Assembly (NCBI GenBank): GCA_963662945.1
Contig: OY759974.1
Coordinates: 256,001 to 320,000 of the forward strand
Source of the DNA: Arcobacteraceae bacterium
Lineage (GTDB): Bacteria > Campylobacterota > Campylobacteria > Campylobacterales > Arcobacteraceae
DNA length: 64,000 bases
Reading direction: 5' to 3'
Shown in pieces: positions 1 through 64,000 of this stretch. Positions within the stretch are counted from its first letter, which is position 1. Each line of letters begins with the position of its first letter. Below the pieces are notes generated by a model, which saw only the letters and a program-made list of their open reading frames with translations, did not search any database and was not told where the DNA came from. A program made the position numbers and the translations under genes.

Positions 1-75
1 ATAATTTATCTTTTGTAATATACTCAAAAATTAACTTGAAGTTTTTTCAAATTTAATATCAAGTTTAATTCGCAT
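1..75 (-). CDS. RelE/ParE-family toxin, N-terminal part (runs off window)
   Basis: ATG at 75 overlaps the stop of the 70-aa ORF. It reads MRIKLDIKFEKNFKLIFEYITKDKL, a ParE-like N-terminus (F..L..I..YI..D). Confidence 0.55.
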
Positions 76-277
76 ATTTTATTTCAAGCTCTTTTTCAAA
101 TGCATCTACATTATTTTCAAAATCTTCAAATGATATTAACTCACTTTTCCCGCTTTTAATATCATCTCGTATCTGATGAAGTTCTTTTTGTCTTTCATAA
201 AAGTATAGGTTTAATTCTAAGTTTTTATCATTTGTAATACAATTACTTAAATTCTTTTCATCAACATTATTCATCAA
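65..277 (-). CDS. Small acidic protein, probable antitoxin
   Basis: 70 aa with an acidic C-terminus, translationally coupled to the ParE-like ORF. Confidence 0.5.
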   Translation of the reverse strand: MMNNVDEKNLSNCITNDKNLELNLYFYERQKELHQIRDDIKSGKSELISFEDFENNVDAFEKELEIKYAN

Positions 278-516
278 ATTTTAGAACCTCTTTTAATATA
301 TTTCCAAACACCATAAGCACTAATAGCTATCCAAAATATTTCGATAATAACAGAAGGTAAATTCCAATTATAAAGTAGTGAGTACATAATTAAAACTGCA
401 CCAAAAAGATTTAAAAATGAGTACCAAAAACCTTTTGCATCTATCTTATCAAATTGTAAAAGATAGTAAGTAGCTAGTACAAATGAGACACCAACTACAC
501 CTATAATATCTTCCAT
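274..516 (-). CDS. Small membrane protein (CBU_0592-like)
   Basis: 80 aa, 3 TM segments, motifs 'YYLLQ', 'YSFLNLFGA' and 'IIEIFW'. Confidence 0.7.
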   Translation of the reverse strand: MEDIIGVVGVSFVLATYYLLQFDKIDAKGFWYSFLNLFGAVLIMYSLLYNWNLPSVIIEIFWIAISAYGVWKYIKRGSKI

Positions 517-520
517 ATTT

Positions 521-1363
521 TTAAATAAGAGCTTTTAAACTTTTTGCAGTATAAAGTTTCAACTCTTCACTTTTTAAAGATTTTAATTCACTACTAAAAC
601 CATTTTTAGAAAATAGTACAAAACTATCTACAGGAAGTTGTATCTTTGCACAATCTTCTTTAAGTTTTGTAAGAACTGATTTTTTGAGTTTGCCATTTGT
701 ATATTTACAACTTCCAGCTATAATTTTTCCATTGTTTGTTTTAGCAACCAAATCTATTTCAAGAGTATCATCCCAATAACTTCCAAGTTGTGACACTCGC
801 TCTTCATCTTGAAGTTGAGTTTTTATAAACTCTCGACACAGTTGTTCAAAAGTGAACTGGACAAATTCTGTTTTTTTATTTTCATATAAAGTATTAAACT
901 CTTCATAGTTTCCATCTCTTATCCCTTTAAAAATAGGAGAGATAAAAGCAAACCAAAATCGTAAAAATGGTGTTCTAAATATGAGTTTTTTAGCAATATC
1001 AGAATGATTTGACTGATTTGTAAGGTGGCTTAGTGATTTTTCACTTGAAAGTACTTTTGAATCCACAAGCTCCTCAACACACTCCATACCAGTTTTAAAT
1101 GAAACTTCTGCTCGTCTAAAGCTTGAGTTTGTTCTTCTATCTCCTTGTGCTACACCACTTAAAATAGCGTGTAAAAGTGGGTCTGCTGTAGCGATATCTG
1201 CTACTTTATTTCGTAAATATTTATAGTCATCAAGAATAAATTCTTTGATAAGTTCTTCTATTGGGATATTCGTATTTACTTGAACCTCTTCAAGTCCGCC
1301 AAAAACTGCAAAATACTCTACAGCTTGGTGCATATCATTGATATTATTTTTTGTACAAAACAA
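521..1363 (-). CDS. DUF234 domain protein (archaeal-ATPase-associated, PD-(D/E)XK-like C-terminus)
   Basis: Motifs 'PFLRFWFAFI', 'FEQLCRE' and 'YWD..EIDLV..GSCKY'. The true start may lie upstream. Confidence 0.75.
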   Translation of the reverse strand: MFCTKNNINDMHQAVEYFAVFGGLEEVQVNTNIPIEELIKEFILDDYKYLRNKVADIATADPLLHAILSGVAQGDRRTNSSFRRAEVSFKTGMECVEELVDSKVLSSEKSLSHLTNQSNHSDIAKKLIFRTPFLRFWFAFISPIFKGIRDGNYEEFNTLYENKKTEFVQFTFEQLCREFIKTQLQDEERVSQLGSYWDDTLEIDLVAKTNNGKIIAGSCKYTNGKLKKSVLTKLKEDCAKIQLPVDSFVLFSKNGFSSELKSLKSEELKLYTAKSLKALI

Positions 1364-1496
1364 AGAAAATTGCTCTTGTATTGTTTGATCTGTTGAAATT
1401 ATAATCTATCCTTTTTTGTCTCTAAATTGTAATAATTATACCATAATATTATAATATCTTTGATACAATCCGAAGAGTAAAAAACAAAGGCAAATA

Positions 1497-1775
1497 ATGA
1501 AAAAATGTGATATACAACTAAAAGAACTTATAGAAACCGTAGTATTACCTGATATTGAAGATAGTATTGATTATATATTTGAACAAATAGCGGAGAAAAA
1601 AGATGCAAGTGAAGAGCTTAACAAAGAGTTAGCACAAATGCATGAGATGAGAGATGATTTTAATGAAATTTTAAAAGATATAGAAAACAGAGAACTTTCA
1701 AAAGAAGAGTGTCAAGAGCTTTATGAAGGTATCAAAGCTATGATTGATGATATGGAGTTTGATGACGAAATGTAA
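1497..1775 (+). CDS. Acidic hypothetical protein
   Basis: 92-aa ORF with AAGG RBS. Confidence 0.7.
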   Translation: MKKCDIQLKELIETVVLPDIEDSIDYIFEQIAEKKDASEELNKELAQMHEMRDDFNEILKDIENRELSKEECQELYEGIKAMIDDMEFDDEM

Positions 1776-1778
1776 TTG

Positions 1779-2138
1779 TTAAATACAATCCTTACATTTC
1801 CCATTTACTATAACATTATTGATAAGATATCCTTCAAGTTTGATATCTAACTTTTCCAAACACTCAACCTTATTACACTCAATACAAACAAAGTGTGCAT
1901 GAGGTTTGAGTTTTAATTCAAAATATCTTTTTTTGTCATTTGATTCAAAAGAGTTTACTATCCCCTCTTCTTCAAAAAGTGCAATATTTCTATAAAAAGT
2001 TGCTTTATCCATAGATATATCTACCTTGATATCTTCATAACTCAATGGTTGTTTTGCATTTTTAAATATCTCAATAAGAGCCATTCTTGCAGTTGTTAAT
2101 TTTATATTTTTATTTTTTATTTTATCTTCTAAAGTCAT
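1779..2138 (-). CDS. Fur family transcriptional regulator
   Basis: Motifs 'KLTTAR', 'ATFYRN', 'HAHFVCIEC' and a C-terminal CxxC. Confidence 0.9.
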   Translation of the reverse strand: MTLEDKIKNKNIKLTTARMALIEIFKNAKQPLSYEDIKVDISMDKATFYRNIALFEEEGIVNSFESNDKKRYFELKLKPHAHFVCIECNKVECLEKLDIKLEGYLINNVIVNGKCKDCI

Positions 2139-2236
2139 AAAAGCATTATAACAGATTAATCTTATTCAATTATTTTTTTAATTTTAACTTTCATTTTGGA
2201 TTTATTGGATAAAATCATATTTTTAAAAGGATAATA

Positions 2237-2890
2237 ATGAAACAAACAATTTTAAAATTAATTTTACTTGCTGTTACAACATATACTTTTCTAGGGTGTG
2301 CAGGGAAACAACAAGAAGTAAAAGAATATAACAAACCAGCTATTTACTGGTATAACAAAATGATAAAGCAAATTGCAGAGTATGATCTTGATGGTGCTGA
2401 TGATACTTTTACATCACTTGAATCAGAGCATAGAAACTCACCATTTATTCCAGCTGCTATGATGATTATTGCAACAGCTCATATGGAAGAAGAAGAATAT
2501 GCTATGGCAAACTACTATTTAGATGAATATCTAAAAAGATTTAGTTTAAAAAGAGATGCTGACTATATAAGATACTTAAAAATAAAATCAAATTTTTTAG
2601 CTTTTAAAAGTCAATACAGAGAACAAAATCTTTTAGATGAAACTATTATAAAAACAAATGAATTTCTAGATAAATACCCACACTCTGAATATGTACATTT
2701 AGTACAAACAATGCAAGCTCGACTTCTTATGGCTCGTTCTTTATTTGATAAAGAAATTTCAGAATTATATGGAAGAATTGACCAGCCTGTAGCACAAAAG
2801 TTTTATGAAGATAAAGCTTCAAGAAACTGGAAAAATATAGAAGATATCAAAGACGTAGATGTACCTTGGTATCGAGCTGTATTTGAATAA
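2237..2890 (+). CDS. bamD: Outer membrane assembly lipoprotein BamD
   Basis: Lipobox LGC, TPR-like helices, 'YNKPAIYWY'; adjacent to lon as in Campylobacterota. Confidence 0.85.
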   Translation: MKQTILKLILLAVTTYTFLGCAGKQQEVKEYNKPAIYWYNKMIKQIAEYDLDGADDTFTSLESEHRNSPFIPAAMMIIATAHMEEEEYAMANYYLDEYLKRFSLKRDADYIRYLKIKSNFLAFKSQYREQNLLDETIIKTNEFLDKYPHSEYVHLVQTMQARLLMARSLFDKEISELYGRIDQPVAQKFYEDKASRNWKNIEDIKDVDVPWYRAVFE

Positions 2891-2903
2891 GGAATAATAT
2901 TAT

Positions 2904-5243
2904 ATGAAATTAGCAGATTACGATAGTTTTCCAGATAGATTGCCAATACTTGTAGAGCAATCTATGTTTTTGTATCCATTTATGATCGCGCCAATTTTTA
3001 TTGGAGATGAGCAAAATATTAATGCAGTTGAATATGCAATAAACAATAACAAATTAATAACTGTTGCTGTAAGTAAAGAAAAAACTGCAAATGAATTTTA
3101 TAATGTTGCTGTGGTTGGAAATATTATGAGAAAAATCACTCTACCTGATGGAAGAGTAAAAGTTTTATTTCAAGGATTAGAAAAAGTAGAAATCAAAGAA
3201 GTTGTAAGTGGTTCTCCACTTATTGGTATAGTTGATGTACTCCCAACTCTTCCTTATGATGAAAAAGAGATTCATGCTATACTTGAAGTTTTAAAATCAA
3301 ATATTAATAGACTTTCAAAACTTAATCCAAAATTTCCAGTAGATTTAATTAAAACTATTCAAGAAAGTGCAGACCCTGTAAGGATTGCTGATTTAGTCTC
3401 ATCTGTAATACAAATCTCAAATAAAGATGCTTATGCTTTATTTAAAGAAACAAATATCAGTACAAGACTTTTAGGGATTATTGAACATATTAAACAAGAT
3501 ATAGAAACTTTTAAACTCAAAAATGAAATTAATCAAAAAGTAAATACAAACTTAGACAAACATCAAAAAGATTATGTTTTAAGAGAACAATTAAGAACTA
3601 TACAAAAAGAGTTAGGTGGAGACACAAGTAAAGACAAAGAGATACAAGAGTTTAGAAAAAAACTCAAAGCTCTTAAACCTTTTATGCCAAAAGCTGGATA
3701 CAAAGAAACAAAAAAACAAATTGATAGATTAAGTAGAATACATCCTGATAGTGGTGATGCTTCTACTCTTCAATCTTATATAGAAGCTGTTTTAGAGATA
3801 CCTTTTGGAGAAAAATCTGAAGAAAAATTTGATGCAACTCATGTGGAAGAACAACTTAATATTGATCATTACGCACTAAAAGAACCAAAAGATAGAATTA
3901 TCGAATACTTTGCAGTAAAACAGCTTCTTGAACAAAGAGAAATCAAAACTAGTAAAGACAATAGTACTGTTTTATGTTTTGTAGGACCTCCTGGTGTTGG
4001 TAAAACTTCATTGGCAAATTCAATTGCAAATGCACTTGATAGACCACTTGTAAGAATAGCTTTAGGTGGGATGGAAGATGTAAACGAACTTCGAGGACAT
4101 AGAAGAACATATGTTGGTGCAATGCCAGGACGAATTGTTCATGGATTTACAACAGCAAAAAAAATGAATCCTGTAATAGTTCTAGATGAAATAGATAAAA
4201 TTGGAGCAAATCATAGAGGTGATCCAAGTGCTGTGATGCTAGAGATTCTAGATCCTGAACAAAATCATGCTTTTAGAGACTTATATCTTAACTTTGAGAT
4301 AGATTTGAGTTCATGTATCTTTATAGCAACTGCTAACAATGCTGGTAAAATCCCTGCACCTCTTAGAGATAGAATGGAGTTTATCAATATAAGTAGTTAT
4401 ACACCAAATGAAAAATTTCATATTGCTTCAAATTATTTAATACCACAAGAGTTAAAAAAACATGGTATGAAAAAAACTGAAGTACACTTAAGTGACCCAA
4501 CTATTGAACTTATCATTGAAAAGTTTACAAGAGAAGCAGGTGTAAGAAACTTACGAAGAGTATTTAGTAAACTTTATAGAAAAGCTGCAAAAGAGCTTGT
4601 ATACAATAAAGACTTAAAAAAAGTGACAATTAATACTAAAAATATTGAAGAATATCTAGACAGTCCAGTATTTGAAATAGATCCAGCAGATAAATCAAAT
4701 AGTGTAGGAATAGTAAATGGTCTTGCTTGGACAAGTGTAGGTGGAGATGTTCTTAAAATAGAAGCTGTAAAATTTGCAGGTAAGGGAAACTTATCACTTA
4801 CTGGTAATATGGGTGATGTTATGAAAGAAAGTGCAAGAATTGCACATAGTGTTGTTAAGGGTTTAATCGATAAGAAAAAACTTAAAAATGCTTCTTTTAA
4901 AAACTACGATATACATATGCATATTCCAGAAGGTGCAACTCCAAAAGATGGACCAAGTGCAGGTATTGCTATGAGCTTGGTTATTGCTTCAATTTTATCA
5001 AATCAAAAAGTAGATTCAACTTTAGCTATGACAGGTGAAGTTACCCTGACAGGAAAAGTTCTTCCAATTGGTGGATTAAAAGAGAAACTTATTGCAGCTT
5101 ATAAAGCAAAAATGAAAAAAGTTTTAATTCCAGAAAAGAATTTCAAAAGAGATTTAAAAGATATTCCTGATGAAGTAAAAGAAAATATGGAAATAATAGC
5201 TGTTAAACGAGTTGAAGAGGTACTTGAACACGGTTTAATCTAA
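2904..5243 (+). CDS. lon: ATP-dependent Lon protease
   Basis: Walker A GPPGVGKT, 'RGHRRTYVGAMPG' and catalytic 'PKDGPSAG'. Confidence 0.98.
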   Translation: MKLADYDSFPDRLPILVEQSMFLYPFMIAPIFIGDEQNINAVEYAINNNKLITVAVSKEKTANEFYNVAVVGNIMRKITLPDGRVKVLFQGLEKVEIKEVVSGSPLIGIVDVLPTLPYDEKEIHAILEVLKSNINRLSKLNPKFPVDLIKTIQESADPVRIADLVSSVIQISNKDAYALFKETNISTRLLGIIEHIKQDIETFKLKNEINQKVNTNLDKHQKDYVLREQLRTIQKELGGDTSKDKEIQEFRKKLKALKPFMPKAGYKETKKQIDRLSRIHPDSGDASTLQSYIEAVLEIPFGEKSEEKFDATHVEEQLNIDHYALKEPKDRIIEYFAVKQLLEQREIKTSKDNSTVLCFVGPPGVGKTSLANSIANALDRPLVRIALGGMEDVNELRGHRRTYVGAMPGRIVHGFTTAKKMNPVIVLDEIDKIGANHRGDPSAVMLEILDPEQNHAFRDLYLNFEIDLSSCIFIATANNAGKIPAPLRDRMEFINISSYTPNEKFHIASNYLIPQELKKHGMKKTEVHLSDPTIELIIEKFTREAGVRNLRRVFSKLYRKAAKELVYNKDLKKVTINTKNIEEYLDSPVFEIDPADKSNSVGIVNGLAWTSVGGDVLKIEAVKFAGKGNLSLTGNMGDVMKESARIAHSVVKGLIDKKKLKNASFKNYDIHMHIPEGATPKDGPSAGIAMSLVIASILSNQKVDSTLAMTGEVTLTGKVLPIGGLKEKLIAAYKAKMKKVLIPEKNFKRDLKDIPDEVKENMEIIAVKRVEEVLEHGLI

Positions 5244-5244
5244 T

Positions 5245-5532
5245 ATGGATAGAATAAAAGAAATAAAAAAACTACAAACAGAAGGCTATAAAGTTGAAAG
5301 AAGTCAAAGTGTAGTTTTAAATAATCTTTATGCTATCGTAACAATAGTTACAGTTTGTATCTCTATTATTTTTTATAACATTTATGTTGTCCCTACACAA
5401 AAAGCAAAAGAGCAAAGAGAACTCAAAGCAAAACAGCATCAAGAGTATCTAGATATGAGAGCAAAACAAATTGCTCTTTCCCATAAACTCAATAATCAAA
5501 AGACAAATAAAGAAGTTCAAAATGACAAATAG
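5245..5532 (+). CDS. Hypothetical single-TM protein
   Basis: 95-aa ORF in the operon between lon and the rhomboid gene. Confidence 0.65.
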   Translation: MDRIKEIKKLQTEGYKVERSQSVVLNNLYAIVTIVTVCISIIFYNIYVVPTQKAKEQRELKAKQHQEYLDMRAKQIALSHKLNNQKTNKEVQNDK

Positions 5533-6046
5533 AGTATTTACTGTAACAAATATCATCATACTTGTAAATATTTTTATGTTTATAGTTCAAAACAGTATCC
5601 ATAATGGTATTTTGTATTTTGGATTGAATATTTACTTTTTTAGAAATGAATTATATTATCAACTACTTTCAACTATGTTTGTTCATGGTGGAGTTGCGCA
5701 TATTTTGATGAATATGTTTGTTTTATTTCAATTTGGAAATATTATAGAAAGAGTTATCGGTATACCGAAATATCTCTTTTTATATTTTGTAGGTGGTGTT
5801 TTAACCTCAATTGGAAGTTTAGCTTATATGTATATTACAGGAGATTGGGCAAACTTAGTTGGTGCAAGTGGTGCTATAAGTGTTCTTCTTGGTTGGTTTG
5901 CGCTTAAAGACACATATCAAAGAAAAGGGATAATAGTATGGATACTTCTAATATCTTTTGCACCACTTTTATTGGGTATGCCTGTTGCTTGGTATGCTCA
6001 CCTCATAGGATTTGCTTTAGGATGGGCTTTAGGCTACATTTTATAA
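5522..6046 (+). CDS. Rhomboid intramembrane serine protease (integration target; 3' end supplied by the element)
   Basis: Motifs 'FVHGGVAHILMNM', catalytic GASG and 'AHLIG'. ATG at 5522. Confidence 0.93.
   Translation: MTNRVFTVTNIIILVNIFMFIVQNSIHNGILYFGLNIYFFRNELYYQLLSTMFVHGGVAHILMNMFVLFQFGNIIERVIGIPKYLFLYFVGGVLTSIGSLAYMYITGDWANLVGASGAISVLLGWFALKDTYQRKGIIVWILLISFAPLLLGMPVAWYAHLIGFALGWALGYIL
5949..5964 (+). repeat. attL core TAATATCTTTTGCACC
   Basis: Exact match to 50444-50459. Confidence 0.92.
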
Positions 6047-6084
6047 GCATTTCAGAAGATCAAAAAAAATCTTAAATAATAGTC

Positions 6085-6247
6085 AAATAGGGTTAATTAG
6101 TGCCTATAAGGTACATATAATAGTACATAGTGTATAGTTCTTTTATGAATTTTATGTACCTATCTTATAAAATATGTACCTTTTGTTTTTAATAAAATTT
6201 CATTTTTAACAAAAAACTATGTACTTTTAGTATTTTTAATATGTACC
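6085..6247 (+). repeat. Putative integrase arm-type sites (GTACAT/ATGTAC); 47-bp block 6085-6131 repeated at 50334-50380
   Basis: aaatagggttaattagtg..tagtacatagt occurs at both element ends, and four inverted ATGTAC lie before the integrase start. Confidence 0.7.
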
Positions 6248-6282
6248 TTTTCAAAATTCAACTTAATTTAAAAGGTTTAAAA

Positions 6283-7509
6283 ATGGCAAAATATGCAGGA
6301 ATAAGATCTGAAGTTATGAAGGATGGATCTGTTGCTATAATGGCTCAATTCAAACATTTAGGTGTTAGATATTCAAAAAAAAATCTAACTTCACTTTGGG
6401 GAATAAGAACTGAAAAAAAAGGTTTTGAAAAATTACAAGAAATAAAAGCTGAATTATCAGATAAAAAAGATCCTTTTGCAAGTTCAGCAAGTTCACTAAA
6501 TTTAATTTGGGAAAAAAAACTTGAGAAAAATAGAGCATCAGGTGAATGGGCTAAATCAACTTGTAAAAATTATTCTTATTTTTATAAAACTCATATAAGA
6601 ACTGCAATTGGTCAAAAGAAAATTGAAAGAATAACATATAATGATATTATGAATCTTTTTGATCATTTTAAAGCTAATCAAGCAAGTTCAAAAAATACTC
6701 TTATTGATATATTAAGACCTATTTTTAATGAAGAACAAATAAAAGGAAATATCACTAAAAATATATTTGATCCTATTAAAAAGTTTGTTGAAATTCCTCA
6801 AAAAGCACCTGTGTCTGATAGAACACATTATGAAGATATTGAAATAATTAGAAGAATTTATAATGCAATACCTGATTATAATCAAGCAAGAGTACATAAT
6901 ATTGAGATGCACCAAAACTTTTTATATATGTTGATTCTAAGTTGTCATAGAGTTGGTGAATTAACTAAATTAGAAAAAAAACATTGTAATTTAGAACATA
7001 GAATAATTGTTGCACCTAAAACTATTACTAAATCAAAAAGAGATTATCACTACCCTATTCCTGAAGAATGTATTTCATATATTGAAAATCATAAAGGTGG
7101 GGTTTTATTTCCAATAGCAAGAGGTGGAACATTAAGTAGAATATTTCAAAGAATACTTTTTCAAGCAGGTATTGATACAATTGAAGGTCATACTTTATCA
7201 AATCACTCTGTTAGAGCTATGATGATGAGTATAATGATTAATGATTTGGATATTAAAGAATCAATAGCTCACAATTGTCTTGAACATAAACCTCAAGATA
7301 TGAAGAAACATTATCATAATATTCCATATAGTGTTAAAGCTAAAACATTTAAGCAATATTGGGATTATATTAAAGAAATACCAATTGAAAATGAAGATAA
7401 TAAAAATACTGATGCAAATCTTGATGATTTAAAAGAATTGATCAGTAATTATAAAGAAGGATTATTGACTAAAGAAGAATTTGAAATAGCTAAAAAAATG
7501 ATATTATAA
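6283..7509 (+). CDS. Tyrosine recombinase/integrase with C-terminal SHOCT-like tail
   Basis: Catalytic residues R (CHRVGE), K, HSVR, LEH and HY. Tail reads 'LKELISNYKEGLLTKEEFEIAKKMIL'. Likely ATG at 6283 after AAGG. Confidence 0.9.
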   Translation: MAKYAGIRSEVMKDGSVAIMAQFKHLGVRYSKKNLTSLWGIRTEKKGFEKLQEIKAELSDKKDPFASSASSLNLIWEKKLEKNRASGEWAKSTCKNYSYFYKTHIRTAIGQKKIERITYNDIMNLFDHFKANQASSKNTLIDILRPIFNEEQIKGNITKNIFDPIKKFVEIPQKAPVSDRTHYEDIEIIRRIYNAIPDYNQARVHNIEMHQNFLYMLILSCHRVGELTKLEKKHCNLEHRIIVAPKTITKSKRDYHYPIPEECISYIENHKGGVLFPIARGGTLSRIFQRILFQAGIDTIEGHTLSNHSVRAMMMSIMINDLDIKESIAHNCLEHKPQDMKKHYHNIPYSVKAKTFKQYWDYIKEIPIENEDNKNTDANLDDLKELISNYKEGLLTKEEFEIAKKMIL

Positions 7510-7537
7510 AAAATCCCCACTTTAAAAAAGTGAGGAT
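7508..7537. terminator. Terminator family 2 (ATCCCCACTT..AAGTGAGGAT); also ~8923-8956, ~25419-25452, ~36878-36910 and inverted ~18704-18728
   Basis: The same hairpin with an A/T run is reused at several gene ends. Confidence 0.7.
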
Positions 7538-7658
7538 AAAATTAAGAAATTATTTTATTTTATGCTTTTAAACATATAATGTATTGTATTTAAAATATGT
7601 GAATATCTTGCTTAGTTATAAAAGAGGAAAATGTCTTTTTTCAAGAAAAATCAGGCAT

Positions 7659-7687
7659 AAAAAAACCTTCCCTGTTAAGAGAAGGTT
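7659..7687 (-). terminator. Terminator family 1 (AACCTTCTCTTAACAGGGAAGGTTTTTTT); also 16331-16359(+) and 24261-24289(-), variants ~15528, ~36351, ~41891
   Basis: GC stem plus poly-T directly after stop codons; three copies are identical. Confidence 0.8.
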
Positions 7688-7976
7688 AATTTCTATTATC
7701 AAATTGAAATATAATTGCTTCAACTATATCTGATTTTGATATTTTATCATATTGTAATGATAATGATTTTAATGTTATATATGTTTTTTCATCATATGAT
7801 AATGGAACTATTTGTTTCAAACTTTTATCATCATTTTCTAAAAATGTTAATTCTTGATCAGAATTATAGTTTTTAATCATATATCTTAATGCTGAAGATA
7901 TAGTGTAGTCATATTTTTTTGAAATTAATTTTAATTTATTGATTGCTTCAATACTTAATGTAATACTTGTTGTCAT
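7686..7976 (-). CDS. Tandem ribbon-helix-helix-like DNA-binding protein
   Basis: Two RHH-like units: 'TTSITLS..INKLK..S....ISSALR' and 'IVPLSY...ITLKSLS....SKSDIVE'. Confidence 0.6.
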   Translation of the reverse strand: MTTSITLSIEAINKLKLISKKYDYTISSALRYMIKNYNSDQELTFLENDDKSLKQIVPLSYDEKTYITLKSLSLQYDKISKSDIVEAIIFQFDNRN

Positions 7977-8030
7977 AATTTTTTTTTCCTTTGAATTTTG
8001 ATTTATTTTAAAACAGGGTAAATACCTGTC

Positions 8031-8150
8031 TTATAAAAATTTGATGTTATGTTTGTTTGTTTTTGCTTGATCAAGAATTTTATTAATGTCAAGAACTTTC
8101 TTTCCTGTTAATGTTTCAAGAAATATTTGAAGGTCTTTATTTATACTCAT
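8031..8150 (-). CDS. 39-aa small protein (not in ORF track)
   Basis: MSINKDLQIFLETLTGKKVLDINKILDQAKTNKHNIKFL, with AAGGA RBS, 2 bp after the upstream stop. Confidence 0.45.
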   Translation of the reverse strand: MSINKDLQIFLETLTGKKVLDINKILDQAKTNKHNIKFL

Positions 8151-8152
8151 AA

Positions 8153-8812
8153 TTAATCCTTACACATTTGATCTTTTATTTTTAAAGAACCAAATTTTAT
8201 AAGAACTTTATCTGCCCCTTCAAAATCATCTTCTAATATATAAGATAGTAAATGAGCAAATTCACCATTATAAAACACAATTTTCTTTAATTTTGAAGAA
8301 TTTATATCTGACATACTTTTTAAAAGATTATAAGCATTTAAACTCTTATTTTCAGATATGTTATATTCTATTACACTTGTAAGAAGATTTGCTCTATCAT
8401 TTTTTGATTTGTTTGGAGTTATGATTACATAAGAACCATTTTGTTTCATTAGCATATAGTCTTTATTTGCTCTTTTTATACTTGCTTCATCAATTATTGT
8501 AGTAATACCTATATATGAATATAATAAGTTGATATTTTGCTCTTTTTCATATGTCTTATAAATATGCTTGGTGTAAGAATCTAATTGCTTACAAATAGAT
8601 TTTCCCTTATAAATATCTAATAAAGAACAATCTTCTGTTTTGTCATAACCTAATAACTCAAATGTTTCTTCTCTCTGTATATCAAAATAAGTGTCTTTCA
8701 TTATTTTTATAACTTTCTGATCAGTTTCTTTTTCACAATTTATTTCATCTGCCATTGCACTTGTTGATAATACACCTATTAGTGCTATTGTTGTTATTGT
8801 TTTTTTTAACAT
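8153..8812 (-). CDS. Secreted protein, element paralog family copy 1
   Basis: Signal peptide MLKKTITTIALIG; motifs 'HIY..Y....INLLY' and 'F..LLSY....F..AD'. Confidence 0.7.
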   Translation of the reverse strand: MLKKTITTIALIGVLSTSAMADEINCEKETDQKVIKIMKDTYFDIQREETFELLGYDKTEDCSLLDIYKGKSICKQLDSYTKHIYKTYEKEQNINLLYSYIGITTIIDEASIKRANKDYMLMKQNGSYVIITPNKSKNDRANLLTSVIEYNISENKSLNAYNLLKSMSDINSSKLKKIVFYNGEFAHLLSYILEDDFEGADKVLIKFGSLKIKDQMCKD

Positions 8813-8971
8813 ATTTTGTTTCCTTTGTATTATAAAATTTAATTTGAGTTGTTTAACTCTATTGGGTTATAGTATTTCATTAATGATAATTATTAAAAAT
8901 GTGAGTTAATTAGAAAAAAGGCAAAAAAAATCCCCACTTAGTAAAAAGTGAGGATTATATGAGTGATTTAG

Positions 8972-9388
8972 TTATTTGCCAAAAACTATATTAGCAAAAC
9001 TTAATAAGATAAGGTCATAAAAGTTATTTAGTTTTTTAAAAAGAAAATTGAATATATTTGTAATTTTCTTAAATATTGTTATAAGTAATTTAGGATTAGC
9101 AAATAATGCTAAAATAATTGCAAATAAAGGCATATAAGTGATTAAGAAGTTTAAAGTGTTATCAGCAGGTGCAAAACCTTTACCTAATAGATTTCCTAAG
9201 ATATTAAACTCTATAGCACTAATATGTGTAAGTCCTATAGTATTTAAAAATTCTTTTATAGGATTTAAAATAATTGAAAAAATATCATTGTGAATTTCTG
9301 ATTGAATTTTTGCTCCAAATTCTAAAAATTTTGTAAGTAAAAATGAAAATGCTATAATTATAACATTCTTATTAAGGTTTTTAAACAT
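8972..9388 (-). CDS. Hypothetical membrane protein
   Basis: 138-aa hydrophobic ORF with RBS and the TATAAC promoter motif. Confidence 0.6.
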   Translation of the reverse strand: MFKNLNKNVIIIAFSFLLTKFLEFGAKIQSEIHNDIFSIILNPIKEFLNTIGLTHISAIEFNILGNLLGKGFAPADNTLNFLITYMPLFAIILALFANPKLLITIFKKITNIFNFLFKKLNNFYDLILLSFANIVFGK

Positions 9389-9466
9389 AATTTATCCTTT
9401 AAATTTATATTGTTTATTGGTTCTATAACTTTTGTTATATACTTATGAGTTTTATTTCTTGATCAA

Positions 9467-9667
9467 TTAGTTGAAATTAAATTTATTAATTCCAAAATAT
9501 TCATTATATTTCCCATCCTTAGAAGATACAATGTTTCCTTTTCCAAATATTTGTGAAACTCCACTTGTAATTTTACTTTGTTTCTTTTCTGTTAATTGGT
9601 TAATTGTAAATAATATTATTACACTTAATGCAATACTTGTTATTATTAATTTCTTTGATACTTGCAT
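9467..9667 (-). CDS. Small protein with N-terminal TM
   Basis: 66 aa, AAAGGA RBS, TATAAC at 9713-9718. Confidence 0.55.
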   Translation of the reverse strand: MQVSKKLIITSIALSVIILFTINQLTEKKQSKITSGVSQIFGKGNIVSSKDGKYNEYFGINKFNFN

Positions 9668-9948
9668 AATCTGTTTCCTTTGAAGATTGAATTGTATTTT
9701 TTTACTATTTATGTTATATATGCTTTACTAATAAAATTTATTAAATTTGATTTATAAAAAAAGGAATATCCTAAAAGGAATGGATTCACTTTGAAAAGTA
9801 AATGTAAACAAACACACACAAAGAAAACAAAATTAAAAATATTTTTCATCTAATCACCTAATGGGTTATATTATAAAATATGTACAAAAACAAAAAAACC
9901 CCTTAATAGAAGTTATTAAGGGGTTTTTGTTGTATATATGAGCAAATG

Positions 9949-10353
9949 TTATGATGCTAAAAAATAGGTATCTTCATTATATTCTAATTGATCATTTAGA
10001 TCATTTTGTTCTAATAAATAATCTAAACTAAAAATATTTTCATCTTTATAATTATTTGATTCTAATTCATTTGATTCAAATATTACTGTTGAAATATCAA
10101 CACCTTCAAGATTTACATTTGAGAGATCACAACCTTCTAAAATAGTATTATTTAAAGTTGAACCTTTTAAATTTGCTCCTGATAAATTACAATAAGATAA
10201 ATCTGCACCTGTTAAATTACAATTTGATAAATCACAATTTGAAAGATCACTTCCAATAAATTTTGAACCTGTTAGATTTGTGTTTTTAAATGAAGTACCT
10301 CTGAAATTTACACACATAAATTCTTTTTTATTTGTTTTAATATTAATTGACAT
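9949..10353 (-). CDS. Pentapeptide repeat protein with acidic tail
   Basis: Repeats of (S/C/A)(D/N)L(S/T)x. Confidence 0.9.
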   Translation of the reverse strand: MSINIKTNKKEFMCVNFRGTSFKNTNLTGSKFIGSDLSNCDLSNCNLTGADLSYCNLSGANLKGSTLNNTILEGCDLSNVNLEGVDISTVIFESNELESNNYKDENIFSLDYLLEQNDLNDQLEYNEDTYFLAS

Positions 10354-10465
10354 AATTTTGTTTCCTTTGATTTTTTATTTGATCAAATTATTTTGATCTT
10401 ACCTTGTTATAGTATTGAGTAGATAATAATTATTAATATTTTTTATTAAAGAGGTTAAAACCCCT

Positions 10466-11122
10466 TTATTTAGATAATTTTTCTTTTATATTTGATATAT
10501 CATAGTTTTTTATCATTTGATCAGCATTTTTAAAATCATTATCTAATACATAAGATAGCCATTGTTTAAATTTTGGATTATCTTTGTTTGTATTCTTGAA
10601 AAAGTTTTTAGCTACTTTTGAAGATGTATAAGGGTTACTGATACCCATTGAGCTGTAATAAGCCATTTGATCAACTAAATGATTGAATATACTGTTATTT
10701 GCACTTATTTGAGTAGTAAATGTAAAAAATTGATATAAAAGATTAATATCTTTGTTTTTTTGATATTCATTGTAAATATGTTTTACATATAAATTAAAAT
10801 TGATACAAAATTTTTGATCAGAAAAATCTTCTATTATTTTATTCTCATAATTTGATAATGCCATTTCACAATATTTAATATTAGTATTTTTATAATAACT
10901 ATCAATAGAATCAATTTTATTAACAGAATTTTCTAATACTGTAATAAGTGTATTATCAAAATCTTTCAAACTATCTTTGTGATGTTTTTGTTTATTTATA
11001 TCTGTAATTATTAGTGATATTATGATAGAAGTAATTAAGGTAACAAATACAACTTTACTTGTTACAACTTTGAGTGTTTTTTTTATTATGTTGATTATAT
11101 TATTTAATATTTTATCTTGCAT
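10466..11122 (-). CDS. Membrane-anchored member of the element paralog family (copy 2)
   Basis: N-terminal TM, 'YVKHIYNEYQKNKDINLLY' and 'NPKFKQWLSYVLDNDFKNAD'. Likely ATG at 11122. Confidence 0.7.
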   Translation of the reverse strand: MQDKILNNIINIIKKTLKVVTSKVVFVTLITSIIISLIITDINKQKHHKDSLKDFDNTLITVLENSVNKIDSIDSYYKNTNIKYCEMALSNYENKIIEDFSDQKFCINFNLYVKHIYNEYQKNKDINLLYQFFTFTTQISANNSIFNHLVDQMAYYSSMGISNPYTSSKVAKNFFKNTNKDNPKFKQWLSYVLDNDFKNADQMIKNYDISNIKEKLSK

Positions 11123-11235
11123 AATTTTTTCCTTTAAATTTGATTTTAGAAAACTTGTTTCTATAAAATTGTTATAAGAAAAAAACAATAGATCTCATTA
11201 AAAATGAATTACAAAAAAACAGGGAAAAACCCTGA

Positions 11236-11544
11236 TTATATTCCTTCAATATTTATAATTGAAGCACCTTTATTAATATTTGTTAAGTTTGCATTGGTTA
11301 GATTTGTATTTGATAAATCAGTATTTATAATAATTGCACCTGTAAGATTCACCTCTGATAAATTTGCTCCTGATAAATTTGCTCCTGTGAGATTCACATT
11401 TGACATATTTGCTCTTGATAAAATTGCATTTGAAAGGTTTGCCCTTGATAAATTTGAACCTGATAAATTTACATTTGATAAATTTTTAAAACTAAAATCT
11501 TTACCACTTAAATCCATACCACTTAGATCAATAGTTGTTTTCAA
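11236..11544 (-). CDS. Pentapeptide repeat protein
   Basis: ANLSG/VNLTG repeats over almost the whole length. Confidence 0.9.
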   Translation of the reverse strand: MKTTIDLSGMDLSGKDFSFKNLSNVNLSGSNLSRANLSNAILSRANMSNVNLTGANLSGANLSEVNLTGAIIINTDLSNTNLTNANLTNINKGASIINIEGI

Positions 11545-11671
11545 TTGAAATCCTTTATGATAGATTGTTGAACTTAATCAACTATTGTGTTATAAGTAAA
11601 ATTTAGCTTAAAACTGTTTTTAGTTATTTGTGATCAAGTAGTTATATATTTTTTTGATTTTTAAAAGTAAT

Positions 11672-11890
11672 TAAAAAAGGTAAATACCATTTATATATAT
11701 TATTATTACTCTATGTAAATGAAAAACCCAAAAGGTTACAAAAATGCTATGAAGCATTTTTTCCACCATTTGATAAATTTGTTATGGAATAATGAATTGA
11801 TAAGTGTTTTGAACTTTATCTTTATATGTCTTAAATTGATTATTGTATCTTAATAAGAACAATTGAAAATCTTGAAAAGTTTCAACTACA
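11672..11890 (-). repeat. Dispersed structured module, inverted variant B1
   Basis: Largely identical to 30494-30712; contains the AAAAATGCT-n4-AGCATTTTT palindrome. Confidence 0.85.
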
Positions 11891-11917
11891 TTTTATAAGT
11901 TGAGTTGAATTGATTTA

Positions 11918-12187
11918 TTATTCTAAATGAGAATATGAATTTAATATTCTAACAATTTCTTCATCATTATTATTATCAGCAATTCTATTTTGAATTTTAT
12001 GAGAAGTATGAACTGGTTTTTTATCATCTTTTTCCCATTTTTTTATTTGTTCTTTAATTTCTGCTCCAAGAAGCATTCCCCCAACAAAATGAACTACTCC
12101 AACAACTGCATATTTAGCTAATTCATTAGCTTGTATATTGGTTGATAATATTAATATTACTAATATTGATGTTGTAATCTTTTTCAT
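11918..12187 (-). CDS. Small secreted/membrane protein
   Basis: Signal peptide followed by a glycine-rich hydrophobic segment. Confidence 0.6.
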   Translation of the reverse strand: MKKITTSILVILILSTNIQANELAKYAVVGVVHFVGGMLLGAEIKEQIKKWEKDDKKPVHTSHKIQNRIADNNNDEEIVRILNSYSHLE

Positions 12188-12401
12188 AAATATCCTTCTT
12201 ATTGATATTATAGTTTATTTTAGTATTTTTTTCAATATTGAACTTAATATTTATTATGATTTTAGTGTTATTTGATTAATTTTATAAGGTTTTTCATATG
12301 AAAAAACAAATAAAGGTGTAATTACTGGTTTTAATATTATTTTGAGTTTTAGAGCATATTTAGTTTTTCAATAATAACTTATATTTTCTATCAATATTAA
12401 T

Positions 12402-12648
12402 TAAAGTTGTTGAAACTTTTCAAGATTTTTAATTATCCTTGTGAAAAAACTTTATAGTAATTGAGTATCTGAATAAAGTTGTTGGGATAAGCCAATCTAT
12501 TCTATTATCCTTGTGAAGAGAGTATTGCCAAATACTTAAATATTATCATAGAGATATGAAATATTTTTCTGATCAAAAAAACAAACCAAATAATCCTCAA
12601 TGGTGGAAAAAATGCTTCATAGCATTTTTGTAACCTTTGGTTTGTTCT
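12402..12648 (+). repeat. Dispersed structured module A1
   Basis: Near-identical to 16410-16658 and 40378-40565; diverged copy at 28065-28250. Confidence 0.92.
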
Positions 12649-12674
12649 TAATAATAAAAGTATAGACTTCAAAA

Positions 12675-13657
12675 TAATAAACTGAAATATTCAACAAATA
12701 AAATTTAATCAAAATTCAATCAGATTTTCTTTTATAAAAAAATTTTACAACTTTTGGAAACTGGAAAATGCAACAAATGAAATTTCTATGCCTTTTATAT
12801 ACTATTTATTGGGTATGTTCAAAATTATTGCCTTCTCTATCTCAACAAAAGGAAAGTAGTTAAAAAAAAGGTGGTAAAAATATCCAACTTAAATATGAAA
12901 AGGTGGTAAAAATGTCCAACTTAAATTTAACTTAAACTTAATTTATTCAATTTTCTTATGTTTAATAAACTGAAATATTCAACAAATAAAATTTAATCAA
13001 AATTCAATCAGATTTTCTTTTATAAAAAAATTTTACAACTTTTGGAAACTGGAAAATGCAACAAATGAAATTTCTATGCCTTTTATATACTATTTATTGG
13101 GTATGTTCAAAATTATTGCCTTCTCTATCTCAACAAAAGGAAAGTAGTTAAAAAAAAGGTGGTAAAAATATCCAACTTAAATATGAAAAGGTGGTAAAAA
13201 TGTCCAACTTAAATTTAACTTAAACTTAATTTATTCAATTTTCTTATGTTTAATAAACTGAAATATTCAACAAATAAAATTTAATCAAAATTCAATCAGA
13301 TTTTCTTTTATAAAAAAATTTTACAACTTTTGGAAACTGGAAAATGCAACAAATGAAATTTCTATGCCTTTTATATACTATTTATTGGGTATGTTCAAAA
13401 TTATTGCCTTCTCTATCTCAACAAAAGGAAAGTAGTTAAAAAAAAGGTGGTAAAAATATCCAACTTAAATATGAAAAGGTGGTAAAAATGTCCAACTTAA
13501 ATTTAACTTAAACTTAATTTATTCAATTTTCTTATGTTTAATAAACTGAAATATTCAACAAATAAAATTTAATCAAAATTCAATCAGATTTTCTTTTATA
13601 AAAAAATTTTACAACTTTTGGAAACTGGAAAATGCAACAAATGAAATTTCTATGCCT
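12675..13657 (+). repeat. Tandem array, 288-bp unit x ~3.4, each unit with two AAAAGGTGGTAAAAATRTCCAACTTAAAT iteron-like boxes
   Basis: Units start at 12675, 12963, 13251 and 13539 and appear identical. Confidence 0.95.
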
Positions 13658-13741
13658 GCTTTCATAAACATATATTCATTGGCTTTTTTTAAAATCATCA
13701 CCTGAACCTTAACAAAAGCTCTCACAAATGATTGGATTTTT

Positions 13742-13829
13742 AAAAATGTGTAACTTTGGGTGAGTCCAAATATCAAAAATGTGTAACTTTGGGTGAGTGC
13801 TAATATTGCCCTAAATATCAAAAATGTGT
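13742..13829 (+). promoter_or_regulatory. Iteron-like direct repeats AAAAATGTGTAACTTTGGGTGAGT (x2 plus partial), putative replication origin
   Basis: Copies at 13742 and 13775 (33-bp spacing) upstream of the Rep gene. Confidence 0.7.
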
Positions 13830-14020
13830 CAAAAAAAGTGAAAGTTCTTGCTGTTTAGTGTAAATACTTAAATTTAACTTAAACTTAAAGAAATTTTAAA
13901 TTTTATTAAAAAAGTGGTAAAAATAATTGAAATTTACCTCCAAATAATATATATTATAAGAAATATACTTATAACAAAGTAGATATTAAAAAAATATAAA
14001 TAAATTTTAAAGGAAAAAAA

Positions 14021-15067
14021 TTGAATAATAAATTTACACATAGTATGAATTGTTTGCTTCCACAAGAACAAAATAGATTTAATAAACCAAATGTATTAAT
14101 TAAGTCACAATTATCACAAGCAATAACTCATAAAGAATCTGAAGTATTTTCAGTATTAGTTAGGATGTTGTTAATAACTGAAAGAAGTAATTTTGATTTA
14201 GTAACTGATTATGATTTAAATTGTGATTATGCAGATATAAATAATTTTATGTCTGATAATCATACATCAAAAGATATTAGAAAAATTCTTGAAAAATTAT
14301 TAAATACAACAATCAGATTTAATTATATACATAATGGTAAATGTAGAATTAGAAATACAAAAATAATTACAGCATATGAAGATAGTAAAGGGAGATATGA
14401 TAAAGCAAGTATCTCATTTGATCATAAACTAATAAAAGTATTAATTGAAAAGGTATATCCATATACAAAATTAAATGAAATTGAGCAATATAAATTATCT
14501 AATATATATTCAACAACTTTTTATGAGTATTTTAAATTAGCTCTTGGTAATAAATTGAGCAATATAAAGTATTTTTCAGAATCAGAATTAAGAAAAAAGT
14601 TTTTTTTAGAAAATAAATACAAAAATATTAAAGAGTTTAATAAGTTTGTAATTAAAAAAGCTTTAACTGAAATAAATAGTCACACATCATTAAATATTGA
14701 ATATAAAGTTGAAAAAGATGAAATATCAAATGAAAGAATATATAAATTTAAAATTGAAGATATTCCTATGACTGAAAATATTTTAAATATTTCAGAATTT
14801 AAAAATCTGATCAAAAATATGTCTAAAAAAAATAGAGAAATTATTTATAAATATAGAAATAATAACTATTATCTTGGTGAACAATTAGACTTTTATGCTA
14901 CAGGAAAAATACTTTGGATTATTGAAAATAGTGATAAAACAACTTCAAAAATTATTGCTACTAAAATTTGGAATAATCTTTATAAAGAATATTTACAAAA
15001 TAGTGAGCAGTTTGCTGAAAAATATTATGATTTATCATATAAAGAATTATTAGAGGATGGAAAATAA
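14021..15067 (+). CDS. Rep_3 (RepB-type) plasmid replication initiator
   Basis: 'KPNVLIKS', 'YTKLN....KLSNIYSTTFYEY' and 'NKYKNIKEFNKFVIKKALTEINSHTSLNI' follow the Rep_3 pattern. Confidence 0.85.
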   Translation: MNNKFTHSMNCLLPQEQNRFNKPNVLIKSQLSQAITHKESEVFSVLVRMLLITERSNFDLVTDYDLNCDYADINNFMSDNHTSKDIRKILEKLLNTTIRFNYIHNGKCRIRNTKIITAYEDSKGRYDKASISFDHKLIKVLIEKVYPYTKLNEIEQYKLSNIYSTTFYEYFKLALGNKLSNIKYFSESELRKKFFLENKYKNIKEFNKFVIKKALTEINSHTSLNIEYKVEKDEISNERIYKFKIEDIPMTENILNISEFKNLIKNMSKKNREIIYKYRNNNYYLGEQLDFYATGKILWIIENSDKTTSKIIATKIWNNLYKEYLQNSEQFAEKYYDLSYKELLEDGK

Positions 15068-15069
15068 TT

Positions 15070-15495
15070 ATGACTTTACATCAATACAAAACAATACTTC
15101 ATAATGAATTTTCTGATCAAATTAATGCAGAAGTTTTTTTTGAATTATTAAGAATACAAGAATCATCTTTTGAATTAAGTTTATTAATTCCATTTTTAGA
15201 GATACCTAATAAATATAATATTTACTCATCATATAAAGATATTCAAGATTGTACATCTTTGAATATGTCATTTGAAAATTTTGAAAAAATAATTATTAAA
15301 TTATTAAATAAAAAATTCAAATTTCAATATATAAGTTCTGATGGTACAGAAATAATAACAAGGAACATTAATTTTGTAACTAAATATGAAAAAGAAATGA
15401 TAAAAGGTGAAGAAATACTAAAAATTTACTTTGATCCAAAATTTCTTGAAATATATATGAATATGATATTTATTCCTTTGAAAAAATCTGAATAA
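15070..15495 (+). CDS. Rep_3 N-terminal winged-helix-like paralog
   Basis: Resembles the first half of the upstream Rep ('EVF..LLR', 'KLLN..F.F.YI', 'I.FD.K'). Confidence 0.5.
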   Translation: MTLHQYKTILHNEFSDQINAEVFFELLRIQESSFELSLLIPFLEIPNKYNIYSSYKDIQDCTSLNMSFENFEKIIIKLLNKKFKFQYISSDGTEIITRNINFVTKYEKEMIKGEEILKIYFDPKFLEIYMNMIFIPLKKSE

Positions 15496-15675
15496 ATTCA
15501 ATTATTAATCCTATTTTAATCCCCCTCACCTTCTCTTTTTGGGAAGGTTTTTTTATGCCTAACAAATTTTCAAATTTCTTCTAAAAACCCCTTTAAAATG
15601 GCTCTGAGAAGTGTTTTTTTATTGATTCTGAATTTTTCTATATATAACAAAGTATAACACTTAAAGGACTATACT

Positions 15676-16305
15676 ATGTTAAAGCTAACAGAAACTAAAA
15701 TCATAAATAATAAAAATCTAACTGGTGAATTTGAAAAATTTCAAAATTCTGAAACATATAAACATACTGAAAGAGTTGCTTATCACTCTCATATCATAGC
15801 AAAAAAATTAGGAATGACTGAAAAAGAATCTCAAAGAATTTTTGATATTGCTCCTTATCATGATTTTGGTAAAATGGTAATTGATGAAAATATTCTTTAT
15901 AAAGAATCTCAATTAACAGATGAAGAATTTAATATCATAAAATCTCATGCAACTCTTGGTTATGAAATTTTAAAAGATAATAATCATGACTTTTTTGATG
16001 AATGTGCTATTGTTGCTCACCAACATCATGAAAAATGGAATGGTACTGGTTATCCTAATAATTTAAAAGGTGAAGATATTCATATCTCTTCAAGAATTGT
16101 TGCTGTTGCAGATGTTCTTGATGCTTTAATCTCTAAAAGAGCTTATAAAAAAGCTTGGTCTCCTAAAGAAATTATTTTACATTTTGAAAAAGAAAAAAAT
16201 GTTTCTTTTGATCCTATTGTTGCTAAAACTGTTATTGAAAACTTCTCTGAATTTAATCACCAAAATCAAAAATTACACCATTTACAAACTTTAACAAATA
16301 TATAA
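15676..16305 (+). CDS. Stand-alone HD-GYP phosphodiesterase
   Basis: Motifs HTERVA, HDFGK, HHEKWNGTGYP and ADVLDAL..R.YK. Confidence 0.93.
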   Translation: MLKLTETKIINNKNLTGEFEKFQNSETYKHTERVAYHSHIIAKKLGMTEKESQRIFDIAPYHDFGKMVIDENILYKESQLTDEEFNIIKSHATLGYEILKDNNHDFFDECAIVAHQHHEKWNGTGYPNNLKGEDIHISSRIVAVADVLDALISKRAYKKAWSPKEIILHFEKEKNVSFDPIVAKTVIENFSEFNHQNQKLHHLQTLTNI

Positions 16306-16409
16306 TTTTCTGATAATTAGCTTTAATTACAACCTTCTCTTAACAGGGAAGGTTTTTTTATGTCTAATTTTTCCTGATTAAATAAATCTAATCTATTATC
16401 AAATCTAAA

Positions 16410-16658
16410 TAAAGTTATTGAAACTTTTCAAGCTCTTTCATTATCCTTGTGAAAAAAACTTTATAGTAATTGAGTATCTGAATAAAGTTGTTGAAACAAG
16501 CCAAGATTTTTAATTATCCTTGTGAAGAGAGTATTGCCAAATACTTAAATATTATCATAGAGATATGAAATATTTTTCTGATCAAAAAAAACAAACCAAA
16601 TAATCCTCAATGGTGGAAAAAATGCTTCATAGCATTTTTGTAACCTTTGGTTTGTTCT
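16410..16658 (+). repeat. Dispersed structured module A2
   Basis: Matches A1 and A4. Confidence 0.92.
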
Positions 16659-16750
16659 CTTTAAAAATAGTTTTTTAATATTTTTTATTAATTCAATACT
16701 ATAACCCAATAGATCAATTGATCAAATAAAAATACAAAGGAAAACTGGTT

Positions 16751-16885
16751 ATGAATACAACATTAAAAATATATGGAACATTAGATTTTACTAAGGATAA
16801 TATATTTGAAAAGGATTCTTTTCATTTATTAGATTTTATGCCAATATTTATTGAAGATACTGAAATAATGAGAGGTATAAAATAA
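16751..16885 (+). CDS. 44-aa small protein (not in ORF track)
   Basis: TATAAC at 16700, AAAGGA RBS, and TAATG coupling to the next ORF. Confidence 0.5.
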   Translation: MNTTLKIYGTLDFTKDNIFEKDSFHLLDFMPIFIEDTEIMRGIK

Positions 16886-17277
16886 TGGATAAACTGATAA
16901 CTGCAATATTTCTTTTAAGTCCATCTTTATTACTTGTTATTTATTTACAAATGCAACAAACTCAAAAACTTGATAATCAAGTTGATAATACAAAAATTGA
17001 ATTCAAAAAAGATCAACATAAATTTGATGAAGATTTTTATTTTGAGAAAAGTCAATTTTCAGATAATAAAGAAGCAAAAGAATATTATCTTAATAAATCA
17101 AAAGATGCTCAATCTAAATTATTAAAAATTGAAGAAGCTAAGAAAAAAGCTGAACTTGAAGCAAAAAAACTTAAAGAAAAAAGTCAAAAAACTTTTGAAA
17201 AATTAGAAAAATCTATCAATGATTTAGATAGTAAAAAAATGGATAGTGAATTTGATAATGATAATTTTGATTTTTAA
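16885..17277 (+). CDS. Membrane-anchored coiled-coil protein with acidic tail
   Basis: N-terminal TM; ends DSEFDNDNFDF. Confidence 0.65.
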   Translation: MDKLITAIFLLSPSLLLVIYLQMQQTQKLDNQVDNTKIEFKKDQHKFDEDFYFEKSQFSDNKEAKEYYLNKSKDAQSKLLKIEEAKKKAELEAKKLKEKSQKTFEKLEKSINDLDSKKMDSEFDNDNFDF

Positions 17278-17362
17278 CAATTATATTAAAAAAAAACTAT
17301 AACAAGGTGGTGATAGATTAAATTCTATCCCAACAAATTTTAAAAATAAAAGGAAACAAAAT

Positions 17363-17773
17363 ATGTTTGGACAAAATAAATATACAAATGAATCAACTGA
17401 AACAAAAGAAGTTGAAGTAAAACAGGAAGTTAAACAAACTGTTGAAGAAAAAGTTGCTGAAGCTAAAAAAGTTGAAAATAAATCAACTAAAAATGAAACA
17501 AGATTAGAATCTTTACAAAGAAAATTGAAAGATGCTGAAGCTAAAAGAAATGATGATGAAAAAATCATCAAAGAGGATGCTAAATCAAAAATTGATGTAG
17601 TGAAAGAAAGATTTTATAAAGAAAAAGAAAGATTAGAAAAACTGATCAAAGTTGAAACTGATAAATCTGATAAAAAAACTGGTAATGAGTTAAGAGATAT
17701 TGCTGATAAATTAGGTCTTTCAGTTGATGAATTATTAGCTAATCTTGAAAAGAAAGCTGAAAAAGCAAACTAA
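17363..17773 (+). CDS. Charged coiled-coil hypothetical protein
   Basis: 136 aa with RBS and TATAAC at 17298. Confidence 0.65.
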   Translation: MFGQNKYTNESTETKEVEVKQEVKQTVEEKVAEAKKVENKSTKNETRLESLQRKLKDAEAKRNDDEKIIKEDAKSKIDVVKERFYKEKERLEKLIKVETDKSDKKTGNELRDIADKLGLSVDELLANLEKKAEKAN

Positions 17774-17802
17774 GAAGTTTTACTTCTTAGGAAAGGATAA
17801 AT

Positions 17803-18705
17803 ATGAAAAATCTAATAATAAGTTTTTGTTTATTATTTAGTGTTAATGTGTATGCCCTTGATATGACAAGTGGTAATACTGTTGATGAAAATTTTAAAGA
17901 AGATAAACAAGAAAGTGATAAAAGAAATAGAAATCTTTCTTCTTCTGAAGAAAAATCAAAAACAAGAACAACTTCAGATGAAATATCTAATGCAAATTCT
18001 ACTGATTTAAAACTAATTGGACACCATGATGCACTAATTGTTCTTATGGCACTTGAAAAAGCAAATATTGAACCTTTCAAATCTTGTGAAATATTAACAA
18101 AACCAAGATTATTAGATGATTTTGGATTGGGTTGTAAAAGTTGGAATGGAATGATTAATTCAAATAGATGTTCTGCATTAGAAGAAGCAGGAAAAGCAAA
18201 TTTAACAGTTGAAAATCTGATTGATACAACACTTGTTGATAATCCAATAGATTTTAGAGAATTTACAGCTTGTGTTGGTTTATATGGTGCATTAATTGCT
18301 CAATCATTAAAAGAAGGAACTTTTGATGTTCAATTAAAAGATGAAGAATTAAAAGATCAATATTTATCACTTAATGATTCAATTGAATTTGATGAATGTA
18401 GATTAGATGGATCAGTATCAAATATTACTTGTGGTGAAACTACAATTAAAATAGGAGCAAATCCATCACTTACTTATGGTTCTATCCCTTTATATAGTGA
18501 TAGTGTTTATTATGGTTATTCATTAAGTATTAATGATAATAAAAGTAAGAAAAATTCTGAAACATTTAGTAAATCTAAATCTAAAAAAAGAAGTGAAGCA
18601 AATTCTCTTGCTAAAACTATTACTAATAATAAAACTTTAGGTATTTCAACTGCTAAAAATAGTGGTGTAAATATTGGTTTGAGTAAATTCTTACCTAATA
18701 AATAA
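17803..18705 (+). CDS. Secreted Cys-containing hypothetical protein
   Basis: Signal peptide ending VYA, several Cys, Ser/Lys-rich termini. Confidence 0.65.
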   Translation: MKNLIISFCLLFSVNVYALDMTSGNTVDENFKEDKQESDKRNRNLSSSEEKSKTRTTSDEISNANSTDLKLIGHHDALIVLMALEKANIEPFKSCEILTKPRLLDDFGLGCKSWNGMINSNRCSALEEAGKANLTVENLIDTTLVDNPIDFREFTACVGLYGALIAQSLKEGTFDVQLKDEELKDQYLSLNDSIEFDECRLDGSVSNITCGETTIKIGANPSLTYGSIPLYSDSVYYGYSLSINDNKSKKNSETFSKSKSKKRSEANSLAKTITNNKTLGISTAKNSGVNIGLSKFLPNK

Positions 18706-18794
18706 TCCTCACTTTTATAGTGGGGATCTTCCCCCTCACTTCAATATTTTATATTACAAAACAAGTTGAAACAAAACCAACCAAAGGAACAACT

Positions 18795-18905
18795 ATGACT
18801 AAACAAGATTTATTAAAAGAAAAAGAAATTGAATTGTATAAAATTCAAAAACAAATAGATTTGCTTTTTAAAAAACTAAAATTTGAATTAAAAAAAATTT
18901 ATTAA
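18795..18905 (+). CDS. 36-aa basic peptide upstream of the relaxase
   Basis: AAAGGA RBS, then MTKQDLLKEKE... Confidence 0.4.
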   Translation: MTKQDLLKEKEIELYKIQKQIDLLFKKLKFELKKIY

Positions 18906-18920
18906 TTAAAGGAAAAAATT

Positions 18921-21900
18921 ATGAAAACAATAGCACCAATTAGCAGTTCAACTGCAAGTAAATATTACTATGAAAAAGATCCTATCTTTAATCCTGATGG
19001 TAAAGATCAAGCTAATATTGAATGGTATGGACAAATAGCAAAAGATTTTGGTATTGAAGGCAAAAATATTACAGGAGAAGAAGCTTACAATCTGTTTCAA
19101 GGTAAATCATTAGATGGTGAGGAACAATTATTAGATAGATCAAAATCTATAACAAGTGGTAATGAAAGAGCTGTATTTGATGCAATTTTAGCACCACCAA
19201 AACCTGTTTCAGCATTAGGATTAATGGAAGGTGGTGATAAAAGAATACTTGAACTTCATAAACAAGCTGTAAAAGCTACTATTGAGCATACTGAAAAAAA
19301 TATAATTGCTACAAGAGGTTATATTAAACAAGAAGATGGTTCTACTAAAAGAGAAACATATAAAACAGGTAATGCTTTGATTGCAAGTGTTAGTCATAGC
19401 ACTAATAGAAATAATGATTTGCATATGCACAATCATATGCTTATTTCAAATATGACTTATGATAAAAATACTAATTCTTATAAATCTTTAAATTTGGATT
19501 TTGTAAATGATCCAAAAGAAATGAACTCTGTTTATCAAAGTGAAATGATGAAAGGTATGAGAGAATTAGGTTATCAACTTGAAATTAGAGATAATGGTGC
19601 TTGGAATGTGGTTGGTTTTGATGAAAAAACAATTGAAGCAATGAGTACAAGAAAAGAAGAAATTGTTGATGCTAAATCAAAATTAGATTCTGATAATATT
19701 AATAAAATGACTAATAGAAAATTAGGATATGAAACTAAAAATGATAAAAATCCTAATATTACAGAAAAAGATATTCAAGAAAGAGCAAAAAATCAATTAG
19801 CTTCTGTTGGTACTACTATTCAAGAATTAAAAGAAAATGCTTTAAATCAGGGAAAATATGTTAATTATTTCTCAAGTGCAAAAGAAGTATTAGAATATAC
19901 TGCTGAAAAACTAACTCAATCAGATGCAAGATTTACTGAAAGAGAATTATTGAGTGCTGCTTCAGAAGTTGCACAAGGTGAATTTACTCATAAAGAATTA
20001 AAAAATGAATTAAGTAATGTAAAAAAGATTGGACAAAAAGAAAATAATGAACTTAAAAGATTAGGAACTGATCAAAAAGGTAATGAAGTTTTTACTACTA
20101 AAGAGATGCACCAAATTGAGAAAGAAAATATTCAATCTGTTAAAAATAATATTCAAGTTAATGGAATTATGACTAAGGAACAGGCTGAAGAAGCATATAA
20201 AGATTTTGCTAAAGAATATTTTGAACTTACAAAAGGTCAAAAAGATGCAGGTTTTCAAATATTAACTTCTACTGATCAAATTGGTGCAATTCAAGGTGAT
20301 GCAGGTACAGGTAAAAGTACAATGCTAAAATTTGTTGCTCATGCACTTGAATATCAAAATAGTAATGTTAAAGTTGCAGTTTCATCTTTAAGTAATAAAG
20401 CTGTTGAAGGTGCAAAAGGATTTTCACAAACTAAAGATGGTAAATCTTTTGAAGGTAGAACACTTCATAACTTAACTAAACAAGATGGTTTAAATAACTT
20501 TGTTAAAGGTGATCAAAAAGGACAAACTCAAAGAGTTAAAGATATTTCAAAAAATTTGAATGATATTCATTTATCAACTGGTAGTAAATCATTTAGTAAT
20601 AATAAAGGTTTTTCTATTGATCCAATGAATAAATTCTCAATAAATAGTTTTAAAAATTTTGAAACTTCAAGTAAAAGTTCAAAAACTAATTATCTTACTG
20701 GTTCTACTACTTATAAAAAAATAACAAAAGTTAAATCAGGTGAACATAAAGGTGCAACTAAAAATGAATCAACTACTGTAAATCAAAGTGGAACTTCTAT
20801 TAAATATCAATCAACAATTAAAGCAAATAATGGTGAAGTTTTTAAACAAAAAATTGAAACATTTAGTCCTGTAAAACTTGGTGGTAGAAATGGAAGTCCT
20901 ATTGCTAAGTTGGGTGAAAAAGTTATGTCAAGTTCTCATAGAGAAGTTAAAAATGATAAAGGTTTTTCTAAAGATAATAAATATTCAATTGCTGGAATTA
21001 CTTTTGAACATAAATCTGCACAAACATCTTATGGTGATCAACATAAAATGGGTATGAATATTTTAGGACTTGCTAAAGCTGAAAAAAATATTAGATCAAA
21101 TCAAACAAAAGATGGTTTAAAAGATACTACTGAAACAAAATTTAGTTTAATGGGATTAACTACTAAAAATATAGTTGAAGAAACTTATAATAAACAAGGT
21201 GAATTAACAAGTAAAGTATCAGTTAATGAAAAATCATTTATGGGTATTACTATTGGTAGAACCACTACATTAGATGATAAATCAAAAGATACTCATAATT
21301 ACTCAAAAAATGAAGATAAAATAAATAATCCAAAATTAGTTGATCAAAAAGAAATTTCTAATAAAGATGAAATGAAACAAGAATCAAAAAATATGGATAA
21401 AGATATAAAATCTGATAAAAAAGAAACTGCTTTATTGGTAGTTGATGAAGCAAGTATGATGAGTGCAAAAGATATGAATGTTATTTTTAAAGAAGTTGAA
21501 CAACTTAGTAAAGAGGGTTATAATGTAAGAGTTGAATTAATGGGTGATTCAAAACAATTACAAGCAATTGGTAGTGGTTCTTCATTTGATCAAATTAAAG
21601 AACAATTAGGTGATAAAGTAGCTGAAATGACTGAATCACAAAGACAAAGAAATACAACTGAACAAGGTATTACTAATCCTATTGCTCAAAAAGATATTAA
21701 AACTGCTTTTGATAATATGGAAAAAGCAGGTGCAATTAAAGAAGTTAAAGATCCTGATCAAAGAATTAATGCTGTGGTTGATGCAATTACTAAAAAAGAA
21801 AATGTTGATATTCAAAATTTTAAAGGTGAAACTGAAACTAAAAATATTGATTATAAAAATACAATTGGTTTAGCTTCTACTAACAAAGAAAATCAAGCAA

Positions 21901-22970
21901 TCAATGCAGGTGTTAGAAATGAATTAAAAAATCAAGGTTTAATCAAAAATGAAGTAAAAACTTCAATTAATGTTGGTGTGTTAAAAAATAGTATTAAACA
22001 ATCAAATGCTGTTAATTATGAAAAAGGTATGGAAGTAAAAACTTTTGAAAAAGTTAATGGAATGGCAAAAAATACTAATTATAAAGTAGTTGATATTAAT
22101 AAAAAAAATAATAGTTTAACACTAAAAACAACTGAACCTGATAAAAATGGTAATCATAAATATACTAATGTTAAAACAAAAGATATTGCAGGAAAAGTTA
22201 CTATTTCACAAAAAGAAGAAAGATCTTTTGGTGAAGGTGATAAAATTAGAATTACTGAAACTAATAAAAAAGCAGGTTTAACAAATTCTGATCAAGGAAT
22301 TATCACTAATATGGATCAAAAAAATAAAATTGCTACTATTGATTTTGGTGAAAAAGGAACTAAGCAAGTTGATTTAAAACAACAAAAAGGGATTGAATAT
22401 GGTTATTCAATGACAAATCACTCTGCTCAAGGAATTTCTGTTGATAGAGTTGTTGCAACTTTTGATACTTCAAAAAATGCTCAAATGAATACTATGAATA
22501 GTACATATGTTGCTATGTCAAGACAATCTGCAAAATCAGTTGCAATTACAGATAATAAAGAAAATTTGATGAATCAAGCAAGTAAAGAAGCTAAAAATGT
22601 TAGTACATTAGATAATCTAAAAGATGAAAAATCTAATAATAAAGTTGATCAAAAAACTGAAAATCAATCTAAAGAAAAGAATGATGTTTCAAAAGATAAA
22701 CTTGAAATTGATTCAAATAGTATCAAAGATGAAAAATCTAATAATAAAGTTGATCAAAAAATAGAAGATCAAAAAGATAAATCTGTTGATAAAGATAAAG
22801 TTAATAGAGTTGAAAGACAAACTATTAATGATTTAGGTGATTCAAAAAAATCTAATGATAAATTTAAAGCATTAGATAATATTAAAGATGAAAAATCAAA
22901 TGATATTTCAAAAGATAAATCTGATCAAAAAATTCAATCACCTCAAAAAGATCAAGGTATGTCAAGATAA
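18921..22970 (+). CDS. MOBF (TrwC/TraI-type) relaxase-helicase
   Basis: N-terminal YYY, 'FDAILAPPKPVS', HUH motif 'HSTNRNNDLHMHNH', Walker A QGDAGTGKS, VVDEASM, GDSKQL and 'T.HSAQG'. Confidence 0.95.
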   Translation: MKTIAPISSSTASKYYYEKDPIFNPDGKDQANIEWYGQIAKDFGIEGKNITGEEAYNLFQGKSLDGEEQLLDRSKSITSGNERAVFDAILAPPKPVSALGLMEGGDKRILELHKQAVKATIEHTEKNIIATRGYIKQEDGSTKRETYKTGNALIASVSHSTNRNNDLHMHNHMLISNMTYDKNTNSYKSLNLDFVNDPKEMNSVYQSEMMKGMRELGYQLEIRDNGAWNVVGFDEKTIEAMSTRKEEIVDAKSKLDSDNINKMTNRKLGYETKNDKNPNITEKDIQERAKNQLASVGTTIQELKENALNQGKYVNYFSSAKEVLEYTAEKLTQSDARFTERELLSAASEVAQGEFTHKELKNELSNVKKIGQKENNELKRLGTDQKGNEVFTTKEMHQIEKENIQSVKNNIQVNGIMTKEQAEEAYKDFAKEYFELTKGQKDAGFQILTSTDQIGAIQGDAGTGKSTMLKFVAHALEYQNSNVKVAVSSLSNKAVEGAKGFSQTKDGKSFEGRTLHNLTKQDGLNNFVKGDQKGQTQRVKDISKNLNDIHLSTGSKSFSNNKGFSIDPMNKFSINSFKNFETSSKSSKTNYLTGSTTYKKITKVKSGEHKGATKNESTTVNQSGTSIKYQSTIKANNGEVFKQKIETFSPVKLGGRNGSPIAKLGEKVMSSSHREVKNDKGFSKDNKYSIAGITFEHKSAQTSYGDQHKMGMNILGLAKAEKNIRSNQTKDGLKDTTETKFSLMGLTTKNIVEETYNKQGELTSKVSVNEKSFMGITIGRTTTLDDKSKDTHNYSKNEDKINNPKLVDQKEISNKDEMKQESKNMDKDIKSDKKETALLVVDEASMMSAKDMNVIFKEVEQLSKEGYNVRVELMGDSKQLQAIGSGSSFDQIKEQLGDKVAEMTESQRQRNTTEQGITNPIAQKDIKTAFDNMEKAGAIKEVKDPDQRINAVVDAITKKENVDIQNFKGETETKNIDYKNTIGLASTNKENQAINAGVRNELKNQGLIKNEVKTSINVGVLKNSIKQSNAVNYEKGMEVKTFEKVNGMAKNTNYKVVDINKKNNSLTLKTTEPDKNGNHKYTNVKTKDIAGKVTISQKEERSFGEGDKIRITETNKKAGLTNSDQGIITNMDQKNKIATIDFGEKGTKQVDLKQQKGIEYGYSMTNHSAQGISVDRVVATFDTSKNAQMNTMNSTYVAMSRQSAKSVAITDNKENLMNQASKEAKNVSTLDNLKDEKSNNKVDQKTENQSKEKNDVSKDKLEIDSNSIKDEKSNNKVDQKIEDQKDKSVDKDKVNRVERQTINDLGDSKKSNDKFKALDNIKDEKSNDISKDKSDQKIQSPQKDQGMSR

Positions 22971-23015
22971 AAAAAGGCAAAAAAAAACAGGGAAAAAATC
23001 CCTGTTAATATTTTT

Positions 23016-23819
23016 TTAAAATGATGAAGAGAATGAACCCTTCACACCTGAATATTCTTCATTATATCCAACTGATATAGTTAAAACTGCATTTTTATAT
23101 TTATATCCAAATCCTGCCCCAACTGCACTTGCACCATTGAAATTCACTATATTTATAGCAAAACTTCTACTACCATTATTAAAATTAAAATCTAAGTTTG
23201 TTGCCATACCTGCACTTATTTTTAGATTTTCTCTTTTATCTATATCTTTTATACTTGCTTCTAATGCTGATATTCTATTTGAATTATTTGCAATATTAGA
23301 TGTATTAGTTGCAATATTTTCAGTATTTATATTAATTTTTCCTCTATTTTCACTAATATCACTTGTATTTTGAGCAATATTAGCTGTATTTGTTGCAATG
23401 TTTGATGTATTTGTTGCTATATCATTAGTGTTTTGAGCAATATTAGTTATATCACTTGTATTTTGAGCAACATCATTTTGTAAATCACTAATATCATTAG
23501 TGTTTTGTGTAATATTATCTGTATTAGTTACAATATCATTAGTATTTTGAGCAACATCATTTTCTAAATCAACTATATTAAAACCAACACAAGAACCATC
23601 ACTTTGCCAAGTATCATTTATAGTATTATCATCACCATCATCACAATCTGAACCAATAGTATAACCACTACAATATCCACCAATCAATGTATGCCAAGTA
23701 TCATTTACTGTATTAGCATTACCATCATCACAAGCATCCCCTTCTTCTAATGCTTGTAATTCACACAATACACCTGATATTAATAATAAAAATAATTGAA
23801 AGTGTTTTTGTTTTAACAT
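23016..23819 (-). CDS. YadA-like trimeric autotransporter/adhesin with Cys-rich head repeats
   Basis: Signal peptide, 2x 'G..CDDG..NT.NDTW', N/T heptad stalk (IATNTSN) and a beta-anchor ending in F. Confidence 0.75.
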   Translation of the reverse strand: MLKQKHFQLFLLLISGVLCELQALEEGDACDDGNANTVNDTWHTLIGGYCSGYTIGSDCDDGDDNTINDTWQSDGSCVGFNIVDLENDVAQNTNDIVTNTDNITQNTNDISDLQNDVAQNTSDITNIAQNTNDIATNTSNIATNTANIAQNTSDISENRGKININTENIATNTSNIANNSNRISALEASIKDIDKRENLKISAGMATNLDFNFNNGSRSFAINIVNFNGASAVGAGFGYKYKNAVLTISVGYNEEYSGVKGSFSSSF

Positions 23820-24145
23820 AATTTATCCTTTCTATTAAATGTACAAGTTGAACATTTTTCATAAAAAATATCTAAATCACAAACAACACATCTATGATCA
23901 AAATCTTTATTATTAATATCTCTGAATTTGGTTGTATTTCTGTTTTTTGTTGAACAATACACAACATTAGATGTTGGATCAAATAGTAATTTATTTGCTA
24001 TATAAGTAGATAAAGTTGGATTTAATGCTAAATTTCTTCTCACTAACATTGAAGGATCATTTGATAACTCTTCTTGCACCTTATAATCAACTGTTTTTAT
24101 TGCTATTTCTAATTTTTCTTTGTGTGTTAATTTACTTGTGTTCAT
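23813..24145 (-). CDS. LRV-like repeat protein with two C-terminal CxxC
   Basis: 'LSNDPSMLVRRNLALNP' and CVVC..CSTC. Confidence 0.55.
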   Translation of the reverse strand: MNTSKLTHKEKLEIAIKTVDYKVQEELSNDPSMLVRRNLALNPTLSTYIANKLLFDPTSNVVYCSTKNRNTTKFRDINNKDFDHRCVVCDLDIFYEKCSTCTFNRKDKLC

Positions 24146-24290
24146 AATCTTATTTCCTTGTGTTTTAAAATTTGTTATACTTTGTTATAAGACAAACTTT
24201 TCAGAAATAATATTTTTAATACTTTTTATTAAATGATTTTAATCAGGAAAAATTAGACATAAAAAAACCTTCCCTGTTAAGAGAAGGTTG
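24143..24290 (-). repeat. Terminator-promoter-RBS block duplicated at 36233-36377
   Basis: ~145 bp near-identical block upstream of unrelated genes. Confidence 0.85.
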
Positions 24291-24309
24291 AATGAAATAA
24301 TTGTTGAGT

Positions 24310-25305
24310 TTATTTATAATTTGAACATATACCTTGTGCATAATATCTTACTTGTCCATTCTTATCATAAGTAAAATTACCTGCAATTTGTTCTGTATTA
24401 ACTCCAATAACTGTACCATCATTAAGTGATCTTAATTCAATAATATTTTGATTACTATATACTTGAATAATTATATATGTATGTGAAGTATCAACCATTG
24501 ATTTATTAGCTAAATTCACAATATCTACACCATTATTGAATTTAATTTTTGTTCCTTTTTCATAATAATCTTCAGTTATTTGATTTTTCTTTTGATCAAA
24601 ATTAACATTGTAGTTACTTGTAAAAATTTCTTTATCAATAAATTGATCAGCTCTATTAAATTCACCTTGAATAACTAAATTTAAGAATTTCCAAAATTTA
24701 GGATCTCTATATCCTACACCTCTAACTTTTGATTGATTACCATTTTTCCAAATTGAATAAGCAAAATTAGTTGCACTAATCCCATCCCCTTTAGAATATC
24801 TTTCAGTTCCATATTTATAAGTTCTAAATCCTTTTGCAAATGGTGGGTTAGTTTCAAGAATCTTTTTAAAACCTGCATCTGAATTAAGTCCTGCATCAGT
24901 CAATCTAAACATATATGAAAAAGTATTATATAAAAGATTTATATCACCATCATTTTTATATTTTTGATCAATATGATGAATATATCCTTCAACTTGAGAA
25001 CAAAATCTTCCTGTATTATAATTATACACATCACCATCAGTAGATTTAATTTGAAAATTATAATCCATACCAATAAAATCTGACATAGCAATTTTACAAG
25101 ATTTAATTGCTACTACTTCATTAACTCTTATTGAAGAATCTGAAGTATCTCTATTATCTAAATTAATAGCATTTTTATCAAATATTGATGCTAAATTCCC
25201 ATCAATATTTGAACAGAATTGTTTTTTCTCTGCTTCTGTATTAGCATATGCACTTATTGATAATGCACCTATTAGTGCTATTGTTGTTATTGTTTTTTTA
25301 AACAT
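24310..25305 (-). CDS. Secreted protein, paralog family copy 3 with C-terminal extension
   Basis: MFKKTITTIALIG, 'YIHHIDQKYKNDGDINLLY' and 'DPKFWKFL....EFNRAD'. Confidence 0.7.
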   Translation of the reverse strand: MFKKTITTIALIGALSISAYANTEAEKKQFCSNIDGNLASIFDKNAINLDNRDTSDSSIRVNEVVAIKSCKIAMSDFIGMDYNFQIKSTDGDVYNYNTGRFCSQVEGYIHHIDQKYKNDGDINLLYNTFSYMFRLTDAGLNSDAGFKKILETNPPFAKGFRTYKYGTERYSKGDGISATNFAYSIWKNGNQSKVRGVGYRDPKFWKFLNLVIQGEFNRADQFIDKEIFTSNYNVNFDQKKNQITEDYYEKGTKIKFNNGVDIVNLANKSMVDTSHTYIIIQVYSNQNIIELRSLNDGTVIGVNTEQIAGNFTYDKNGQVRYYAQGICSNYK

Positions 25306-25457
25306 ATTTTGTTTCCTTTAAATTTTAATTTGTTTAGGAAAAATTAATTCCCCTACTTAGTTATATCAAAAATAAAAAATAAAAATATTTTTTAATATTT
25401 TTTATTAACTTCTTGATCAAAAAAAATCCACACTTAATAAAAAGTGAGGATTAATTA

Positions 25458-26135
25458 CTATAAAAGTATTTTAATAGCTTCAGATCTAATTTTTTTACCA
25501 TCATATTCTTCAACTAATTTATCAGCACTTTCAAAATTTTGTTGTATTATGTATGATAAAAATTGATGAAATTTAGGATCATTAAATCCTACATATCTTT
25601 CAGATCCTTGATAACCACTTTGAAAAATGAAGTCAAACATTTCACAAGCATGATAATTATAAACTTTTAATGATAAAATATTTTCACCATAAAATGTGTT
25701 TCTTAATATAGAATTATTAGGAATAAATTTTATAAGTTCACTATTTTTATTTATTCCTCTACTAAAAAATGAAACATATGAATATAAAAGTTCAATATTA
25801 TCTTCTTTCTTATATCTATCATAAATATGTTCTATATATTTATTAAGATTTTTTCCAAATCTTATAAGATTATATGTTCTCATGTTCCCTGAAACATCTT
25901 TAATTGTAAAACCATAATCCATTCCAAGTAATTTTATTGTTGTATTACAATATCCACCACCATTTGAATCACCAAACCATCCAACTTGTTTGTATCTTTC
26001 AACATCTATTTTATTACTAATAGTTGATTGTAATCCATTAACAATTTTTTGATCTATTGGATTTAATGATTTTCCAAATAAACTTATTGATAATGCACCT
26101 AATAGTGCTATTGTTGTTATTGTTTTTTTAAACAT
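25458..26135 (-). CDS. Secreted protein, paralog family copy 4
   Basis: MFKKTITTIALLG (ATG at 26135), 'YIEHIYDRYKKEDNIELLY' and 'DPKFHQFLSY..NFESAD'. Confidence 0.7.
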   Translation of the reverse strand: MFKKTITTIALLGALSISLFGKSLNPIDQKIVNGLQSTISNKIDVERYKQVGWFGDSNGGGYCNTTIKLLGMDYGFTIKDVSGNMRTYNLIRFGKNLNKYIEHIYDRYKKEDNIELLYSYVSFFSRGINKNSELIKFIPNNSILRNTFYGENILSLKVYNYHACEMFDFIFQSGYQGSERYVGFNDPKFHQFLSYIIQQNFESADKLVEEYDGKKIRSEAIKILL

Positions 26136-26137
26136 AA

Positions 26138-26431
26138 TTAAATACCACTCATTTGTTCTTGACATAAACTCATTGATGTAAAAAACAGATAAATATATTT
26201 TTCATTATAATGAATTACAGATGTACCACCTGCACTTTCTACAATGAACTGTTTTTGTGTCACTATATCTCTTAATTTATCTTCTGTATATTCACATTCT
26301 TTATTAGCAAGATTATAAAAAATATTTGCTTCTTCATTTGTAAGTGATCTTTTTTCCCATTTTACATCTGCCATTGCACTTGTTGATAATGCACCTAATA
26401 GTGCTATTGTTGTTATTGTTTTTTTTAACAT
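26138..26431 (-). CDS. Small secreted protein sharing the same signal peptide
   Basis: MLKKTITTIALLGALSTSAMAD; upstream DNA nearly identical to 25306-25410. Confidence 0.65.
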   Translation of the reverse strand: MLKKTITTIALLGALSTSAMADVKWEKRSLTNEEANIFYNLANKECEYTEDKLRDIVTQKQFIVESAGGTSVIHYNEKYIYLFFTSMSLCQEQMSGI

Positions 26432-26603
26432 ATTTTGTTTCCTTTAAATTTTAATTTGTTTAGGAAAAATTAATTCCCCTACTTAGTTATATCAAGAAAA
26501 TAAAATAAATATATTTTTTAATACTTTTTATTAAGTTCTTGATATTTTATGTTCAATAGAACATATTAAAATAATTTTTTTATTTCAAAATCAAATAAAA
26601 TAT

Positions 26604-26963
26604 TTAATCATCATATCCCATATAGTTCACATCATCATAAAATTCTTTTGCACTTAATCCTAAACTTAAAGCAAAAAAAGCAACTATAAATCCAACTATT
26701 ATTGCTATTATCCAATGTTGTGAAGATATTGCTAATGAAAATCCAAATATTCCCCATCCTATTGAATAAGCATATATTAAATAATCACCAAATTTTGTTT
26801 GAACAATAAACCATAAAACAAAAAATAATATAAATCCAAAAAAACCATTATCAGTTATATTTGATAAAATAAAACTCAAAATAATAGTTGTAATAGTAAA
26901 ATATCCTATTCCTACATTATTCACCTCTGATTGATTATTCCCTTGTCTTATATAACTACCCAT
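26604..26963 (-). CDS. 4-TM membrane protein downstream of ardA
   Basis: Hydrophobic 119-aa ORF with RBS. Confidence 0.65.
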   Translation of the reverse strand: MGSYIRQGNNQSEVNNVGIGYFTITTIILSFILSNITDNGFFGFILFFVLWFIVQTKFGDYLIYAYSIGWGIFGFSLAISSQHWIIAIIVGFIVAFFALSLGLSAKEFYDDVNYMGYDD

Positions 26964-27005
26964 TTTAAATCCTTTTTTTTAATTACATAAAAGCCAAATT
27001 GACTT

Positions 27006-27518
27006 TTATGCTACTCTGTATATTCTCCCATTATGTAAATCATAATCAAAAGATAAATCACTTGCCATTGCATCAACATCAAGATAGTTTTCTAAATGTG
27101 GTGGTATTTCTCCAAATAAACCTTGATCAATAAATTCCCAAGCTAAATCTTTGAAATTATCATAATCATAAACTTCTAAATCATCAACTTTATTAATTGC
27201 TTCTTCTACTGAATAATTTAAACTATCTGTTAAATATGATAAACTTTCTATCTGATCATCATCTAAATCTAAATTATTATATGTATTAAATACTTCTTCA
27301 ATATTTGAATTTTCTGTAATAATTCCTAAAAAATCATTTTCCCAGTCTGCCATAAATAGTTCTAAATCATCTGAATTAAGTCCATTTAGTCTTTTAGCTT
27401 CTTTTACATACTCATAAATCTCTTCTATATCTGTTTCTTGATCAAACCATTTACATAATAATATTCCTCCATTGTTATATAATTCCCATTCTTCTACTGC
27501 TATACTTAGATTTTCCAT
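27006..27518 (-). CDS. ardA: Antirestriction protein ArdA
   Basis: Very acidic; motifs 'YNNG.L..KW', 'FMADWE' and 'GEIPPHLENYLDVDAMASDL'. Confidence 0.93.
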   Translation of the reverse strand: MENLSIAVEEWELYNNGGILLCKWFDQETDIEEIYEYVKEAKRLNGLNSDDLELFMADWENDFLGIITENSNIEEVFNTYNNLDLDDDQIESLSYLTDSLNYSVEEAINKVDDLEVYDYDNFKDLAWEFIDQGLFGEIPPHLENYLDVDAMASDLSFDYDLHNGRIYRVA

Positions 27519-28066
27519 TGTAATTTCCTTATAAAATGATTTTTCCTTTTAGAAGATTTTTTTAAGAGGGCTTGGAGATTTTTGTAATAACTTTTAATTA
27601 AGTTAAAACAATCCTCACCCTTTTAATCAACTTTCAGGATTTTTCCCCTTAGTTAGTTTCTTCAATCAGGCTTTGAAAATTAAATTGTCATTTTCATAAC
27701 TTAGAATAAAATACAAATTAGTATAATTTTATATTTAGTGTAAGTTTGCAATATGTAAGATTTGAATTGGAAAAGTTTGAAGAAACTCAATAAGATGAAA
27801 AATAAAAGTTGATCAATAAAGGTGATTGGTTTTATTAATGATATGTAATAAAAAGTTATTACCAAAATTTTAGTTTTTTGTGTTTGAATGTAATGAAAAC
27901 TTATATTATTTGATCAAAGTTTAAATGCTAAGTATTTATAATTTATGTTCTTGATCAAATACCTTGAAATTTTTTTGTTTCTTTTTTAAAAGAAATATTC
28001 ATATTTAAAAATATGAATAATGTTTTAATATATAAAAAAGGTAAATACCATTTATATATATTATTA
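27516..28066. promoter_or_regulatory. ~540-bp upstream repeat 1 with a long imperfect hairpin (27578-27868); Frpo/ssi-like single-stranded promoter candidate
   Basis: Nested inverted repeats; homologous to 29990-30527 with compensatory changes. Confidence 0.75.
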
Positions 28067-28250
28067 ATTAAGTATCTGAATAAAGTTGTTGAAACAAGTC
28101 AAGATTTTTAATTATCCTTGTGAAGAGAGTATTGCCAAATACTTAAATATTATCATAGAGATATGAAATATTTTTCTGATCAAAAAAACCATAACAAATA
28201 ATTCAAATGATGAAAAAAATACTTCATAGTATTTTTGTAATCTTTTGTTT
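28065..28250 (+). repeat. Dispersed structured module A3 (diverged)
   Basis: Palindrome variant AAAAATACT-TCAT-AGTATTTTT. Confidence 0.85.
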
Positions 28251-28327
28251 AATTACCTTTCAAATAATAATGGATTTTTTCAAGGTCTTTATTGACTTTA
28301 TCCATTGCACCTAATAGTGCTTCATTT

Positions 28328-28720
28328 TTATTTATAAATAATTATATCTGATATTAATGCAAGAATTTTATCATCACCCTCATTTTCTTGTAAGTATTCT
28401 CTTAGCTCTTTAAAATTATTTATAATTCTGTTTTTTACATACTGATATAAATCTGCATCTATTAATTCTTTTTCTAATTTTTCATCAATATTTTTTCCAT
28501 TATCAACAAAAACTAAATCATATTTTACTTTTATTTCTGTTGTATTACTTTCTAACTTATAATCATTATATTTTGGATCAATAGAATAATCTATTTTTTT
28601 TAGATCACCATTAACAAATTCACCTTGTGCAATTATTTTATTATTTGATTTAAAATCAAATCCAATATATCTTATTGCAACTCTATTTGTTTCTAATAAT
28701 TGTTCTAATTTTTCATACAT
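28328..28720 (-). CDS. Hypothetical protein
   Basis: 130 aa with AAAGGA RBS. Confidence 0.65.
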   Translation of the reverse strand: MYEKLEQLLETNRVAIRYIGFDFKSNNKIIAQGEFVNGDLKKIDYSIDPKYNDYKLESNTTEIKVKYDLVFVDNGKNIDEKLEKELIDADLYQYVKNRIINNFKELREYLQENEGDDKILALISDIIIYK

Positions 28721-28803
28721 TATATTCCTTTATTTTTAAAGCAAATATTATATTCAAAATAACTTTAATTATTCTATTTTAACTCTTCTTTTGAATCTTT
28801 TGT

Positions 28804-28986
28804 TTAATTACCTTTCAAATAATAATGGATTTTTTCAAGATCTTTATTGACTTTATCCATTGCACCTGTATAGCTCCAACATATAGTTTTATCTTCTTCA
28901 ACATAGTTTTCAATTAACTCTTTAATTTCTTCTAACAATACTAATGCTTTATTTTTATTTTGTATATATACTTTTGTTGATGTCAT
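28804..28986 (-). CDS. Small hypothetical protein (ArdC-like operon)
   Basis: 60 aa with AGGAG RBS; its 3' end is duplicated at 28239-28312. Confidence 0.6.
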   Translation of the reverse strand: MTSTKVYIQNKNKALVLLEEIKELIENYVEEDKTICWSYTGAMDKVNKDLEKIHYYLKGN

Positions 28987-29060
28987 TTGTTTCTCCTATA
29001 ATAAAAATTCACCAATTTTAAATATTAAATCATCTACTTTTTCTAATATCTCTTTTAATT

Positions 29061-29357
29061 TCATAATAATTCCTGTTTAAGAATTTCAAGCTCTTTCCAT
29101 TTTTTTCTTGATAAAAATAAACTTTCTTTTAATTCTTGAATTGTGGTTTCTAAATGATTGATAATCATTTCTTTTTTAGATGATTTATGTTCACCAAAGA
29201 ACTTCTTGAAAAAATTATAACTTCTATCAATATAAAATTGTTCTTCTTCCTCTGAAATATGCACTAAATAGTCACTCTTTATTTGAATAGTATCTTTTAG
29301 TTGATTACCTTGATTTACAATGATATTTTGTTGCTTTTCTAATTCTGCTAAATTCAT
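29061..29357 (-). CDS. Hypothetical protein (ArdC-like operon)
   Basis: Likely start MNLAELEK at 29357. Confidence 0.55.
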   Translation of the reverse strand: MNLAELEKQQNIIVNQGNQLKDTIQIKSDYLVHISEEEEQFYIDRSYNFFKKFFGEHKSSKKEMIINHLETTIQELKESLFLSRKKWKELEILKQELL

Positions 29358-29367
29358 AATAAGTCTT

Positions 29368-29544
29368 TTATTGAAAGTCAATAGAATAGTTGATATTATC
29401 ATCACTATGTATCATATTTAAAGCTTTATCATATGCAATATTACAAGCTTCATCCCAATCATCAGCATCTACTTCAATTTCTTCAAAGGCATAAGGCATA
29501 TTTTTATCAAAATCTTCATCATACCAAACTATTTCTACTCTCAT
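29368..29544 (-). CDS. 58-aa highly acidic protein (not in ORF track)
   Basis: AAGGAG RBS; MRVEIVWYDEDFDKNMPYAFEEIEVDADDWDEACNIAYDKALNMIHSDDNINYSIDFQ. Confidence 0.7.
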   Translation of the reverse strand: MRVEIVWYDEDFDKNMPYAFEEIEVDADDWDEACNIAYDKALNMIHSDDNINYSIDFQ

Positions 29545-29584
29545 AATTTACTCCTTTTAGATATTTTTATAAATAAAATCCCTT

Positions 29585-29992
29585 TTAAAAAGGAACTTTA
29601 TCTGCACTTTTTTCTGCTTCTATTTGTTCATTAATAATTTGAGATAACATCTTTTCTTGAACATTATCTTCAACTAATTGTTGTCTGTTATATACTGTGT
29701 AATATCTTACTGTTTCATCTTTCTTAGTAAATAATTGAACTCCATATTGTTTATCATCTTTGAATGTTAAATCCATTTCATCCATATCTTTTTGAGTTAG
29801 CCAAGTATTATCTGAATAGTTTTCTTTTTTAGCTCTCAAATCTAATAATTTTAAATTTAAACCTTTATATTCATTACCTTTAATACTTGTATGTACTTCT
29901 ATGTTACTATTGTGATTAGATACACTTATAATTGCTCTTTTGTAAATATCATTGATATTAAAAGTCTTTGCTGTTTTAGTTGTTGTTGTCAT
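29585..29992 (-). CDS. ArdC N-terminal (ssDNA-binding)-like protein with SSB-like tail
   Basis: 'G..YKGLN...L......Y....WLT' and 'YYTVYNRQQ'; ends ADKVPF; no HExxH domain. Confidence 0.75.
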   Translation of the reverse strand: MTTTTKTAKTFNINDIYKRAIISVSNHNSNIEVHTSIKGNEYKGLNLKLLDLRAKKENYSDNTWLTQKDMDEMDLTFKDDKQYGVQLFTKKDETVRYYTVYNRQQLVEDNVQEKMLSQIINEQIEAEKSADKVPF

Positions 29993-30527
29993 TGTAATTT
30001 CCTTTTAAAAATGTTTTACCTTTTTTGAAGATTTTAAGAGGGTTTTGGATGATTTGTTTAAACTTTTAATTAAGTCAAAACATATCCCCTCTTTTTCTTA
30101 CTTCAAGGTTTTACCTCTTCAGTTAGTTTCAATCAGGCTTTGAAAATTAAATAGTCAATTTCATAACTTAGAATAAAATATAAATTAGAATAATTTTATT
30201 TATAGTATAAGTTTGTAAGGTGTAAGATTTGAATTGGAAAAGTTTGAAACTCACTTAGAGTTAAAATGTAGTAAGAATAAAAGAGATATATGTTTTCTTA
30301 ATGGTATGTAATAAAAAGTTTAAATTAATCACTGTTTATTGTGTTTGAATGTAATGAAAACTTATATTATTTGATCAAAGTTTAAATGCTAAGTATTTAT
30401 AATTTATGTTCTTGATAAAATACCTTGAAATTTTTTGTTTCTTTTACAAAAGAAATATTCATATTTAAAAAATATGAATAATGTTTTAATATATAAAAAA
30501 GGTAAATACCATTTATATATATTATTA
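29990..30527. promoter_or_regulatory. ~540-bp upstream repeat 2 with a long imperfect hairpin (30050-30331)
   Basis: Homolog of 27516-28066. Confidence 0.75.
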
Positions 30528-30712
30528 TTACTCTATGTAAATGAAAAACACAAAAGGTTACAAAAATGCTATGAAGCATTTTTTCCACCATTTGATAAAT
30601 TTGTTATGGAATAATGAATTGATAAGTGTTTTGAACTTTATCTTTATATTCTTTCAACTGTAAAGTTTTTTTCATAAGGATAATTAAAGAGCTTGAAAAG
30701 TTTCAATAACTT
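30494..30712 (-). repeat. Dispersed structured module, inverted variant B2
   Basis: Matches B1; its distal part is the reverse complement of the start of A2. Confidence 0.85.
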
Positions 30713-30824
30713 CTTTGAAAGTTCAATATTATTCTTTATAGTTTTGTCTTTTTCTCCTAATCTTTTTATATAACATAATATGTTGATCAAATCAACAAAT
30801 TTAAAAAATAAAAGGATAAAAGTT

Positions 30825-31583
30825 ATGGATATAACTCAAGAAAACAAAAATGATACACCAAGTTATCAACAAGGTGATAGTGTATATTCTCAAAATAAAA
30901 CTGTAGAGGATAATAAATCTGTATTAGATAATGTTGAAAACAAATCATCTAACAATGAAATTGAAAATACTTATTCAAGAGTTGGTCAAGGTCATCAAGA
31001 TTTAAGAGGTAGTGAATCTGCACTTGATCAGGCAACTGCTGAAATGTTTGATAGATGGGAATCTGAAAGAGAAGCAAAAGATAATCCTGTTGCTGAAAAA
31101 AAAGAAGATAATGAAGTTACTATGAATCAATCTGATAAAACTGAAGCAAAAGATATTGAAAATACAAATAATTCAATTTCAAATGAACAAAGATCAAATA
31201 CTTTTGAAGATATTACAACAAAAGATTTTAATAATGATATTTCAAATGAATTAGATAAATCTGCAAATAAAAATGATTTTGAAAACACTTCAAATGAACA
31301 AACTGAAACTTCTCAAAGATCAAATACTTTTGAAGATATTACAACAAAAGATTTTAATAATGATATTTCAGAAGAATTAGATAAATTTGCAAAAAGAGAA
31401 GATTGGGGTGAAGAGGTATCTGAAAAGATAGCTGATAGTATTGAAAAAGAATTTGAACAAAAATCAGATAATGAAGATAAATTTAGTGCTTTAAATGATG
31501 TTAAAGTTGCTGAAGAATCAATTGAAAAAATTGATAATGAAGCACAAAAAGAAAATAATTCAGAAATGGTTATGAGTAGATAA
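30825..31583 (+). CDS. Acidic low-complexity protein with internal repeat and relaxase-like C-tail
   Basis: ATG at 30825; 'QRSNTFEDITTKDFNNDIS.ELDK.A' occurs twice; ends EMVMSR. Confidence 0.7.
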   Translation: MDITQENKNDTPSYQQGDSVYSQNKTVEDNKSVLDNVENKSSNNEIENTYSRVGQGHQDLRGSESALDQATAEMFDRWESEREAKDNPVAEKKEDNEVTMNQSDKTEAKDIENTNNSISNEQRSNTFEDITTKDFNNDISNELDKSANKNDFENTSNEQTETSQRSNTFEDITTKDFNNDISEELDKFAKREDWGEEVSEKIADSIEKEFEQKSDNEDKFSALNDVKVAEESIEKIDNEAQKENNSEMVMSR

Positions 31584-31601
31584 ATATAAGGGATTTTACC
31601 C

Positions 31602-32186
31602 TTATATTACTTTTAGTAAATCTTTTTTCAATCCAAACATATCTTTATACATTTTCAAATAAATTTTATACATTTCATTATGTGGTTGATACATTTCAGT
31701 TAAAAATTTTCTATAAATATTTTCAATTTTATTGTATTCTAAATTATATTTATATTCTAATTCATCTTTAGTTAATGAATGAATATCAAATAAAAGACTT
31801 TTCTTATTTTCTCTTGCTATTAACTTAACATATGGTTTGCAACCTGTTAAAGCAATTCTCAATGATATTTTTTTTGTTCTAATTTTATATTGTTTAAAAT
31901 TCTCAACAAATTCATTTAATAAAGGTAATCCTTTTATATTAAATAAGTTTTTAAAAAAATTGTTTTGAGCTATAAAATCAATCTTAAAATTATACAACAT
32001 TGATACAAATAAGTTTTCAAGATTTTTCATTTGATCATAATCACCTGAAAAAACAAAAGATCTATCTTTTCTAAATTTCCAATCATTATGATCTTCATAA
32101 ATTGTTTGATATAAATTTGTTGTTAGTCCAATTTTAAATGATGAACTATCACTTTTTATTAATACATATACAAATGTGTTTTTCAT
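31602..32186 (-). CDS. GIY-YIG/T5orf172-like protein (degenerate)
   Basis: N-terminus 'FVYVL......FKIGLT'. Confidence 0.5.
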   Translation of the reverse strand: MKNTFVYVLIKSDSSSFKIGLTTNLYQTIYEDHNDWKFRKDRSFVFSGDYDQMKNLENLFVSMLYNFKIDFIAQNNFFKNLFNIKGLPLLNEFVENFKQYKIRTKKISLRIALTGCKPYVKLIARENKKSLLFDIHSLTKDELEYKYNLEYNKIENIYRKFLTEMYQPHNEMYKIYLKMYKDMFGLKKDLLKVI

Positions 32187-32223
32187 ATTTTTTCCTTTTA
32201 GGAATTAGATGTAAGAAATAATC

Positions 32224-34122
32224 TTACAATCCTAATTCATCTAATTTTGATTTTGGCTGCTCAACTGGTGGAATTTTATTTGAAGTTTTTTCTTCAATTT
32301 TTTCTTGTTGATCATTATTTTGTTCAACAACTTGTCCACCACCATTTGAAGTTGGTTTTGTATCTTCAGATTTTTTATTTTGATTTTTAATTAGATTTGA
32401 AATATCTAAATCATTTCTTGGAATAAATCCTTTTGCAATTTGAGGATAATTATCTTCATCAGTAAATTTCTTTTCAATTAAAGCCCAATCATAAGAACCA
32501 TTTAGATAATAATATGTATTCTTTTTTAATTGTCCTAATTCAGAAGGTAGAATTGCTTTTTCAACTTTTTCACTTGTTGTATAACTTGATCCTTCTCTTG
32601 ATGCTTGATTTTCTGCACCTGTTGAAGTTGTCATTGAAGTTGATTGAACTTTTCCATCACCAATGATGTTTGCACAAAATTCTCTTGTATCAGGATCACC
32701 CAATTTAAAAATCAATTTACTTGAACAAGAACCTACAATTGCAAGTGCTAATTCTTTTCCATATATACTTGTCATTTTTCCAAAATCTTGAATACCTAAC
32801 CAAAATGCACCACCTAAACTTCTTGCTAAAAGAACACCTTGAATAATTGAAGGAATCTTTTTTAACATTCCTAATTCATCTAAAATAAAATAAACTCTTC
32901 TTGTATCACTATCTGAAAAAGATAATAATGTTTTAATTATTGAATCAACAAATACTGCAATTCTTGTTGAGTTTAATTCATCATTCTTAACATCATTTAC
33001 TAAGAAGATTGTTGAGTGTCCATCTTCACATTGTAACCATTCTTCTAAATCTAATTCTTCCCCATCATTAGAATCAGGTAATGATGTAAAGAACCCAACT
33101 TTTGATCTAAAATTACTCATAAAGATACCTGCTTGACTTTCAGAAGATGTTAAATGTCCATAAGCAATTTCTGCCCCTTGAACACCTTCAAGTTTATTAG
33201 CAAGTTGAGATGGACTTAATTTGATAAGTTGTTTAACTACTATATTTGTTTTCTTATCATTTACAATACAATATATTAAAATACCTTTTAATATATCCCT
33301 TGCTGTATCAGTCCATATTGTATCTTTTTCATCAGGGTTTCTTGTAATAATTGATGCAATCATTGAATCAATATCATCAATTAATTTGATCATAGAAAAT
33401 ATATTAAAATTCAAACTTCTTGAATCTGAAAAGTTAAATATATAATCTGTTTCAGGATTATAAAATCTTTCAATCCAATCAAATTTTACTGTGTGAACTA
33501 AATATCTTCCATAAGATCTTTTTTTTCTTAATTCTCTATAAAATTGATTAAGTGCAACTGTTTTTCCTGAACCTGCTGATCCAAATAATATTGCATGAGA
33601 AGTTTCAGTTTCCTGATCAACTTTAATATTATTTGTAATAGTAACACCTTCAATTTTATCTTTCTTTTGAAGTTCTTCAAGTTGTTTTTCTGTTAGAGTT
33701 TTTGATCCTTTAAGATGTTGATCTTCTAAAACTTTATTTGCAAATTTATTAGCAATTATTTTTTTAAGATAAATTGTTGTTGCAAATATTACAAAAAACA
33801 ATGAAAGAAATATTGTTAAAAGAAGATCAATATTATCCATAATTTTTGGTAAGAAATGTTCATATGCTCCTCTTGTTGAAACTAATTCACCTCTTAACAT
33901 CATATTATCTTGAAATGTAAATGTTGATTTTAAAACTGCTTCAAAATATAAAAGATTGATCTTCTCTGTTGGAAAAAAAGCACCAACAATATATAAAACT
34001 AATATTGCTCCAACTATTCCTGCAATTGCAGGATATAGTAAATGTTTTTGCCCTCTTGATATTGAATTATCAACAACATCAAATTGAGCAACTGTACTAA
34101 ATTTTTTTTGATTTTTTATCAT
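32224..34122 (-). CDS. Type IV coupling protein (TrwB/TraD family)
   Basis: Two N-terminal TMs, Walker A GSAGSGKT, Walker B FILDELG and 'RSLGG...LGIQD'. Confidence 0.93.
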   Translation of the reverse strand: MIKNQKKFSTVAQFDVVDNSISRGQKHLLYPAIAGIVGAILVLYIVGAFFPTEKINLLYFEAVLKSTFTFQDNMMLRGELVSTRGAYEHFLPKIMDNIDLLLTIFLSLFFVIFATTIYLKKIIANKFANKVLEDQHLKGSKTLTEKQLEELQKKDKIEGVTITNNIKVDQETETSHAILFGSAGSGKTVALNQFYRELRKKRSYGRYLVHTVKFDWIERFYNPETDYIFNFSDSRSLNFNIFSMIKLIDDIDSMIASIITRNPDEKDTIWTDTARDILKGILIYCIVNDKKTNIVVKQLIKLSPSQLANKLEGVQGAEIAYGHLTSSESQAGIFMSNFRSKVGFFTSLPDSNDGEELDLEEWLQCEDGHSTIFLVNDVKNDELNSTRIAVFVDSIIKTLLSFSDSDTRRVYFILDELGMLKKIPSIIQGVLLARSLGGAFWLGIQDFGKMTSIYGKELALAIVGSCSSKLIFKLGDPDTREFCANIIGDGKVQSTSMTTSTGAENQASREGSSYTTSEKVEKAILPSELGQLKKNTYYYLNGSYDWALIEKKFTDEDNYPQIAKGFIPRNDLDISNLIKNQNKKSEDTKPTSNGGGQVVEQNNDQQEKIEEKTSNKIPPVEQPKSKLDELGL

Positions 34123-34133
34123 AATTTTTTCCT

Positions 34134-34667
34134 TTAAAATCTGTAAGTTTCAACAATACCTTCTAATAAATCTTCAAATGGTAATGTGTGTTTCTCTGAA
34201 GAATTTGTTATTGGTAATTTTGCTACTGATATTTCATTTTGATTGATGTTTGTTATTGCAAGTAAATTGTTTTTAGCTGTAATAATTACATCACCTTTTT
34301 TATAAGAAGAAACATTTTGTTTTTCTTGATCTGTTAATTTTAATTCATACATTTTTTGAAATAAAAAAACTTCTGCATCATTTAATCTTTTAGTATCAAG
34401 ACTATTTATTAAATTTCTCATTGATGTTTCAAAAATATCTCCCATAGTATTTTTAATATCATTTATAGATTTTTTATTTTCATAACTTAACTTTTGAATT
34501 TCCTGTTCAAAATTAATATTGCTTGTATTTTGATTGTTATTTGGATTTAAGATTTGATTTTTAATCAAATGTTTCTTATCAATACCTGTTTCTTTTTCTA
34601 TCTGATCAAATAGATCTGCTTCTTCTATTGATAATCTGATTGATACTACTTTTGTATTAGCACTCAT
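34134..34667 (-). CDS. RHH relaxosome accessory protein (TrwA/MobC-like position)
   Basis: N-terminal 'TKVVSIRLSIEE'; immediately upstream of the T4CP. Confidence 0.6.
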   Translation of the reverse strand: MSANTKVVSIRLSIEEADLFDQIEKETGIDKKHLIKNQILNPNNNQNTSNINFEQEIQKLSYENKKSINDIKNTMGDIFETSMRNLINSLDTKRLNDAEVFLFQKMYELKLTDQEKQNVSSYKKGDVIITAKNNLLAITNINQNEISVAKLPITNSSEKHTLPFEDLLEGIVETYRF

Positions 34668-34739
34668 AATAATTTTTTCCTTTAAAATTTAATTTGTTGA
34701 AATAATTCAACTTACTTTGTTATATGAAAAATTAAAATT

Positions 34740-35420
34740 ATTTTTACTTTTTGTGTTTTTTAATAAAATTTTGTTGTAAACATTGATTTAATCCACAAAT
34801 AGGAAGCTAATAAGGGGTAAAAAAGTGAAATGTTTACACTTTTATAGTGTAAACACTAAAATCATCAAATATAGGAATTATGGGGTTTTTAGAGAATTTT
34901 GATAATCATCAAAATATAGCTAATTATTAGGAATTAGTGGCTTTACTTGTGTAAACAAGGTACAAACCCCCTGTTGGGAGTCTTGTACCTTCTCTAAATT
35001 AGAAAATCATTTATGATTTTCAGCATCTTGAAAAGATGCCATATATTCTCAAAATGAGAATGACAAACTCTCAACATATTCTCAAAATAAGAATGTTTAA
35101 CCTATCTAATTCCTATAAAACAAATAAAAAAAAGATTTATAAATCTGATTAAAACTTTTTTATTACAAAATATATTCATTGAAAGTGTTTTAAAATTTAA
35201 TCATAAGAGAGACAAGCCAATAGTGAAAAACTTTTTAAAAAAAACTTTTGAATAATTGGAAATATTTTATTATTAAACTCAATACTTTCAATTAATATCA
35301 TTTTCATAATATATTTGAAATTCAAATATGTAATATTTAGAATGAATATAGTTTTGGTTAGTTTAAATAGTTGATTAGTTTGTTTGAATAAGGGGTTCAT
35401 CCCCTGAAAAGAAACCTTTT
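34740..35420. promoter_or_regulatory. Putative oriT / single-strand origin region
   Basis: ORF-free region upstream of RHH-T4CP with 4 TGTAAAC boxes and a cluster of inverted repeats at 34928-35115. Confidence 0.5.
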
Positions 35421-35524
35421 GGTTCTGATCAAAAAAGATTTTGAAAAGATAAGAAAATTTCTAAAAGAAATTTAATTAGCTTTGGTTTGTAGCTATGCTT
35501 TATCTAATTATTATTTTATCTTTT

Positions 35525-36235
35525 CTAAATTTGCATCATTGCTTTGAATGTATTATTTGATATTTGTGAATATTTATTTTCAGCATTATCACTTTTTAAA
35601 TATGATAAAAATTTATCAAGTGGTATTGTTGTTAATTTATTTGAATTTTTACTTTTCAAATGAACTTGAATAATATTTTTACTTTCAGTAATTATAAATA
35701 ATGGAATATCTGTAGGTTTAGTTTTTACTATTTTTCTTAATGAATATTTTGTTGTTTTCTTTAATCCATAAATAAAACTAACTGGTTTCACTTGAATACC
35801 AATTTTTATATCTCCATCAATTAAAAAATCTATACCTTTTTGACAATCTTCATCAGGATTTGAATGTGATATTGTATATCCTGTTGGTAAATGAAAATTT
35901 AATTCATCAAATACTTTCTGTTCTCTTTTAATCCCTATGAATGATTTGTTAATGAATGTTTCTGTTACATATTCTTTTAATGTGTTGTAATTGATACTCT
36001 TTTCAAATTGTTGCCATTTATTTGTTCTTTCTTCAATAAATGATGATAAGTCTTTTTTGATTTTTTTCATTAAATATTTATTATAAAACTCAATAAATAT
36101 TTCTTTTGTAATTTGATTTAGATTATATTCTTTTAATATTTCTTGAGCAACTTCCATTACATAAAATCCACAATCTATTGGTGAATTGATTTTATATTTG
36201 TTAAATGATTGGTTTATTTGATATGAACTTGTCAT
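35525..36235 (-). CDS. MjaI-like PD-(D/E)XK restriction endonuclease
   Basis: 'SFIGIKREQKV', 'DED..KGIDFLI' and 'IGIQVKP.SF' resemble the RE_MjaI family. Confidence 0.6.
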   Translation of the reverse strand: MTSSYQINQSFNKYKINSPIDCGFYVMEVAQEILKEYNLNQITKEIFIEFYNKYLMKKIKKDLSSFIEERTNKWQQFEKSINYNTLKEYVTETFINKSFIGIKREQKVFDELNFHLPTGYTISHSNPDEDCQKGIDFLIDGDIKIGIQVKPVSFIYGLKKTTKYSLRKIVKTKPTDIPLFIITESKNIIQVHLKSKNSNKLTTIPLDKFLSYLKSDNAENKYSQISNNTFKAMMQI

Positions 36236-36380
36236 AATCTTGTTTCCTTGTGTTTTAAAATTTGTTATACACTGTTATAAGACAAACTTTTCAGAAAAAA
36301 TATTTTTAATACTTTTTATTAAATGATTTTGATTAGGAAAAATTAGGCATAAAAAAACCTCTCAAAAGAGAGGTTATGAA

Positions 36381-36797
36381 TTAACAAAAATATTTATTAT
36401 AGATTAGATGAATTAAAATATTTTTTATATTTTCATCAATATGATTAGATAGATCAATATCTTCATTGAAAAAAGATTCAAGAGTTTCTAAAAGAAGTTC
36501 TCTTTCTTCTTGATCATTTGTAAGATCACCAAGTAATGTTTCAATATTAAATTGTATATTGAATGAAAAATGTTTACCTATTACTGTAATAGAATCATCT
36601 TGTTGAATAAAACTTGCTCTATCATAATCTTCAATGATAGTATTAATTAAATGATCAAATGTTAATCCATCTTCATTTACATTAATTAGTTCTTCATAAG
36701 TTAATCCTGTATTTATTAGATCAATTAATTGTTCTTTAGAAAAACCAATACCAATTAAAAAACTGAATTGTTCTTTTGTTAAAATATTATTCTTCAA
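36381..36797 (-). CDS. Acidic hypothetical protein
   Basis: Likely TTG start at 36797 after AAAGGA. Confidence 0.55.
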   Translation of the reverse strand: MKNNILTKEQFSFLIGIGFSKEQLIDLINTGLTYEELINVNEDGLTFDHLINTIIEDYDRASFIQQDDSITVIGKHFSFNIQFNIETLLGDLTNDQEERELLLETLESFFNEDIDLSNHIDENIKNILIHLIYNKYFC

Positions 36798-36943
36798 TTT
36801 TTTTATCCTTTTATTTGATTTGATCAAATTAATGACCATTATTGGTTATAGGTAGGTAAATACTAAAAAAAGAAGAATAAAAAAATCCCCACTTAATTAA
36901 AAGTGAGGATAACTTGTTATTTGTTTTATCAAAATGCTATATT

Positions 36944-37102
36944 CTAATCTATCAAATCATAGAGATCATATTTATTTAATAATATGAATTGATCTTCACC
37001 ACTTTCTAAATTCTCTAATGCAAAATTTCTTAAAATTGGATCATTTACATTAAATACTAATTTTGTTAATTCCCATATTTCTTTTTCTAAATTTTCTTTC
37101 AT
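36944..37102 (-). CDS. 52-aa small protein (not in ORF track)
   Basis: TATAAC at 37147, AAAGGAAACAAAATTATG start context, family-2 terminator downstream. Confidence 0.6.
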   Translation of the reverse strand: MKENLEKEIWELTKLVFNVNDPILRNFALENLESGEDQFILLNKYDLYDLID

Positions 37103-37169
37103 AATTTTGTTTCCTTTAAATTTAATTTGATCATTTGATCTACAATGTTATATAAATAAATATTTATAA

Positions 37170-37529
37170 TTATGCAACTTCTAATTCTAATTCATCAATT
37201 AGATTATCTAATGTAGTTGGTGCATATTTAATTTGATCCATTGGATGAATTTCAAGTTGAACATTTTGTTTTTCTTTCATTCTTTTTTCTTCAATTAAAT
37301 CCATTTCTGCAATTAATGCTTCTTCTAATGAATTGAAACCCCAAAACTCAAATGTATATTCAGGTGATCCAAAACTTCTTCCATAACCTGCTAATTTGAT
37401 ATATGTTGCTTCTTTTGATCCTTCAATAATTTTATATAAAATTGAAATATTTTCTTTAATTAATTGATTGTTAGTTGCTAAAACTATTCTGTCTTGTGAA
37501 TTTGTAAATGTGTTTATTTTTGTTTTCAT
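37170..37529 (-). CDS. Hypothetical protein
   Basis: 119 aa; its RBS context is shared with the genes starting at 24145 and 36235. Confidence 0.6.
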   Translation of the reverse strand: MKTKINTFTNSQDRIVLATNNQLIKENISILYKIIEGSKEATYIKLAGYGRSFGSPEYTFEFWGFNSLEEALIAEMDLIEEKRMKEKQNVQLEIHPMDQIKYAPTTLDNLIDELELEVA

Positions 37530-37684
37530 AATCTTGTTTCCTTGTGTTTTTAAAATTTTTAATATTGAGTTAATCCTTATTAACTTCTTACTTATAATAT
37601 ATAATTTTTTATATTATTTTTCAAGTATTTAATAGAAAATATTAAAGAATTTTGAAATTTCTTTTAGGGAAAAAATATGAGTGA

Positions 37685-39406
37685 TTAGAAGTTAGTTTGA
37701 GTGAAATATTTTTGATCAGGAATAAAAGGGATTATATCATTTTCATTAAATTGATAATCTAAATCAAATATGTTTAAATCTTTTTTGAGTTTAAACTTTG
37801 GATATATATTATTTTCATATCTATAAACATTAAATAGTTCAACACCATTTTTTGATCTTGTAATAATTCTTCTTGGGGTTGATGTATCAATATCAATATC
37901 TTGTAAATGATAATAGAAAAATTCTATCTGATCAAGTTTTAATAATTTCTTTTCTAATATAGTATCATCATTATAATACTCTTGAAATAATTTATCTTCT
38001 AAATATTTCATAAATACTTCTATATCTTGTTCTTTTGATTTCATATATTCATATGATGCTTCTTTATCCATATTAAAAATTGATAATAAGATATATTTGT
38101 TATTGATTATATATTTATCTAAATATTTAATCTCTAAAACTTTTTCACTTCTTTTATGAGGATTATCAACATATTCATCATATTTACTTCTATTTTTTTT
38201 ATTATCAATTTTATTTTTATAAAAATGTTTAATTGCTATTGACATACTTTTATAATTATGATGTTTTTTAAATTTGATAATTTCAAAATAATTAGTAAAA
38301 ATATCTATAAGAGGAAAAAGAAAAAACATACTTCTTTCTAATTTTGTAGTAATAACTTTTAATTGATGATATGTTGATAATTTATCAGCAATATTTGTAA
38401 GAGCATCTTTTAATTCTTCAATTGTTTCTTTTGAATGATATGTTTGAAGTAAATATTCAGGATCATTCATTTTTTCTTGATATTCAGATTTCTCTTTTAA
38501 TTTTATATTTTGTTCTTCTAATGAAAGTGGATTACCAAAATCATCAAGGAAATAATATTCAGGTGATTTTTTTTCTGAATCAAAATGATAATATTTATTA
38601 CCATTATCACTTTCAATATAATCTGTTTCATAATCAATTGAATAAAGATTTTCTAAATTAGTATAAAGTTGTCTATATGGAGCATAATATTTTCTTTGCC
38701 ATTTTTTTAAATGATCATTAGTAAAAATATTTATTTCTTTAATATCTGAAATAATCATATCAAGTTCATTTGATGCAATACTAATATTTTTAATATGTTG
38801 ATTGTTAATTTTAGTTCTTTGAAAATTTGAAGTAAATTCTTTATATTTTTCAATTCTATTTTCTATAATATTTAATTTATTGAGAATCATTGTATATATT
38901 TTTTTTGCATTAAACTCACTATTAATTATATTTGTTATTTCATTAATACAATAAGTTTTAGAATTTGAAAAAAAAGTATTATGATTTTCTTTATCATATT
39001 TTTTAATTAATTCTTTTAGTAGTGGAATATATGATGCTTTGATATTTGATAAGGTATTTATTTGATCACATATAAATTGTGTATTTTTTTTATTTTTAAA
39101 AGCAATAGAACTAATATATAGAATAATACTATTATTTGAAATTACATAATTATTATATTTATCTTCAATATTTTCTTTCATTTCAATACAATGATTTCCA
39201 TTATCTTTATTCAAATATAGAATTATATATTCAAATGTTTTATTTCTATAAAGGATATATTTTTGATCAGATTTAGAAACTTCTTTAAGGTTTTTGATCT
39301 CTTGTATTTTCTCAATATGATTTATCATTGTATTTATTACATCTGAAAAGTTTTTCAATGATGTTAATTCTTGTTTTGTCTTAATATAAGGTGTTCTTTT
39401 AGCCAT
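37685..39406 (-). CDS. Large hypothetical protein
   Basis: 573-aa open frame with no recognised motif. Confidence 0.65.
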   Translation of the reverse strand: MAKRTPYIKTKQELTSLKNFSDVINTMINHIEKIQEIKNLKEVSKSDQKYILYRNKTFEYIILYLNKDNGNHCIEMKENIEDKYNNYVISNNSIILYISSIAFKNKKNTQFICDQINTLSNIKASYIPLLKELIKKYDKENHNTFFSNSKTYCINEITNIINSEFNAKKIYTMILNKLNIIENRIEKYKEFTSNFQRTKINNQHIKNISIASNELDMIISDIKEINIFTNDHLKKWQRKYYAPYRQLYTNLENLYSIDYETDYIESDNGNKYYHFDSEKKSPEYYFLDDFGNPLSLEEQNIKLKEKSEYQEKMNDPEYLLQTYHSKETIEELKDALTNIADKLSTYHQLKVITTKLERSMFFLFPLIDIFTNYFEIIKFKKHHNYKSMSIAIKHFYKNKIDNKKNRSKYDEYVDNPHKRSEKVLEIKYLDKYIINNKYILLSIFNMDKEASYEYMKSKEQDIEVFMKYLEDKLFQEYYNDDTILEKKLLKLDQIEFFYYHLQDIDIDTSTPRRIITRSKNGVELFNVYRYENNIYPKFKLKKDLNIFDLDYQFNENDIIPFIPDQKYFTQTNF

Positions 39407-39618
39407 AAAGATATTTTCTCATAATTTACATAATAGCACCCTGACATATAGAATTTAATTAAATTAGTATCAGTAATAACTGTTAAAGTTGTATATGAAA
39501 AAAAAGTTTATAACTTTATTTTTTTGTTATTTAAAAACTTATTGTTAATAAGTTAAAGGTGAGTAAATATTTACTCAACAAATATATGCACATTATTATG
39601 TGATAAAAGGAAAAAATT

Positions 39619-40287
39619 ATGAAAAAAATAATAAAAACAAAAGAAGAATTAAGAGATTTAATTTTAAGTGATGAACTTAATAATAATACATTGAATGACT
39701 ATGATTATAGTTCTATTACTGATATGAGTTTTATGTTTGCAGGTTGTAAAAATTTAACTACTATTCCAAAACTTGACACATCAAATGTAATTAATATGAG
39801 TTATATGTTTGCAAATTGTCATAGTTTAACAGAGATTCCAAAATTTGACACATCAAATGTCTCTTATATGGGTTTTATGTTTAAAGGTTGTAAAAATTTA
39901 ACTACTATCCCACAATTTGACACATCAAATGTAATTAATATGGGTTTTATGTTTTACAATTGTGAAAGTTTAACTACTATTCCAAAATTTGACACATCAA
40001 ATGTTGAATATATGAGTTATATGTTTTCAGATTGTGAAAGTTTAACAACTATCCCACAATTTGACACATCAAATGTCTTTGATATGAGTTTTATGTTTTC
40101 AGGTTGTAAAAGTTTAACAACTATCCCAAAACTTGACACATCAAATGTTGAAGATATGAGTTTTATGTTTTCAGATTGTGAAAGTTTAACTACTATCCCA
40201 CAATTTGACACATCAAATGTTGAAGATATGAGGTATATGTTTGAAGGTTGTCTTAGTTTGAAATCTATCCCACAATTTGACAATTAA
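39619..40287 (+). CDS. BspA/DUF285-type repeat protein
   Basis: ~8 tandem 23-aa repeats 'MSFMFSGCKSLTTIPKLDTSNV' (69-bp DNA period); no signal peptide. Confidence 0.9.
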   Translation: MKKIIKTKEELRDLILSDELNNNTLNDYDYSSITDMSFMFAGCKNLTTIPKLDTSNVINMSYMFANCHSLTEIPKFDTSNVSYMGFMFKGCKNLTTIPQFDTSNVINMGFMFYNCESLTTIPKFDTSNVEYMSYMFSDCESLTTIPQFDTSNVFDMSFMFSGCKSLTTIPKLDTSNVEDMSFMFSDCESLTTIPQFDTSNVEDMRYMFEGCLSLKSIPQFDN

Positions 40288-40377
40288 GGAAAAAATTTGA
40301 ATTAAAATTTGGGAAGATGAATGGTGTAGAGATATGGGTGAAAGTGAAGAATGTAATTATGGATAACAGTATTACAA

Positions 40378-40565
40378 TAATTGAGTATCTGAATAAAGTT
40401 GTTGGGATAAGCCAATCTATTCTATTATCCTTGTGAAGAGAGTATTGCCAAATACTTAAATATTATCATAGAGATATGAAATATTTTTCTGATCAAAAAA
40501 ACAAACCAAATAATCCTCAATGGTGGAAAAAATGCTTCATAGCATTTTTGTAACCTTTGGTTTGT
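40378..40565 (+). repeat. Dispersed structured module A4
   Basis: Appears identical to 12458-12645. Confidence 0.92.
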
Positions 40566-40662
40566 GATAGATAATTTAAAGATAGAAAAGGTAAATACCA
40601 TTTATATATATTAATATATATATGGTTTTTTAAAACAAATTAAAATTTAAAGGAAACAGATT

Positions 40663-41673
40663 ATGAAAAATATTAGTAAATTGATTGAAATAATCAAAAG
40701 AGAAACAGAAAGTAAAGTAAAAACAGATTATATATTTTTAGGGTATTACACTTTATATATGTATAAATTATTATTAAATATGTATAATCCTGAAATCAAA
40801 GAAAAAGATTTTTATAAATATTTTTATAGAACATTAAAACATACAGATGATAAAAATTCATTTATCATTAATAATGGTAAAAATGAAATAATTCTAAAAA
40901 ATAGTTTTAAATTAGGTGGTGCATTAGATGTATTAGCAGGTGTTGATATGATATTAGATCATTTTAAAAAAACATTAACTCAAAAGCAATATGATAAGAT
41001 AAAATATAATTGGGAATCATTAGGATTAATACAATTTAAAAAAGAACTTAAAACAAATAGAAATGGTTTAGAAAAAGTTATTAAAGCATATGATGAGATT
41101 GATCATCTTGGAATTGAAGATTTAATCAATATATATGAAAAATTAAATGTAAGTGATAGAACATATAATGATTTTTTTACTCCACCTGATATTTCTATAT
41201 TTGCTTCAAAATTAATGGTTCAAAAATATATTGACAATAATAAAAACAATAAAAAAGAAGTCAATTTTTGTGATATAGCTTGTGGTTGTGGTAGATTGTT
41301 ATATTATGGAATGATTGAATTAAAAAATAATGGTATTGATAATATAAGAATATTTGGAAATGATATTTATGAACCTGTATGTGTATTTACAAAATCAATA
41401 TTAGAATTAGTGAATTTTGGGAAAGTACATATTTTTCAAAGTGATGCACTAACATCTAAACTTCCACTTCCTAAAATGGATATACTTTTAGGTAATCCAC
41501 CTTTTGGTGGATCTTATGATAAAGATAAAATTTTAAATTTATCAAGATATAAAAAAGAAAATATGGGTATGGATATTCAATTTGAAAATATTGATTTATT
41601 AAGATTAAAAAAACTAACACCATTAAATGATATAGAATATACTGCAATTGAAAAAAATTATAGAGAAATCTAA
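40663..41673 (+). CDS. Orphan N6-adenine DNA methyltransferase-like protein
   Basis: Motifs FFTP, DIACGCG and NPPF; short after motif IV. Confidence 0.8.
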   Translation: MKNISKLIEIIKRETESKVKTDYIFLGYYTLYMYKLLLNMYNPEIKEKDFYKYFYRTLKHTDDKNSFIINNGKNEIILKNSFKLGGALDVLAGVDMILDHFKKTLTQKQYDKIKYNWESLGLIQFKKELKTNRNGLEKVIKAYDEIDHLGIEDLINIYEKLNVSDRTYNDFFTPPDISIFASKLMVQKYIDNNKNNKKEVNFCDIACGCGRLLYYGMIELKNNGIDNIRIFGNDIYEPVCVFTKSILELVNFGKVHIFQSDALTSKLPLPKMDILLGNPPFGGSYDKDKILNLSRYKKENMGMDIQFENIDLLRLKKLTPLNDIEYTAIEKNYREI

Positions 41674-41773
41674 CTTTTGAGTAAGTTATATATTTTTGAT
41701 CAGAAAAATATATAACAAAAAATGAAGTAAAGACTTCAAGACACATATTATTAATATAAAAAAGGATATTAAG

Positions 41774-41887
41774 ATGATATTTAAGGGTAAAGATAACTTA
41801 GAGCTATTAAAAGTTCTAAAAGTAAAGAATTTGACACAAAAAAAGTTTATGGACTTTTTAAAAAAGTTTAATAAAAATAAACAATAA
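41774..41887 (+). CDS. 37-aa basic small protein (not in ORF track)
   Basis: TATAAC at 41711, hairpin, AAAGGA RBS and terminator at 41891; MIFKGKDNLELLKVLKVKNLTQKKFMDFLKKFNKNKQ. Confidence 0.6.
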   Translation: MIFKGKDNLELLKVLKVKNLTQKKFMDFLKKFNKNKQ

Positions 41888-41954
41888 TATAACCTCTCTT
41901 TTTGAGAGGTTTTTTTTTGCCTAAAATTTAATTGTTTTTTGATAAAATAAAGTT

Positions 41955-42545
41955 ATGACTAAACAAGAAACAACAAAAATTAATTCAATTATTCAAAATT
42001 TATTAGAAATTAGAAAAGACAGCTTTGTTCATCATATTCACCAAATTAATGATGTTAAGTTTCAAACTGAAATGAATATGTTACCTGAAGATCATCCCAT
42101 ACATCAACACCATAATGAAATTAATCAATTTTATAATGATTTAGGAATAGATCAAAATGAGATCAACAATATGACAGATGAAGAATTTGATGAAGCTTAT
42201 GATAGTCAATTTTATGAATATCAACATACATATTCTAATATTTGGGAAGAATTTCATTCAAGATTTGATAAAACACTTGTTGAATTAAATGCTCTTTTAG
42301 AGACTAATGATCAGTTGGATGAAGTATTAGAAATTGAAAAGAAAATGCAAGAAATAAAATCAAAAAAATTTATTACTACATCACAATTTGAATTACTTTA
42401 TGGATATGGTACTGATTGGCAAAAGAATAAAAGATCAAAAACAAAAGAATCTTTACCTTATATTCAAGAATATTCAGGTGCAACTATTAGATATGATGTT
42501 AAAGAAGTTGAAAATTGGTTTGATCAAATGGGTATTAGAAGGTAA
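41955..42545 (+). CDS. Protein with C-terminal excisionase/AlpA-like winged HTH
   Basis: 'KFITTSQF..LYG......R.....LPYIQ...TIRYDVKEVENWF'. Confidence 0.65.
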   Translation: MTKQETTKINSIIQNLLEIRKDSFVHHIHQINDVKFQTEMNMLPEDHPIHQHHNEINQFYNDLGIDQNEINNMTDEEFDEAYDSQFYEYQHTYSNIWEEFHSRFDKTLVELNALLETNDQLDEVLEIEKKMQEIKSKKFITTSQFELLYGYGTDWQKNKRSKTKESLPYIQEYSGATIRYDVKEVENWFDQMGIRR

Positions 42546-42638
42546 AATTAGGGTTACTGATTTATAACTACTGAACTACATAGATTTATTTTAATTTAGA
42601 TAGAATAGTAACTATTTATAAAAATAGGTATTATTAAA

Positions 42639-45335
42639 ATGAGTGAAGCAAAGACAAGAGCAGATTTAATTGATGTTGAATTAAATAAATGTGGTTGGAA
42701 TGTCAATGATAATTTAAAAGTAATTCAAGAATATGAGATTGAATTAGATGATACTCTACCATCATTTTTTGATAGAACTAAAAGATATGTAGATTATGCA
42801 CTTTTAAACAAAACAGGACAAATTATTGCTATTGTTGAAGCTAAAAGAGAGAGTAAGTCTGTAAGTAGTGCAAAAACACAAGCAGAATACTATGCAAGAA
42901 GAATTAAAAACTATCAAGGTTTTGCTCCATTTATCTATATAACAAATGGATTAGAAATAGAATTTTGGGATAGTGAAAATTATCCTATTAGAAAAGTTCT
43001 ATCTTACCACTCATTAGAAGATTTAGAAACTTATAGAAAAAGAAATGATAATAATATAATTTTATCTCCTGAACTTTTAAACAAAGATATTGCAGGTAGA
43101 GCTTATCAAATTGAAGCTATCACAAGAACAACAGAAAATCTAAATGAAAAAAATAGAGAAATCTTGTGGGTTATGGCAACAGGAACTGGGAAAACAAGGA
43201 CTATCATATCTCTTGTAGATATTCTTTTAAAAACAGGATTTGTAAAAAGAGTTTTATTTTTAGCAGATAGAAGAGAATTAGCAAGACAAGCTATGGATAA
43301 CTTCAAAGAACACCTACCAAACCAATCAAGACAAAGAATAGAAACAGAAACTTTTGAAAAAGACAAAAGATTATATGTATCTACTTATCAAACTATGATG
43401 TCATTACTTAAAAAAGTTGATATAAGTCAGGGGTTTTTTGATCTAATAATTGCAGATGAAAGTCATAGAAGTATTTATAACTATTATGGACAATTATTTT
43501 TAAAATTTGATAGTTTAAAAATAGGTTTAACTGCTACTCCTGTTGATTTTATTGATAGAGATACTTTTAAATTCTTTGGAACTGATAAAGGTAATCCAAC
43601 TTTTGCATATACTTATGAACAAGCTATAAAAGATAAATACCTTTGCCCTTATGAGGTTATGAATATTCAAACAAAGTTCCAAGAAAAAGGTATTAAATTT
43701 GATTTATTATCAAAAGAGGAACAAGAAAAACTAAAAAATAGTGGTTATGTTGAAGATGATATAGACTTTGAGGGAAGTAGTATAGAAAAAATGGTTATCA
43801 ATGATGATACAAATAGAAAAATACTTACTACTTTTATGGAAAATTGTTATAGACACCCTATTTCAAATCTTCCTGCTAAAACTATACTTTTTGCTGTTAG
43901 TAAAAAACATGCTTACAGATTAGAACAACTTTTTAATGAATTATATCCACAATATCACTCAAAAGTAGCAAAAGTAATAGTATCAGAGTTAAATAATACA
44001 GAGGAACTGATAAAAGAGTTTAGAGATGTTGATAGTGGTTTTAATATAGCTATTTCTGTTGATATGTTAGATACAGGTATAGATGTTCCAAGTATTATGA
44101 ATCTTGTATTTGCTAAACCTGTATTTAGTAGGGCTAAATTTTGGCAAATGATAGGAAGAGGTACAAGACTATACAATGAAGTATTTAATAAAGAAAAGTT
44201 TGTAATCTTTGATTTTTGGGGTAATTTTCAATACTTCAATGAAACCCCTGAGGGATTTGAACCAAAAGAACAAATATCTTTAAATAGAAAAATATTTAAT
44301 GAAAATATTCAACTGCTTAAAAGTTTAAAGGATGAAGAGTTTGAATATGTCAAAGAAGAGATAAAATCACAAATTGAAGCACTACCAAAAGATGATTATT
44401 TTATCAAATCAAAGGCTACCCTACTTTCAAATATCAATGAAGATTTTTACAATAATATAAAATCAAATATTCTATCACTTGGAAATATATCTGAATTAGT
44501 TGATAGAATTGAAGTCAAAGAACCACAAGAACTTCAATTTAGAGTTAAAGTTAAAAAACTTCAAAATGTAAAAATAAAAAAAGATACTAAACTTATTGAA
44601 AAGTATATCAATAGTATTTTGATAGATATTGAAAAAGTTAGAGTAAATAAAACCCTATCAATAGTAAAAAAACATATAGAACTACTTAATAAGTGTTCAG
44701 ATGGAAAATATTGGGCTAATATTGATTTTAATACTACAAATGAAATAACAGATATTTTAGCACCACTTATGAAATACAAATCAAAAAATGATATTCAAGT
44801 AGCTCATTTTGATTTAGAAGATAGTATATCTTCTATTACAGATATTGAGATAAACCACCCATCTGTAAATATACAAGAGTATGAAGATAATATTTTAAAA
44901 ACTCTTCAATCTATTATAAATCAATCTCAAACTTTGCAAAAATTGTTTATAGGTGCTCCACTAAATGATGAAGATATAGAAAGTTTAAAAAATGATTTAT
45001 TAGAGCAAGGATTAGATAGTGAAAAACTATGTAAAATCTTTGATTGTAAATCAAATGATATGATTGAGATACTTTCAAACATAATTAATAAAAAAGAGTA
45101 TAAACTACCATTCTTACTTGATAAGTTTATAGAAACACATACACTAAACTCAAATCAAATAGAATTTATCAAAGCAATCAAACATTATGTTTTAGAGAAA
45201 AAAGATATTGAAAGAAAAGATTTAATGGAAAATCCATTTACCAAGTTTCATAAAATGGGAATAATGGGTATGTTTAAAGGTAGTCAAATGAATGAGTTAG
45301 TTGAGATAATAGATAATAAGGATGTAGCTGTATGA
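42639..45335 (+). CDS. hsdR: Type I restriction subunit R
   Basis: VDYAL..IVEAK nuclease motif, MATGTGKT, DESHRS, LTATP and QMIGRGTR. Confidence 0.95.
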   Translation: MSEAKTRADLIDVELNKCGWNVNDNLKVIQEYEIELDDTLPSFFDRTKRYVDYALLNKTGQIIAIVEAKRESKSVSSAKTQAEYYARRIKNYQGFAPFIYITNGLEIEFWDSENYPIRKVLSYHSLEDLETYRKRNDNNIILSPELLNKDIAGRAYQIEAITRTTENLNEKNREILWVMATGTGKTRTIISLVDILLKTGFVKRVLFLADRRELARQAMDNFKEHLPNQSRQRIETETFEKDKRLYVSTYQTMMSLLKKVDISQGFFDLIIADESHRSIYNYYGQLFLKFDSLKIGLTATPVDFIDRDTFKFFGTDKGNPTFAYTYEQAIKDKYLCPYEVMNIQTKFQEKGIKFDLLSKEEQEKLKNSGYVEDDIDFEGSSIEKMVINDDTNRKILTTFMENCYRHPISNLPAKTILFAVSKKHAYRLEQLFNELYPQYHSKVAKVIVSELNNTEELIKEFRDVDSGFNIAISVDMLDTGIDVPSIMNLVFAKPVFSRAKFWQMIGRGTRLYNEVFNKEKFVIFDFWGNFQYFNETPEGFEPKEQISLNRKIFNENIQLLKSLKDEEFEYVKEEIKSQIEALPKDDYFIKSKATLLSNINEDFYNNIKSNILSLGNISELVDRIEVKEPQELQFRVKVKKLQNVKIKKDTKLIEKYINSILIDIEKVRVNKTLSIVKKHIELLNKCSDGKYWANIDFNTTNEITDILAPLMKYKSKNDIQVAHFDLEDSISSITDIEINHPSVNIQEYEDNILKTLQSIINQSQTLQKLFIGAPLNDEDIESLKNDLLEQGLDSEKLCKIFDCKSNDMIEILSNIINKKEYKLPFLLDKFIETHTLNSNQIEFIKAIKHYVLEKKDIERKDLMENPFTKFHKMGIMGMFKGSQMNELVEIIDNKDVAV

Positions 45336-46504
45336 TAAATAATCTTCCAAGTGGTTGGAAAGAAGAAAAAATTGGTAATATAATAAATTTAACAATTGGT
45401 AAAACTCCATCAAGAAAAAAGACTGAATATTTCACTGGTGATAATTTATGGGTATCAATTGCAGATATAAAATCAATCAATTTAACTGATACAAAAGAAA
45501 AAATTACAGAACAAGCAATCAAAGAAAGTAATATCAAAAAAGTTAAAGCAGGAACTCTTATTATGAGTTATAAATTATCAATTGGTAAAATGGCTTTTGC
45601 TTCACAAGATTTATACACAAATGAAGCAATAGCAGCTTTAAATATTGAAATTGAAGATTTAGATAAAAAGTTTTTATACTACTACTTATTAAATGCAGAT
45701 TTAGAAAAGACAACAGATAGAGCAGTAAAAGGTAAAACATTAAATAAAGCAAAAATTGAACAAATTCCTATTCAATTTCCACCACTTCAACAACAAGAAA
45801 AAATAGTAAAAGTTCTTGATACTACTTCAAATCTAATAGAAAAACAAAAAGAGCTTTTGAAAAATTATGATTTATTTTTAAAATCAAAGTTTATAGAGAT
45901 GTTTGGAGATCCAATTAAGAATCCTATGGGGTGGAAAACTAATCAAATAAAAAATGGTGTAAAGAAAGTTAAAAATGACAACCCATTAAAACAACCACAA
46001 AAAACATATATTTACATTGATATAGGTTCTTTAAATAATAAATATATTGAAAATTATAATTATATTTTAGGAGAAGATGCACCAAGTAGAGCAAAACAAA
46101 TAACATTTTTTAATGATATACTTGTATCTACTGTAAGACCAAACCTAAATAATGTGGCAATGGTAAAATCTACATATGAAACTATTTTATCTTCCACAGG
46201 TTTTTGTATTTTAAGAACAAATGAACAAATATTTAATCCATATTATTTATTTGAAGTAGTAAAACATCAAGGTTTTATACAAAGCTTGATAAATGTAGCA
46301 AAAGGTGCTTCATACCCTGCTGTAAGTAATAATGATATATTAGATTTAAAAATAACAGTTCCTCCAATAGAACTTCAAAATAAATTTGCTTCAATAGTTG
46401 AAAAAATAGAAACTATAAAAGAAAAAGAAAATCAAAAACTAAAACAGCTTGAAGATTTACATAATAGTTCAATGCAAAGAGCTTTTAAAGGGGAAATTGA
46501 ATAA
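45332..46504 (+). CDS. hsdS: Type I specificity subunit S
   Basis: Two TRDs with PPLQQQEKIV and PPIELQNKF conserved regions. Confidence 0.95.
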   Translation: MINNLPSGWKEEKIGNIINLTIGKTPSRKKTEYFTGDNLWVSIADIKSINLTDTKEKITEQAIKESNIKKVKAGTLIMSYKLSIGKMAFASQDLYTNEAIAALNIEIEDLDKKFLYYYLLNADLEKTTDRAVKGKTLNKAKIEQIPIQFPPLQQQEKIVKVLDTTSNLIEKQKELLKNYDLFLKSKFIEMFGDPIKNPMGWKTNQIKNGVKKVKNDNPLKQPQKTYIYIDIGSLNNKYIENYNYILGEDAPSRAKQITFFNDILVSTVRPNLNNVAMVKSTYETILSSTGFCILRTNEQIFNPYYLFEVVKHQGFIQSLINVAKGASYPAVSNNDILDLKITVPPIELQNKFASIVEKIETIKEKENQKLKQLEDLHNSSMQRAFKGEIE

Positions 46505-47514
46505 TGGCTATTTTTAGATTTAAAAATGATAATTTTGACAAAATAGAACAAACAAAGTTTTCAACAGAGGGAATACTTGAAACAAAAAATATTCAAAAAG
46601 CTTTAAAGAAACAGATAGATATTATATCCTCAAATCTTTTAGTTATATCAGAAGAGTTTTCAGAATGGGATGATAGTAATAGAAGAATAGATTTACTTGC
46701 TATTGATAAAGAAGCAAATATTGTAGTTATAGAACTAAAAAGAACTGAAACAGGTGATCATATGGAACTACAAGCATTAAGATATGCTTCAATGGTTTCA
46801 ACATTGACATTGAAAAGAGCAGTTGAAATATTTGAAAAGTATTTAAAGTCAATTGATAGTGATTTAAACCCACAAGAAGAGATTTTATCATTTTTGGGTT
46901 GGAGTGAAGAAGAGAGTAAAGATGAGTTTGCTAATGATGTAAAAATTATACTTGTTTCAAGTAATTTCTCAAAAGAACTTACAACTTCTGTAATGTGGTT
47001 AAATGAAAGAAAAATAGATATCAAATGTTTTAGACTTATACCATACAAAATGGATAATGAAGTTTTAATTGATGTTCAACAAATAATCCCTTTACCTGAA
47101 GCAGAAAGTTATCAAATAAAAATAAGAGAACAAAAAGAAGAAAAAAGAGAAGCAAGAACTGGAATAAGAGATTATTCAAGATACTCTTTTAATGGTGAAA
47201 ATGGATTATCAAAAAGAGGTATTGTTTTAACTATTTGGAAACAATATTTAAAAGATAACCAAAATTTAACTATCTCTAAACTTCAAAATGATTTTCCAAG
47301 AGATATAAAAGGTAATTTATTTGTTTTAAAACAACAAGCATTAGAACAACAAGAAAGAGATAGTAATAATCTAACAAGATACTTCCTTGAAAATGAAGCA
47401 GTTGCAATTATTAATAACAGTGAATATGTAATCTCTAATCAATGGGGAAAAGGTAATATAGAAAAGTTTGTTAGTTATGCAAAAAAATTAGGTTATGAAA
47501 TAAATGAGGAATAA
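46504..47514 (+). CDS. NucS-like PD-(D/E)XK nuclease inside the hsd operon
   Basis: 'EEFSEW...RRIDLLAID....VVIELKR' and 'QALRYA'. Confidence 0.75.
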   Translation: MAIFRFKNDNFDKIEQTKFSTEGILETKNIQKALKKQIDIISSNLLVISEEFSEWDDSNRRIDLLAIDKEANIVVIELKRTETGDHMELQALRYASMVSTLTLKRAVEIFEKYLKSIDSDLNPQEEILSFLGWSEEESKDEFANDVKIILVSSNFSKELTTSVMWLNERKIDIKCFRLIPYKMDNEVLIDVQQIIPLPEAESYQIKIREQKEEKREARTGIRDYSRYSFNGENGLSKRGIVLTIWKQYLKDNQNLTISKLQNDFPRDIKGNLFVLKQQALEQQERDSNNLTRYFLENEAVAIINNSEYVISNQWGKGNIEKFVSYAKKLGYEINEE

Positions 47515-47517
47515 TAA

Positions 47518-48990
47518 ATGTTTGTAAGAAGTGAAGTAAAAAGTAAAATAGATAGTATTTGGAATAAATTTTGGAGTGGTGGGATTGCTAATCCACTTGA
47601 TGCTATACAGCAAATAACAGCTTTAATATTTTTGAAGCTTTTAAATGAAAATGATAATAAAAGTATTCTTCAATCTTCATTTACAGGTGAAGAATATAAT
47701 TCTATTTTTGAAAATGATAAAATGGCTAAATGGGATAACTTTAAAGAGCTTGATAGTGTTAGTATGCTTGAAACTATAAGAGATATTGGATTTCCTTTTA
47801 TCAAAAAATACAATGAGGGAAGTGAGTTTAATAAATCATTAAAAGATATGGCTTTTATTATCACTAAACCATCTTTATTAAGTGAAACTGTTGAGGGTAT
47901 TGATCAGATATTTAATATCCTTGAAGAAGATGAAGAGGGATTTATGGATAGTCTTGGGGATATGTATGAATATCTTTTAAGTGAAATTAGTTCCAGTGGT
48001 AAAAATGGACAATTTAGAACACCAAGACATATTATTCAAATGATGACTGAACTAACAAATCCACAAATTGGAGAAAAAGTTTTTGATCCATCTTGTGGTA
48101 CAGCAGGATTTTTAGTAAGTGCTTATACTCATATGTTAAAGCCATATACTGATAAAGATGGAAAATTAGGGGCAAATCTAACAGATCAAAAACTATGGAA
48201 TAAACTATCAAATGAAACTTTCTATGGAAATGATAGTGATATAAGTATGATCAGAATATCTATGATGAATATGATGTTACATGATATAAGTAATCCACAT
48301 ATAAAACAAACAGATACACTTTCAAAAGGTTATAATGAAAAAGATATGTATCAAGTGGTTTTAGCCAATCCACCATTTAAAGGAAGTATTGATAAAGAAG
48401 ACCAAAATGAGAACTTCTCTATCACTTCAACAAAAACAGAACTTTTATTTTTAGACTTGATTGAAAGAGTATTAGATATTGGTGGTAGATGTGCAGTTAT
48501 TATCCCTGATGGTGTTTTATTTGGTAGTTCAAATGCTCATAAAACACTTAGAAAGAATCTATTAGAGAAGAATGAATTAAAAGCTGTTATATCTATGCCA
48601 AGTGGGGTATTTAAGCCTTATGCAGGGGTTTCTACTGCTGTTTTAGTTTTTGTAAAAGGTGGAACTACTGATAAAGTATGGTTCTATGATATGGAAGCTG
48701 ATGGATATAGCTTAGATGATAAAAGAAATAAAATTGAAAAAAATGATATACCTGAAATCATAGAGCAATATAATAAAAAAGATAGTGATAGTTATAAAGA
48801 AACTAAAAAACACTTCTTCATAGATATAAAAGATATAAAAGAAAATGATTATGATTTATCAATAAATAGATATAAAAATATTGAATATGAAGAGATTGAA
48901 TATCTGCCTACAAATGAAATTTTGGGGGAGATTGAAAATCTATCTAATGCTATAAATGATGATTTAAGTGAATTAAAAAATCTCTTATAG
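47518..48990 (+). CDS. hsdM: Type I methyltransferase subunit M
   Basis: Motifs GQFRTPRHI, DPSCGTAGF and NPPF. Confidence 0.96.
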   Translation: MFVRSEVKSKIDSIWNKFWSGGIANPLDAIQQITALIFLKLLNENDNKSILQSSFTGEEYNSIFENDKMAKWDNFKELDSVSMLETIRDIGFPFIKKYNEGSEFNKSLKDMAFIITKPSLLSETVEGIDQIFNILEEDEEGFMDSLGDMYEYLLSEISSSGKNGQFRTPRHIIQMMTELTNPQIGEKVFDPSCGTAGFLVSAYTHMLKPYTDKDGKLGANLTDQKLWNKLSNETFYGNDSDISMIRISMMNMMLHDISNPHIKQTDTLSKGYNEKDMYQVVLANPPFKGSIDKEDQNENFSITSTKTELLFLDLIERVLDIGGRCAVIIPDGVLFGSSNAHKTLRKNLLEKNELKAVISMPSGVFKPYAGVSTAVLVFVKGGTTDKVWFYDMEADGYSLDDKRNKIEKNDIPEIIEQYNKKDSDSYKETKKHFFIDIKDIKENDYDLSINRYKNIEYEEIEYLPTNEILGEIENLSNAINDDLSELKNLL

Positions 48991-49022
48991 AATCTATAAC
49001 CTTTTTATAGAATGGAAATAAA

Positions 49023-50294
49023 TTGAATAAAACCAGAGAACAATTATTAACTAAATTATATAGTATTTACATATTCATTATAAAAAAATTATCAAATGAT
49101 ATTATAAATACAATAGTGAGCTGTAATACATTAATTTACAATAAAATATATATTAGAGTATTTGAAATTTACAAAGATAATACTATTGAACAAAACAAAA
49201 AATTTACCAAGTATTTATATGAGTGTGTTTTGGGATTGAATCCATTGATTGATGAAGAGGATAAGGGAGAATTAGATTTATTAATAAAAGAAATAATATC
49301 AAGTGAATCAAAACTAATAGCTAAACATTATATATTAAGGGCATATTTTGATTATTATATATCTACTAATAGTGTTTTTAAAATAATAAGCAAAAAAAAT
49401 ATCAAAACTAATTTTAAAAAAGCTAAAAAATATGATTTAGATATAAAACTTTTAAGGAATAAAGATTACAAAGCTTTCAAAAAAGATATAAAATCAGAAT
49501 TGAAAGATATATCAAATAAGATAAAAATTATAAATAAAGAAAAAATAAAACTTGAAAAAGAAAAGACAATTAATCCTATTGAAATTAAAATATCAAATAT
49601 AATTGCTTTAATTTCAATTTTTTCTGCATTATCCCTAATTGGAGGCATAATTTATAATCAATTACTTTTTTACTTTTTAGGATTAAATGCAACAAACTTT
49701 TTTAATATATCAGATTATATCTCTTCAAGTGTTGATGTTCTATTTATTGTATTTATTTCTATGGCTATAGCAATACCTTTTTATTTTTTGAAAACTATTC
49801 ACCTTTTAGATGAACAAATCTTAGATGATCAACTTGGAACAAATATTCAAATTGAAAATAACAAAAAAGAATCAATTATTAAATGGTTTATGTATATTTT
49901 ATTAATTTTGGTAAATATTGCATTGTATATTAAAGATAAAGAGATTAATTTTGATTTTTTACTTGTCCTTATATATACTTCTATAATCTTTTCTTTACCA
50001 AAATTAGGTTTTATGAAGTATATTAAAAATTCATATCATTTTGCCTTGTCTATATTAATAATACTTAACTTTTTATTTCTAATAATTTCAAAAGCACATA
50101 ATGAAAAAGAAAATATTAAAACTGATAATTACAATAATAAATATAAAATTGTTTTAAAAGAAAAAAATAATAACAAATACTCATTTATTCAATCTAATTC
50201 AAACTATACTTTCTTATTTAATAAAAATGAAAATAAAGTTATAATCATACACAATAATGAGATTGAAAGAATAGAAGTCTTACTTAATGAATAA
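49023..50294 (+). CDS. Hypothetical multi-TM protein
   Basis: 423 aa with about 5 TMs in the C-terminal half; last gene of the element. Confidence 0.6.
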   Translation: MNKTREQLLTKLYSIYIFIIKKLSNDIINTIVSCNTLIYNKIYIRVFEIYKDNTIEQNKKFTKYLYECVLGLNPLIDEEDKGELDLLIKEIISSESKLIAKHYILRAYFDYYISTNSVFKIISKKNIKTNFKKAKKYDLDIKLLRNKDYKAFKKDIKSELKDISNKIKIINKEKIKLEKEKTINPIEIKISNIIALISIFSALSLIGGIIYNQLLFYFLGLNATNFFNISDYISSSVDVLFIVFISMAIAIPFYFLKTIHLLDEQILDDQLGTNIQIENNKKESIIKWFMYILLILVNIALYIKDKEINFDFLLVLIYTSIIFSLPKLGFMKYIKNSYHFALSILIILNFLFLIISKAHNEKENIKTDNYNNKYKIVLKEKNNNKYSFIQSNSNYTFLFNKNENKVIIIHNNEIERIEVLLNE

Positions 50295-50443
50295 GAAAGT
50301 ATAGTTTAGATTTTAATACACTACAGATATTAAAAATAGGGTTAATTAGTGTCTATTAGGTACATAAAATAGTACATAGTAGAGTTTATAAAATCACTAT
50401 AAACCCCTTAAATAATAGGCTTATAGCTATAAGTGGAACATAG

Positions 50444-50541
50444 TAATATCTTTTGCACCCCTACTTTTAGGGATGCCTATAGCTTGGTATTCACACCTTA
50501 TAGGTTTTGCTCTTGGGTGGGTTATGGGATACATTCTTTAA
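50444..50541 (+). pseudogene. attR core plus displaced original 3' end of the rhomboid gene
   Basis: Encodes ISFAPLLLGMPIAWYSHLIGFALGWVMGYIL*; its stop overlaps the stop of the convergent host gene. Confidence 0.92.
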
Positions 50542-51536
50542 GATAATTTTTCAAAAATCTTTTTAGCTTGAATAATTGCTCCCTCTATATAACCACCTTG
50601 TTCAAAAGAAAATTCTGTAGAACTAAATAATACTTTGTCCCCATATTTACTTGTATCGATCCCATAGTTTGGATGAGCTGTCATATTATTAAAATCTTCT
50701 TTTGTAGAAGTATATTTTTCTCTCTTCCAATCAACAAGATGTATAGCTAAAATTTCACTTTCCTCTATATCAAAAACTCTTTGTAATTGTTCTATTAACT
50801 CTTTTTTATAATTATCAGTATCCACTTTAATTCTTACAAATCCAAACAATGCATTTTTGGTACGAGTAGTAGCATCATGTATCTCAGCCAACGGTCCAAT
50901 ATTTGAGAAAACAAATCCACTCAAACCTTTCTCTCTCCAAAATGAAGTTTTAAATTCAATGACACACTTTGCACTATTTCCCATCCAAGTTTGAGTATTT
51001 TTCATTTTCTCTTTTAATTGTATTGGCAGTGGTGGGATAAAATTTAAATTTTGGGCAATTCTTGGAGGAAGTGTGGAGATAGCATAGTTGCTTGTATACT
51101 CTTTAGTCTTTGTTTTTATTGTTATATTTTCTTGCTTTACTATGGATACAACTTCACTATTTAAAACTATATTGACATTTTGTAATTGATTGTGTAATTT
51201 ATCTATAAGCTTTGTAAGTGTCCCATCCATTCTTGCTGATGGGATATTTTGTTGTGGCATAAATTTTTCAACACTATTTTGTGTATCATACAAAGCATAG
51301 CCATTTTCATATTGTAAAAAGAGTTGTAAATCAAATTTTTCAATAAGTTCTAAAATATTTTTGTGATGTTGCCATACCCAAGATGGTCCCATATCATGAC
51401 CATCTATACTATATATTCTTCCACCTATTCTATCTCTAGCTTCTAAAATAGTTATATCATATTTTTTTTGGAGTAAATAAGCTAAATATAACCCACTAAC
51501 TCCAGCACCGATAATAACTATTTTTTCTTTTTTCAA
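50538..51536 (-). CDS. Flavin monoamine oxidase family protein
   Basis: GAGVSG, LEARDRIGGR and GYIEGA. Confidence 0.9.
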   Translation of the reverse strand: MKKEKIVIIGAGVSGLYLAYLLQKKYDITILEARDRIGGRIYSIDGHDMGPSWVWQHHKNILELIEKFDLQLFLQYENGYALYDTQNSVEKFMPQQNIPSARMDGTLTKLIDKLHNQLQNVNIVLNSEVVSIVKQENITIKTKTKEYTSNYAISTLPPRIAQNLNFIPPLPIQLKEKMKNTQTWMGNSAKCVIEFKTSFWREKGLSGFVFSNIGPLAEIHDATTRTKNALFGFVRIKVDTDNYKKELIEQLQRVFDIEESEILAIHLVDWKREKYTSTKEDFNNMTAHPNYGIDTSKYGDKVLFSSTEFSFEQGGYIEGAIIQAKKIFEKLS

Positions 51537-51543
51537 TTAGATT

Positions 51544-52563
51544 TTATCCCATAGGATACATTATTTCTAATTGTATCTGTTGTATTTTTTTCATAGTTTC
51601 ATCGCTTAATTTTACATCAAATGCAGCAAATGAGTCATCTAATTGTTCAGCAGTTCTTGCTCCTATAATTGTAGAAGCAACAAAATCAAACTGCTTTGAA
51701 TAAGCAACAGCAAGTGTTACTGGTGATATGTTTAATTCTTTTGCTAACTCCATATATTTTGCAGTAGTTAAGAGTGATTTTTCATTTACAAATCTTGTTG
51801 CTTGTCCTTGAATTCTAGGATTTTTGCTTTTTAAATATTCAGAATATCGTGCAACATCTGGATAAAACTTTCCATTGTATTTTCCACTTAAAACTCCACC
51901 TGCAATTGGAGAATATGGTAGTAATGAAATCTGCTCTTTTTTACAAACTTGTGCTAACTCATCTAAAAATCGAGGATTATTTAATGAAAAATTGTTTTGA
52001 ATAGATTCAAATCTACTAATACCTAGTCTTTTTGATGTTTCATTCGCTTTTGTTAAGCCATAAGCACTATCATTTGAAGTTCCAAGATATCTCACTTTTC
52101 CCTCCTTAACTAACTCTTCAAAAGCTTTAAGTGACTCTTCTATGGGTATAACAGTATCAGGCCAATGCATTTGATACAAATCTATATAATCAGTTCCTAA
52201 ACGCTTTAAACTTCCCTCGATAGCTTTTTTAATATGAAATTTATCAATTGCAGTTAGACCGTGTCTCACAGGTGGTACAAACCAACCATTTGCAGCCCCA
52301 GCCACTTTTGAAGCAATAATCAGTTTATCTCTCGTTTTTCCCTTAAGCCAACGTCCAATAATCTCTTCCGTAAGTCCCATATATTTAGCATCTGGTGGTA
52401 TTGGATAAATCTCTGCTGTATCAAAAAAGTTTATACCTCTATCGTACGCTTTATCCATAATTTTAAAAGCTTCTTTTTCATCACTCCACGAACCAAAACT
52501 CATAGTTCCTAAACAAATTGGTGTAACTCTTAAACCTGTTCTACCTATATATCTATATTCCAT
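51544..52563 (-). CDS. Aldo/keto reductase (Tas-like)
   Basis: LGTM, DTAEIY, IDLYQMHWP and YSPIAGG. Confidence 0.92.
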   Translation of the reverse strand: MEYRYIGRTGLRVTPICLGTMSFGSWSDEKEAFKIMDKAYDRGINFFDTAEIYPIPPDAKYMGLTEEIIGRWLKGKTRDKLIIASKVAGAANGWFVPPVRHGLTAIDKFHIKKAIEGSLKRLGTDYIDLYQMHWPDTVIPIEESLKAFEELVKEGKVRYLGTSNDSAYGLTKANETSKRLGISRFESIQNNFSLNNPRFLDELAQVCKKEQISLLPYSPIAGGVLSGKYNGKFYPDVARYSEYLKSKNPRIQGQATRFVNEKSLLTTAKYMELAKELNISPVTLAVAYSKQFDFVASTIIGARTAEQLDDSFAAFDVKLSDETMKKIQQIQLEIMYPMG

Positions 52564-52625
52564 AGCTAAACCTTTTAATCACTTTTTGGTATAATACCGA
52601 AAAATTATTAAAGGCAATTAAGTAT

Positions 52626-53183
52626 ATGAGTTTAAAAGAAAAATTAATTACAAGAAGCAATGGTGCATGTGAACTGTGTGGTTCAACTGAAGACTTAACA
52701 GTATATGAGGTAAATCCAAGTGATGGAAGTGTAGATAAAGCTATTTTAACTTGTGGAAAATGTAATGAACAATTACAAGATATGACTAATCTTGATGCAA
52801 CTCATTGGTATTGTCTCAATGACAGTATGTGGAGCGAAGTTGATGCTGTAAAAGTTGTAGCATATAGAGTATTAAAAACATTAAATAACCAAGAATTACT
52901 AGATATGATGTATTTAGAAGATGATGTTAAAGCTTGGGCAGAACAAGGTTTATTTGAAGAGAACAATAAAGTAATCCATAAAGATAGCAATGGTGTAATT
53001 TTAAATGCAGGTGATACAGTAACTATCATAAAAGATTTAGATGTAAAAGGAACTGGCTTTACTGCAAAAAGAGGAACAGCTGTAAGAAATATATCTTTAC
53101 CTCACGATGATTCTGAACATATCGAGGGAAGAGTAAATGGCGTTAAAATTATGATATTAACAAAATACCTTAAAAAAGTATAA
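52626..53183 (+). CDS. PhnA-domain protein
   Basis: CELC and 'DSNGVILNAGDTVTIIKDLDVKG'. Confidence 0.88.
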   Translation: MSLKEKLITRSNGACELCGSTEDLTVYEVNPSDGSVDKAILTCGKCNEQLQDMTNLDATHWYCLNDSMWSEVDAVKVVAYRVLKTLNNQELLDMMYLEDDVKAWAEQGLFEENNKVIHKDSNGVILNAGDTVTIIKDLDVKGTGFTAKRGTAVRNISLPHDDSEHIEGRVNGVKIMILTKYLKKV

Positions 53184-53231
53184 GTTATATTGTAGTATAA
53201 TAGCTTACAAAAAATAATTTAGGATATTTCA

Positions 53232-54053
53232 ATGACTGAAGTTTTATCAAAAAAGATAGATTCATTACCACCACTACCAAAAACAATACTCGATCTTGAA
53301 GAATTTAAAAAATCTCCAAATAAAGATTTAGAAGTTTTAGAAAAAATAATCGAACAAGATCCTTTAATAGTTGCTACTTTATTAAAAGTTTCAAATTCAG
53401 CAATGTTTGGATTTAATAACAAAGTTGAAAATGCTAGTCGTGCTATACATCTTTTAGGAGTTAACTTTACTTTATCTATTGCATTTGGTAGTGCAATTAA
53501 AAATGCACTTGATATTGATTTAGCTGCTTATGGTATAAATGCAGATAGATTTATGTCTATTGCAAATTTATCTTCAAATCTATTAAAAGAGTGGATGAAA
53601 AAAGTAGACAATACTTTAAAAGATGAACTTCTATTACCTATTTTTTTACTAGAAACAGGAAGATTCGTTTTATCAGGTGTTGCAATAGAAGATAAAGTAC
53701 ATAAAGAGTTCTATAAAAGAATTCATCAAAATCCACTTGAGATTTCTGCTATTGAAAAAGAATTCTTTGCAGTAAGTTCAACACAAGTTACATCATCAAT
53801 CTTTAAACACTGGAATTTAAGTGATTCGTTAGTAGATTTAATTAAATATTCTGATGATATAGAAAATTGTCCTAAAAATTATCTAAAAGAAGCACAAATA
53901 TTAAATGTAGTAAAAACTATTTGTAATGTAACTGATCCATTAGGTGATCAATTTGTTGAAGCTGGTATTAAAAAAGCTCATGAGTTTGGTTTAGATACTA
54001 AACATTTAGAAAAAGCTATTGAAACTATGCAAGATAGATTATTAGAAGAGTAA
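53232..54053 (+). CDS. HDOD domain protein
   Basis: 'LPPLP', 'DPLIVATLLKVSNS' and 'HWNL'. Confidence 0.9.
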   Translation: MTEVLSKKIDSLPPLPKTILDLEEFKKSPNKDLEVLEKIIEQDPLIVATLLKVSNSAMFGFNNKVENASRAIHLLGVNFTLSIAFGSAIKNALDIDLAAYGINADRFMSIANLSSNLLKEWMKKVDNTLKDELLLPIFLLETGRFVLSGVAIEDKVHKEFYKRIHQNPLEISAIEKEFFAVSSTQVTSSIFKHWNLSDSLVDLIKYSDDIENCPKNYLKEAQILNVVKTICNVTDPLGDQFVEAGIKKAHEFGLDTKHLEKAIETMQDRLLEE

Positions 54054-54061
54054 AAACTCTT

Positions 54062-54652
54062 TTAATAATTTAGTTTTTTTACTTTATCAACTACTTCTTG
54101 TAGGTTCTCTTTTATTTCATTTTCACTCATAGTTCCACTGGTTGTTCCAACTTTAATTTTTCCAATATGAATATTTTCGATAGTACCATCTTGTTTTACA
54201 TTGTAAACAAAATATTTTAAAGCATCTGATGTTGGTACTTGTAAAAAATTTCGGATTGCACCATCTCTATCATATATCCAAGGAAGATGTTTATCACCTT
54301 TAAGTTTTGTATTTTGCGTATGAGCTTGCCATCTTTTGATAAACCAAGGTTCATTTGATATATTTGACACAATTATAAAATCTCCTTCATCTAAATCCAA
54401 CATCTCATCAAGTGTTTTTGCTAAAATAATTGATTCATGATTTCCTACAAAAATAATAGTCTCAGGTTTTATAATACTTTTTGTAATAAATTTCTGATTT
54501 TCGAAACCTATTAGTTCTACACTTTGAGGTAAGTTCTCAATATTAACTGCAACCTTTTCTATTTTTTTCGGAGCATCTACTGTTAACAGCGTAAGTGCAA
54601 CAAGTGCAACAATACTTATAATCACAAGTTTTATTATTGACCATATTTTCAT
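54062..54652 (-). CDS. Hypothetical membrane-anchored protein
   Basis: 196 aa with an N-terminal TM. Confidence 0.65.
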   Translation of the reverse strand: MKIWSIIKLVIISIVALVALTLLTVDAPKKIEKVAVNIENLPQSVELIGFENQKFITKSIIKPETIIFVGNHESIILAKTLDEMLDLDEGDFIIVSNISNEPWFIKRWQAHTQNTKLKGDKHLPWIYDRDGAIRNFLQVPTSDALKYFVYNVKQDGTIENIHIGKIKVGTTSGTMSENEIKENLQEVVDKVKKLNY

Positions 54653-54661
54653 AACTATCCT

Positions 54662-55753
54662 TTATTTTATCTTTCTAACTTCTCTTTTAAAAAGTCTATC
54701 AACTAAAATATTTTCATCTATTTTTATATCTTTTATTATGCTATCTACTAATTGTTTTGCAAGATAAGGAGATAATACAAATCCCCTTCCCCCTACACCG
54801 TTCAGCATAAACAGATTTTCATATTTACTAAAACGTTTTGATTCTACATTTGTACCATTTTTTAGATATGGAAACTCTTTAAGAGTCTGCTTGCTATTAA
54901 TAATTTGTCCAACCATAGGAAAATAATCTACACTACTAGCTCTAGCACCACAATAATCTTTTACTATTTTTATCTCTTCAAGTTTGATAATATCAGCTGC
55001 TTTTTCTAGTAGTTCTTGATAGTTTTGTTCTATATTATCTACATCTATTTTTTCTCTATGATGTGTCGCTCCTATTGAGACTAAATAGTTATCTTTATTT
55101 GCAAAACTTTTAGATACAGAACAAGCTTTATGATAATTATAAGGAACTTTTGTAGATGTTTCAATATCTATTCGTCTTCCCCAAACAGCTCGTATATTGA
55201 TATAAAACTCATCTATAAGATTTATTTCATATCCTGTTGTTAGTATAATATTTTTTGCTTTTAATTCATCATTAATAAGCCAAAAACCATCTTGGTATTC
55301 TAAATTCTTCACTTCATAATTGAATTTTGTTTGGACATTCTTAGTCATATTTTTACAAAGTGCAAAACTATCTACAACAGAACCTATCTCAAAAAAATAA
55401 CCATCACCATCTTTTTTAAAATCAAAATCCATATAAGGGATATAACTTTGAAACTTTTCCTCTTCACTACTATTTTTTGGAATTCTTGTTGTTCCACAAT
55501 TTTTAATATATGTAGGAAAGTTTCTTTTATAAAACTCTGTAGAGTAATTCAACGACGTGGTAACCAAATCTTTGAAAAGATTTGGCTTTCCTAAAAGTGG
55601 AGATAAAAATGCCCCAGCAGCTCCAGAAGCTCCTTGTGCTACATCACTACATCTATCAACTAGAAGTATATTTTTATTATATTGAGACAACTCATATGCC
55701 ACACTACAGCCGCAAATTCCAGCACCTACTATAATGTAGTCATAATTGTTCAT
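54662..55753 (-). CDS. FAD-dependent oxidoreductase (MnmC C-terminal-like)
   Basis: GAGICG, GASG..GA, IGATH, D.FPMVG and GGRG. Confidence 0.8.
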   Translation of the reverse strand: MNNYDYIIVGAGICGCSVAYELSQYNKNILLVDRCSDVAQGASGAAGAFLSPLLGKPNLFKDLVTTSLNYSTEFYKRNFPTYIKNCGTTRIPKNSSEEEKFQSYIPYMDFDFKKDGDGYFFEIGSVVDSFALCKNMTKNVQTKFNYEVKNLEYQDGFWLINDELKAKNIILTTGYEINLIDEFYINIRAVWGRRIDIETSTKVPYNYHKACSVSKSFANKDNYLVSIGATHHREKIDVDNIEQNYQELLEKAADIIKLEEIKIVKDYCGARASSVDYFPMVGQIINSKQTLKEFPYLKNGTNVESKRFSKYENLFMLNGVGGRGFVLSPYLAKQLVDSIIKDIKIDENILVDRLFKREVRKIK

Positions 55754-55762
55754 ACTAACAAC

Positions 55763-57787
55763 TTATATAGTTATCTCTTTAATATCAGCTATAGCTTTAA
55801 AAGAGTTATATACAACTGCAATAAGGTTTTTTCTATTTGTTTTTATTTTTTCATTTTCATGATTAACAAAAACATTATCAAAGAAATTATCAAGTTCTGG
55901 TTTTAAAGCAAAAAGTGCATCAAGTTGTTCATCAAATGTTGTATATACTTTTGCTGCAACTGCACTATATTGTTTGAATAATACTTTTTCTGCTTCATCT
56001 TCAAAAAGTGTTTCATCAATAGTTAAAGTTGCTGTTGTATCCAAATCTTTTACAATATTCGCAACCCGTTTAAAAGTATCACTCATACTTTTAAACTCAC
56101 TACTGTTTACAACTGGATTTAATGCTTCAATTTTCAAACTTATACTAAATAAATCTTTTTGACCATCACTATTTAAAACTGCTTTTATAACACTTGGATT
56201 TACATAACTATAAAGTTTGTATAATCTTTCATTTAAAAACTCAATTAACTGTGCTTTGTCTAAGTTTGGATATTTTTCAATCGAATTATCTATAATTGAT
56301 TCTATATCTAAATGCAATCTATGTTCAACGGCAATTCTAAAGATTCCCAAGGCAGCTCGTCTTAGGGCAAATGGATCTCTACTTCCCGTTGGAATCATAC
56401 CAACACTAAAAAGACCCATAAGATTATCAAGTTTATTACTTAATGCCACGACACAACTAAATGTATTTGAAGGAGTTGCACTTGTCTCTCCGTCTGGAAG
56501 ATATTGTTCTTTTAATGCTGTACAAACTAAAGGATCTCTTCCCTCTTTTTGTGCATAGTAATATCCCATAATTCCTTGTAAATCAGTAAATTCATACACC
56601 ATATCAGTAATAAGGTCAGCTTTACTAATCATCACAGCTTCCTCTATTAAAGCTTTCTCTTCATCCATATCAAACTGATTTGCAATAAGTTGTGCTATAA
56701 AAGCTTCTCTTTCACATTTGTTATAAATTGAACCTAACCCTTCTACAAAACTTACTCTTTTAAGTCCTTCGTTATTCAATCCATTTTTAATATCATTTTT
56801 CCAAAAGAACATACCATCACTTAATCTTGGTCTTAAAACTCTTTCATTTCCTGCAATTATATGAGAAAAGTCTTTTGTGTAAGAGTTTGATACTACGATA
56901 AATTTATTTGTGATTTTTCCATCTTTATAGACTGCAAAATATCTTTGATGCTCTTTCATAGAACCTATGATTACCTCTTCAGGTAACTCTAAAAATTCTT
57001 CATCAAATGTTCCTAAAAGTGCAGTTGGATACTCTGTAATTGCCACAACTTCATCAAGAAGTTCTTCATCTCTTTCAATAGTAATATTGTTTTCTTTTTC
57101 AATAGCATCCATTTGAGATAAAATATTTGCACGTCTCTCTTGTGGATATAAAATAACTCCATGTTTATCAAGCTTACAAAAGTAATCTCCTGCAAATTCA
57201 AAACTAAATGGCTCATAAGAAACCATTCTATGAGCGGCACTTGTTTTTGATGATTTGATACCGTAAAGTTCAGCGTCAACTAAATCTTCACCTAAAACAA
57301 TACTTAATCCCCTAATAGGTCTGATAAAACTATCCGTTCGATCTGCCCATCTCATTGATTTACCAAAATTAAGTTTAGCAATAAACTCATTTACCATTGC
57401 ACCTAAAAGTTCACTTGCTTGTTTCCCTGTTACAGTTTGTTTAAAATATAAAAACTCTTGACCATTTTTTGAAGCAGTTTGCAACTCTTCTACACTCACA
57501 CCACATTTTTTAGCAAATCCTTGTGCTGCACCTGTTGGTACACCATCTTTATAAGCAATTGCAACTGGTGCTCCCCAAAGCTCTTCTTCAATATCTTCTT
57601 GTGCAACTTGAAATTCTCTATGCCAAAATACCAATCTTCTTGGTGTATAATAAAAATTAAACTCACATAGTAAATTATTCTCTTCTAAAATATCTGACCA
57701 TTTTTTTTCAATATTTGGCAGCTCTTTTAAAAATGGTATAGCTGGTAACTCTTCAACTAAAATTTCTACTAATAATGGCTTGATCAT
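55763..57787 (-). CDS. glyS: Glycine-tRNA ligase beta subunit
   Basis: EELP, TPRRL, FIRPI, HQRYF and TGSRDPFALRR. Confidence 0.97.
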   Translation of the reverse strand: MIKPLLVEILVEELPAIPFLKELPNIEKKWSDILEENNLLCEFNFYYTPRRLVFWHREFQVAQEDIEEELWGAPVAIAYKDGVPTGAAQGFAKKCGVSVEELQTASKNGQEFLYFKQTVTGKQASELLGAMVNEFIAKLNFGKSMRWADRTDSFIRPIRGLSIVLGEDLVDAELYGIKSSKTSAAHRMVSYEPFSFEFAGDYFCKLDKHGVILYPQERRANILSQMDAIEKENNITIERDEELLDEVVAITEYPTALLGTFDEEFLELPEEVIIGSMKEHQRYFAVYKDGKITNKFIVVSNSYTKDFSHIIAGNERVLRPRLSDGMFFWKNDIKNGLNNEGLKRVSFVEGLGSIYNKCEREAFIAQLIANQFDMDEEKALIEEAVMISKADLITDMVYEFTDLQGIMGYYYAQKEGRDPLVCTALKEQYLPDGETSATPSNTFSCVVALSNKLDNLMGLFSVGMIPTGSRDPFALRRAALGIFRIAVEHRLHLDIESIIDNSIEKYPNLDKAQLIEFLNERLYKLYSYVNPSVIKAVLNSDGQKDLFSISLKIEALNPVVNSSEFKSMSDTFKRVANIVKDLDTTATLTIDETLFEDEAEKVLFKQYSAVAAKVYTTFDEQLDALFALKPELDNFFDNVFVNHENEKIKTNRKNLIAVVYNSFKAIADIKEITI

Positions 57788-57942
57788 ATTTTTTCTTCCT
57801 CTTTAATATTTTGATGTTTTTCTTCTGATTCTTCTAATCTTTTTTTATGTTTTTCCACTTGTGTTTCATTCATACCTCTTAAAAATATAAATAAAATATA
57901 TGCTAATCCAACCCAAATTATTATGTCAAATACTTCTTTCAT
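57784..57942 (-). CDS. 52-aa single-TM protein (not in ORF track)
   Basis: ATGA-coupled on both sides; starts MKEVFDIIIWVGLAYILFIFLRG. Confidence 0.55.
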   Translation of the reverse strand: MKEVFDIIIWVGLAYILFIFLRGMNETQVEKHKKRLEESEEKHQNIKEEEKI

Positions 57943-58316
57943 AATAAGCCTTTATAGATTGCACCATCTATCTCATCAAGTGCTATTTTTTCTATCTCTT
58001 CACTATCTTCTATAACTGCTAAAATTTGACTGTCAAACATATAGTTATCAGCAATTTTTTGAGATTGAATTAAAATATTAACTCTAGGTATAATATACTT
58101 TGCACCAAGATTATGAGCATATATAACTTCTTTTATACTATGTGCTAAAACAGCACAGTTTATATCATTTGCTTTAGTATACTTCAATAAATCAAAATCA
58201 AAATCAAAAAGCACTGTTGAAGCAGGAGAAGTTTTTTTGATCTCTTCAATAGAAGTTATTTTTTCTATTTTTTCATATTCTATGTTTGGGTCACCTAGTA
58301 AAATCATTTTAAACAC
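57939..58316 (-). CDS. Conserved hypothetical protein
   Basis: Operonic ORF; 'AKYII', 'Q..ADNYMFD'. Confidence 0.7.
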   Translation of the reverse strand: MFKMILLGDPNIEYEKIEKITSIEEIKKTSPASTVLFDFDFDLLKYTKANDINCAVLAHSIKEVIYAHNLGAKYIIPRVNILIQSQKIADNYMFDSQILAVIEDSEEIEKIALDEIDGAIYKGLL

Positions 58317-58522
58317 TCACGGCTACAAAAATATTTTCCATTACTTAAGATTGCTTCATCTTTTGATACATAAGTACCACAACTAGGACATTCTACTAAC
58401 GTATCTGTAATCTCTTCATGTTTATCTTTTTTGTTTAAACTTTCTTCTCTATTTTTTTTAAAAAAAACAATATACACTAAAAATATTACAGCTATTACAG
58501 CCAAAATTTTAAATATCATCAA
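58304..58522 (-). CDS. PP0621-family zinc-finger membrane protein
   Basis: TM followed by 'ECPSCGTYVS..EA.....YFCS.EC'. Confidence 0.8.
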   Translation of the reverse strand: MMIFKILAVIAVIFLVYIVFFKKNREESLNKKDKHEEITDTLVECPSCGTYVSKDEAILSNGKYFCSRECLK

Positions 58523-59111
58523 ATAACCCTTTTCTTTTTATGTACAAATAGTTTCTATGTTCTCCACTTTGTACAACTTCATAATTCTTTATTTTAGCAT
58601 CTTTTATCTCATCTTCACAAATACTCCCTTTGTAAAAAAGATATTCAGTATCCTGTGAAGCAATATTATTTGTGATACTTAAAAGTAATGTTGTATTTGT
58701 AACTGCCCTACTTGTAATCAGATCAAAATCTTGTGGAGGAAGATATTCTACCCTATTTTGTACCACTTCTACATTTTCCAATTTTAAAGCACTTTTAACA
58801 AAATTTAAAAATGCCACTCTTTTGGCACGTGGCTCTATCAAAGATACTTTTTTTGCAGGATATGCAATAGCAAGTAACATTCCAGGATATCCAGCACCAG
58901 TTCCTATATCTGCTAGTGTTTCAAAAGGATTTAAAAATTTGACAGGATAAATACTATCTAGAATATTATCTTCAATTTCCTCTTTTTTTAGCTGAGCTGA
59001 TAAGCTATGTACTGCTCCCCATTGCTGTAAAAGAGTGATAAACTTTTCACATCGTTCATAGAACAAATCATCAAATTCTAAACCAATCTTTTTACATTTA
59101 TCTTTTAACAC
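58509..59111 (-). CDS. rsmG: 16S rRNA m7G527 methyltransferase
   Basis: ILDS, DIGTGAGYPG, SRAV and YKG. Confidence 0.93.
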   Translation of the reverse strand: MLKDKCKKIGLEFDDLFYERCEKFITLLQQWGAVHSLSAQLKKEEIEDNILDSIYPVKFLNPFETLADIGTGAGYPGMLLAIAYPAKKVSLIEPRAKRVAFLNFVKSALKLENVEVVQNRVEYLPPQDFDLITSRAVTNTTLLLSITNNIASQDTEYLFYKGSICEDEIKDAKIKNYEVVQSGEHRNYLYIKRKGLFDDI

Positions 59112-59124
59112 TGTTTTTACCTAA

Positions 59125-59685
59125 TTAAAAAAGATGATCCATCTTTTCTTTTTTTGTTTTTAAATAATTCTCATTTTGTGCAGTTACGCCAACTTGCACA
59201 GGGACTCTATCTACTATTTCCAATTTAATACCATTGAGTTTTGCTGGATTATTTGTCATAAGTTTTATTTTATCTATTTTATAATAATCAAAAATAAAAT
59301 CAACCACTTCATAAGTTCTTTGATCTGATGCAAAACCTAATTGATGGTTTGCTTCAACTGTGTCAAATCCTTTATCTTGTAAAGCATAAGCATTTACTTT
59401 ATTTAGTAATCCTATATTTCGCCCCTCTTGACGTAAATAAATAACCATTCCACCATTTGCAGAAATATAGTCTAATGCATAATTTAATTGTGCCTGACAA
59501 TCACACTTTATACTTCCTATGGCATCACCAGTAAGACACTCACTATGTATCCTTACAGTTGGGATAGATTCTAGTTCTTTTGTAAATATTACAAGATGCT
59601 CTTTAATACCTTCTTTAAAAGATTGTATTAAAAAATCTCCATGTTTTGTGGGTAACTTCGCAACATTTGAAACTTCTATGTTCAT
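59125..59685 (-). CDS. ribA: GTP cyclohydrolase II
   Basis: RIHSECLTGD, CDC, QEGRNIGL and TNNP. Confidence 0.96.
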   Translation of the reverse strand: MNIEVSNVAKLPTKHGDFLIQSFKEGIKEHLVIFTKELESIPTVRIHSECLTGDAIGSIKCDCQAQLNYALDYISANGGMVIYLRQEGRNIGLLNKVNAYALQDKGFDTVEANHQLGFASDQRTYEVVDFIFDYYKIDKIKLMTNNPAKLNGIKLEIVDRVPVQVGVTAQNENYLKTKKEKMDHLF

Positions 59686-59744
59686 AAAATTTTAATTCCT
59701 ATTTAGTTATGATATCGGGATTATAACTAAAAAGGTTTACAGAT

Positions 59745-60719
59745 ATGTTTAAAAGATTTAGAAGATTGAGAATTAATGAGAATTTAAGAAATTTAGTAAA
59801 AGAAACTACACTTACAAGTGATGATTTTATCTACCCTCTTTTTGTACGAGAAGGTCAAGGTATCAAAGATGAAGTTTCATCTATGCCTGGTGTATTTCAA
59901 ATGTCAATTGATGAGATTTTAAAAGAGTGTGGATATATTAGAACATTAGGACTAAAAAGTATTATACTTTTTGCAATACCTGATGTAAAAGACAGCGTTG
60001 GTAGTGAATGTCTATGTGAAAATAGTATCATAAGTAGAACAATCAAAGCTATCAAAAAAGAATATCCTGATATGTTTGTTGTTACTGATTTATGTTTCTG
60101 TGAATATACAGATCACGGACACTGTGGAATACTCAATGAAGATTCAACAGTAGATAATGATGCAACATTAGAACTTTCAGCACAGCAAGCACTTGTACAC
60201 GCTAAAGCTGGAGTTGATATGATAGCTCCAAGTGGTATGATGGATGGTATTATTGAAACATTACGAAAAGCTTTAGATGAAAATGGATTTGAAAATCTTC
60301 CTATCATGGCATACAGTACAAAGTTTGCAAGTGGATATTATGGACCATTTAGAGATGTAGCAGAATCAGCACCATCTCATGGAGATAGAAAAATGTACCA
60401 AATGGATCCAGCTAACAGACTTGAAGCACTAGAAGAATCTCTTGAAGATGAAAAACAAGGTGCAGATATTCTTATGGTAAAACCTGCTCTTGCGTACCTT
60501 GATATTATTCGAGATATAAGAAATAATTCAAACTTACCATTAGCAGTTTATAATGTAAGTGGAGAATATGCTATGCTTAAAAATGCAGGTGCTGCTGGAC
60601 TTATTGACTATGAAAGAGTTATGGTAGAAACTTTAATAGGATTTAAACGAGCTGGTGCAGATATAATTATCAGTTACCATGCAAAAGAATATTGTGAGTT
60701 AATTCAAAAAAATAAATAA
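59745..60719 (+). CDS. hemB: Porphobilinogen synthase
   Basis: [21 protein letters not shown] and YNVSGEY. Confidence 0.97.
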
Positions 60720-60826
60720 TATGGAAACTTTTCAAAATGAACTTTTCTCATTTTCTATTATCACAGCTGTAGTACTACTTTTAGCACTACTTACTGTGAA
60801 ACTAGAAAAAAAGTATAAATAACTTC

Positions 60827-61591
60827 CTATTTTAAAAAAGCTTTTTTAAAAAATGGGGAAACTTCTGATGGATTCCAAGAGAGTATTAAAGAATTTTGTT
60901 TTAAATTTCCATAGTTTTTCAAATGACCAATTATCGCATCTCCTCCAAACTTAGAATATAACTTATAGTGTTCTTCTTTAATACCTAAGAAAGTCATATC
61001 AATTTCATTATTGATAAAAATCATATGAATTGCTGCCATAATATTTTTAAACTCTAAACTTAAACCTTGAGTTTCTTTATATACAATAAGTCTTGAAAGC
61101 TCTCCAATTATATTATATTTTTGTCTTTGTTCATCAAAAGAAAACTTATCTTCAGATGGTAATTTATTTGGAGAATCAAATATTAATCGTGTTGTTCCTG
61201 TAACTTTTTTCTCAGTTTTATATAATATTATGGCTGCATTTGTATCATATAGATCAAAATTTAATCCACAAATTGTATCTGGAAACTCTTTTTGATAATT
61301 TAAACTGCTATAAACATCACTTCTAAGTTTAAATACTTCAATAATATTTTCTGCTGTTGTTGCTAATTGAAGACTTTTATTTTCATTTGGAAATACTAAA
61401 TTTTTATTAAAACTAATAGTTTCATCTATAGTTTTTTCTAAAAATATTCTTTTTTTAAATAACTCTAATGCCTCTTTTTGTTGATTATTAAAACTCTCTG
61501 GCATATAACTTAGTGTTTTAGAGATATTATTTTCTACAAGTTTTTGTAAAACCTCCAGTGAATTATTTTTGTTTATGTTTACTTTAAACAT
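60827..61591 (-). CDS. FeeM-like N-acyl amino acid synthase (GNAT/LuxI-like fold)
   Basis: 'FKLRSDVY', 'D.YD', 'GTTRL..DS..KLP', 'ELSRL' and 'HYKLY.KFG'. Confidence 0.65.
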   Translation of the reverse strand: MFKVNINKNNSLEVLQKLVENNISKTLSYMPESFNNQQKEALELFKKRIFLEKTIDETISFNKNLVFPNENKSLQLATTAENIIEVFKLRSDVYSSLNYQKEFPDTICGLNFDLYDTNAAIILYKTEKKVTGTTRLIFDSPNKLPSEDKFSFDEQRQKYNIIGELSRLIVYKETQGLSLEFKNIMAAIHMIFINNEIDMTFLGIKEEHYKLYSKFGGDAIIGHLKNYGNLKQNSLILSWNPSEVSPFFKKAFLK

Positions 61592-61783
61592 GATTTATCC
61601 TTTGTGTTAATTTGGATAATCATTGTACTAAAGGGTTTAGTTTAAAATGTCACATATTTTAAGATTATTTTAAGAAAATAGGAATTTTAATATATTGATA
61701 TTAAAAGGATTATAGGGATAAATGAAAAATTTAAAGAGAAAAATGAAAAATGAAAAGTCACATATTTAAATAAAATATATAAC

Positions 61784-62473
61784 TTATTTTAAAGATGATA
61801 ATTGATATCCATTAGAATAAGCAACTTGTATGATATTACATCCAAGTTTTGATTTTAATCTATATACAAGAGTTCGAAGAGAACTATTAGATGGTGCATT
61901 ATCTGCCCATAACCTATGTTCTAATTTTTCACTTGAAACTACCGTACCATTGGCTTCTGTCAAAATACCTAATAATTGTCGCTCTTTGAGTCCAAGTTTA
62001 ATATGTTTGCTTTTATAATACAATTTACTATTTTTTAAATCAAAGTAATAACCAAAACCAATATAAATATGATCTTGATTTATGGTTTCATATTCTAATT
62101 TGTTAATCTTATAAAGAGCAAGCATAATAGTTGTTTTTAGTTCTTCTCTTTTAAAAGGTTTTACAAGATATCCAACAGGATCTGTAGCAAAAGCTTTCTC
62201 CATAGTATCGTCATCAGAAAATGAAGTAAGATAGAGTATAGGGATATTATATCTTACTTTTATTTCATTGGCTAATTCTATTCCATTTCTACTTTTACCA
62301 AGGTCTATATCCATCATTGTTATATCTGGTTTGTTTTGTGCAATACTAATTAAAGCGTCATTATATGAGGAAACTGTATTGGTAACTTCAAAATCTAATT
62401 TCTTTAGTGCACTTTTTAAATCAGCTGCAGTTATTGGGTTATCTTCTACAATAAGAACTTTAGCTTTAATCAT
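61784..62473 (-). CDS. Response regulator (REC + winged HTH)
   Basis: IVED, MDIDL, YLTS, KPF and an OmpR-like C-terminus. Confidence 0.92.
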   Translation of the reverse strand: MIKAKVLIVEDNPITAADLKSALKKLDFEVTNTVSSYNDALISIAQNKPDITMMDIDLGKSRNGIELANEIKVRYNIPILYLTSFSDDDTMEKAFATDPVGYLVKPFKREELKTTIMLALYKINKLEYETINQDHIYIGFGYYFDLKNSKLYYKSKHIKLGLKERQLLGILTEANGTVVSSEKLEHRLWADNAPSNSSLRTLVYRLKSKLGCNIIQVAYSNGYQLSSLK

Positions 62474-64000
62474 TTTCTCTCCATATTATTGTATTTTTTA
62501 CTCCATCTTTTATTGTTATAAGAATCTCTCCTCTAAGATGATCTTGTACAAGAGTTTTTACAAGTATAAGACCAAAAGAATGTTTTACAGTATTTGGATC
62601 GTAACCTTTCCCATTATCTTCTATACTAAGATAAAAAGTATTTTGAACTTTATGAAGTTTTACTATAATTTTTCCAATATCTTCTTCAAATGCATATTTA
62701 AATGAATTTGTTATCAATTCATTTAATATTAAACCACATGAGATAGCCGTTTCAACCTCTAACTTTACATCTATATCATAAAGAATATCAATCTCATTTT
62801 CGAAACTATCTTGCAACCCCATAATCAAATTATCAAAATATTCATGAGCATTAATATGAGAAATATCATGTTGCTTATAAAGTAATTCATGTAAATGACT
62901 CATAGCATTTATTCTATTTTGAATAGTTGTAAAAGTATTTTGCATCTCTTCATCACTTACTTCATCTGCTTGAAGTCGTATTAGAGATATGATAGTTTGC
63001 ATATTGTTTTTTACACGATGATTTAACTCTTTTAATAGAGTTGTTTGTTGATTTAATGATTCTTGTAGTTTTTTTGTTTTTTCTTTTACTTCAATACTCA
63101 ATCTTTCATTTTCTGTTTCTTGTTGAATTATGAGTTTTTTATCTGCAATATTTTTCTCATATTGTAGATTATTGATTTTATCTGCTAATGCTATAGAAAA
63201 AAGTAATGCTTCAGAGATAAATGTTAATTCAACAATATATGGAAAATATTGATAAATATTAAGTATACCTGTACTTGATAAATACATAGTAATACCACCA
63301 ATAAAAACAATTAACCAACCACCTAATATAAAATAAGCTTGTCTATTTTTTTTAAATGAAGCATATATAACTAACATAATTAAATATATTAGTAATACTA
63401 TAGATAATAAATTTCTATATTTATGTCCATGCTCAAGTATCATAAATAATAAAACAGTTATAGGTATCAAAAAGATGAGTATATTTAAGATTTTATTCCA
63501 AATTGGATATTGTATAGTTTTAATAAAAGTTTTTGAAAAAAGTGCTAAAAAGAAGACTGGTAATGCTATAAATATAGCAGCATATTGTACAGAATAAATT
63601 AACCATTCATTTTTAATTAAATAAATATGTGCCATACCTGTATACATCAAATGATGTATACTTATACCAACAAGATATAATACATAATAAAGATAACTTA
63701 TATCTTTCGTAAAAAAGTATATAAATATATTGTAAAAGGCTAAGATAAACATCGCTCCAAAAAATAGTTGTAATATAGACTGATGTTTTAACTCTTTATT
63801 ATAAAACTCCTGTATATCCCAAAGGTTTAATTGAACAATGAGGGTTGTAATATATGAAGATGCCTTTATATAATAAATTTTAGTTTCATTTGGTTCCAGT
63901 AAAATCTCAAAATATGGATTGAGTGTTTTTCTACTCTTATTTATTTGAAGAAGACCATCTTTATAGGCACTTTTTGTTGAGATTTCAAAAAAATTAATAT
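62466..64000 (-). CDS. 7TM-DISM sensor histidine kinase (HisKA_2), 5' end beyond window
   Basis: Seven TMs, ELNHRVKNN, NSFKYAF and DNGKG; frame stays open to the window edge. Confidence 0.9.
   Translation of the reverse strand, partial: INFFEISTKSAYKDGLLQINKSRKTLNPYFEILLEPNETKIYYIKASSYITTLIVQLNLWDIQEFYNKELKHQSILQLFFGAMFILAFYNIFIYFFTKDISYLYYVLYLVGISIHHLMYTGMAHIYLIKNEWLIYSVQYAAIFIALPVFFLALFSKTFIKTIQYPIWNKILNILIFLIPITVLLFMILEHGHKYRNLLSIVLLIYLIMLVIYASFKKNRQAYFILGGWLIVFIGGITMYLSSTGILNIYQYFPYIVELTFISEALLFSIALADKINNLQYEKNIADKKLIIQQETENERLSIEVKEKTKKLQESLNQQTTLLKELNHRVKNNMQTIISLIRLQADEVSDEEMQNTFTTIQNRINAMSHLHELLYKQHDISHINAHEYFDNLIMGLQDSFENEIDILYDIDVKLEVETAISCGLILNELITNSFKYAFEEDIGKIIVKLHKVQNTFYLSIEDNGKGYDPNTVKHSFGLILVKTLVQDHLRGEILITIKDGVKNTIIWREND

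Follow-up and report, generated by a model that had tools for sequence, protein, structure and literature searches.

The window analysed here is a stretch of 64,000 nucleotides of an Arcobacteraceae chromosome, in which an element of 44.5 kb (5949–50459) carries a 16-bp direct repeat, TAATATCTTTTGCACC, at both ends. The features of the element and its borders are as follows, with window coordinates and strand.

5471–6046, + strand: rhomboid protease gene (PF01694, E 4e-22), with att in its 3' end
5903–50656, no strand: CG-free tract, 0 CG (expected 617 from composition, 209 from host observed/expected ratios)
5949–5964, + strand: attL, left-hand member of the pair of 16-bp direct repeats TAATATCTTTTGCACC
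6241–7509, + strand: putative tyrosine recombinase/integrase (PF00589 at 25 bits, below the cut-off of 27.1; SAM-like domain)
9949–10353, − strand: pentapeptide-repeat protein
12675–13657, no strand: tandem array of about 3.4 perfect 288-bp repeat units, upstream of Rep
14021–15067, + strand: Rep3-type plasmid replication initiator (PF21205, E 1.5e-10)
15676–16305, + strand: HD-domain protein
16879–18705, + strand: genes upstream of the relaxase, their order conserved in metagenomic contig L010; without Pfam family
18921–22970, + strand: MobF/TrwC relaxase-helicase, 1349 aa (PF08751, E 1.4e-47)
27006–27518, − strand: ArdA anti-restriction protein (PF07275, E 1.1e-14)
29585–29992, − strand: protein with an ArdC-like N-terminal domain (PF08401, E 1.1e-6)
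32224–34122, − strand: type IV coupling protein, TrwB/TraD type (PF10412, E 8.6e-68)
35525–36235, − strand: MjaI-like restriction endonuclease (annotated specificity of the family: CTAG), lacking a neighbouring methylase gene
39619–40287, + strand: DUF285 repeat protein, with 72-bp repeats
40663–41673, + strand: solitary N6-methyltransferase-like protein
42639–45335, + strand: type I restriction subunit HsdR (87% aa identity in genomes G154, G011 and G095)
45332–46504, + strand: type I specificity subunit HsdS
46504–47514, + strand: PDC-S11/DUF91 gene with a NucS-like nuclease fold, inside the type I operon (E 2e-119)
47518–48990, + strand: type I methylase HsdM (90–91% aa identity in three other genera)
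50444–50459, + strand: attR, right-hand member of the pair of 16-bp direct repeats TAATATCTTTTGCACC

The tract amounts to a mobilizable island that resembles a plasmid and is integrated in the chromosome. As in IMEs and integrated plasmids, it possesses a putative tyrosine integrase, an att site formed by direct repeats where the 3' end of a gene receives a replacement tail, a relaxase with a coupling protein, defence cargo and no recognised mating-pore genes; this architecture is ordinary, and it is the composition that sets the island apart. The last ~27 codons of the rhomboid gene (5965–6046) are supplied by the element, and the original tail, now displaced, is found around 50460–50540. The putative integrase, a 422-aa ORF whose SAM-like domain is N-terminal, is located near the left end of the element, and its homologues (50–52% identity) adjoin island ends in G154 and in other genera. 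The 288-bp repeats constitute a candidate iteron or origin region. A Pfam scan of the 37 ORFs of at least 100 aa identified neither VirB4 nor other mating-pore families, and PF03135 had no match in the whole host genome; a very divergent secretion apparatus may be encoded among the unannotated ORFs at 23–39 kb. PADLOC and NCBIfam scans of the element added PDC-S11 alone, while an atlas search with two unknown proteins of 573 and 423 aa returned no usable match.

The CG content of the tract was determined by counting all CG positions. The longest CG-to-CG gap extends over 44,756 bp, from 5901 to 50657, thereby bearing out the initial annotation, which had reported no CG between 5901–5902 and 50657–50658, had judged that composition alone would predict hundreds (617 by calculation), and had placed the CG-free zone on the att-defined element. 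The 16-bp repeats agree with this placement, the tract overshooting the left end of the element by 46 bp and its right end by 197 bp, which correspond to ordinary host gaps. GC dinucleotides are not in deficit over the same tract (622 versus 617 expected). The observed/expected ratio (o/e) of CG, for which a comparison with the flanks had been proposed, is 0 in the element versus 0.32 in the left flank (1–5902, 39 CG) and 0.33 in the right flank (50657–64000, 88 CG). The accompanying caveat of a generally CG-poor host holds insofar as the genome-wide o/e is 0.34 (2,497,315 bp, 28.9% G+C), but the host is nowhere near null: its median CG-to-CG gap is 88 bp, the second longest gap genome-wide is 1,744 bp, its 10-kb windows have an o/e of 0.34 ± 0.09, and the lowest of those not overlapping the element stands at 0.19. 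Context-specific host ratios predict 209 CG in the element, where none is seen (P about e^-209).

An artefactual or synthetic origin, be it through base-calling errors at methylated CG, misassembly or the engineering of a CpG-free construct, is extremely improbable and, as far as sequence data allow, already refuted. Engineered CpG-free plasmids do exist, as partial sources indicate, but the island has natural gene content and att sites, conserved Arg positions are AGA in long intact ORFs, and the trait is also present in a metagenomic contig and three other genomes. Because long ORFs remain intact without CGN codons, a base-calling artefact is ruled out. Furthermore, independent contigs assembled from public runs X2 and X5, which may stem from the source organism itself, are identical to window positions 12000–31999 (0 differences in the listed pieces), and run X1, from another study, yielded short pieces identical to the window, covering a small share of its words only. 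The joints of the matching contigs coincide with internal repeats of the element.

The purge acts on the dinucleotide rather than on codon usage or composition, since codons, C|G junctions, DNA outside ORFs and NCGN contexts are all devoid of CG. None of the ten NCGN context classes is represented in the element, eight of them being individually absent at P < 1e-4, and ACGA/TCGT account for 77.5 expected occurrences. Arg is encoded 280 times, always by AGA or AGG and never by a CGN codon, NCG codons are likewise missing, and C|G codon junctions number 0 versus 106 expected. Synonymous-codon shuffles (n = 500, the element's own codon usage kept) contained 90 ± 8 CG with a minimum of 61, versus 0 observed, while the portion not covered by the 37 ORFs (11,358 bp) holds 0 CG versus 137 expected.

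A mutational origin would dispense with selection at individual sites and ascribe the loss to hypermutation, caused by CpG methylation and deamination in a former host or by a cytosine deaminase acting on CG during single-strand transfer. In keeping with this, TG is raised in the element (o/e 1.31), as are TCA/TGA (1.46 versus 1.06 in the host), TG exceeds CA on the + strand in genes of either orientation, which could reflect a strand-specific process, and the host family is CG-poor in every context. Such an origin is nonetheless quite unlikely, as a count of 0 where 209–617 are expected would require CG to be destroyed more than several hundred times as often as it is created, whereas depletion at near-neutral positions of host genes amounts to 2–3 fold only (NCG codons 2–4% versus 4–10% for other G-ending codons; junction o/e 0.45), and as Arg is encoded by AGA and not by a TGA/CAA-type deamination product. 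Moreover, the TG excess is found on the relaxase-coding strand, while by analogy with known MobF plasmids it is the opposite strand that would be transferred.

Additionally, C5-methyltransferases (PF00145) have no match in the host genome and none in any of the four island-carrying genomes, which weighs both against a mutational origin and against long residence in a CpG-methylating host, as the initial annotation had suggested; the latter also fits poorly with the 2–3-fold depletion of near-neutral host sites and with the types of methylase found in the family. The family is rich in restriction systems, with C5-methylases in 104 of 184 genomes (more than 200 matches), and this richness was counted in favour of defence evasion. 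Counting against it, the current host has few methylase genes. All four island hosts are C5-methylase-free compared with 80 of the 184 family genomes, a preliminary association from a small sample. The commonest C5-methylases (28 enzymes from the 30 best-scoring matches, with specificities based on similarity only) resemble M.HhaI (GCGC-type) and M.HaeIII (GGCC-type) over their whole length. Among nine family types, eight had HhaI or HaeIII as the best solved relative, and for the ninth nothing matched at E <= 1e-30; in no case did M.MpeI come out best, at least three further types (L184, L185, L189) and many matches lying outside this comparison. No methylase reading CG alone was thus identified among the types compared, and the m5C-directed nucleases that had also been proposed as selecting agents would need such a CpG-wide enzyme. 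McrBC is absent from the four island hosts and Mrr-type nuclease domains occur in two of them, so that no consistent type IV candidate emerges.

The closest known case of bacterial depletion of CG itself, rather than of a longer site, would be Mycoplasma penetrans, in which CpG under-representation is linked to the CpG-specific methylase M.MpeI in work cited in the consulted part of PMC11282364. As described there, that depletion is genome-wide, partial and ascribed to methylation plus deamination, whereas the depletion reported here is total, is limited to mobile islands and occurs in a host without a C5-methylase. An equilibrium depletion of the M.SssI/M.MpeI type would be shared genome-wide, while the island stands at 0 and the chromosome at 0.34.

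Several other words are avoided by the island. CTAG (0 versus 90 expected; host o/e 0.66), GGCC (0 versus 8; host 0.29) and CATG (11 versus 90; o/e 0.12 versus 0.60 in the host) are all rarer in the element than in the host, as restriction-target avoidance would have it. Similarly, ATGCAT (0 of 17 expected), CTTAAG (0 of 14) and GAATTC (1 of 19) are lost or nearly so, and 21 of the 41 6-bp palindromes without CG are missing. GATC is kept in the element (149 versus 90 expected) and purged from the G154, G011 and G095 islands (0–3 versus 25–43 expected); the set of purged words thus varies between hosts as regards GATC, whereas every island is purged of CG. The proposal in the initial annotation that CG was purged to escape CG-containing restriction sites therefore survives in part: the purge is active, CTAG, GGCC, CATG and 6-bp palindromes are purged alongside CG, and ArdA and the ArdC-like protein are present, but ordinary CG sites leave the disappearance of non-palindromic contexts with A/T flanks unexplained. 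Palindromic sites of 4–6 bp do not account for the purge because non-palindromic words such as ACGA/TCGT are lost too, and simply adding up individual sites appears not to be enough, since CTAG and GGCC are the only CG-less 4-mers to be fully purged.

Homologous elements, the examination of which had been recommended, proved to be nearly CG-free: metagenomic contig L010 has 3 CG versus 150 expected, the G154 island (inserted at the same rhomboid site as that of the window) 9 versus 264, the G011 island 13 versus 297 and the G095 island 10 versus 181, with an o/e of 0.17–0.37 in the flanks of these related islands. The relaxase genes of the window and L010 share 59% aa and 71% nucleotide identity and differ at 1,175 nucleotides, yet both contain 0 CG, although a random substitution in the element has a 7.8% chance of creating one. 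The type I operon of the window differs from the G154, G011 and G095 copies at 655–710 sites (13–15% divergence), for which about 51–55 CG-creating changes are expected per pair; 0–3 CG are present. As the purge is kept across 13–29% nucleotide divergence, selection is ongoing. HsdM is 90–91% identical across the four genera, far above the 52–73% of flanking housekeeping genes, indicating that the islands crossed genera recently.

These operons constitute a natural experiment, as the CG-free type I operon (window, G154, G011 and G095) can be set against a CG-bearing one: G484, a genome of another family, carries a resident homologue with normal CG (o/e 0.4–0.7). The type I operon was rejected as a cause of CG loss on this basis. 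A link between PDC-S11/DUF91 and the purge was also rejected, this being a very common family (7,711 matches among 8,000 scored) without a tblastx match in the G011 and G095 islands.

The islands could alternatively bear the signature of a donor lineage with a CG-null genome and not yet have drifted to the composition of their new hosts. The G+C content of the element (23.5%) and its GATC usage are unlike those of the host, and close relatives of its relaxase are known from metagenomes only: none was found in plasmid records (tblastn, best 28% identity), in genomes of 185,579 species (best 36%) or in the 184 family genomes (best 33%). This origin is very unlikely, however, given that copies diverged by 13–15% are still nearly CG-free and that the GATC purge tracks each host while CG is purged throughout. 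Moreover, the family-type rhomboid tail and the use of the same site in two genera indicate that the island has cycled within the Arcobacteraceae, and a CG-null donor chromosome, which the initial annotation had named as contrary evidence, was not encountered in the family loci sampled (L002–L009 and L095–L150; o/e 0.07–0.83), the value of 0.07 being the edge of the G154 island. Further searches detected no close relative of the coupling protein within the family, no match to the integrase or coupling protein among viral contigs, and no match to the Rep proteins of the window and G154 in plasmid records, while the MobA-type relaxase of G154 matched G011 and one distant sequence only.

Other mobile-element loci of the family have a CG o/e of 0.33–0.82 (MobF), 0.28–0.83 (coupling protein) and 0.07 to 0.60 (22 integrase-homologue loci). 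Around integrase homologues, the regions in G026, G141, G174 and G107 are not purged, and that in G084 is partly so (0.03–0.19). Since most of the mobile-element loci examined are unpurged, no universal family-wide CG barrier is evident.

Ongoing selection on the island lineage best explains the CG loss, host defence being its candidate agent. We consider it probable that this selection represents avoidance of defence targets at the dinucleotide level by a broad-host-range island lineage facing a putative CG reader; host defence would be the selecting agent, and CG would be read at or near the level of the dinucleotide. The lineage is under continuing purifying selection in cis against every CG, CTAG, GGCC and CATG and many 6-bp palindromes. 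Movement of the islands between Arcobacteraceae genera would, at each entry, expose unprotected or wrongly methylated DNA to the restriction systems of the recipient, and copies with fewer targets would therefore transfer better. The island combines target avoidance with anti-restriction genes, namely ArdA and the ArdC-like N-terminal domain.

Selection unrelated to defence would have CG harmful in cis through a CG-reading ribonuclease, silencing, or the DNA mechanics of replication or transfer. CG being self-complementary, selection acting on the RNA of densely transcribed DNA would leave an identical pattern, and the purging of one island lineage but not of most family mobile loci suits a lineage-specific cause. 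We regard such selection as unlikely, since the 11.4 kb outside ORFs is also CG-free, the words purged together with CG are DNA palindromes of the restriction-site kind, and no candidate ribonuclease or silencer was identified; furthermore, the normal CG content of the G484 operon indicates that the shared genes can work in DNA that contains CG.

Returning to defence-target avoidance, the nearest known phenomenon is restriction-site avoidance in phages and plasmids, treated by Shaw, Rocha and MacLean in 2023 (PMC10359461) and reportedly by Rusinov et al. in 2018 (PMC6286503). Mobile DNA purges short palindromes more than its hosts do, most strongly in elements of broad host range, and avoidance accompanies anti-restriction genes, as in the island. 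According to PMC10359461, plasmids avoid restriction-modification targets more strongly if they are small and of broad host range. Known avoidance concerns 4–6-bp sites of identified enzymes, whereas the island has lost a 2-bp word throughout its 44.5 kb, whichever of the 16 flanking contexts surrounds it, far beyond such cases. Speaking against the defence reading, no restriction enzyme is known to read CG alone. Vertebrate viruses that evade ZAP or TLR9 by CpG suppression are alike in that a CG-poor host harbours a CG-poorer parasite and CG marks foreign nucleic acid; as outlined in partial sources, the sensors there are vertebrate proteins and the suppression is partial. According to the survey PMC11282364, neither a bacterial counterpart of these sensors nor a bacterial defence preferentially directed at CpG is known, and the reason why phages mimic host CpG content is unknown too. 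In our literature search, no bacterial mobile element that is naturally free of CpG came to light; of 338 matches in one search, the 40 ranked highest all dealt with eukaryotes or vectors.

What stands out is that a dinucleotide is wholly lost over 44.5 kb, and that the purge is held through deep divergence and recurs in islands of four genera. Loss that is complete, recurrent and maintained despite divergence would imply that something reads CG itself. Were there no CG reader, the case would set an upper bound on sequence tuning by mobile DNA. It is possible, albeit tentatively, that an Arcobacteraceae defence, or a circuit of methylation plus methyl-dependent restriction, reads bare CG in incoming DNA. 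Such a system would be a bacterial counterpart of vertebrate CpG-based non-self sensing, which would have driven the widest genus-hopping islands to zero CG and left the chromosomes of the family partly CG-depleted in all 16 contexts (o/e 0.17–0.34).

By direct count, the 64-kb window contains 127 CG dinucleotides, of which none lies between 5901 and 50657, in agreement with the initial annotation. The resulting tract (5903–50656; G+C content 23.5%) would be expected from its base composition to contain 617 CG, in line with the 'hundreds' that had been predicted, and the reverse dinucleotide GC is present at a normal frequency (622 versus 617 expected). Both host flanks do carry CG regularly, as had been described, and their observed/expected (o/e) ratios of 0.32 and 0.33 are not similar to that of the tract. 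It had been cautioned that the genome as a whole may be CG-poor: the host genome (a single contig of 2,497,315 bp) displays an overall CG o/e of 0.34, yet its 10-kb windows (0.34 ± 0.09) reach at least 0.19 wherever the element is not overlapped, while its CG dinucleotides are separated by a median of 88 bp and, after the tract, the longest CG-free gap measures 1,744 bp. At the host's own o/e for each context of CG plus one flanking base on each side (NCGN), the element should contain 209 CG. Of the ten context classes, eight are each missing at P < 1e-4, among them the non-palindromic ACGA/TCGT, expected 77.5 times. An artefactual origin of the sequence was rejected, since contigs of the public sequencing runs X2 and X5, which may represent the source organism, displayed zero differences from positions 12000–31999 among the pieces listed, short pieces from X1 (a run from another study) were identical to the window, and the ORFs of the tract are long and intact.

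The tract coincides with the att-defined element, as had been proposed: a 16-bp direct repeat bounds the element, with copies at 5949–5964 and 50444–50459. A rhomboid protease gene (5471–6046) contains the left copy, the final codons of that gene are supplied by the element, and its displaced original tail follows the right copy. Scanning of 37 ORFs with Pfam, PADLOC and NCBIfam identified the following features.

Genes identified in the element
Integrase, tyrosine-recombinase-like (weak match)
Rep3-type initiator, with perfect 288-bp tandem repeats upstream
HD protein
MobF/TrwC relaxase, 1349 aa
TrwB-type coupling protein
ArdA
Protein with an ArdC-like N-terminal domain
35525–36235, minus strand, MjaI-like endonuclease
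40663–41673, solitary methylase-like gene
DUF285 repeat protein
Type I operon, in the order hsdR-hsdS-PDC-S11(DUF91)-hsdM

Mating-pore genes were not found among the 37 ORFs, and no VirB4 family match was obtained anywhere in the host genome; the element is thus a plasmid-like island of the integrative mobilizable kind, as opposed to a self-transmissible ICE. In the flank, a Lon protease falls into a cluster at 90% identity or higher with a protein attributed by one source to an Arcobacteraceae bacterium. The tandem repeats directly upstream of the initiator gene (12675–13657, approximately 3.4 copies, 100% identical) constitute a candidate iteron/origin array, of a length unusual for iterons. 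Intergenic repeats of approximately 215 bp (73–95% identical) are dispersed at 12452–12666, 16461–16675, 28059–28273 and 40372–40586, further repeated modules (families D8, D10, D11, D15–D17 and D20) are present, and it is at these positions that short-read contigs of X2 and X5 end or are joined. Five minus-strand genes share a near-identical 5' end and upstream region (8743–8835, 12121–12213, 25236–25328, 26066–26158 and 26362–26454), and their signal-peptide-like N-terminus would point to a family of paralogous secreted proteins or lipoproteins. The DUF285 gene, of a family first described in Mycoplasma, is built of eight 72-bp repeats encoding 24-aa units (39578–40354). The MjaI-like endonuclease, the sole RE_MjaI match in the host genome, belongs to a family annotated as CTAG-specific; no methylase gene is adjacent, the solitary methylase-like gene being the only nearby candidate partner, and CTAG, of which the element has none, is present in the host chromosome (o/e 0.66).

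The target of the purge is the CG dinucleotide itself. All 280 arginine codons of the element are AGA or AGG, the codons TCG, CCG, ACG and GCG are not used, and a C-ending codon never precedes a G-starting codon (the frequencies of C at position 3 and of G at position 1 in the element predict 106 such junctions). Furthermore, 500 synonymous shuffles retaining the protein and codon usage of each gene yielded 90 ± 8 CG (minimum 61) versus zero in the element, and the 11,358 bp outside ORFs hold no CG versus 137 expected. The depletion is much milder in host genes, where CGN makes up 21.6% of arginine codons, NCG codons account for 2–4% of their families versus 4–10% for other G-ending codons, and the C/G codon-junction o/e is 0.45; mutation and selection in the host itself therefore reduce CG two- to three-fold, and not to zero. 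Along the plus strand of 5949–50459 an asymmetry was observed, with TG exceeding CA in genes of either orientation (coding strand: TG 1240 and CA 1028 in plus-strand genes, TG 742 and CA 806 in minus-strand genes); in flank genes coding-strand TG exceeds CA in both orientations.

Other words are also avoided.

Palindromic words in the element, seen versus expected
CTAG, 0 versus 90
GGCC, 0 versus 8
CATG, 11 versus 90
GTAC, 31 versus 90
ATGCAT, 0 versus 17
CTTAAG, 0 versus 14
GTTAAC, 0 versus 8.5
GAATTC, 1 versus 19
GATATC, 1 versus 11

In total, 21 of the 41 CG-less 6-bp palindromes are absent, while GATC is not purged (149 versus 90 expected), TGCA and AGCT occur at or above expectation, and no CG-less trinucleotide is avoided. 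This profile is the signature of restriction-target avoidance, in which CG is singular: it is gone in every context, a complete loss that CTAG and GGCC alone share among the 4-mers lacking CG. TGATCA is three-fold in excess (69 sites versus 23 expected) and evenly spread (e.g. 6660, 7439 and 49826), and may represent a motif with a function in the element, or one of its methylation sites; in the host both GATC (o/e 0.41) and TGATCA (0.51) are avoided.

Among homologous elements, on which a repeat of the count had been proposed, related islands in the family are almost as depleted. An integrase search identified an 18.5-kb island at the same rhomboid site in G154, a genome of another genus (integrase 52% identical, type I operon proteins 87–93% identical), and an HsdM search identified islands in two further genera (G011 and G095).

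CG in related islands, seen versus expected
G154 island, 9 versus 264 (flank o/e about 0.17)
G011 island, 13 versus 297 (flank o/e about 0.27)
G095 island, 10 versus 181 (flank o/e about 0.2–0.37)

The G154 and G011 islands encode a Rep3 initiator, a MobA-type relaxase and a NikA/MobC-like accessory protein and are mobilizable integrated plasmids as well. GATC is nearly eliminated from these three islands (0–3 versus 25–43 expected) and rare in their hosts, and is unpurged in the window element; for GATC the purge profile thus follows the host, whereas all four islands have purged CG. The purge marks one mosaic island lineage, and HsdM, 90–91% identical between genera versus 52–73% for flanking host proteins, indicates that this lineage has recently crossed genera. 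Chromosomal CG o/e varies approximately two-fold in the family (about 0.17 in the flanks of G154 and of G084, a further family genome, at G154:C32 60–140 kb and G084:C12 10–60 kb, 0.34 in the present host and about 0.4 in family genome G026), and the regions of G154 and G011 contain almost no GATC.

No close relaxase relative was found in plasmid records, 185,579 species (one genome each) or 184 family genomes, the nearest being metagenomic (46–60% identity). One such locus, L010, is syntenic with positions 16879–22970 and contains three CG versus 150 expected, 0/20 CTAG, 3/20 CATG and no TGATCA (4.9 expected); four others (L011, L012, L015 and L022; 51–62% identity) display CG o/e of 0.31–0.58. 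In an N-terminal-domain tree, read without its mistranslated L022 row, the sister group of the window contains both L010 and the unpurged L015, so the trait was gained or lost within this clade. Aligned over about 4,000 nucleotides, the relaxase genes of the window and L010 show 1,175 differences, with no CG in either; in the element, a CG would be created by 7.8% of all possible single substitutions and by 11% of transitions. Similarly, the type I operon is 85–87% identical to those of G154, G011 and G095 at the nucleotide level (655–710 mismatches); approximately 51–55 CG-creating changes would be expected in each pair, and zero CG are seen in the window and 1–3 in the others' matched stretches. 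That CG stays near zero through this divergence shows that selection against it is ongoing. Hypermutation, or a signature retained from a donor lineage, is a less likely cause of the loss.

A need of the type I genes for CG-free DNA was ruled out: in G484, from another family of the order, the homologous operon (HsdM 81% identical) displays a CG o/e of 0.4–0.7, like its surroundings, and the purge was gained or lost within about 10–20% protein divergence. A link to PDC-S11/DUF91 was likewise rejected, as this is a very common accessory gene without a tblastx match in the G011 and G095 islands. Loci of 1.6–4.5 kb across the family gave CG o/e of 0.33–0.82 (MobF), 0.28–0.83 (coupling protein) and 0.07 (G154 island edge) to 0.60 (22 integrase homologues, several at 0.12–0.16); larger regions around integrase homologues were unpurged in four genomes (G026, G141, G174 and G107) and partly purged in G084 (0.03–0.19). 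Since most of these loci are unpurged, there is no sign of a universal barrier facing every element of the family.

Long residence in a CpG-methylating host had been suggested and was not borne out: no C5-methylase is present in the host or in the other three island genomes. The host's methylases are of type I, apart from one broken N4/N6-methylase (G000:C1:1145692–1146885, beyond the window), the genome's only PF01555 match, interrupted by two TAA stops. C5-methylases occur in 104 of 184 family genomes; the 30 top-scoring matches yielded 28 enzymes, among which the most frequent types align at full length with M.HhaI (7e-74) and M.HaeIII (1.6e-124), which fits the purge of GCGC and GGCC. Compared with solved structures, eight of nine types were closest to HhaI or HaeIII and one had no match at E ≤ 1e-30; none of these nine, drawn from more than 200 matches with at least three fetched types outside the comparison, had the CpG methylase M.MpeI as its best relative. 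The proposed correlation with host C5-methylase content is suggestive, as 4/4 island hosts lack such enzymes versus 80/184 in the family, in a non-independent group of four defined post hoc. Mrr-type domains were detected in two of the four hosts and McrBC in none.

As far as sequence can establish it, selection against CG acts in cis on a broad-host-range mobilizable island lineage. We infer that host defence is the selecting agent, because CG is purged alongside restriction palindromes and beside anti-restriction genes, the profile tracks the host, and a published study links host range to target avoidance (PMC10359461); selection unrelated to defence is less likely. The purging proposed in the initial annotation was thus upheld as selection, while its proposed agents fared less well: the sum of ordinary restriction sites seems too weak to empty every CG context, and a CpG-wide methylase acting with methyl-dependent nucleases could read CG, but no such methylase was found in the island hosts or among the nine types compared. 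A direct reader of CG has no known precedent. According to a published survey covering over 15,000 genomes, no bacterial defence is known with a preferential CpG target, and it is unknown why phages mimic host CpG content (PMC11282364). No natural CpG-free bacterial mobile element was found reported in the literature searched (mostly open-access main texts). The CG-free island represents target avoidance carried to a dinucleotide, and there is a fair, if less than even, chance that it points to a novel way of telling foreign DNA apart by its CG.

Follow-up and report, generated by a model that had tools for sequence, protein, structure and literature searches.

The locus lies in the window, by which we mean the whole 64-kb stretch of DNA that was analysed. 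It consists of a rhomboid protease gene, an island of ~44.5 kb that begins within the 3' end of this gene and, at the far side of the island, a second copy of the gene's end that meets a convergent flavin amine oxidase gene. The following features mark the two junctions:

5522 to 6046, plus strand: rhomboid protease gene (174 aa; Pfam Rhomboid, E 3.5e-22) of chimeric make-up, its final 27 codons plus stop being read as element-derived
5949 to 5964, plus strand: attL core, the same 16 bp as the attR core; the crossover is placed here, and the same gene position is used in genomes G170 and G157
5965 to 6046, plus strand: element-borne replacement rhomboid tail, including the presumed catalytic His codon at 5999 to 6001; 21 nt and 4 aa off the native tail, and missing at empty sites
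50444 to 50459, plus strand: attR core, the same 16 bp as the attL core
50460 to 50541, plus strand: displaced native rhomboid tail, intact and severed from its gene; 97% identical in nucleotides and identical in protein to the tail of genome G009, and equal to the empty-site tail of run X17 at the listed positions
50538 to 51536, minus strand: convergent flavin amine oxidase gene (Pfam Amino_oxidase, E 3.1e-31), its stop overlapping the native rhomboid stop

A preliminary description of this DNA stated that attL and attR have only 16 bp in common and that both continue as the last 31 codons of the rhomboid, and sequence comparison confirmed this. The block TAATATCTTTTGCACC is identical at 5949-5964 and 50444-50459, and within the 64-kb window the identity extends over exactly 16 bp. 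The left tail (5951-6046) forms the end of the rhomboid ORF on the plus strand (5522-6046), while a six-frame scan revealed the right tail (50446-50541) as a second copy of the last 31 rhomboid codons. On the 5' side of the core the left and right sequences are unrelated. On its 3' side 21 of 96 nt and 4 of 31 residues differ, with a synonymous change in 11 codons, in agreement with the four amino acid differences and many synonymous changes reported earlier. The left peptide reads ISFAPLLLGMPVAWYAHLIGFALGWALGYIL and the right one ISFAPLLLGMPIAWYSHLIGFALGWVMGYIL, with the changes V/I, A/S, A/V and L/M. In a whole-genome search the right tail matched the rhomboid protein with an E of 3.6e-14, so the likeness of the tails is not due to chance; at the DNA level the two tails match each other with an E of 8e-16. 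They are the only two tail copies in the whole genome (G000). The right-tail TAA (50539-50541) shares 2 nt with the stop codon at 50538-50540 (minus strand) that ends the convergent ORF 50538-51536, an overlap already noted in the preliminary description. A putative inverted repeat, AAGTGG...CCACTT, was spotted by eye around the core in the inferred attP.

The 174-aa ORF matches the Pfam Rhomboid family to its final residue. Ser116 (GASGA) aligns with S116, and His160 (AHLIG) with H169, of Haemophilus influenzae GlpG (2nr9), residues that we take to be the catalytic dyad of that protein; a Ser in the GxSG of helix 4 and a His in helix 6 presumably make up the rhomboid dyad in general. As His160 is aligned to H169, the swapped segment contains the catalytic His. 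The alignment to 2nr9 thus agrees with the earlier placement of this residue in the swapped helix.

Between the tail copies the island extends from about 5965 to 50443. We scanned its 41 ORFs of at least 80 aa against Pfam, and its main genes are the following:

14021 to 15067, plus strand: Rep3-like initiator (Pfam Rep3_C, 1.5e-10)
18921 to 22970, plus strand: TrwC-type relaxase-helicase, 1349 aa (Pfam TrwC, 1.4e-47; AAA_30, 1.5e-29)
27006 to 27518, minus strand: ArdA anti-restriction protein (Pfam ArdA, 1.1e-14)
32224 to 34122, minus strand: type IV coupling protein (Pfam TrwB_AAD_bind, 8.6e-68)
41955 to 42545, plus strand: conserved element ORF, with homologues just before attR in G170 and G157
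42639 to 48990, plus strand: type I restriction-modification (R-M) cassette comprising hsdR, hsdS, one unknown ORF and hsdM (Pfam ResIII/EcoEI_R_C, Methylase_S and N6_Mtase)

The island also encodes an ArdC-N protein, an MjaI-like endonuclease and a methylase, and its GC content is 20-26% versus 26-30% in four flank-only windows. A relaxase and a coupling protein are both present (TrwC, 1.4e-47; TrwB_AAD_bind, 8.6e-68). No VirB4-family match was found among the 41 island ORFs of at least 80 aa, and PF03135 (VirB4) had no match anywhere in the 2.5-Mb genome. With this relaxase and coupling-protein gene set and VirB4 not found, the island reads, from its gene content, as an integrative mobilizable element (IME). 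Directly upstream of the Rep3-like initiator gene, a 288-bp unit is present in three to four perfect tandem copies (12675-13657), which may be iteron-like or origin repeats.

The island is rich in other repeats as well. A family of ~215 nt has four island copies (12452-12666, 16461-16675, 28059-28273 and 40372-40586) that are 73-95% identical, and there are more repeat pairs, for example 11672-11838 with 30494-30660 (96% identity). A DUF285 protein (Mycoplasma-type leucine-rich) at 39619-40287, also within the island, is built of eight 72-nt tandem repeats. In the R-M cassette, hsdR (window 42638-43729) is 85% identical in nucleotides to a gene of G170 (L022, 3143-4234). Its placement is the opposite in the two genomes, adjoining attR in G000 and the integrase in G170, and the cassette apparently travels as a module of cargo.

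Next to the left tail lies a gene for a predicted tyrosine integrase, and the DNA at both ends of the island carries a short repeat:

6047 to 6282, plus strand: P' arm with six (A/G)GTACATA repeats, at 6110, 6122, 6153, 6173, 6218 and 6240
6283 to 7509, plus strand: predicted tyrosine integrase, 408 aa, starting 237 nt past the left-tail stop
50335 to 50443, plus strand: P arm with two (A/G)GTACATA sites, at 50359 and 50371

The integrase matches the Pfam family Phage_integrase (PF00589) with an E of 1.8e-5 and 25.1 bits, the cut-off being 27.1; its homologue in G200 (52% identity) reaches 37.7 bits for the same family, above the cut-off. In an alignment of six integrase sequences (alignment A2), R223, K250, H308, R311, H335 and Y344 are invariant, and we take these six residues to be the tyrosine recombinase catalytic motif R..K..HxxR..H/W..Y. 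The 8-mer GGTACATA occurs five times in the 64-kb window, each time within the 612 nt of arm DNA next to the cores: four copies separate the left tail from the integrase gene, and the fifth precedes the right core. Counting the AGTACATA variant as well brings the number to six in P' and two in P. Two arm sites of each arm lie inside a direct repeat of ~50 bp (6086-6135 and 50335-50385). A comparable repeat, GG(G/T)GTATAAAAAAGTGT, is present in each arm of the G170 element. By analogy with those of lambda, the (A/G)GTACATA repeats are probably arm-type integrase binding sites.

We further noticed that the C-terminus of the integrase (residues 379-408; window 7420-7509), which is EGLLTKEEFEIAKKMIL-like, matches the metagenome loci L080-L082 with 60% identity. 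These loci are otherwise unrelated. The C-terminal ~30 residues constitute a short, separately distributed module, which we presume to be akin to the SHOCT domain.

The integrase was searched in 184 genomes of the family at an E of 1e-10 or better, which returned 26 loci in 20 genomes. A rhomboid ORF ended just upstream of the integrase at the locus itself and at three non-self loci with 50-56% identity; at the other 22 loci (identity at most 48%) no rhomboid lay directly upstream, the upstream sequence being short at some of them. In a GTDB scan with one genome per species, the single integrase protein found no relative. With alignment A2 the same scan gave 10 loci, recorded as Arcobacter, Aliarcobacter and related Campylobacterota: four with a rhomboid, namely the two ends of one G200 contig (52%) and the G157 and G003 records again, and six (38-43%) without. 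A metagenome scan with A2 yielded one true relative, L079 (40%), whose 709 nt of upstream sequence encode no rhomboid in the forward-strand frames, while three further matches cover the C-terminal 30 residues only. The search for related integrases beside rhomboid genes, which the preliminary description had proposed, therefore found them so placed in G170 (51%), G157 (50%), G003 (a fragment, 56%) and G200 (52%), with identities of 49-58% overall.

Two of these loci show both ends of an element. On a 210-kb contig of G170 a complete rhomboid is followed by the integrase and, 18.3 kb downstream, by a second tail, and on contig C138 of G157 two tails are found 8.2 kb apart. The junction falls at the same codons, L-I-S-F/V-A-P, in all three genomes: TAATATCTTTTGCACC in G000, TAATCTC[A/T]GTTGCACC in G170 and TAAT[T/A]AGTTTTGCACC in G157. 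From the single core mismatch in G157 and G170, which segregates as if the exchange took place in the left part of the block, we infer that the crossover lies there. No attR was found for G003, whose contig ends, or for G200, which has no second tail, and the tails of these two genomes are therefore called element-borne from position alone.

Some contigs need to be read with care. Those of G157 are fragments, one of them with a chimeric end: positions 1-145 of C138 (L078) are GC-rich, unlike the AT-rich remainder, a contrast suggesting that the contig is chimeric at this end, where the rhomboid junction lies. Contig C166 of the same genome, with a full rhomboid and a native-type tail 97% identical to the attR tail of C138, was considered as an empty form from the same sample. 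It was not used as such, as its downstream sequence departs 15 nt past the stop and the left 145 nt of C138 are GC-rich and foreign. The G200 contig C20 (L075/L076) is a 22,319-nt contig of a single-cell assembly recorded as an alphaproteobacterium, and the rhomboid tail of G200 is 91-92% identical to those of G003 and G016, which belong to the same genus.

In G016 (contig C21, L048) an intact rhomboid is followed by one Fic/DOC gene (746-1297, minus strand; Pfam 1.5e-11) and then by a truncated second tail, about 830 bp downstream, with an in-frame TGA. The tail of the intact gene is 89-91% identical to the tails beside the G003 and G200 integrases. This locus looks like a decayed element whose tail was left in the gene. 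Among the more distant integrases is a clade with 41-44% identity, two members of which, from different genera (L024 in G066 and L025 in G190), immediately follow a MutS-domain-V plus HNH gene; others in this clade are preceded by a C-5 methylase, an SPL-like or an MCP gene. It may be that each sister clade of integrases has a protein-coding gene of its own whose 3' end it targets.

Unoccupied sites were found in two sister species and in one sequencing run, and in all three (G006, G009 and X17) the rhomboid is a single contiguous gene. In G006 the flanks abut over one tail, L002 matching window 53036-50446 and 6045-4454 with a 95-nt overlap. In G009 there is no amine oxidase gene, and an aldo-keto reductase gene comes immediately after the rhomboid; the tail of this rhomboid matches the right copy with 94% identity in blastn (97% over the 96 nt) and encodes the same peptide. 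Both empty-site tails are of the PIAWYSH type. A 20,353-nt contig of run X17 spans window 3000-6047 and departs from it at exactly 21 letters. Of these differences, the 13 listed (5965, 5968, 5969, 5971, 5974, 5977, 5984, 5986, 5996, 5998, 6004, 6010 and 6017) are all positions at which the left and right tails differ, and X17 has the right-tail letter at each; the island bins have almost no depth in this run. Sequence to the right of 5964 is missing from the empty sites. The same attL is found in run X16, a further sample of organism B, together with a variant of the island in which 2.8 kb with pentapeptide-repeat genes (window 8899-11731) are replaced by 23 other letters.

Because the empty sites of G006, G009 and X17 all carry a right-type tail, the right tail is the native one, as had been proposed from the overlap of the two stops. 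The comparison with empty-site relatives, also put forward at that stage, thus returned the right tail, and the left tail was not seen as the native allele in any of them. The site being empty with a right tail in X17 and occupied with the same attL in X16, the left tail belongs to the element. With X17 unoccupied in an otherwise identical flank and X16 occupied, the presence of the island varies among very close relatives.

We consider it highly probable that the locus represents a ~44.5-kb IME integrated by site-specific recombination of a tyrosine recombinase into the 3' end of the rhomboid gene, with a tail of its own that keeps the ORF open. The earlier reading of an attL/attR pair whose left tail was brought in by the element, leaving the rhomboid frame open, holds in this respect. 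Crossover would occur within the 16-bp core TAATATCTTTTGCACC, which encodes L-I-S-F-A-P, with the integrase presumably bound to the (A/G)GTACATA arm repeats. Right after the core, attP would carry its own divergent version of the gene's final 27 codons with their stop, a stretch corresponding to transmembrane helix 6 with the catalytic His. As attP brings these codons, the rhomboid ORF would be completed by element DNA at attL, while the native tail would be stranded at attR against the amine oxidase gene. The tail may be kept intact through selection against elements that break the rhomboid. The element would still excise, and a helper conjugative system could mobilize it via its own relaxase and coupling protein.

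Neither a circular attP nor an excised attB was seen in the assembled contigs (Logan) of public runs, which drop rare forms. Run X1 gave only a few short pieces of 151-230 nt, all inside the island. A joint in X13 that goes back from 6131 to 5949 (183) was considered as a circle and rejected: it carries the 21 right-tail differences, and thus represents attR placed on attL. Contig C20 of G200 ends in an exact terminal repeat of 1,643 bp (FliN, the full rhomboid and the start of the integrase), and it also carries a 3134-aa protein. The contig was rejected as evidence of an excised circle on account of its chromosomal genes FliN, GlmS and FlgI and the lack of a second tail, and it is probably an assembly or amplification artefact. 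No excisionase was recognised; the candidate, ORF 41955-42545, matched no Pfam family even at an E of up to 1. It has a counterpart in G170 (tblastn, 47% over 94 aa, E 1e-26) and a homologue in G157 (L078, 7823-8278), and its position lets us guess at a candidate directionality factor (Xis).

These observations could also be read to mean that the island is a fixed, immobile remnant and the duplicated tail the fossil of one old integration. Neither a circle nor an excision product was seen in contigs, an excisionase was not recognised, and decay has a precedent in G016 with its intact rhomboid, Fic-family gene and truncated tail with an in-frame TGA. This reading is rather unlikely, however, in view of the state of the element: the conserved integrase ORF has its full length, neither core contains a mismatch, and the displaced native tail shows no decay, encoding the same peptide as the tail of G009. 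Moreover, presence varies within the species, X17 being without the island and X16 with it.

The preliminary description had attributed to the element a protein-coding attP under purifying selection, which the substitution pattern in the tails bears out (Nei-Gojobori method, Fisher test). Between the element tail and the native tail of G000, dS is 1.25 and dN 0.11 (p 6e-6), with changes at 13.5 of 22.2 synonymous and 7.5 of 70.8 non-synonymous sites, giving a dN/dS of about 0.09. Between the element tail of G000 and that of G003, the latter assigned to an element by its position, dS is 1.63 and dN 0.12 (p 5e-7), that is, a dN/dS of about 0.07. The tails of G003 and G200 are closer to each other (dS 0.36, dN 0.01, p 2e-4). 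The element tail is 68-80% identical to each of 18 other tails, which indicates an old, separate lineage whose shape has been kept at the protein level. The 3' end had previously been called 'recoded'. Its sequence does differ, but the divergence is simply of the size seen between species, given the 68-80% identity of the left tail to all the others.

It had also been proposed that an SH-to-AH swap toggles between protease alleles. This was not borne out, both forms being ordinary alleles of the genus: of the 18 other genus tails, 10 have Ala and 8 have Ser in front of the His. In the same 18 tails, position 12 is Val in 4 and Ile in 14, and position 27 is Leu in 4; Ala at position 26 occurs in none (0/18) and is unique to the element tail. 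With A/S, V/I and L/M all natural alleles in the genus, the swap lies almost wholly inside natural variation, and the four conservative residue changes are most likely neutral. We give only a small chance to the element's helix 6 being non-neutral and changing membrane proteolysis, with decayed elements leaving their tails behind (compare G016). If this were true, islands would be a recurrent source of mosaic alleles in the active-site helix of a protease across Arcobacter-like bacteria.

A functional toggle, in which the element's helix 6 (Ala for Ser by the His, GWALG for GWVMG) alters activity or specificity and integration and excision switch phenotypes, is very unlikely. Such a switch would fit the location of the catalytic His in the swapped segment and the Ala at position 26 found in no other tail. 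However, all four changes are conservative, with A/S, V/I at position 12 and L/M at position 27 being natural alleles of the genus, and the low dN/dS indicates that function is conserved rather than changed. That the left tail is native, the right copy being a gene fragment on the element's far end or an unrelated duplication, has nothing in its favour beyond the symmetry of the two copies and can safely be dismissed, as the empty sites of G006, G009 and X17 are all right-type, the right-tail stop overlaps that of the amine oxidase gene on the chromosome, and none of the 18 other tails exceeds 80% identity to the left one.

Integration of a mobilizable element with restoration of the rhomboid reading frame can be compared with several known systems. 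In islands and prophages that target tRNA genes, attP carries the 3' part of the target from the crossover on, so that the gene is restored, and the duplicated part is usually identical. Unlike in these elements, the rhomboid tail is identical over 16 bp only and the remainder is conserved at the protein level. Protein-coding targets are known as well: the lambdoid phage 21 integrates in icd, as does the element e14. In Escherichia coli K-12, according to PMC13626634, icd runs into the e14 prophage and the C-terminal icdC lies at its other end. The same source, citing Hill, Gray & Brody 1989, describes how excision of e14 reunites icd with icdC, which brings a few conservative and synonymous changes. 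Features of the e14/icd type are present here, too, with an insertion in the coding region that leaves an open ORF and a native end behind the core at the opposite junction. Both cases involve an element with a tyrosine recombinase (a predicted one here) within the coding 3' part of a gene, an alternative 3' end supplied by the element and the native end at its far side. In contrast to e14, the target is a membrane rhomboid protease, the element is a mobilizable island rather than a defective prophage, and the host is an Arcobacter-like bacterium. Excision has been demonstrated for e14, whereas the rhomboid island is known here from sequence alone.

A second parallel is provided by the dusA islands (Farrugia et al. 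2015; PMC4482086). There, a dedicated integrase family is tied to dusA across many genomes, the islands replace the 5' end of the gene and their excision was shown by PCR. The rhomboid system resembles these islands in having a dedicated integrase clade for one protein-coding gene, and differs in that the 3' end is replaced here and the 5' end in dusA. SGI1-type IMEs at the 3' end of trmE rely on helper conjugative plasmids, as stated in PMC8409611. They share with the rhomboid island the location of an IME at the 3' end of a housekeeping gene, while the target gene and the set of relaxase and coupling protein differ. The novelty that the preliminary description had implied for the arrangement is thus not supported: the arrangement is classical, as in e14/icd (PMC13626634) and the dusA islands (PMC4482086). 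In a literature search of limited coverage, no paper was found that reports a rhomboid gene as an integration target. The target gene and the integrase clade are what is new here; the kind of system was already known.

The finding reveals no new principle, restoration of the target being a well-known trick of integrating elements. It does provide a clean and well-bounded case in which one integrase clade is specialised for a protein-coding target, here the 3' end of a rhomboid protease gene. The limits of a mobilizable island with anti-restriction and R-M cargo are defined, and a new site-specific integrase of Campylobacterota is described together with its attB, attP core and candidate arm sites, a set that could be used as a genetic tool. 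The case also presents an att site held together by selection at the protein level with only 16 nt of identity.

What the first reader, a model, noticed from the sequence alone, without database searches (positions are those of the whole stretch)
11672..40565. Six-copy structured non-coding module with compensatory base changes
Seen: a 190-250-bp intergenic module at 12402, 16410, 28065 and 40378 (+), with mosaic inverted versions at 11672 and 30494. It holds hairpins AGTATT-gcca-AATACT, TCATA-gaga-TATGA and a long stem AACAAACCAAA..GGT..AAAAATGCT-tcat-AGCATTTTT..ACC-TTTGGTTTGTT. The diverged copy at 28215 shows paired changes (ATGCT/AGCAT to ATACT/AGTAT and GGT/ACC to GAT/ATC), which means selection on pairing or symmetry. 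Inference: a multicopy ncRNA, an ssDNA priming signal, or an operator/partition site. Inverted pairs could also invert the 16.6-30.5 kb relaxase-ard segment.
Basis: partly seen in the sequence, partly recalled or inferred. Interest (0 to 1): 0.75.

Follow-up and report, generated by a model that had tools for sequence, protein, structure and literature searches.

The report
Repeated promoter-hairpin cassette in mobile element
A roughly 200-base non-coding unit with a conserved hairpin is repeated six times inside one integrated, mobilizable plasmid-like element, most likely as a reused promoter-and-leader cassette at the head of its operons; it is real and tidy, but of a broadly known kind and its function is still inferred.

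Summary
Six mosaic copies exist at the stated places, and they are the only ones in the 2.50-Mb genome. All lie inside a ~44-kb integrated mobilizable element, window ~6.09-50.38 kb. It carries a Tyr integrase, a RepE-like Rep with iterons, a MOBF relaxase, a T4CP, ArdA and ArdC-N. It is not a chromosome-wide MITE/REP.

All six copies share two things. One is a promoter-like P unit (TTG..., fixed 18-nt spacer, TATCCT; 8 units). The other is a 44-nt hairpin about 95-100 nt downstream with a U-rich tail. In the hairpin 96 of 96 cells pair and 3 of 16 pairs are compensated. The conservative chance estimate is P about 0.0015.

No homologue was found anywhere and no RNA run is listed, so function is inferred.

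Best reading (about 0.4): a reused promoter plus structured RNA leader/attenuator cassette heading the element's operons. Rivals: stand-alone small RNAs, single-strand DNA priming signals, functionless recombination tracts.

In passing: two co-varying ~290-nt hairpins upstream of ardA and ardC, candidates for Frpo-like single-strand promoters.

The parts
11729..11897 (-). Copy 1 (type B). Degenerate alpha P unit 11845-11897 (TTGAAA-18-TGTTCT), B body 11773-11844, core hairpin 11729-11772. It points toward the pentapeptide-repeat operon (11544 and leftwards).
   Evidence: (D9, I4, I8-I10)
12398..12650 (+). Copy 2 (type A). Alpha P 12404-12449, gamma P 12476-12522, hairpin H1 12520-12537, hairpin H2 12538-12566, outer stem 12580-12590/12636-12646, core hairpin 12597-12640. 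It lies between the divergent orf89 (11918-12187, -) and the iteron/rep region.
16406..16660 (+). Copy 3 (type A). Alpha P 16412-16458, beta P 16485-16531, H1 16530-16545, H2 16547-16575, core hairpin 16607-16650. It follows the HD-gene terminator (16331-16354) and precedes the relaxase operon (16751-22970).
28077..28262 (+). Copy 4 (diverged). Beta P 28083-28129, H1 28128-28143, H2 28145-28173, core hairpin 28204-28247 carrying the compensated changes. It is convergent with the end of the ardC operon (28328). Its opposite-strand TTGGCA-16-GATAAT (28138 to 28111) points toward ardA.
30551..30718 (-). Copy 6 (type B). Alpha P 30667-30712 (TTGAAA-18-TATCCT), B body 30595-30666, core hairpin 30551-30594. 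It points toward the ardC-N operon.
40390..40570 (+). Copy 5 (type A). Gamma P 40396-40442, H1 40441-40456, H2 40458-40486, core hairpin 40517-40560. It lies between the DUF285 gene (ends 40287) and the N6-methylase gene (40663).
11664..11706 (+). G motif AAAAGGTAAATACCATTTATATATATTA, one of four; the others are at 28025-28067, 30486-30528 and 40575-40617. All four are on the + strand whatever the module's orientation. With the type-B 3' flank it reads on the - strand as TTTACA-N16-18-TATA(T/A)A, pointing toward the pentapeptide and ardC operons.
   Evidence: (D10, D15); hexamers read
27578..27868 (+). Long imperfect hairpin (~105 bp) in the ardA leader. It is a neighbour of copy 4, not part of the module.
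   Evidence: (I19)
30050..30331 (+). Paralogous long hairpin in the ardC-N leader. It is a neighbour of copy 6. Its arms co-vary with those of 27578-27868.
   Evidence: (I23)

Best explanation
Each module is a small transcription-start cassette that the element has reused six times.

Proposed parts and action:
- One or two promoter/operator units (P: conserved AAAGTTRTTG box, fixed 18-nt spacer, conserved ATTATCCTTGTGAA box, readable as -35 TTGAAA / -10 TATCCT) start an RNA on the P strand.
- The first ~125-135 nt of that RNA are structured. Type A has two small hairpins and an A-rich linker. Type B has a different body.
- The RNA segment ends in a conserved 44-nt hairpin (about -15 kcal/mol as RNA) followed by a U-rich stretch.
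- That hairpin acts in the RNA as a leader element or partial terminator (attenuator). The cassettes thereby put the replication, relaxase, anti-restriction (ardC), pentapeptide and methylase operons under one common control, probably with an element-encoded repressor on the alpha units' TTGAAAC-TTTTCAA dyad.

Shown: the copies, their confinement to the element, the bipartite conservation of P, and the pairing constraint on the hairpin.
Inferred: that P fires, which strand is read, that the hairpin works in RNA, and any regulator.
For: 1. In 5 of 6 copies the P-to-hairpin direction equals that of the next operon: rep side, relaxase operon, methylase, ardC operon, pentapeptide operon.
2. The eight P units align without any internal gap. 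They have two conserved boxes and a variable spacer of constant length: invariant TTG, CAA and ATT.T.CTT.T.AA. That is the pattern of a bipartite recognition site.
3. After the strong HD-gene terminator at 16331-16354, the only + strand promoter-like matches before the first relaxase-operon ORF (16751) are the two P units.
4. The host does use canonical promoters. TTGACA sits 17 nt before TATAAT 16 times, against 0-3 at other spacings.
5. Hairpin: 96 of 96 cells paired, 3 of 16 pairs changed on both sides, none broken, slid controls 42-56% paired. P(at least 3 compensated pairs and none broken) = 0.0015 under a same-substitution null.
6. As RNA, the P-strand hairpin is 2.8 kcal/mol more stable than its complement in all six copies. 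U-rich tails follow it in all six.
7. The element reuses other transcription parts in their functional orientation: a terminator cassette three times and a terminator-promoter-RBS cassette twice.
8. Known conjugative elements do place several establishment or maintenance operons under shared operators: p576 Reg576 (PMC6294495, abstract and sections 22, 26 read) and R388 ArdK/StbA/KorA (PMC3937220, passages read).
Against: 1. Promoter-like matches are no commoner in these regions than in shuffles: 56 vs 60.9, 26 vs 30.6, 12 vs 11.8. P scores only 9 of 12, with an 18-nt spacer and a weak -10. The gamma units (TTGGGA) are not called at all. The unit in copy 1 has lost the A of the -10.
2. The opposite strand carries a better match (TTGGCA-16-GATAAT, 10 of 12) in all four type-A copies.
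3. Copy 4 points against the neighbouring genes. Copy 2 is followed by 1.4 kb of iterons, not by a gene.
4. Type-B copies and copy 5 have further promoter-like sites between the hairpin and the gene, so the module could be self-contained.
5. The copies are 88-100% identical, and S2 is identical in four copies. Gene conversion rather than selection may explain the conservation. Compensated changes in a palindrome can also arise by templated mutation without selection.
6. There is no expression data and no homologue.
Confidence: 0.4

Rival explanations
1. The modules are a family of stand-alone small RNA genes, four of type A and two of type B. P is the promoter, the core hairpin with its U-rich tail is a real terminator, and the ~125-135-nt RNAs act in trans or bind a protein.
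For: - The promoter-body-hairpin-U tail layout is present in all six copies.
- Hairpin energy is about -15 kcal/mol.
- Type-B copies are followed by a separate promoter-like site, TTTACA-N16-18-TATAAA (read).
- Copies 2 and 4 have no gene to lead into.
- Loop GAGA is a GNRA-type tetraloop (sequence).
Against: - Duplex search of both RNA types against 45 translation-start regions of the element gave best energies of -23.5 and -21.9 kcal/mol. These are no better than shuffled RNAs (means -23.9 and -22.8).
- The terminator scan calls none of the cores, although it does not allow internal loops.
- The relaxase operon would be left without a recognisable promoter.
- No Rfam family matches.
Confidence: 0.2
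2. The modules act as single-stranded DNA. They would be hairpin signals on the transferred or lagging strand that recruit primase or RNA polymerase (ssi/sso-type priming signals) during establishment after transfer.
For: - The modules are among the most structured 300-nt windows of the element as ssDNA: ranks 4-8 of 596, just behind the oriT candidate and the two long hairpins.
- Three consecutive hairpins recall G4-type ssi (recalled, not tested).
- The module sits next to the two Frpo-like hairpins.
- An earlier scan note describes a repeated hairpin module of ICE cassettes read as an ssDNA promoter (a lead only).
Against: - Copies lie on both strands (4 on +, 2 on -), whereas only one strand is transferred.
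- Whole-module folds give a chain of short local hairpins. There is no long stem that would rebuild a duplex -35/-10.
- Two of the three hairpins are missing from two copies.
- No primase gene was recognised.
Confidence: 0.15
3. The copies have no function of their own. They would be homogenised recombination or gene-conversion tracts, or remnants of a small non-autonomous insertion, kept similar by concerted evolution. The symmetric changes in the palindrome would then come from hairpin-templated mutation.
For: - The structure is mosaic with sharp block boundaries, and S2 is 100% identical in four copies while the flanks differ.
- The module lies in either orientation next to the same G motif and leader at ardA and ardC.
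- There is no homologue outside the element.
Against: - No terminal inverted repeats or target duplications are evident in the aligned copy ends.
- Six repeats of >88% identity in both orientations invite deletion and inversion, yet they persist.
- Placement is non-random, at operon boundaries.
- Zero of 16 stem pairs are broken despite 8 variable columns within the hairpin.
Confidence: 0.12
4. The core palindrome is a double-stranded operator for dimers of the RepE-like initiator (iteron-like half-sites), used for titration, handcuffing or repression.
For: - The left arm GGTGGAAAAAATG matches the iteron GGTGGTAAAAATG at 12 of 13 positions.
- The pattern GGTGGWAAAAAT occurs 16 times in the window against 1.5 expected.
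- 11 of the 15 genome hits of the 13-mer lie in the element.
- The rep promoter itself carries an inverted iteron-like pair at 13913.
Against: - In an unbiased genome-wide scan with 16-24-nt iteron words, no core is among the best-scoring sites listed (24-nt word: 8 hits at 4 or fewer mismatches, none a core; 16-nt word: 710 hits at 4 or fewer mismatches). By my own alignment a core would score 13 of 16, a score 78 sites share.
- About 1% of random 61-nt genome windows have some 12-of-13 iteron match (190 of 20000).
- The diverged copy changed the GGT and ATG positions in both arms. That fits pairing, not a fixed protein contact.
Confidence: 0.07

Closest known systems
Reg576-controlled establishment-gene promoters of Bacillus plasmid p576 (PMC6294495; abstract and sections 22 and 26 read)
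   Same: - Several operons of a conjugative element, including an ardC gene, are headed by promoter regions that share short conserved motifs.
- Stem-loop-forming repeats lie downstream of PardC576.
- All the controlled genes sit in one orientation.
   Different: - There the shared part is a 7-nt motif (TTATCCC) in dual copies bound by an RHH repressor. Here whole 200-280-bp blocks are shared at 88-100% identity, including a transcribed structured part.
- The single TTATCC inside our P unit is not a dual motif.
- No repressor has been identified here.
- The host lineage is unrelated.
R388 (IncW) transcriptional network: ArdK, StbA and KorA repressing sets of promoters (PMC3937220, passages read; PMC9723621, search listing only)
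   Same: It is a MOBF-relaxase element in which maintenance, anti-restriction and transfer operons share operators and are repressed in negative feedback.
   Different: - The R388 promoters share short repeats, not long near-identical cassettes with a hairpin.
- The proteins here are at most 28% identical to any PLSDB relaxase or T4CP.
Reused ('putative mobile') promoters in prokaryotes (PMC3575422; abstract and opening text read)
   Same: Highly similar upstream regions sit in front of unrelated genes within one genome, sometimes carrying RNA motifs.
   Different: Here all copies are confined to one 44-kb element, occur in both orientations, and include a hairpin with compensated changes.
Frpo/ssi single-stranded DNA promoters of F-like and IncI plasmids (PMC11541004, passages read; Masai and Arai 1997, recalled from the reference list only)
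   Same: Repeated, structured, non-coding sequences in a conjugative element next to anti-restriction genes. The two ~290-nt hairpins beside copies 4 and 6 fit this picture in size, position and gene orientation.
   Different: - The six-copy module itself folds into short local hairpins, not one long promoter-mimicking stem, and it lies on both strands.
- Neither the module nor the long hairpins have sequence similarity to anything in PLSDB.

Membership tests
MITE / REP-type dispersed chromosomal repeat | Copies scattered through the host chromosome | tested here: not met
   All 6 BLAST matches in the 2,497,315-bp genome lie in the window at the six sites. Sub-motif scans find exact copies only in the element.
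MITE / REP-type dispersed chromosomal repeat | Terminal inverted repeats and target-site duplications at the copy ends | tested here: not met
   The aligned copy ends show no shared termini or flanking duplications. The ends are ragged and mosaic.
Any curated RNA family (Rfam 15) | Covariance-model match at gathering score | tested here: not met
   0 matches in the 64-kb window on both strands.
Sigma-70-type promoter | -35 and -10 hexamers at 16-18 nt spacing | tested here: inconclusive
   TTGAAA-18-TATCCT (9 of 12) is called in 5 of 8 P units. The boxes are conserved with a fixed spacer. However, the hit density equals that of shuffles.
Sigma-70-type promoter | Mapped transcription start | not testable with these tools
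   No RNA run is listed for this DNA.
Intrinsic (Rho-independent) terminator | G+C-rich uninterrupted stem followed directly by a T run | tested here: not met
   The terminator scan calls the element's real terminators (16331, 15528, 11220) but none of the cores. The core has internal loops, 4-6 G-C pairs out of 16 in five copies and 3 in copy 4, and a T-rich but interrupted tail.
Frpo/ssi single-strand promoter | One long (~300 nt) imperfect hairpin of the transferred strand that rebuilds a duplex promoter | tested here: not met
   Whole-module ssDNA folds are chains of hairpins of 30 nt or less. The neighbouring 27578-27868 and 30050-30331 do meet this feature.
Frpo/ssi single-strand promoter | Sequence similarity to known Frpo/ssi | tested here: not met
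   blastn of the module and of the ardA leader against 72,556 plasmids, which include F-like plasmids, gave no match. The reference Frpo list (Supplementary Table 2 of PMC11541004) was not opened.
Rep3/RepE-type iteron or operator | Specific match to the element's own iteron | tested here: inconclusive
   There is a 12-of-13 match to the iteron core. It is not distinguishable from background in unbiased scans.
Partition (centromere) site | Adjacent or element-encoded ParA/ParB-type partner | tested here: not met
   There are no ParA/ParB/ParR Pfam hits among the 62 ORFs scanned in the window.

The most novel reading that the evidence does not exclude
The six modules and the two co-varying 290-nt hairpins together form a set of single-strand-active establishment signals. 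They would be a new, sequence-unrelated class of ssDNA promoter or priming sites in a previously undescribed lineage of integrative mobilizable element. The short conserved hairpin would be the recognition element read on the incoming strand.
Probability: 0.15. Interest if true: 0.7.

Novelty: new member of a known kind. Interest (0 to 1): 0.45.

Why it matters
If the cassette reading is right, the element wires replication, transfer, anti-restriction and methylation operons to one shared start-and-leader unit. That would be a compact example of how mobile elements coordinate establishment genes by copying whole regulatory parts rather than short operators.

The element itself is an isolated lineage. 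Its relaxase, coupling protein and Rep are at most 22-33% identical to anything in the plasmid and genome collections searched. Its control logic is therefore uncharted.

The two long hairpins before ardA and ardC would extend single-strand promoter biology beyond the enterobacterial Frpo family.

Tried and rejected
- Genetic code 4: rejected. The long ORFs contain no TGA.
- Conserved small peptide in the module (25-aa MKYFSD... ORF): rejected. A one-base A-run difference in copy 3 and substitutions in copy 4 break the frame.
- Homologue hunting, all blank:
  - PLSDB blastn.
  - 60 relatives: only hits of 65 nt or less at E of 7.7e-5 or weaker.
  - 183 other genomes of the family: one 52-nt hit at E 7.3e-6.
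  - Exact-pattern scans of genome contigs (0 hits), viral contigs (0) and metagenome contigs (3 hits whose flanks share nothing with the module).
  - Relatives of the relaxase (33% identity or less in 6 of 183 family genomes; none by the search for related loci) and of Rep (0 of 183; one 22% hit in PLSDB).
- Expression: no RNA holder is listed.
- Inversion or deletion between copies: the runs are Logan unitigs that stop at repeats. The module-related joints 12645-28032 and 16655-30493 carry the 40378 copy's own 3' flank. I read 25335/30528 as cross-mapping too, by comparison. The other listed joints were not traced. No verdict.
- oriT reading of the module: rejected. The sequence after the hairpin is not conserved between copies, and a much better oriT candidate lies at 34780-35100 upstream of the RHH-like gene and T4CP.
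- Rep-operator reading: not supported statistically.
- Trans-acting sRNA targets: none above the shuffled null.
- Strand of action of the long hairpins: both strands fold about equally well, so no verdict.
- A first fold scan timed out and was rerun at a coarser step.

Full report
SETTING

The window is 25% G+C and uses the standard code; the long ORFs have no TGA. It is bases 256001-320000 of a single-contig 2,497,315-bp chromosome with 28.9% G+C.

Pfam, NCBIfam and PHROG scans show host genes at both ends: Lon, a rhomboid protease, glyS, hemB. Between them lies a foreign block with these genes:
- Tyr integrase, 6241-7509.
- Two pentapeptide-repeat proteins.
- A RepE/Rep3-like initiator, 14021-15067.
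- An HD-domain protein.
- A TrwC/MOBF relaxase-helicase, 18921-22970.
- ArdA, 27006-27518.
- An ArdC-N protein, 29585-29992.
- A TrwB-type coupling protein, 32224-34122, preceded by a weak RHH-like ORF.
- An MjaI-like nuclease, a DUF285 protein, a methylase and a type I R-M system.

No VirB4 was seen. A direct repeat of about 45 nt (18 nt of it exact) occurs at 6085 and 50334, and the rhomboid 3' end is duplicated. This bounds the element at about 6.09-50.38 kb. It is therefore an integrated, mobilizable, plasmid-like element. Its relaxase, T4CP and Rep are at most 28%, 25% and 22% identical to anything in PLSDB. The relaxase is at most 33% identical to any relative in 183 genomes of the same family, and Rep has no match at all there.

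THE OBSERVATION

They are the only copies in the genome. Every sub-motif is confined to the element.

The copies are mosaics:
- Copies 2 (12402) and 3 (16410) have two tandem P units 73 nt apart. Then comes S2, which holds the hairpins AGTATTgccaAATACT and AAATATTaTCATAgagaTATGAaATATTT. Then an A-rich linker and the long stem.
- Copies 4 (28065) and 5 (40378) have one P unit, S2 and the core.
- The inverted copies 1 (11672) and 6 (30494) have one P unit, a different ~75-nt body, and the core.

S2 is 100% identical in its four copies (by eye from the alignment; one search confirms the two hairpin motifs as exact in all four). Copies 1 and 6 are 96% identical to each other.

Only two things are common to all six: the P unit, and a 44-nt hairpin about 95-100 nt downstream of it.

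THE HAIRPIN

I aligned the six cores and counted a structure of 16 pairs:
- 96 of 96 cells form standard pairs.
- 3 pairs change on both sides. C-G/A-U separates copies 2, 3, 5 from copies 1, 4, 6. Two G-C to A-U changes are in copy 4.
- One pair shows C-G/U-G, and none is broken.
- Sliding the partner by 1-3 columns gives only 42-56% pairing and no compensated pair.
- 1 of 500 column shuffles reaches the observed covariation score.

I then placed the same eight substitutions at random on same-base positions of the hairpin. At least three compensated pairs with no broken pair arose in 0.15% of 300,000 trials; with free placement the figure was 0.005%.

Caveats:
- This is a small sample, six sequences and two or three events.
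- In a palindrome, such changes can also be produced by hairpin-templated mutation.

As RNA the P-strand hairpin is -10.8 to -15.4 kcal/mol. It is 2.8 kcal/mol more stable than its complement in every copy. It is followed by a U-rich stretch in all six.

THE P UNIT

The eight P units align without an internal gap. They show a conserved left box (AAAGTTRTTG), a variable spacer of constant length, and a conserved right box (ATTATCCTTGTGAA). The units read as TTGAAA-18-TATCCT, scored 9 of 12 in 5 of 8 units.

There are three variants:
- Alpha carries the dyad TTGAAAC-TTTTCAA. It occurs at 12404, 16412, 30712(-) and, degenerate, 11892(-).
- Beta occurs at 16485 and 28083.
- Gamma (TTGGGA...) occurs at 12476 and 40396.

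The host does use canonical promoters: TTGACA sits 17 nt upstream of TATAAT 16 times, against 0-3 at other spacings.

Against this, promoter-like matches are not enriched over shuffles in any of the three regions scanned. The opposite strand also has a better match in the four type-A copies (TTGGCA-16-GATAAT, 10 of 12).

PLACEMENT

In 5 of 6 copies the direction P to hairpin is that of the next operon:
- Copy 1 leads to the pentapeptide genes.
- Copy 2 leads to the iteron/rep side.
- Copy 3 leads to the relaxase operon.
- Copy 5 leads to the methylase.
- Copy 6 leads to the ardC operon.
- Copy 4 is the exception. It faces the end of the ardC operon, and its opposite-strand match faces ardA.

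After the HD-gene terminator, the P units are the only + strand promoter-like sites before the relaxase operon.

The element reuses other transcription parts in the correct orientation. A terminator cassette occurs three times (16330 +, 24290 -, 36360 -). A terminator-promoter-RBS cassette occurs twice. This makes a 'standard regulatory part' reading natural.

ALTERNATIVES TESTED

- No Rfam family matches.
- No conserved peptide: the 25-aa ORF is broken in copies 3 and 4.
- The core's left arm resembles the Rep iteron at 12 of 13 positions. However, about 1% of random 61-nt genome windows do as well, and in an unbiased scan with longer iteron words no core is among the best sites listed.
- As single-stranded DNA, the modules are among the most structured windows of the element: ranks 4-8 of 596. 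They fold as chains of short hairpins rather than a promoter-mimicking stem, and they lie on both strands.
- Putative RNAs of both types show no complementarity to 45 start regions beyond shuffled controls.
- The module is not the oriT. A far better candidate, the single most structured window, lies at 34780-35100 upstream of the RHH-like gene and T4CP.
- Inversion between copies could not be assessed, because only unitig-type contigs of the same organism are available. The module-related joints I traced trace to repeat cross-mapping, and the remaining listed joints were not traced.

COMPARATIVE DATA

There are none. The following were all blank:
- PLSDB.
- 60 relatives.
- 183 family genomes.
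- Exact-pattern scans of the genome, viral and metagenome collections. The three metagenome hits have unrelated flanks.
- Protein-guided searches.

These searches find only close DNA relatives or exact 22-26-mers, so distant homologues are not excluded.

VERDICT ON MECHANISM

The best-supported reading (about 0.4) is a reused promoter/operator plus structured-leader cassette. Its conserved hairpin acts in the RNA as an attenuator or leader element. This places the element's main operons under common control.

The logic is analogous to the Reg576 regulon of p576 (PMC6294495; abstract, sections 22 and 26 read). It is also analogous to the ArdK/StbA/KorA network of R388 (PMC3937220, passages read), and to promoter reuse in general (PMC3575422, abstract and opening read).

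Rivals: a family of self-contained small RNAs (0.2), ssDNA priming signals (0.15), functionless conversion tracts (0.12), and a Rep operator (0.07). The steps from 'conserved bipartite box' to 'promoter', and from 'paired hairpin' to 'RNA attenuator', are inference.

BESIDE THE FINDING

The leaders of ardA and ardC each fold into a ~290-nt imperfect hairpin, at 27578-27868 and 30050-30331. The surrounding regions have z -6.1 and -6.7.
- Between the two copies the apex is 109 of 119 identical, but the basal arms are only 63 of 85 and 59 of 87 identical.
- Even so, each native pair of basal arms folds at -30.8 and -31.5 kcal/mol.
- Arm-swapped chimeras give -13.4 and -14.8 kcal/mol, about the same as shuffled arms at -12. 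The arms have therefore co-varied.
- These are the only two copies in the genome. They have no similarity to any PLSDB plasmid.

Their size, their position before anti-restriction genes, and the gene orientation all fit Frpo-type single-strand promoters as described in PMC11541004 (passages read). The orientation point is this: if the oriT is read by analogy with R388 (recalled), the + strand would be both the transferred strand and the template.

Two cautions apply. I could not pin down -35/-10 boxes with confidence; TTGTCA-16-TAAAAT at 27685 and TAGTCA-16-TAAAAT at 30152 are the best candidates. On that same reading the two genes would enter late rather than first.

I treat it as a lead only.

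Noticed in passing
27578-27868 and 30050-30331: Two paralogous ~290-nt imperfect hairpins lie directly upstream of ardA and of the ArdC-N gene. Their arms have diverged (68-74% identity) but co-vary: native stems fold at about -31 kcal/mol, arm-swapped chimeras at about -14. They are candidate Frpo-like single-strand promoters with no sequence similarity to known plasmids.
   Followed up: partly
34780-35100: This is the most structured 300-nt window of the element as ssDNA. It has several perfect inverted repeats (for example GTGTTTACAC...GTGTAAACAC and AAGGTACAA...TTGTACCTT) and direct repeats CATATTCTCAAAATRAGAATG. It lies upstream of a weak RHH-like ORF and the T4CP, and is the likely oriT.
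   Followed up: partly
12675-13657: A 288-bp unit is repeated 3.4 times at 100% identity upstream of the RepE-like gene. Each unit carries two 32-nt iterons (AAAAGGTGGTAAAAATRTCCAACTTAAAT...). An inverted iteron-like pair at 13913-13945 overlaps the rep promoter TTGAAA-17-TATATT.
   Followed up: partly
6085-6130 and 50334-50380; 5990-6046 and 50480-50540: There are att-like direct repeats at both ends of the element, and a duplicated 3' end of the rhomboid protease gene. The element appears to have integrated into the end of that gene and to supply a replacement end.
   Followed up: partly
16330-16392 (+), 24228-24290 (-), 36318-36360 (-); 24142-24270 and 36232-36360: A terminator cassette is reused three times, each downstream of a gene on the right strand. 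Two of the copies have stems that differ but remain complementary. A terminator-promoter-RBS cassette is reused twice at 95% identity.
   Followed up: partly
17340, 25281, 26407, 37079, 40626: The same ribosome-binding stretch (AATTAAAATTTAAAGGAAACA..ATATG) recurs before at least five unrelated genes of the element.
   Followed up: no
11664, 28025, 30486, 40575: The G motif AAAAGGTAAATACCATTTATATATATTA is always on the + strand, whatever the orientation of the adjacent module. With only four copies this is not significant, and it remains unexplained.
   Followed up: partly
9949-10353 and 11236-11544 (-): Two short pentapeptide-repeat proteins lie downstream of copy 1. They are possible DNA mimics or anti-defence proteins.
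   Followed up: no
16039-16117: Contigs of the same organism show a second sequence variant over part of the HD-domain gene. This probably reflects a paralogue elsewhere in the genome cross-mapping.
   Followed up: no

Follow-up and report, generated by a model that had tools for sequence, protein, structure and literature searches.

Paired ~290-nt hairpins ahead of anti-restriction genes in an Arcobacteraceae mobilisable element: candidate single-stranded DNA promoters

INTRODUCTION

To our knowledge, experimental demonstrations of promoters that act from single-stranded DNA (ssDNA) are confined to the F and IncI plasmids of enterobacteria, and the surveys we know of found further ones mainly via similarity to those of F and IncI. 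The sso sites of rolling-circle plasmids (ssoA and ssoU) and of ICEBs1 (sso1) are orientation-specific imperfect palindromes of 150–300 nt that work only in single-stranded form; they have conserved RSB/CS-6 motifs, are read by host RNA polymerase and serve after conjugative mobilisation as well. Unlike the hairpins described here, an sso site yields a short primer uncoupled from any downstream gene.

The accessible text of PMC9849209 describes Frpo1 and Frpo2 of F as related hairpins that are separated by a few kb and each stand at the head of an operon. For pESBL, the accessible text of PMC12672017 distinguishes three classes of ssDNA promoters, with a class 2 pair, mapped by 5′ RACE, before ardA and klcA.

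We analysed 64,000 nt of the genome of an Arcobacteraceae bacterium (contig OY759974.1, positions 256 001 to 320 000; ‘the window’), for which an earlier note had proposed that two long hairpins constitute a Campylobacterota equivalent of Frpo. What we see is most likely a known device in a new sequence family and a new phylum. We put at about 0.6 the probability that each hairpin is an ssDNA promoter of the Frpo/ssp kind, possibly also a priming site.

The likeness to class 1 (Frpo1/2 of F and ssi1-3 of ColIb-P9), as far as the accessible parts of PMC9849209, PMC12672017 and PMC11541004 describe that class, includes a ~300-nt hairpin that folds from the strand serving as template for the genes downstream, a pair of related copies at a distance of a few kb, each at the front of its operon, a place before early establishment or anti-defence genes, and a proposed role in both transcription and priming. 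The present hairpins differ in G+C content (~22%, against a GC-rich composition reported for the F promoters in the accessible part of PMC13478746), in their Campylobacterota host, in their carrier, a mobilisable element that is integrated and lacks T4SS genes, and in having no clear −35 element. Class 2 (ssp2 of pESBL and F) likewise comprises paralogous hairpins, similar in sequence and structure, before anti-restriction genes (ardA and klcA/ardB), and was likewise discovered without homology, by hairpin mining (PMC12672017, accessible text). The ssp2 start sites were mapped by 5′ RACE and a roadblock role was shown (as cited in the accessible part of PMC13478746); the sequences are unrelated, and the present hairpin is longer and AT-rich. 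The motifs and taxon names searched for are absent from the 10 readable supplementary files of PMC11541004.

RESULTS

Two paralogous hairpins and the genes behind them

The features around the two hairpins are as follows.

27578..27868, plus strand: hairpin A, a 291-nt imperfect hairpin (fold, palindrome scan, arm swap)
30050..30331, plus strand: hairpin B, a 282-nt imperfect hairpin, paralogue of A (fold, palindrome scan)
27519..27577, minus strand: proximal leader A, carrying a ribosome-binding site (AAGGAAAT...ATG), read from the sequence
29993..30049, minus strand: proximal leader B, 57 nt, carrying a ribosome-binding site
27880..28065, no strand assigned: distal module A, ~98% identical to 30340–30525, with several short palindromes
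30340..30525, no strand assigned: distal module B, from the alignment with module A
27006..27518, minus strand: ardA, 170 aa (Pfam ArdA E = 1.1e-14, 55.7 bits; phrog_2059, anti-restriction protein)
26604..26963, minus strand: 119-aa ORF, no family match in Pfam, PHROG and NCBIfam-type profile searches
29585..29992, minus strand: ArdC-N-like gene, 135 aa, first behind hairpin B (Pfam ArdcN E = 1.1e-6)
28328..29544, minus strand: four small ORFs (58, 114, 60 and 130 aa), the rest of the hairpin-B operon

The leaders of A and B are 85% identical across 548 nt. The long imperfect stems proposed for them are borne out by DNA folding of the plus strand (−47.2 kcal/mol with z = −4.3 for A, −45.0 kcal/mol with z = −5.6 for B; 0 of 100 shuffles match either) and by comparison of the window with its own reverse complement, in which A (E = 4e-30) and B (E = 2e-22) are the only strong long palindromes; the remaining matches are AT-rich with ~57–60% identity. 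Both copies thus have the long, stable, one-strand hairpin characteristic of ssDNA promoters. No Rfam family reaches its gathering score anywhere in the window, and the search of 27500–30600 returned only a chance-level ToxI match (E = 0.79) outside the hairpins. A blastn search (word 11) with 27519–28070 found no match among 72 556 plasmid records, which we take to include F and IncI plasmids; membership in the sequence family of class 1 Frpo/ssi hairpins was rejected on this basis.

The plus strand of hairpin A is the template strand of ardA. The hairpin base lies 59 nt from the start codon of ardA (A) and 57 nt from that of the ArdC-N-like gene (B), both on the minus strand. That the hairpins precede ardA and an ArdC-N-like gene is confirmed by the Pfam matches, for the latter at 29.3 bits against a cut-off of 22.6, with an anti-restriction match to phrog_7245 (E = 3e-4). 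Anti-defence or establishment genes thus follow the hairpins, as is expected of ssDNA promoters; ArdA is also found at relative loci L049 and L080. The hairpin-A operon probably has the 119-aa ORF as its second gene; beyond this ORF, a TATAAC promoter next occurs at 26492. The hairpin-B operon ends ahead of a terminator-like hairpin near 28215–28240, and its four small ORFs have no significant family, the 60-aa ORF giving a marginal match to phrog_17926 of unknown function (E = 7e-4). The last 34 nt of distal module A recur at 11672–11705, with a near-identical form at 40575–40616; the distal modules are possibly duplex promoters or operators.

The arms of the hairpins co-vary

The arms quoted in the earlier note lie where it had placed them (AGTTTCTTCAA at 27655, TTGAAGAAACT at 27777, AGTTTCAA at 30125 and TTGAAACT at 30244), and the pairs GTAATAACTTTT/AAAAGTTATTAC and ATCAACTTT/AAAGTTGAT are indeed exchanged in copy B for other self-complementary blocks. 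Cognate arms pair at −47.2 (A-left with A-right) and −46.2 kcal/mol (B with B), swapped arms at −23.0 (A-left with B-right) and −25.2 kcal/mol (B-left with A-right), a cost of ~22 kcal/mol; the cognate arm is the best partner in all distinct lineages.

The formal test covered 32 family members and 45 pairs within the inner 164 nt, with 500 shuffles. Paired cells make up 88.8% against 80.2% after shuffling, pairs changed on both sides number 24 against 15.0 ± 2.0, and cells with a two-sided change 115 against 38.7, none of the three values being reached in any of the 500 shuffles; these figures are to be read with the structure being derived from the same sequences and related sequences not being independent. 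Controls slid along the sequence pair at 39–56%. A position-by-position map from A to B has four double changes kept, two broken and 14 one-sided breaks; kept double changes are few because whole blocks are replaced with register shifts. The arm swap and the shuffle test therefore agree with the proposal that the arms of both hairpins co-vary.

A hairpin family fixed in place before unrelated genes

Hairpins of the same family occur in mobilisable elements of Arcobacteraceae and Sulfurimonas. In a survey of 21 loci (four with too little flank), the downstream gene most commonly encodes a J-domain-like protein (14 loci); the others encode ArdA (two: the window and L049 in a Sulfurimonas MAG), the ArdC-N-like protein (one) and an 88-aa protein (one). 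At the loci examined the hairpin stands directly upstream of the gene in constant orientation and at a near-constant distance from the start codon, estimated from the hairpin base as 42–61 nt in 14 of the 17 loci having an ORF.

The gene for the J-domain-like protein was found in 41 of 184 family genomes. A second set of loci, selected by this protein and thus blind to hairpin sequence, comprised 30 fetched loci, 27 of them evaluable (at least 321 nt upstream); 22 of the 27, in 17 clusters at 88% identity, carry the hairpin (a palindrome of at least ~190 nt). Among ardA genes of the whole order, 5 of 11 evaluable loci have an upstream hairpin, and in one genus a second, unrelated hairpin family of ~140 nt precedes ardA at 4 of 4 loci.

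As a portable module before unrelated genes, the hairpin might be a selfish MITE-like palindromic repeat, functionless by itself. This we find barely credible, given the two copies in a 2.5-Mb genome, the lack of any copy away from a gene start among the loci examined, the fixed orientation and start-codon distance, and the compensatory change that keeps the arms paired. A MITE or Correia-type repeat with many dispersed copies was likewise rejected on copy number and on the same-orientation placement upstream of genes.

The template strand folds better

In the protein-anchored set the template-sense strand has the lower DNA folding energy at 22 of 22 loci, with 84 G:T pairs on this strand against 13 on the other. 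The loci found by pattern behave alike (18 of 18; G:T 58 versus 13), as do the order-wide ardA hairpins (5 of 5), and over the 45 fixed consensus pairs G:T outnumbers A:C by 68 to 30. The strand that folds better is thus the template of the downstream gene across the family; this is weak or absent in the two copies of the window. Copy A has one G:T pair on the plus strand and four on the minus strand, and in fixed pairs G:T and A:C stand at 1 versus 3 in A and 3 versus 3 in B; the DNA folds of the minus strand reach −44.5 (A) and −41.6 kcal/mol (B). Local composition runs opposite to the skew of the hairpins, the GC skew of the plus strand being −0.25 over 23016–29992 against +0.11 and +0.18 within the hairpins.

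A better-folding template strand with an excess of G:T pairs speaks for a single strand of DNA that folds, rather than for a structure in mRNA; such a bias is what a promoter of the Frpo type needs, and a structure in an mRNA leader does not predict it, a view that the family data support. A leader structure in the minus sense (a processing site or a regulator of stability or translation, transcribed from the distal module) would fit the position of the hairpin, which has a conserved module upstream of it and the ribosome-binding site on its other side, and with RNA parameters copy A is marginally better in the mRNA sense (−68.1 versus −66.9 in the template sense). With the same parameters, 28 of 29 members fold less stably as mRNA, the difference being 4 to 29 kcal/mol; G:U-compatible positions favour the opposite sense and the ribosome-binding site falls outside the hairpin, which makes this reading highly improbable.

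An antisense hairpin RNA of the plus (template) sense, regulating the leaders of ardA and the ArdC-like gene, would show the same strand bias, and could draw on a TAAAAT-like motif on the plus sense opposite the ribosome-binding site and on a T-rich run after hairpin A. We regard it as very improbable, since that side has no conserved promoter, the T run is unconserved in relatives and no Rfam match was found.

Palindromes are also typical of operators, and the hairpin could be a duplex element, either a long palindromic operator or a cruciform, to which a regulator of the anti-restriction operons binds; its arms would then stay in step to preserve binding symmetry. The further short palindromes of the nearly identical distal modules and the recurrent motifs of the TTGATCAA type speak for it. 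Operators do not, however, require 290 nt of continuous pairing in freely varying sequence; most of the symmetric stem has no conserved sequence, and the preference for G:T over A:C at mismatches and the one-strand energy bias would be left without a reason. This explanation is decidedly unlikely, and the template-strand bias across the family fits a promoter of the Frpo type.

Promoter-like elements in the right arm

Putative promoter-like elements are placed as follows.

27734..27761, plus strand: putative promoter-like element A in the right arm, TTTAGT (27734–27739), 16 nt, TAAGAT (27756–27761)
30201..30228, plus strand: putative promoter-like element B in the right arm, TATAGT, 16 nt, TAAGAT (30223–30228)

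Element A points down the stem to ardA in the folded strand and away from ardA in duplex DNA. Across the family the right arm keeps TTTAGt, 16–18 nt and yAnAnT, a pattern for which similar windows are common in such AT-rich DNA. The position-homologous yAnAnT is retained in 24 of 24 representatives with A2, A4 and T6 each at 90% or more; −10-like windows with A2 and T6 at that level number five on each sense and so are not unique, and three on the template sense keep position 1 as well, against none at 70% or more on the gene sense. A generic sigma-70 scan gave 26 sites against 30.8 expected, hence no enrichment, and no clear −35 is seen in the hairpin family. Most relatives have a conserved, purine-rich internal loop of ~15 by 17 nt with the −10-like hexamer at its edge; the corresponding region of copies A and B is largely paired. 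The TAnnnT hexamers originally singled out are present (27791 and 30253) but unconserved among relatives. The proposed Frpo-like equivalent is supported in part, by the hairpins, their covariation and the template-strand bias of the family, and not by these hexamers, sigma-70 enrichment or a strand bias in copy A.

A scan of both leaders agrees with the earlier report that they lack the TATAAC cassette, which, as we read the listed sites, stands before about a dozen of the element's other genes.

The mobile element and the transferred strand

18921..22970, plus strand: MobF (TrwC/TraI-type) relaxase-helicase (Pfam TrwC 163 bits; NCBIfam MobF 172.8 bits, cut-off 100)
32224..34667, minus strand: T4CP (632 aa) and a 177-aa protein ahead of it (Pfam TrwB_AAD_bind 229 bits)
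34750..35110, no strand assigned: candidate oriT, consisting of clustered inverted and direct repeats ahead of the RHH-like/T4CP operon

T4SS genes are absent from the element, which is thus a mobilisable one; the two hairpins need not sit in a classical leading region. The 177-aa protein has a weakly RHH-like N-terminus (DUF6290, E = 0.008), and its operon is co-directional with the genes behind the hairpins. For the plus strand as the one transferred, as the earlier note implied, this operon and the candidate oriT at 34.75–35.1 kb are consistent and the orientation of the MobF gene is not, being convergent with the hairpin genes. Among relatives the hairpin is co-directional with mobilisation genes in G011, G154 and G104 (by T4CP in G003, as in the window), convergent with T4CP in L047 and L060, and divergent in L049; no single rule makes the folding strand the one transferred. 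With oriT at ~34.9 kb and a nick in the plus strand there, the hairpins would enter late, not first. The hairpin as a relaxase oriT (nic region) was rejected: the window holds two copies, and the family accompanies MobF, MobA/VirD2-type and Mob_Pre relaxases.

In L049, and likewise in the window should oriT be at 34.9 kb, the hairpin would be close to the 3′ end of the transferred strand, a location that would suit priming of the whole strand. It could be an initiation site of the ssi/sso type only, the folded strand recruiting RNA polymerase or primase and the gene being expressed from a duplex promoter. The structural evidence and the strand bias fit such a site equally, a conserved unpaired bulge of the GGTGTG type lies close to the right-arm base, and for Frpo itself a priming role has been described alongside that of promoter (PMC12672017, accessible text). 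We nevertheless consider a pure initiation site unlikely in view of the constant coupling to the start of genes from four different families, the conserved leader and the absence of the element's usual TATAAC promoter; moreover, in G039 and G011 little of the intergenic region remains outside the hairpin, with tens of nt available to another promoter.

DISCUSSION

Under the preferred reading, an ssDNA promoter of the Frpo/ssp kind, the plus strand would become single, perhaps while the element is mobilised by conjugation or copied by rolling circle from oriT, and its ~290 nt would fold on themselves. The 3′ (right) arm would provide the non-template strand of the promoter (TTTAGT, 16–18 nt, yAnAnT), and the internal loop of most relatives would match a transcription bubble in size. 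The 5′ (left) arm would be copied by host RNA polymerase, which would continue via the ~60-nt leader into ardA or the ArdC-N-like operon; the hairpin may also supply an RNA primer for complementary-strand synthesis. Transcription from the folded plus strand would let anti-restriction proteins be made ahead of the second strand.

A bolder version, which we hold only tentatively and think doubtful, is a Campylobacterota-specific class of ssDNA promoters that needs no −35, uses the loop as a ready-made bubble and acts as an early switch of Arcobacteraceae elements. The 5′ edge of the loop is, in this −35-free version, the TA of the −10-like hexamer. If true, the class would occur in roughly one fifth of the species genomes of the family and would mostly drive the J-domain-like protein, a candidate for a new class of establishment factors. 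Since the hairpin is often near an element end, it may in this version also prime the copying of nearly the whole incoming strand, which would couple anti-restriction expression to strand conversion.

With the family-wide G:T bias, hairpins of a DNA strand can be told from mRNA structures by simple computation, and the hairpin offers a test case for the reading of a folded strand by a polymerase with weak −35 dependence. A Campylobacterota family with no similarity in the plasmid collection would show that the device is general, beyond conjugative plasmids or GC-rich hairpins. For Arcobacteraceae, the hairpin would be a marker of early-expressed element genes: ArdA, the ArdC-N-like protein and the widespread J-domain-like protein.

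Two long hairpin leaders in an integrated element

Two leaders in the window (27519-28070 and 29993-30527; 85% identity) each contain one imperfect hairpin of ~290 nt. Hairpin A lies upstream of the minus-strand ardA gene, and hairpin B upstream of a minus-strand gene for an ArdC-N-like protein. In both leaders the stretch from hairpin to start codon is 57-59 nt long and includes the ribosome-binding site. The distal ~190-nt modules of the two leaders agree at about 98% of positions, their hairpin parts at only about 80%. The arms quoted in the earlier note were all found in their places by a sequence check.

Features of the element (window coordinates)
6241-7509, +, tyrosine integrase
9949-10353, -, pentapeptide-repeat protein
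14021-15067, +, Rep3-type initiator
18921-22970, +, MobF relaxase-helicase
23016-29992, -, minus-strand gene run
27578-27868, hairpin A
30050-30331, hairpin B
32224-34122, -, coupling protein (T4CP), preceded by a gene for a 177-aa protein whose N-terminus is weakly RHH-like
35525-36235, -, MjaI-like restriction endonuclease homologue
42639-48990, +, complete type I restriction-modification system
16471-16655, 28070-28245, 40385-40565 and about 12400-12640, copies of a ~190-bp module
11700-11790 and 30530-30620, inverted copies of the ~190-bp module
37153, 36851, 34725, 26492, 25366, 10412, 9719, 9440 and 8872, -, example sites of the [AC]TATAAC cassette
16699, 17297 and 30768, +, example sites of the [AC]TATAAC cassette

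Folded as DNA, the + strand of the hairpins reaches -47.2 (A) and -45.0 (B) kcal/mol (z = -4.3 and -5.6; 0 of 100 shuffles equal), and the - strand -44.5 (A) and -41.6 (B) kcal/mol. A search of the window for matches to its reverse complement shows the two hairpins to be its only strong long palindromes (E = 4e-30 and 2e-22), and no third copy was found in the 2.5-Mb genome; that they are a selfish palindromic repeat is scarcely credible. A 54-aa ORF within hairpin A (27701-27865, - strand) was rejected as coding because B has no counterpart, and an inverton was rejected because pairing spans the whole segment and not its ends alone.

The chromosome, from the family Arcobacteraceae (Campylobacterota), is a single contig of 2.5 Mb, in which the integrated element spans ~6.1 to 50.3 kb of the window. 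It looks like a mobilisable element, because a scan of 62 ORFs detected no T4SS gene. Given its restriction cargo, the element has both restriction and anti-restriction functions. A repeat-rich 2.5-kb stretch without long ORFs (11550-14020), upstream of the Rep3 initiator gene, may hold a replication origin with iterons. The ~190-bp module, present in at least five copies in both orientations, contains a bidirectional terminator-like hairpin (AAAAATGCT / AGCATTTTT) and a promoter-like site (TTGGCA, 16 nt, GATAAT), and separates gene blocks in the fashion of cassette boundaries. The stem ATCCTCACT / AGTGGGGAT occurs twice. The inverted copy at 36888-36915, with a T tract on the - strand and a wobble pair on the RNA sense, is a classical terminator; at 18706-18730 (+) the stem has no T tract, is followed by a third arm copy and lies directly upstream of the relaxase operon.

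Many element genes on both strands are preceded by a shared promoter/leader cassette ([AC]TATAAC, about 45-60 nt, AAAGGAAACAAAAT, ATG); the cassette leaders at 26492 and 25366 are near-identical, as are the initial residues of the genes behind them. Both hairpin leaders do lack this cassette and its conserved leader, as the earlier note had it; from a reading of the listed sites, about a dozen other element genes have it.

Relatives of the hairpins and the genes behind them

Full-length relatives were found by blastn in two sister-genus genomes. A blastn tally of the leader against the 184 family genomes (109 of 184 with 'matches') was discarded as meaningless, being mostly short AT-rich noise. 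An apex pattern made from four sequences had sites in six of the 184 family genomes (reversed control, 0); it gave three true and three chance stretches in a species-genome collection and 15 true and four chance stretches in metagenome contigs. Because this pattern fixes the apex, two sets were picked independently of the hairpin sequence.

ArdA genes are present in 13 of 401 Campylobacterales genomes. Eleven of 12 further ArdA loci had enough flank, and five of these 11 have an upstream palindrome of at least 120 nt; one of the five is a true relative, from the window's own genus and with a different apex. The other four are all the ArdA loci of one genus in another Campylobacterales family (L077, L078, L081 and L084), which carry a second, unrelated hairpin of ~130-145 nt, about 90-100 nt upstream of ardA.

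A gene for a J-domain-like protein, which follows most pattern-found hairpins, is present in 41 of the 184 family genomes. Among 30 such loci fetched, 27 had at least 321 nt upstream, and 22 of the 27 have a palindrome of at least about 190 nt; the palindromes begin 30-100 nt from the gene, and the apex pattern occurs in only five of the 30 loci. Behind the hairpins, then, the J-domain-like protein is encoded most often; the other products are an 88-aa protein, an ArdC-N-like protein and ArdA, the last occurring twice, each time in a different lineage. In 14 of the 17 loci that have an ORF, the start codon is an estimated 42-61 nt from the base of the hairpin. The J-domain-like protein itself (153-158 aa; phrog_15863, of unknown function; for example locus L069:9784-10245) has the HPD-type motif KKLHPDVGG and is often multicopy, with seven matches in genome G082 and five in G118.

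Compensatory change between the arms

The observation in the earlier note that the arms co-vary was borne out by an arm swap and by shuffling. Cross-pairing yields -23.0 (A-left/B-right) and -25.2 (B-left/A-right) kcal/mol, against -47.2 and -46.2 for the cognate pairs, and in a comparison of 18 family members the arms of every distinct lineage pair best with their cognates. A position-by-position comparison of A with B goes against covariation, with only four double changes kept against 14 one-sided breaks; it was judged unsuitable, since whole blocks have been exchanged and the register has shifted, and the arm swap took its place.

RNAalifold on MAFFT alignments also goes against covariation: it recovered only base and apex (32 pairs) or, in another run, nothing. 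The structure tested (45 pairs; inner 164 nt of 32 aligned members) was therefore taken from per-sequence duplex folds. Pairing cells made up 88.8% against 80.2% in shuffles, 24 pairs were changed on both sides (15.0 +/- 2.0 in shuffles), as were 115 cells (38.7 +/- 5.1), and 0 of 500 shuffles reached any of these values, which are to be read knowing that the sequences are akin and that the structure was drawn from them. Slid controls gave 39-56% pairing.

The folded strand

A stem of Watson-Crick pairs has the same stability on either strand; G:T pairs and mismatch types break this symmetry. The template strand, copied for the downstream gene (the + strand in the window), has the lower DNA energy in 22 of 22 hairpins of the protein-anchored set (17 clusters at 88% identity; 84 G:T pairs against 13 on the other strand) and in 18 of 18 of the pattern-found set (58 against 13). 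With RNA parameters the template sense is better in 28 of 29 hairpins, and in the second ArdA hairpin family together with locus L080 the template strand folds better in five of five. The bias is weaker at fixed pairs than in free folds: at the 45 consensus pairs, template sense, there are 68 G:T against 30 A:C, with 22 sequences higher, seven lower and three equal.

The bias does not follow from local composition, because the GC skew of the surroundings is opposite to that of the hairpins: the + strand is C-rich over 23016-29992 (-0.25) and G-rich inside the hairpins (+0.11 and +0.18), and template-sense skew is +0.25 over 29 hairpins. Transcription-linked deamination bias would push strand asymmetry the opposite way. 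The weak point of the argument is the window's own copies: hairpin A, with one G:T pair on the + strand against four on the - strand, is the sole RNA-parameter exception, and B is neutral at the fixed pairs.

The bias counters a purely duplex element, and we regard a duplex operator or cruciform as quite unlikely; it also counters a structure in the mRNA leader, which we regard as highly improbable. It fits a folded DNA strand or an RNA of the same sense alike. No Rfam family matched the hairpin region, and a hairpin RNA of + sense seems very unlikely to us.

A conserved block in the right arm

Alignment of 24 right arms, 18 of them found without the apex pattern, gave a block of TTTAGt, 16-18 nt and yAnAnT, followed by TGAAATGA, in which A2, A4 and T6 of the hexamer are each kept in at least 90% of representatives. 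In the window it reads:

27734-27739 and 27756-27761, +, TTTAGT and TAAGAT in hairpin A
30201-30206 and 30223-30228, +, TATAGT and TAAGAT in hairpin B

In the folded strand this element aims down the stem, with the left arm, leader and gene as its template; in duplex DNA it aims away from the gene. In most relatives a purine-rich internal loop of about 15 by 17 nt is conserved and unpaired, and the hexamer marks its 5' edge; this region is mostly paired in A and B. Windows keeping A2 and T6 at 90% or more number five on each sense of the alignment; position 1 is also kept on the template sense only. As a possible promoter element the block is suggestive only.

The hexamers that the earlier note had singled out (27791 and 30253) are not conserved in relatives. 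Left-arm TAGAAT facing right-arm TAGTAT, considered as an invariant apex promoter, proved an artefact of the search pattern: it occurs in only five of 30 protein-anchored loci, and position 2 is not kept. No sigma-70 enrichment was seen in a generic promoter/terminator scan (26 sites against 30.8 expected), which gave 0 terminators.

Transferred strand and candidate oriT

Inverted and direct repeats are densely clustered upstream of the RHH-like/T4CP operon (34750-35110). Among them are the inverted repeats TGTTTACACT / AGTGTAAACA and CAAGGTACAA / TTGTACCTT and, in tandem, ATATTCTCAAAAT[GA]AGAATG; this cluster is a candidate oriT. By analogy with R388-type layouts, an oriT at this place would put nic on the + strand, in agreement with the transferred strand of the earlier note, and the hairpins would then enter late. 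By the same rule, the orientation of the MobF gene (+ strand, convergent with the hairpin genes) would point to transfer of the - strand. Searches with nic-site motifs gave scattered chance matches only. Arrangements among relatives differ:

Genomes G011, G154 and G104, hairpin genes co-directional with a MobA/VirD2-type relaxase operon
Loci L047 and L060, hairpin genes convergent with T4CP (L047 also has a relaxase-helicase C-terminus)
Locus L049 (Sulfurimonas MAG), hairpin genes divergent from a Mob_Pre-type relaxase

The TrwC family was found in none of five relatives' genomes, so their relaxases differ from that of the window. One hairpin family accompanies three relaxase families, and a single element has two copies, which argues that the hairpin itself is not oriT. 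In G011 a CAAGGT...ACCTTG repeat separates the J-domain-like gene from the mob operon (L073, about 18150-18210).

Comparison with known single-stranded promoters

We put at roughly 60% the probability that the hairpins are single-stranded-DNA promoters, possibly also a source of primers; that they are a priming site only appears unlikely. This kind of device is already known. Examples are ssi1-3 of ColIb-P9 and Frpo1 and Frpo2 of F, the latter two described as 92% identical and 5 kb apart (PMC9849209). Two further classes are described in pESBL and F; among their members are paralogous hairpins in front of ardA and klcA, a pair with mapped start sites (PMC12672017). The present family is absent from ten supplementary files of a large similarity-based survey (PMC11541004). 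The hairpin leader had no match in a plasmid collection. Literature searches returned only unrelated papers for Frpo with Campylobacter, and nothing relevant among the matches listed for single-stranded promoter, Campylobacter and ardA.

The present family differs from the known ssDNA promoters in its phylum (Campylobacterota) and in its carriers, which are integrated mobilisable elements. Its hairpins are also long and AT-rich (22% G+C), and the gene that they are predicted mostly to drive, here that for the J-domain-like protein, is a different one. As single-stranded promoters, the hairpins would allow anti-restriction and other early genes to be switched on while the element is single-stranded.
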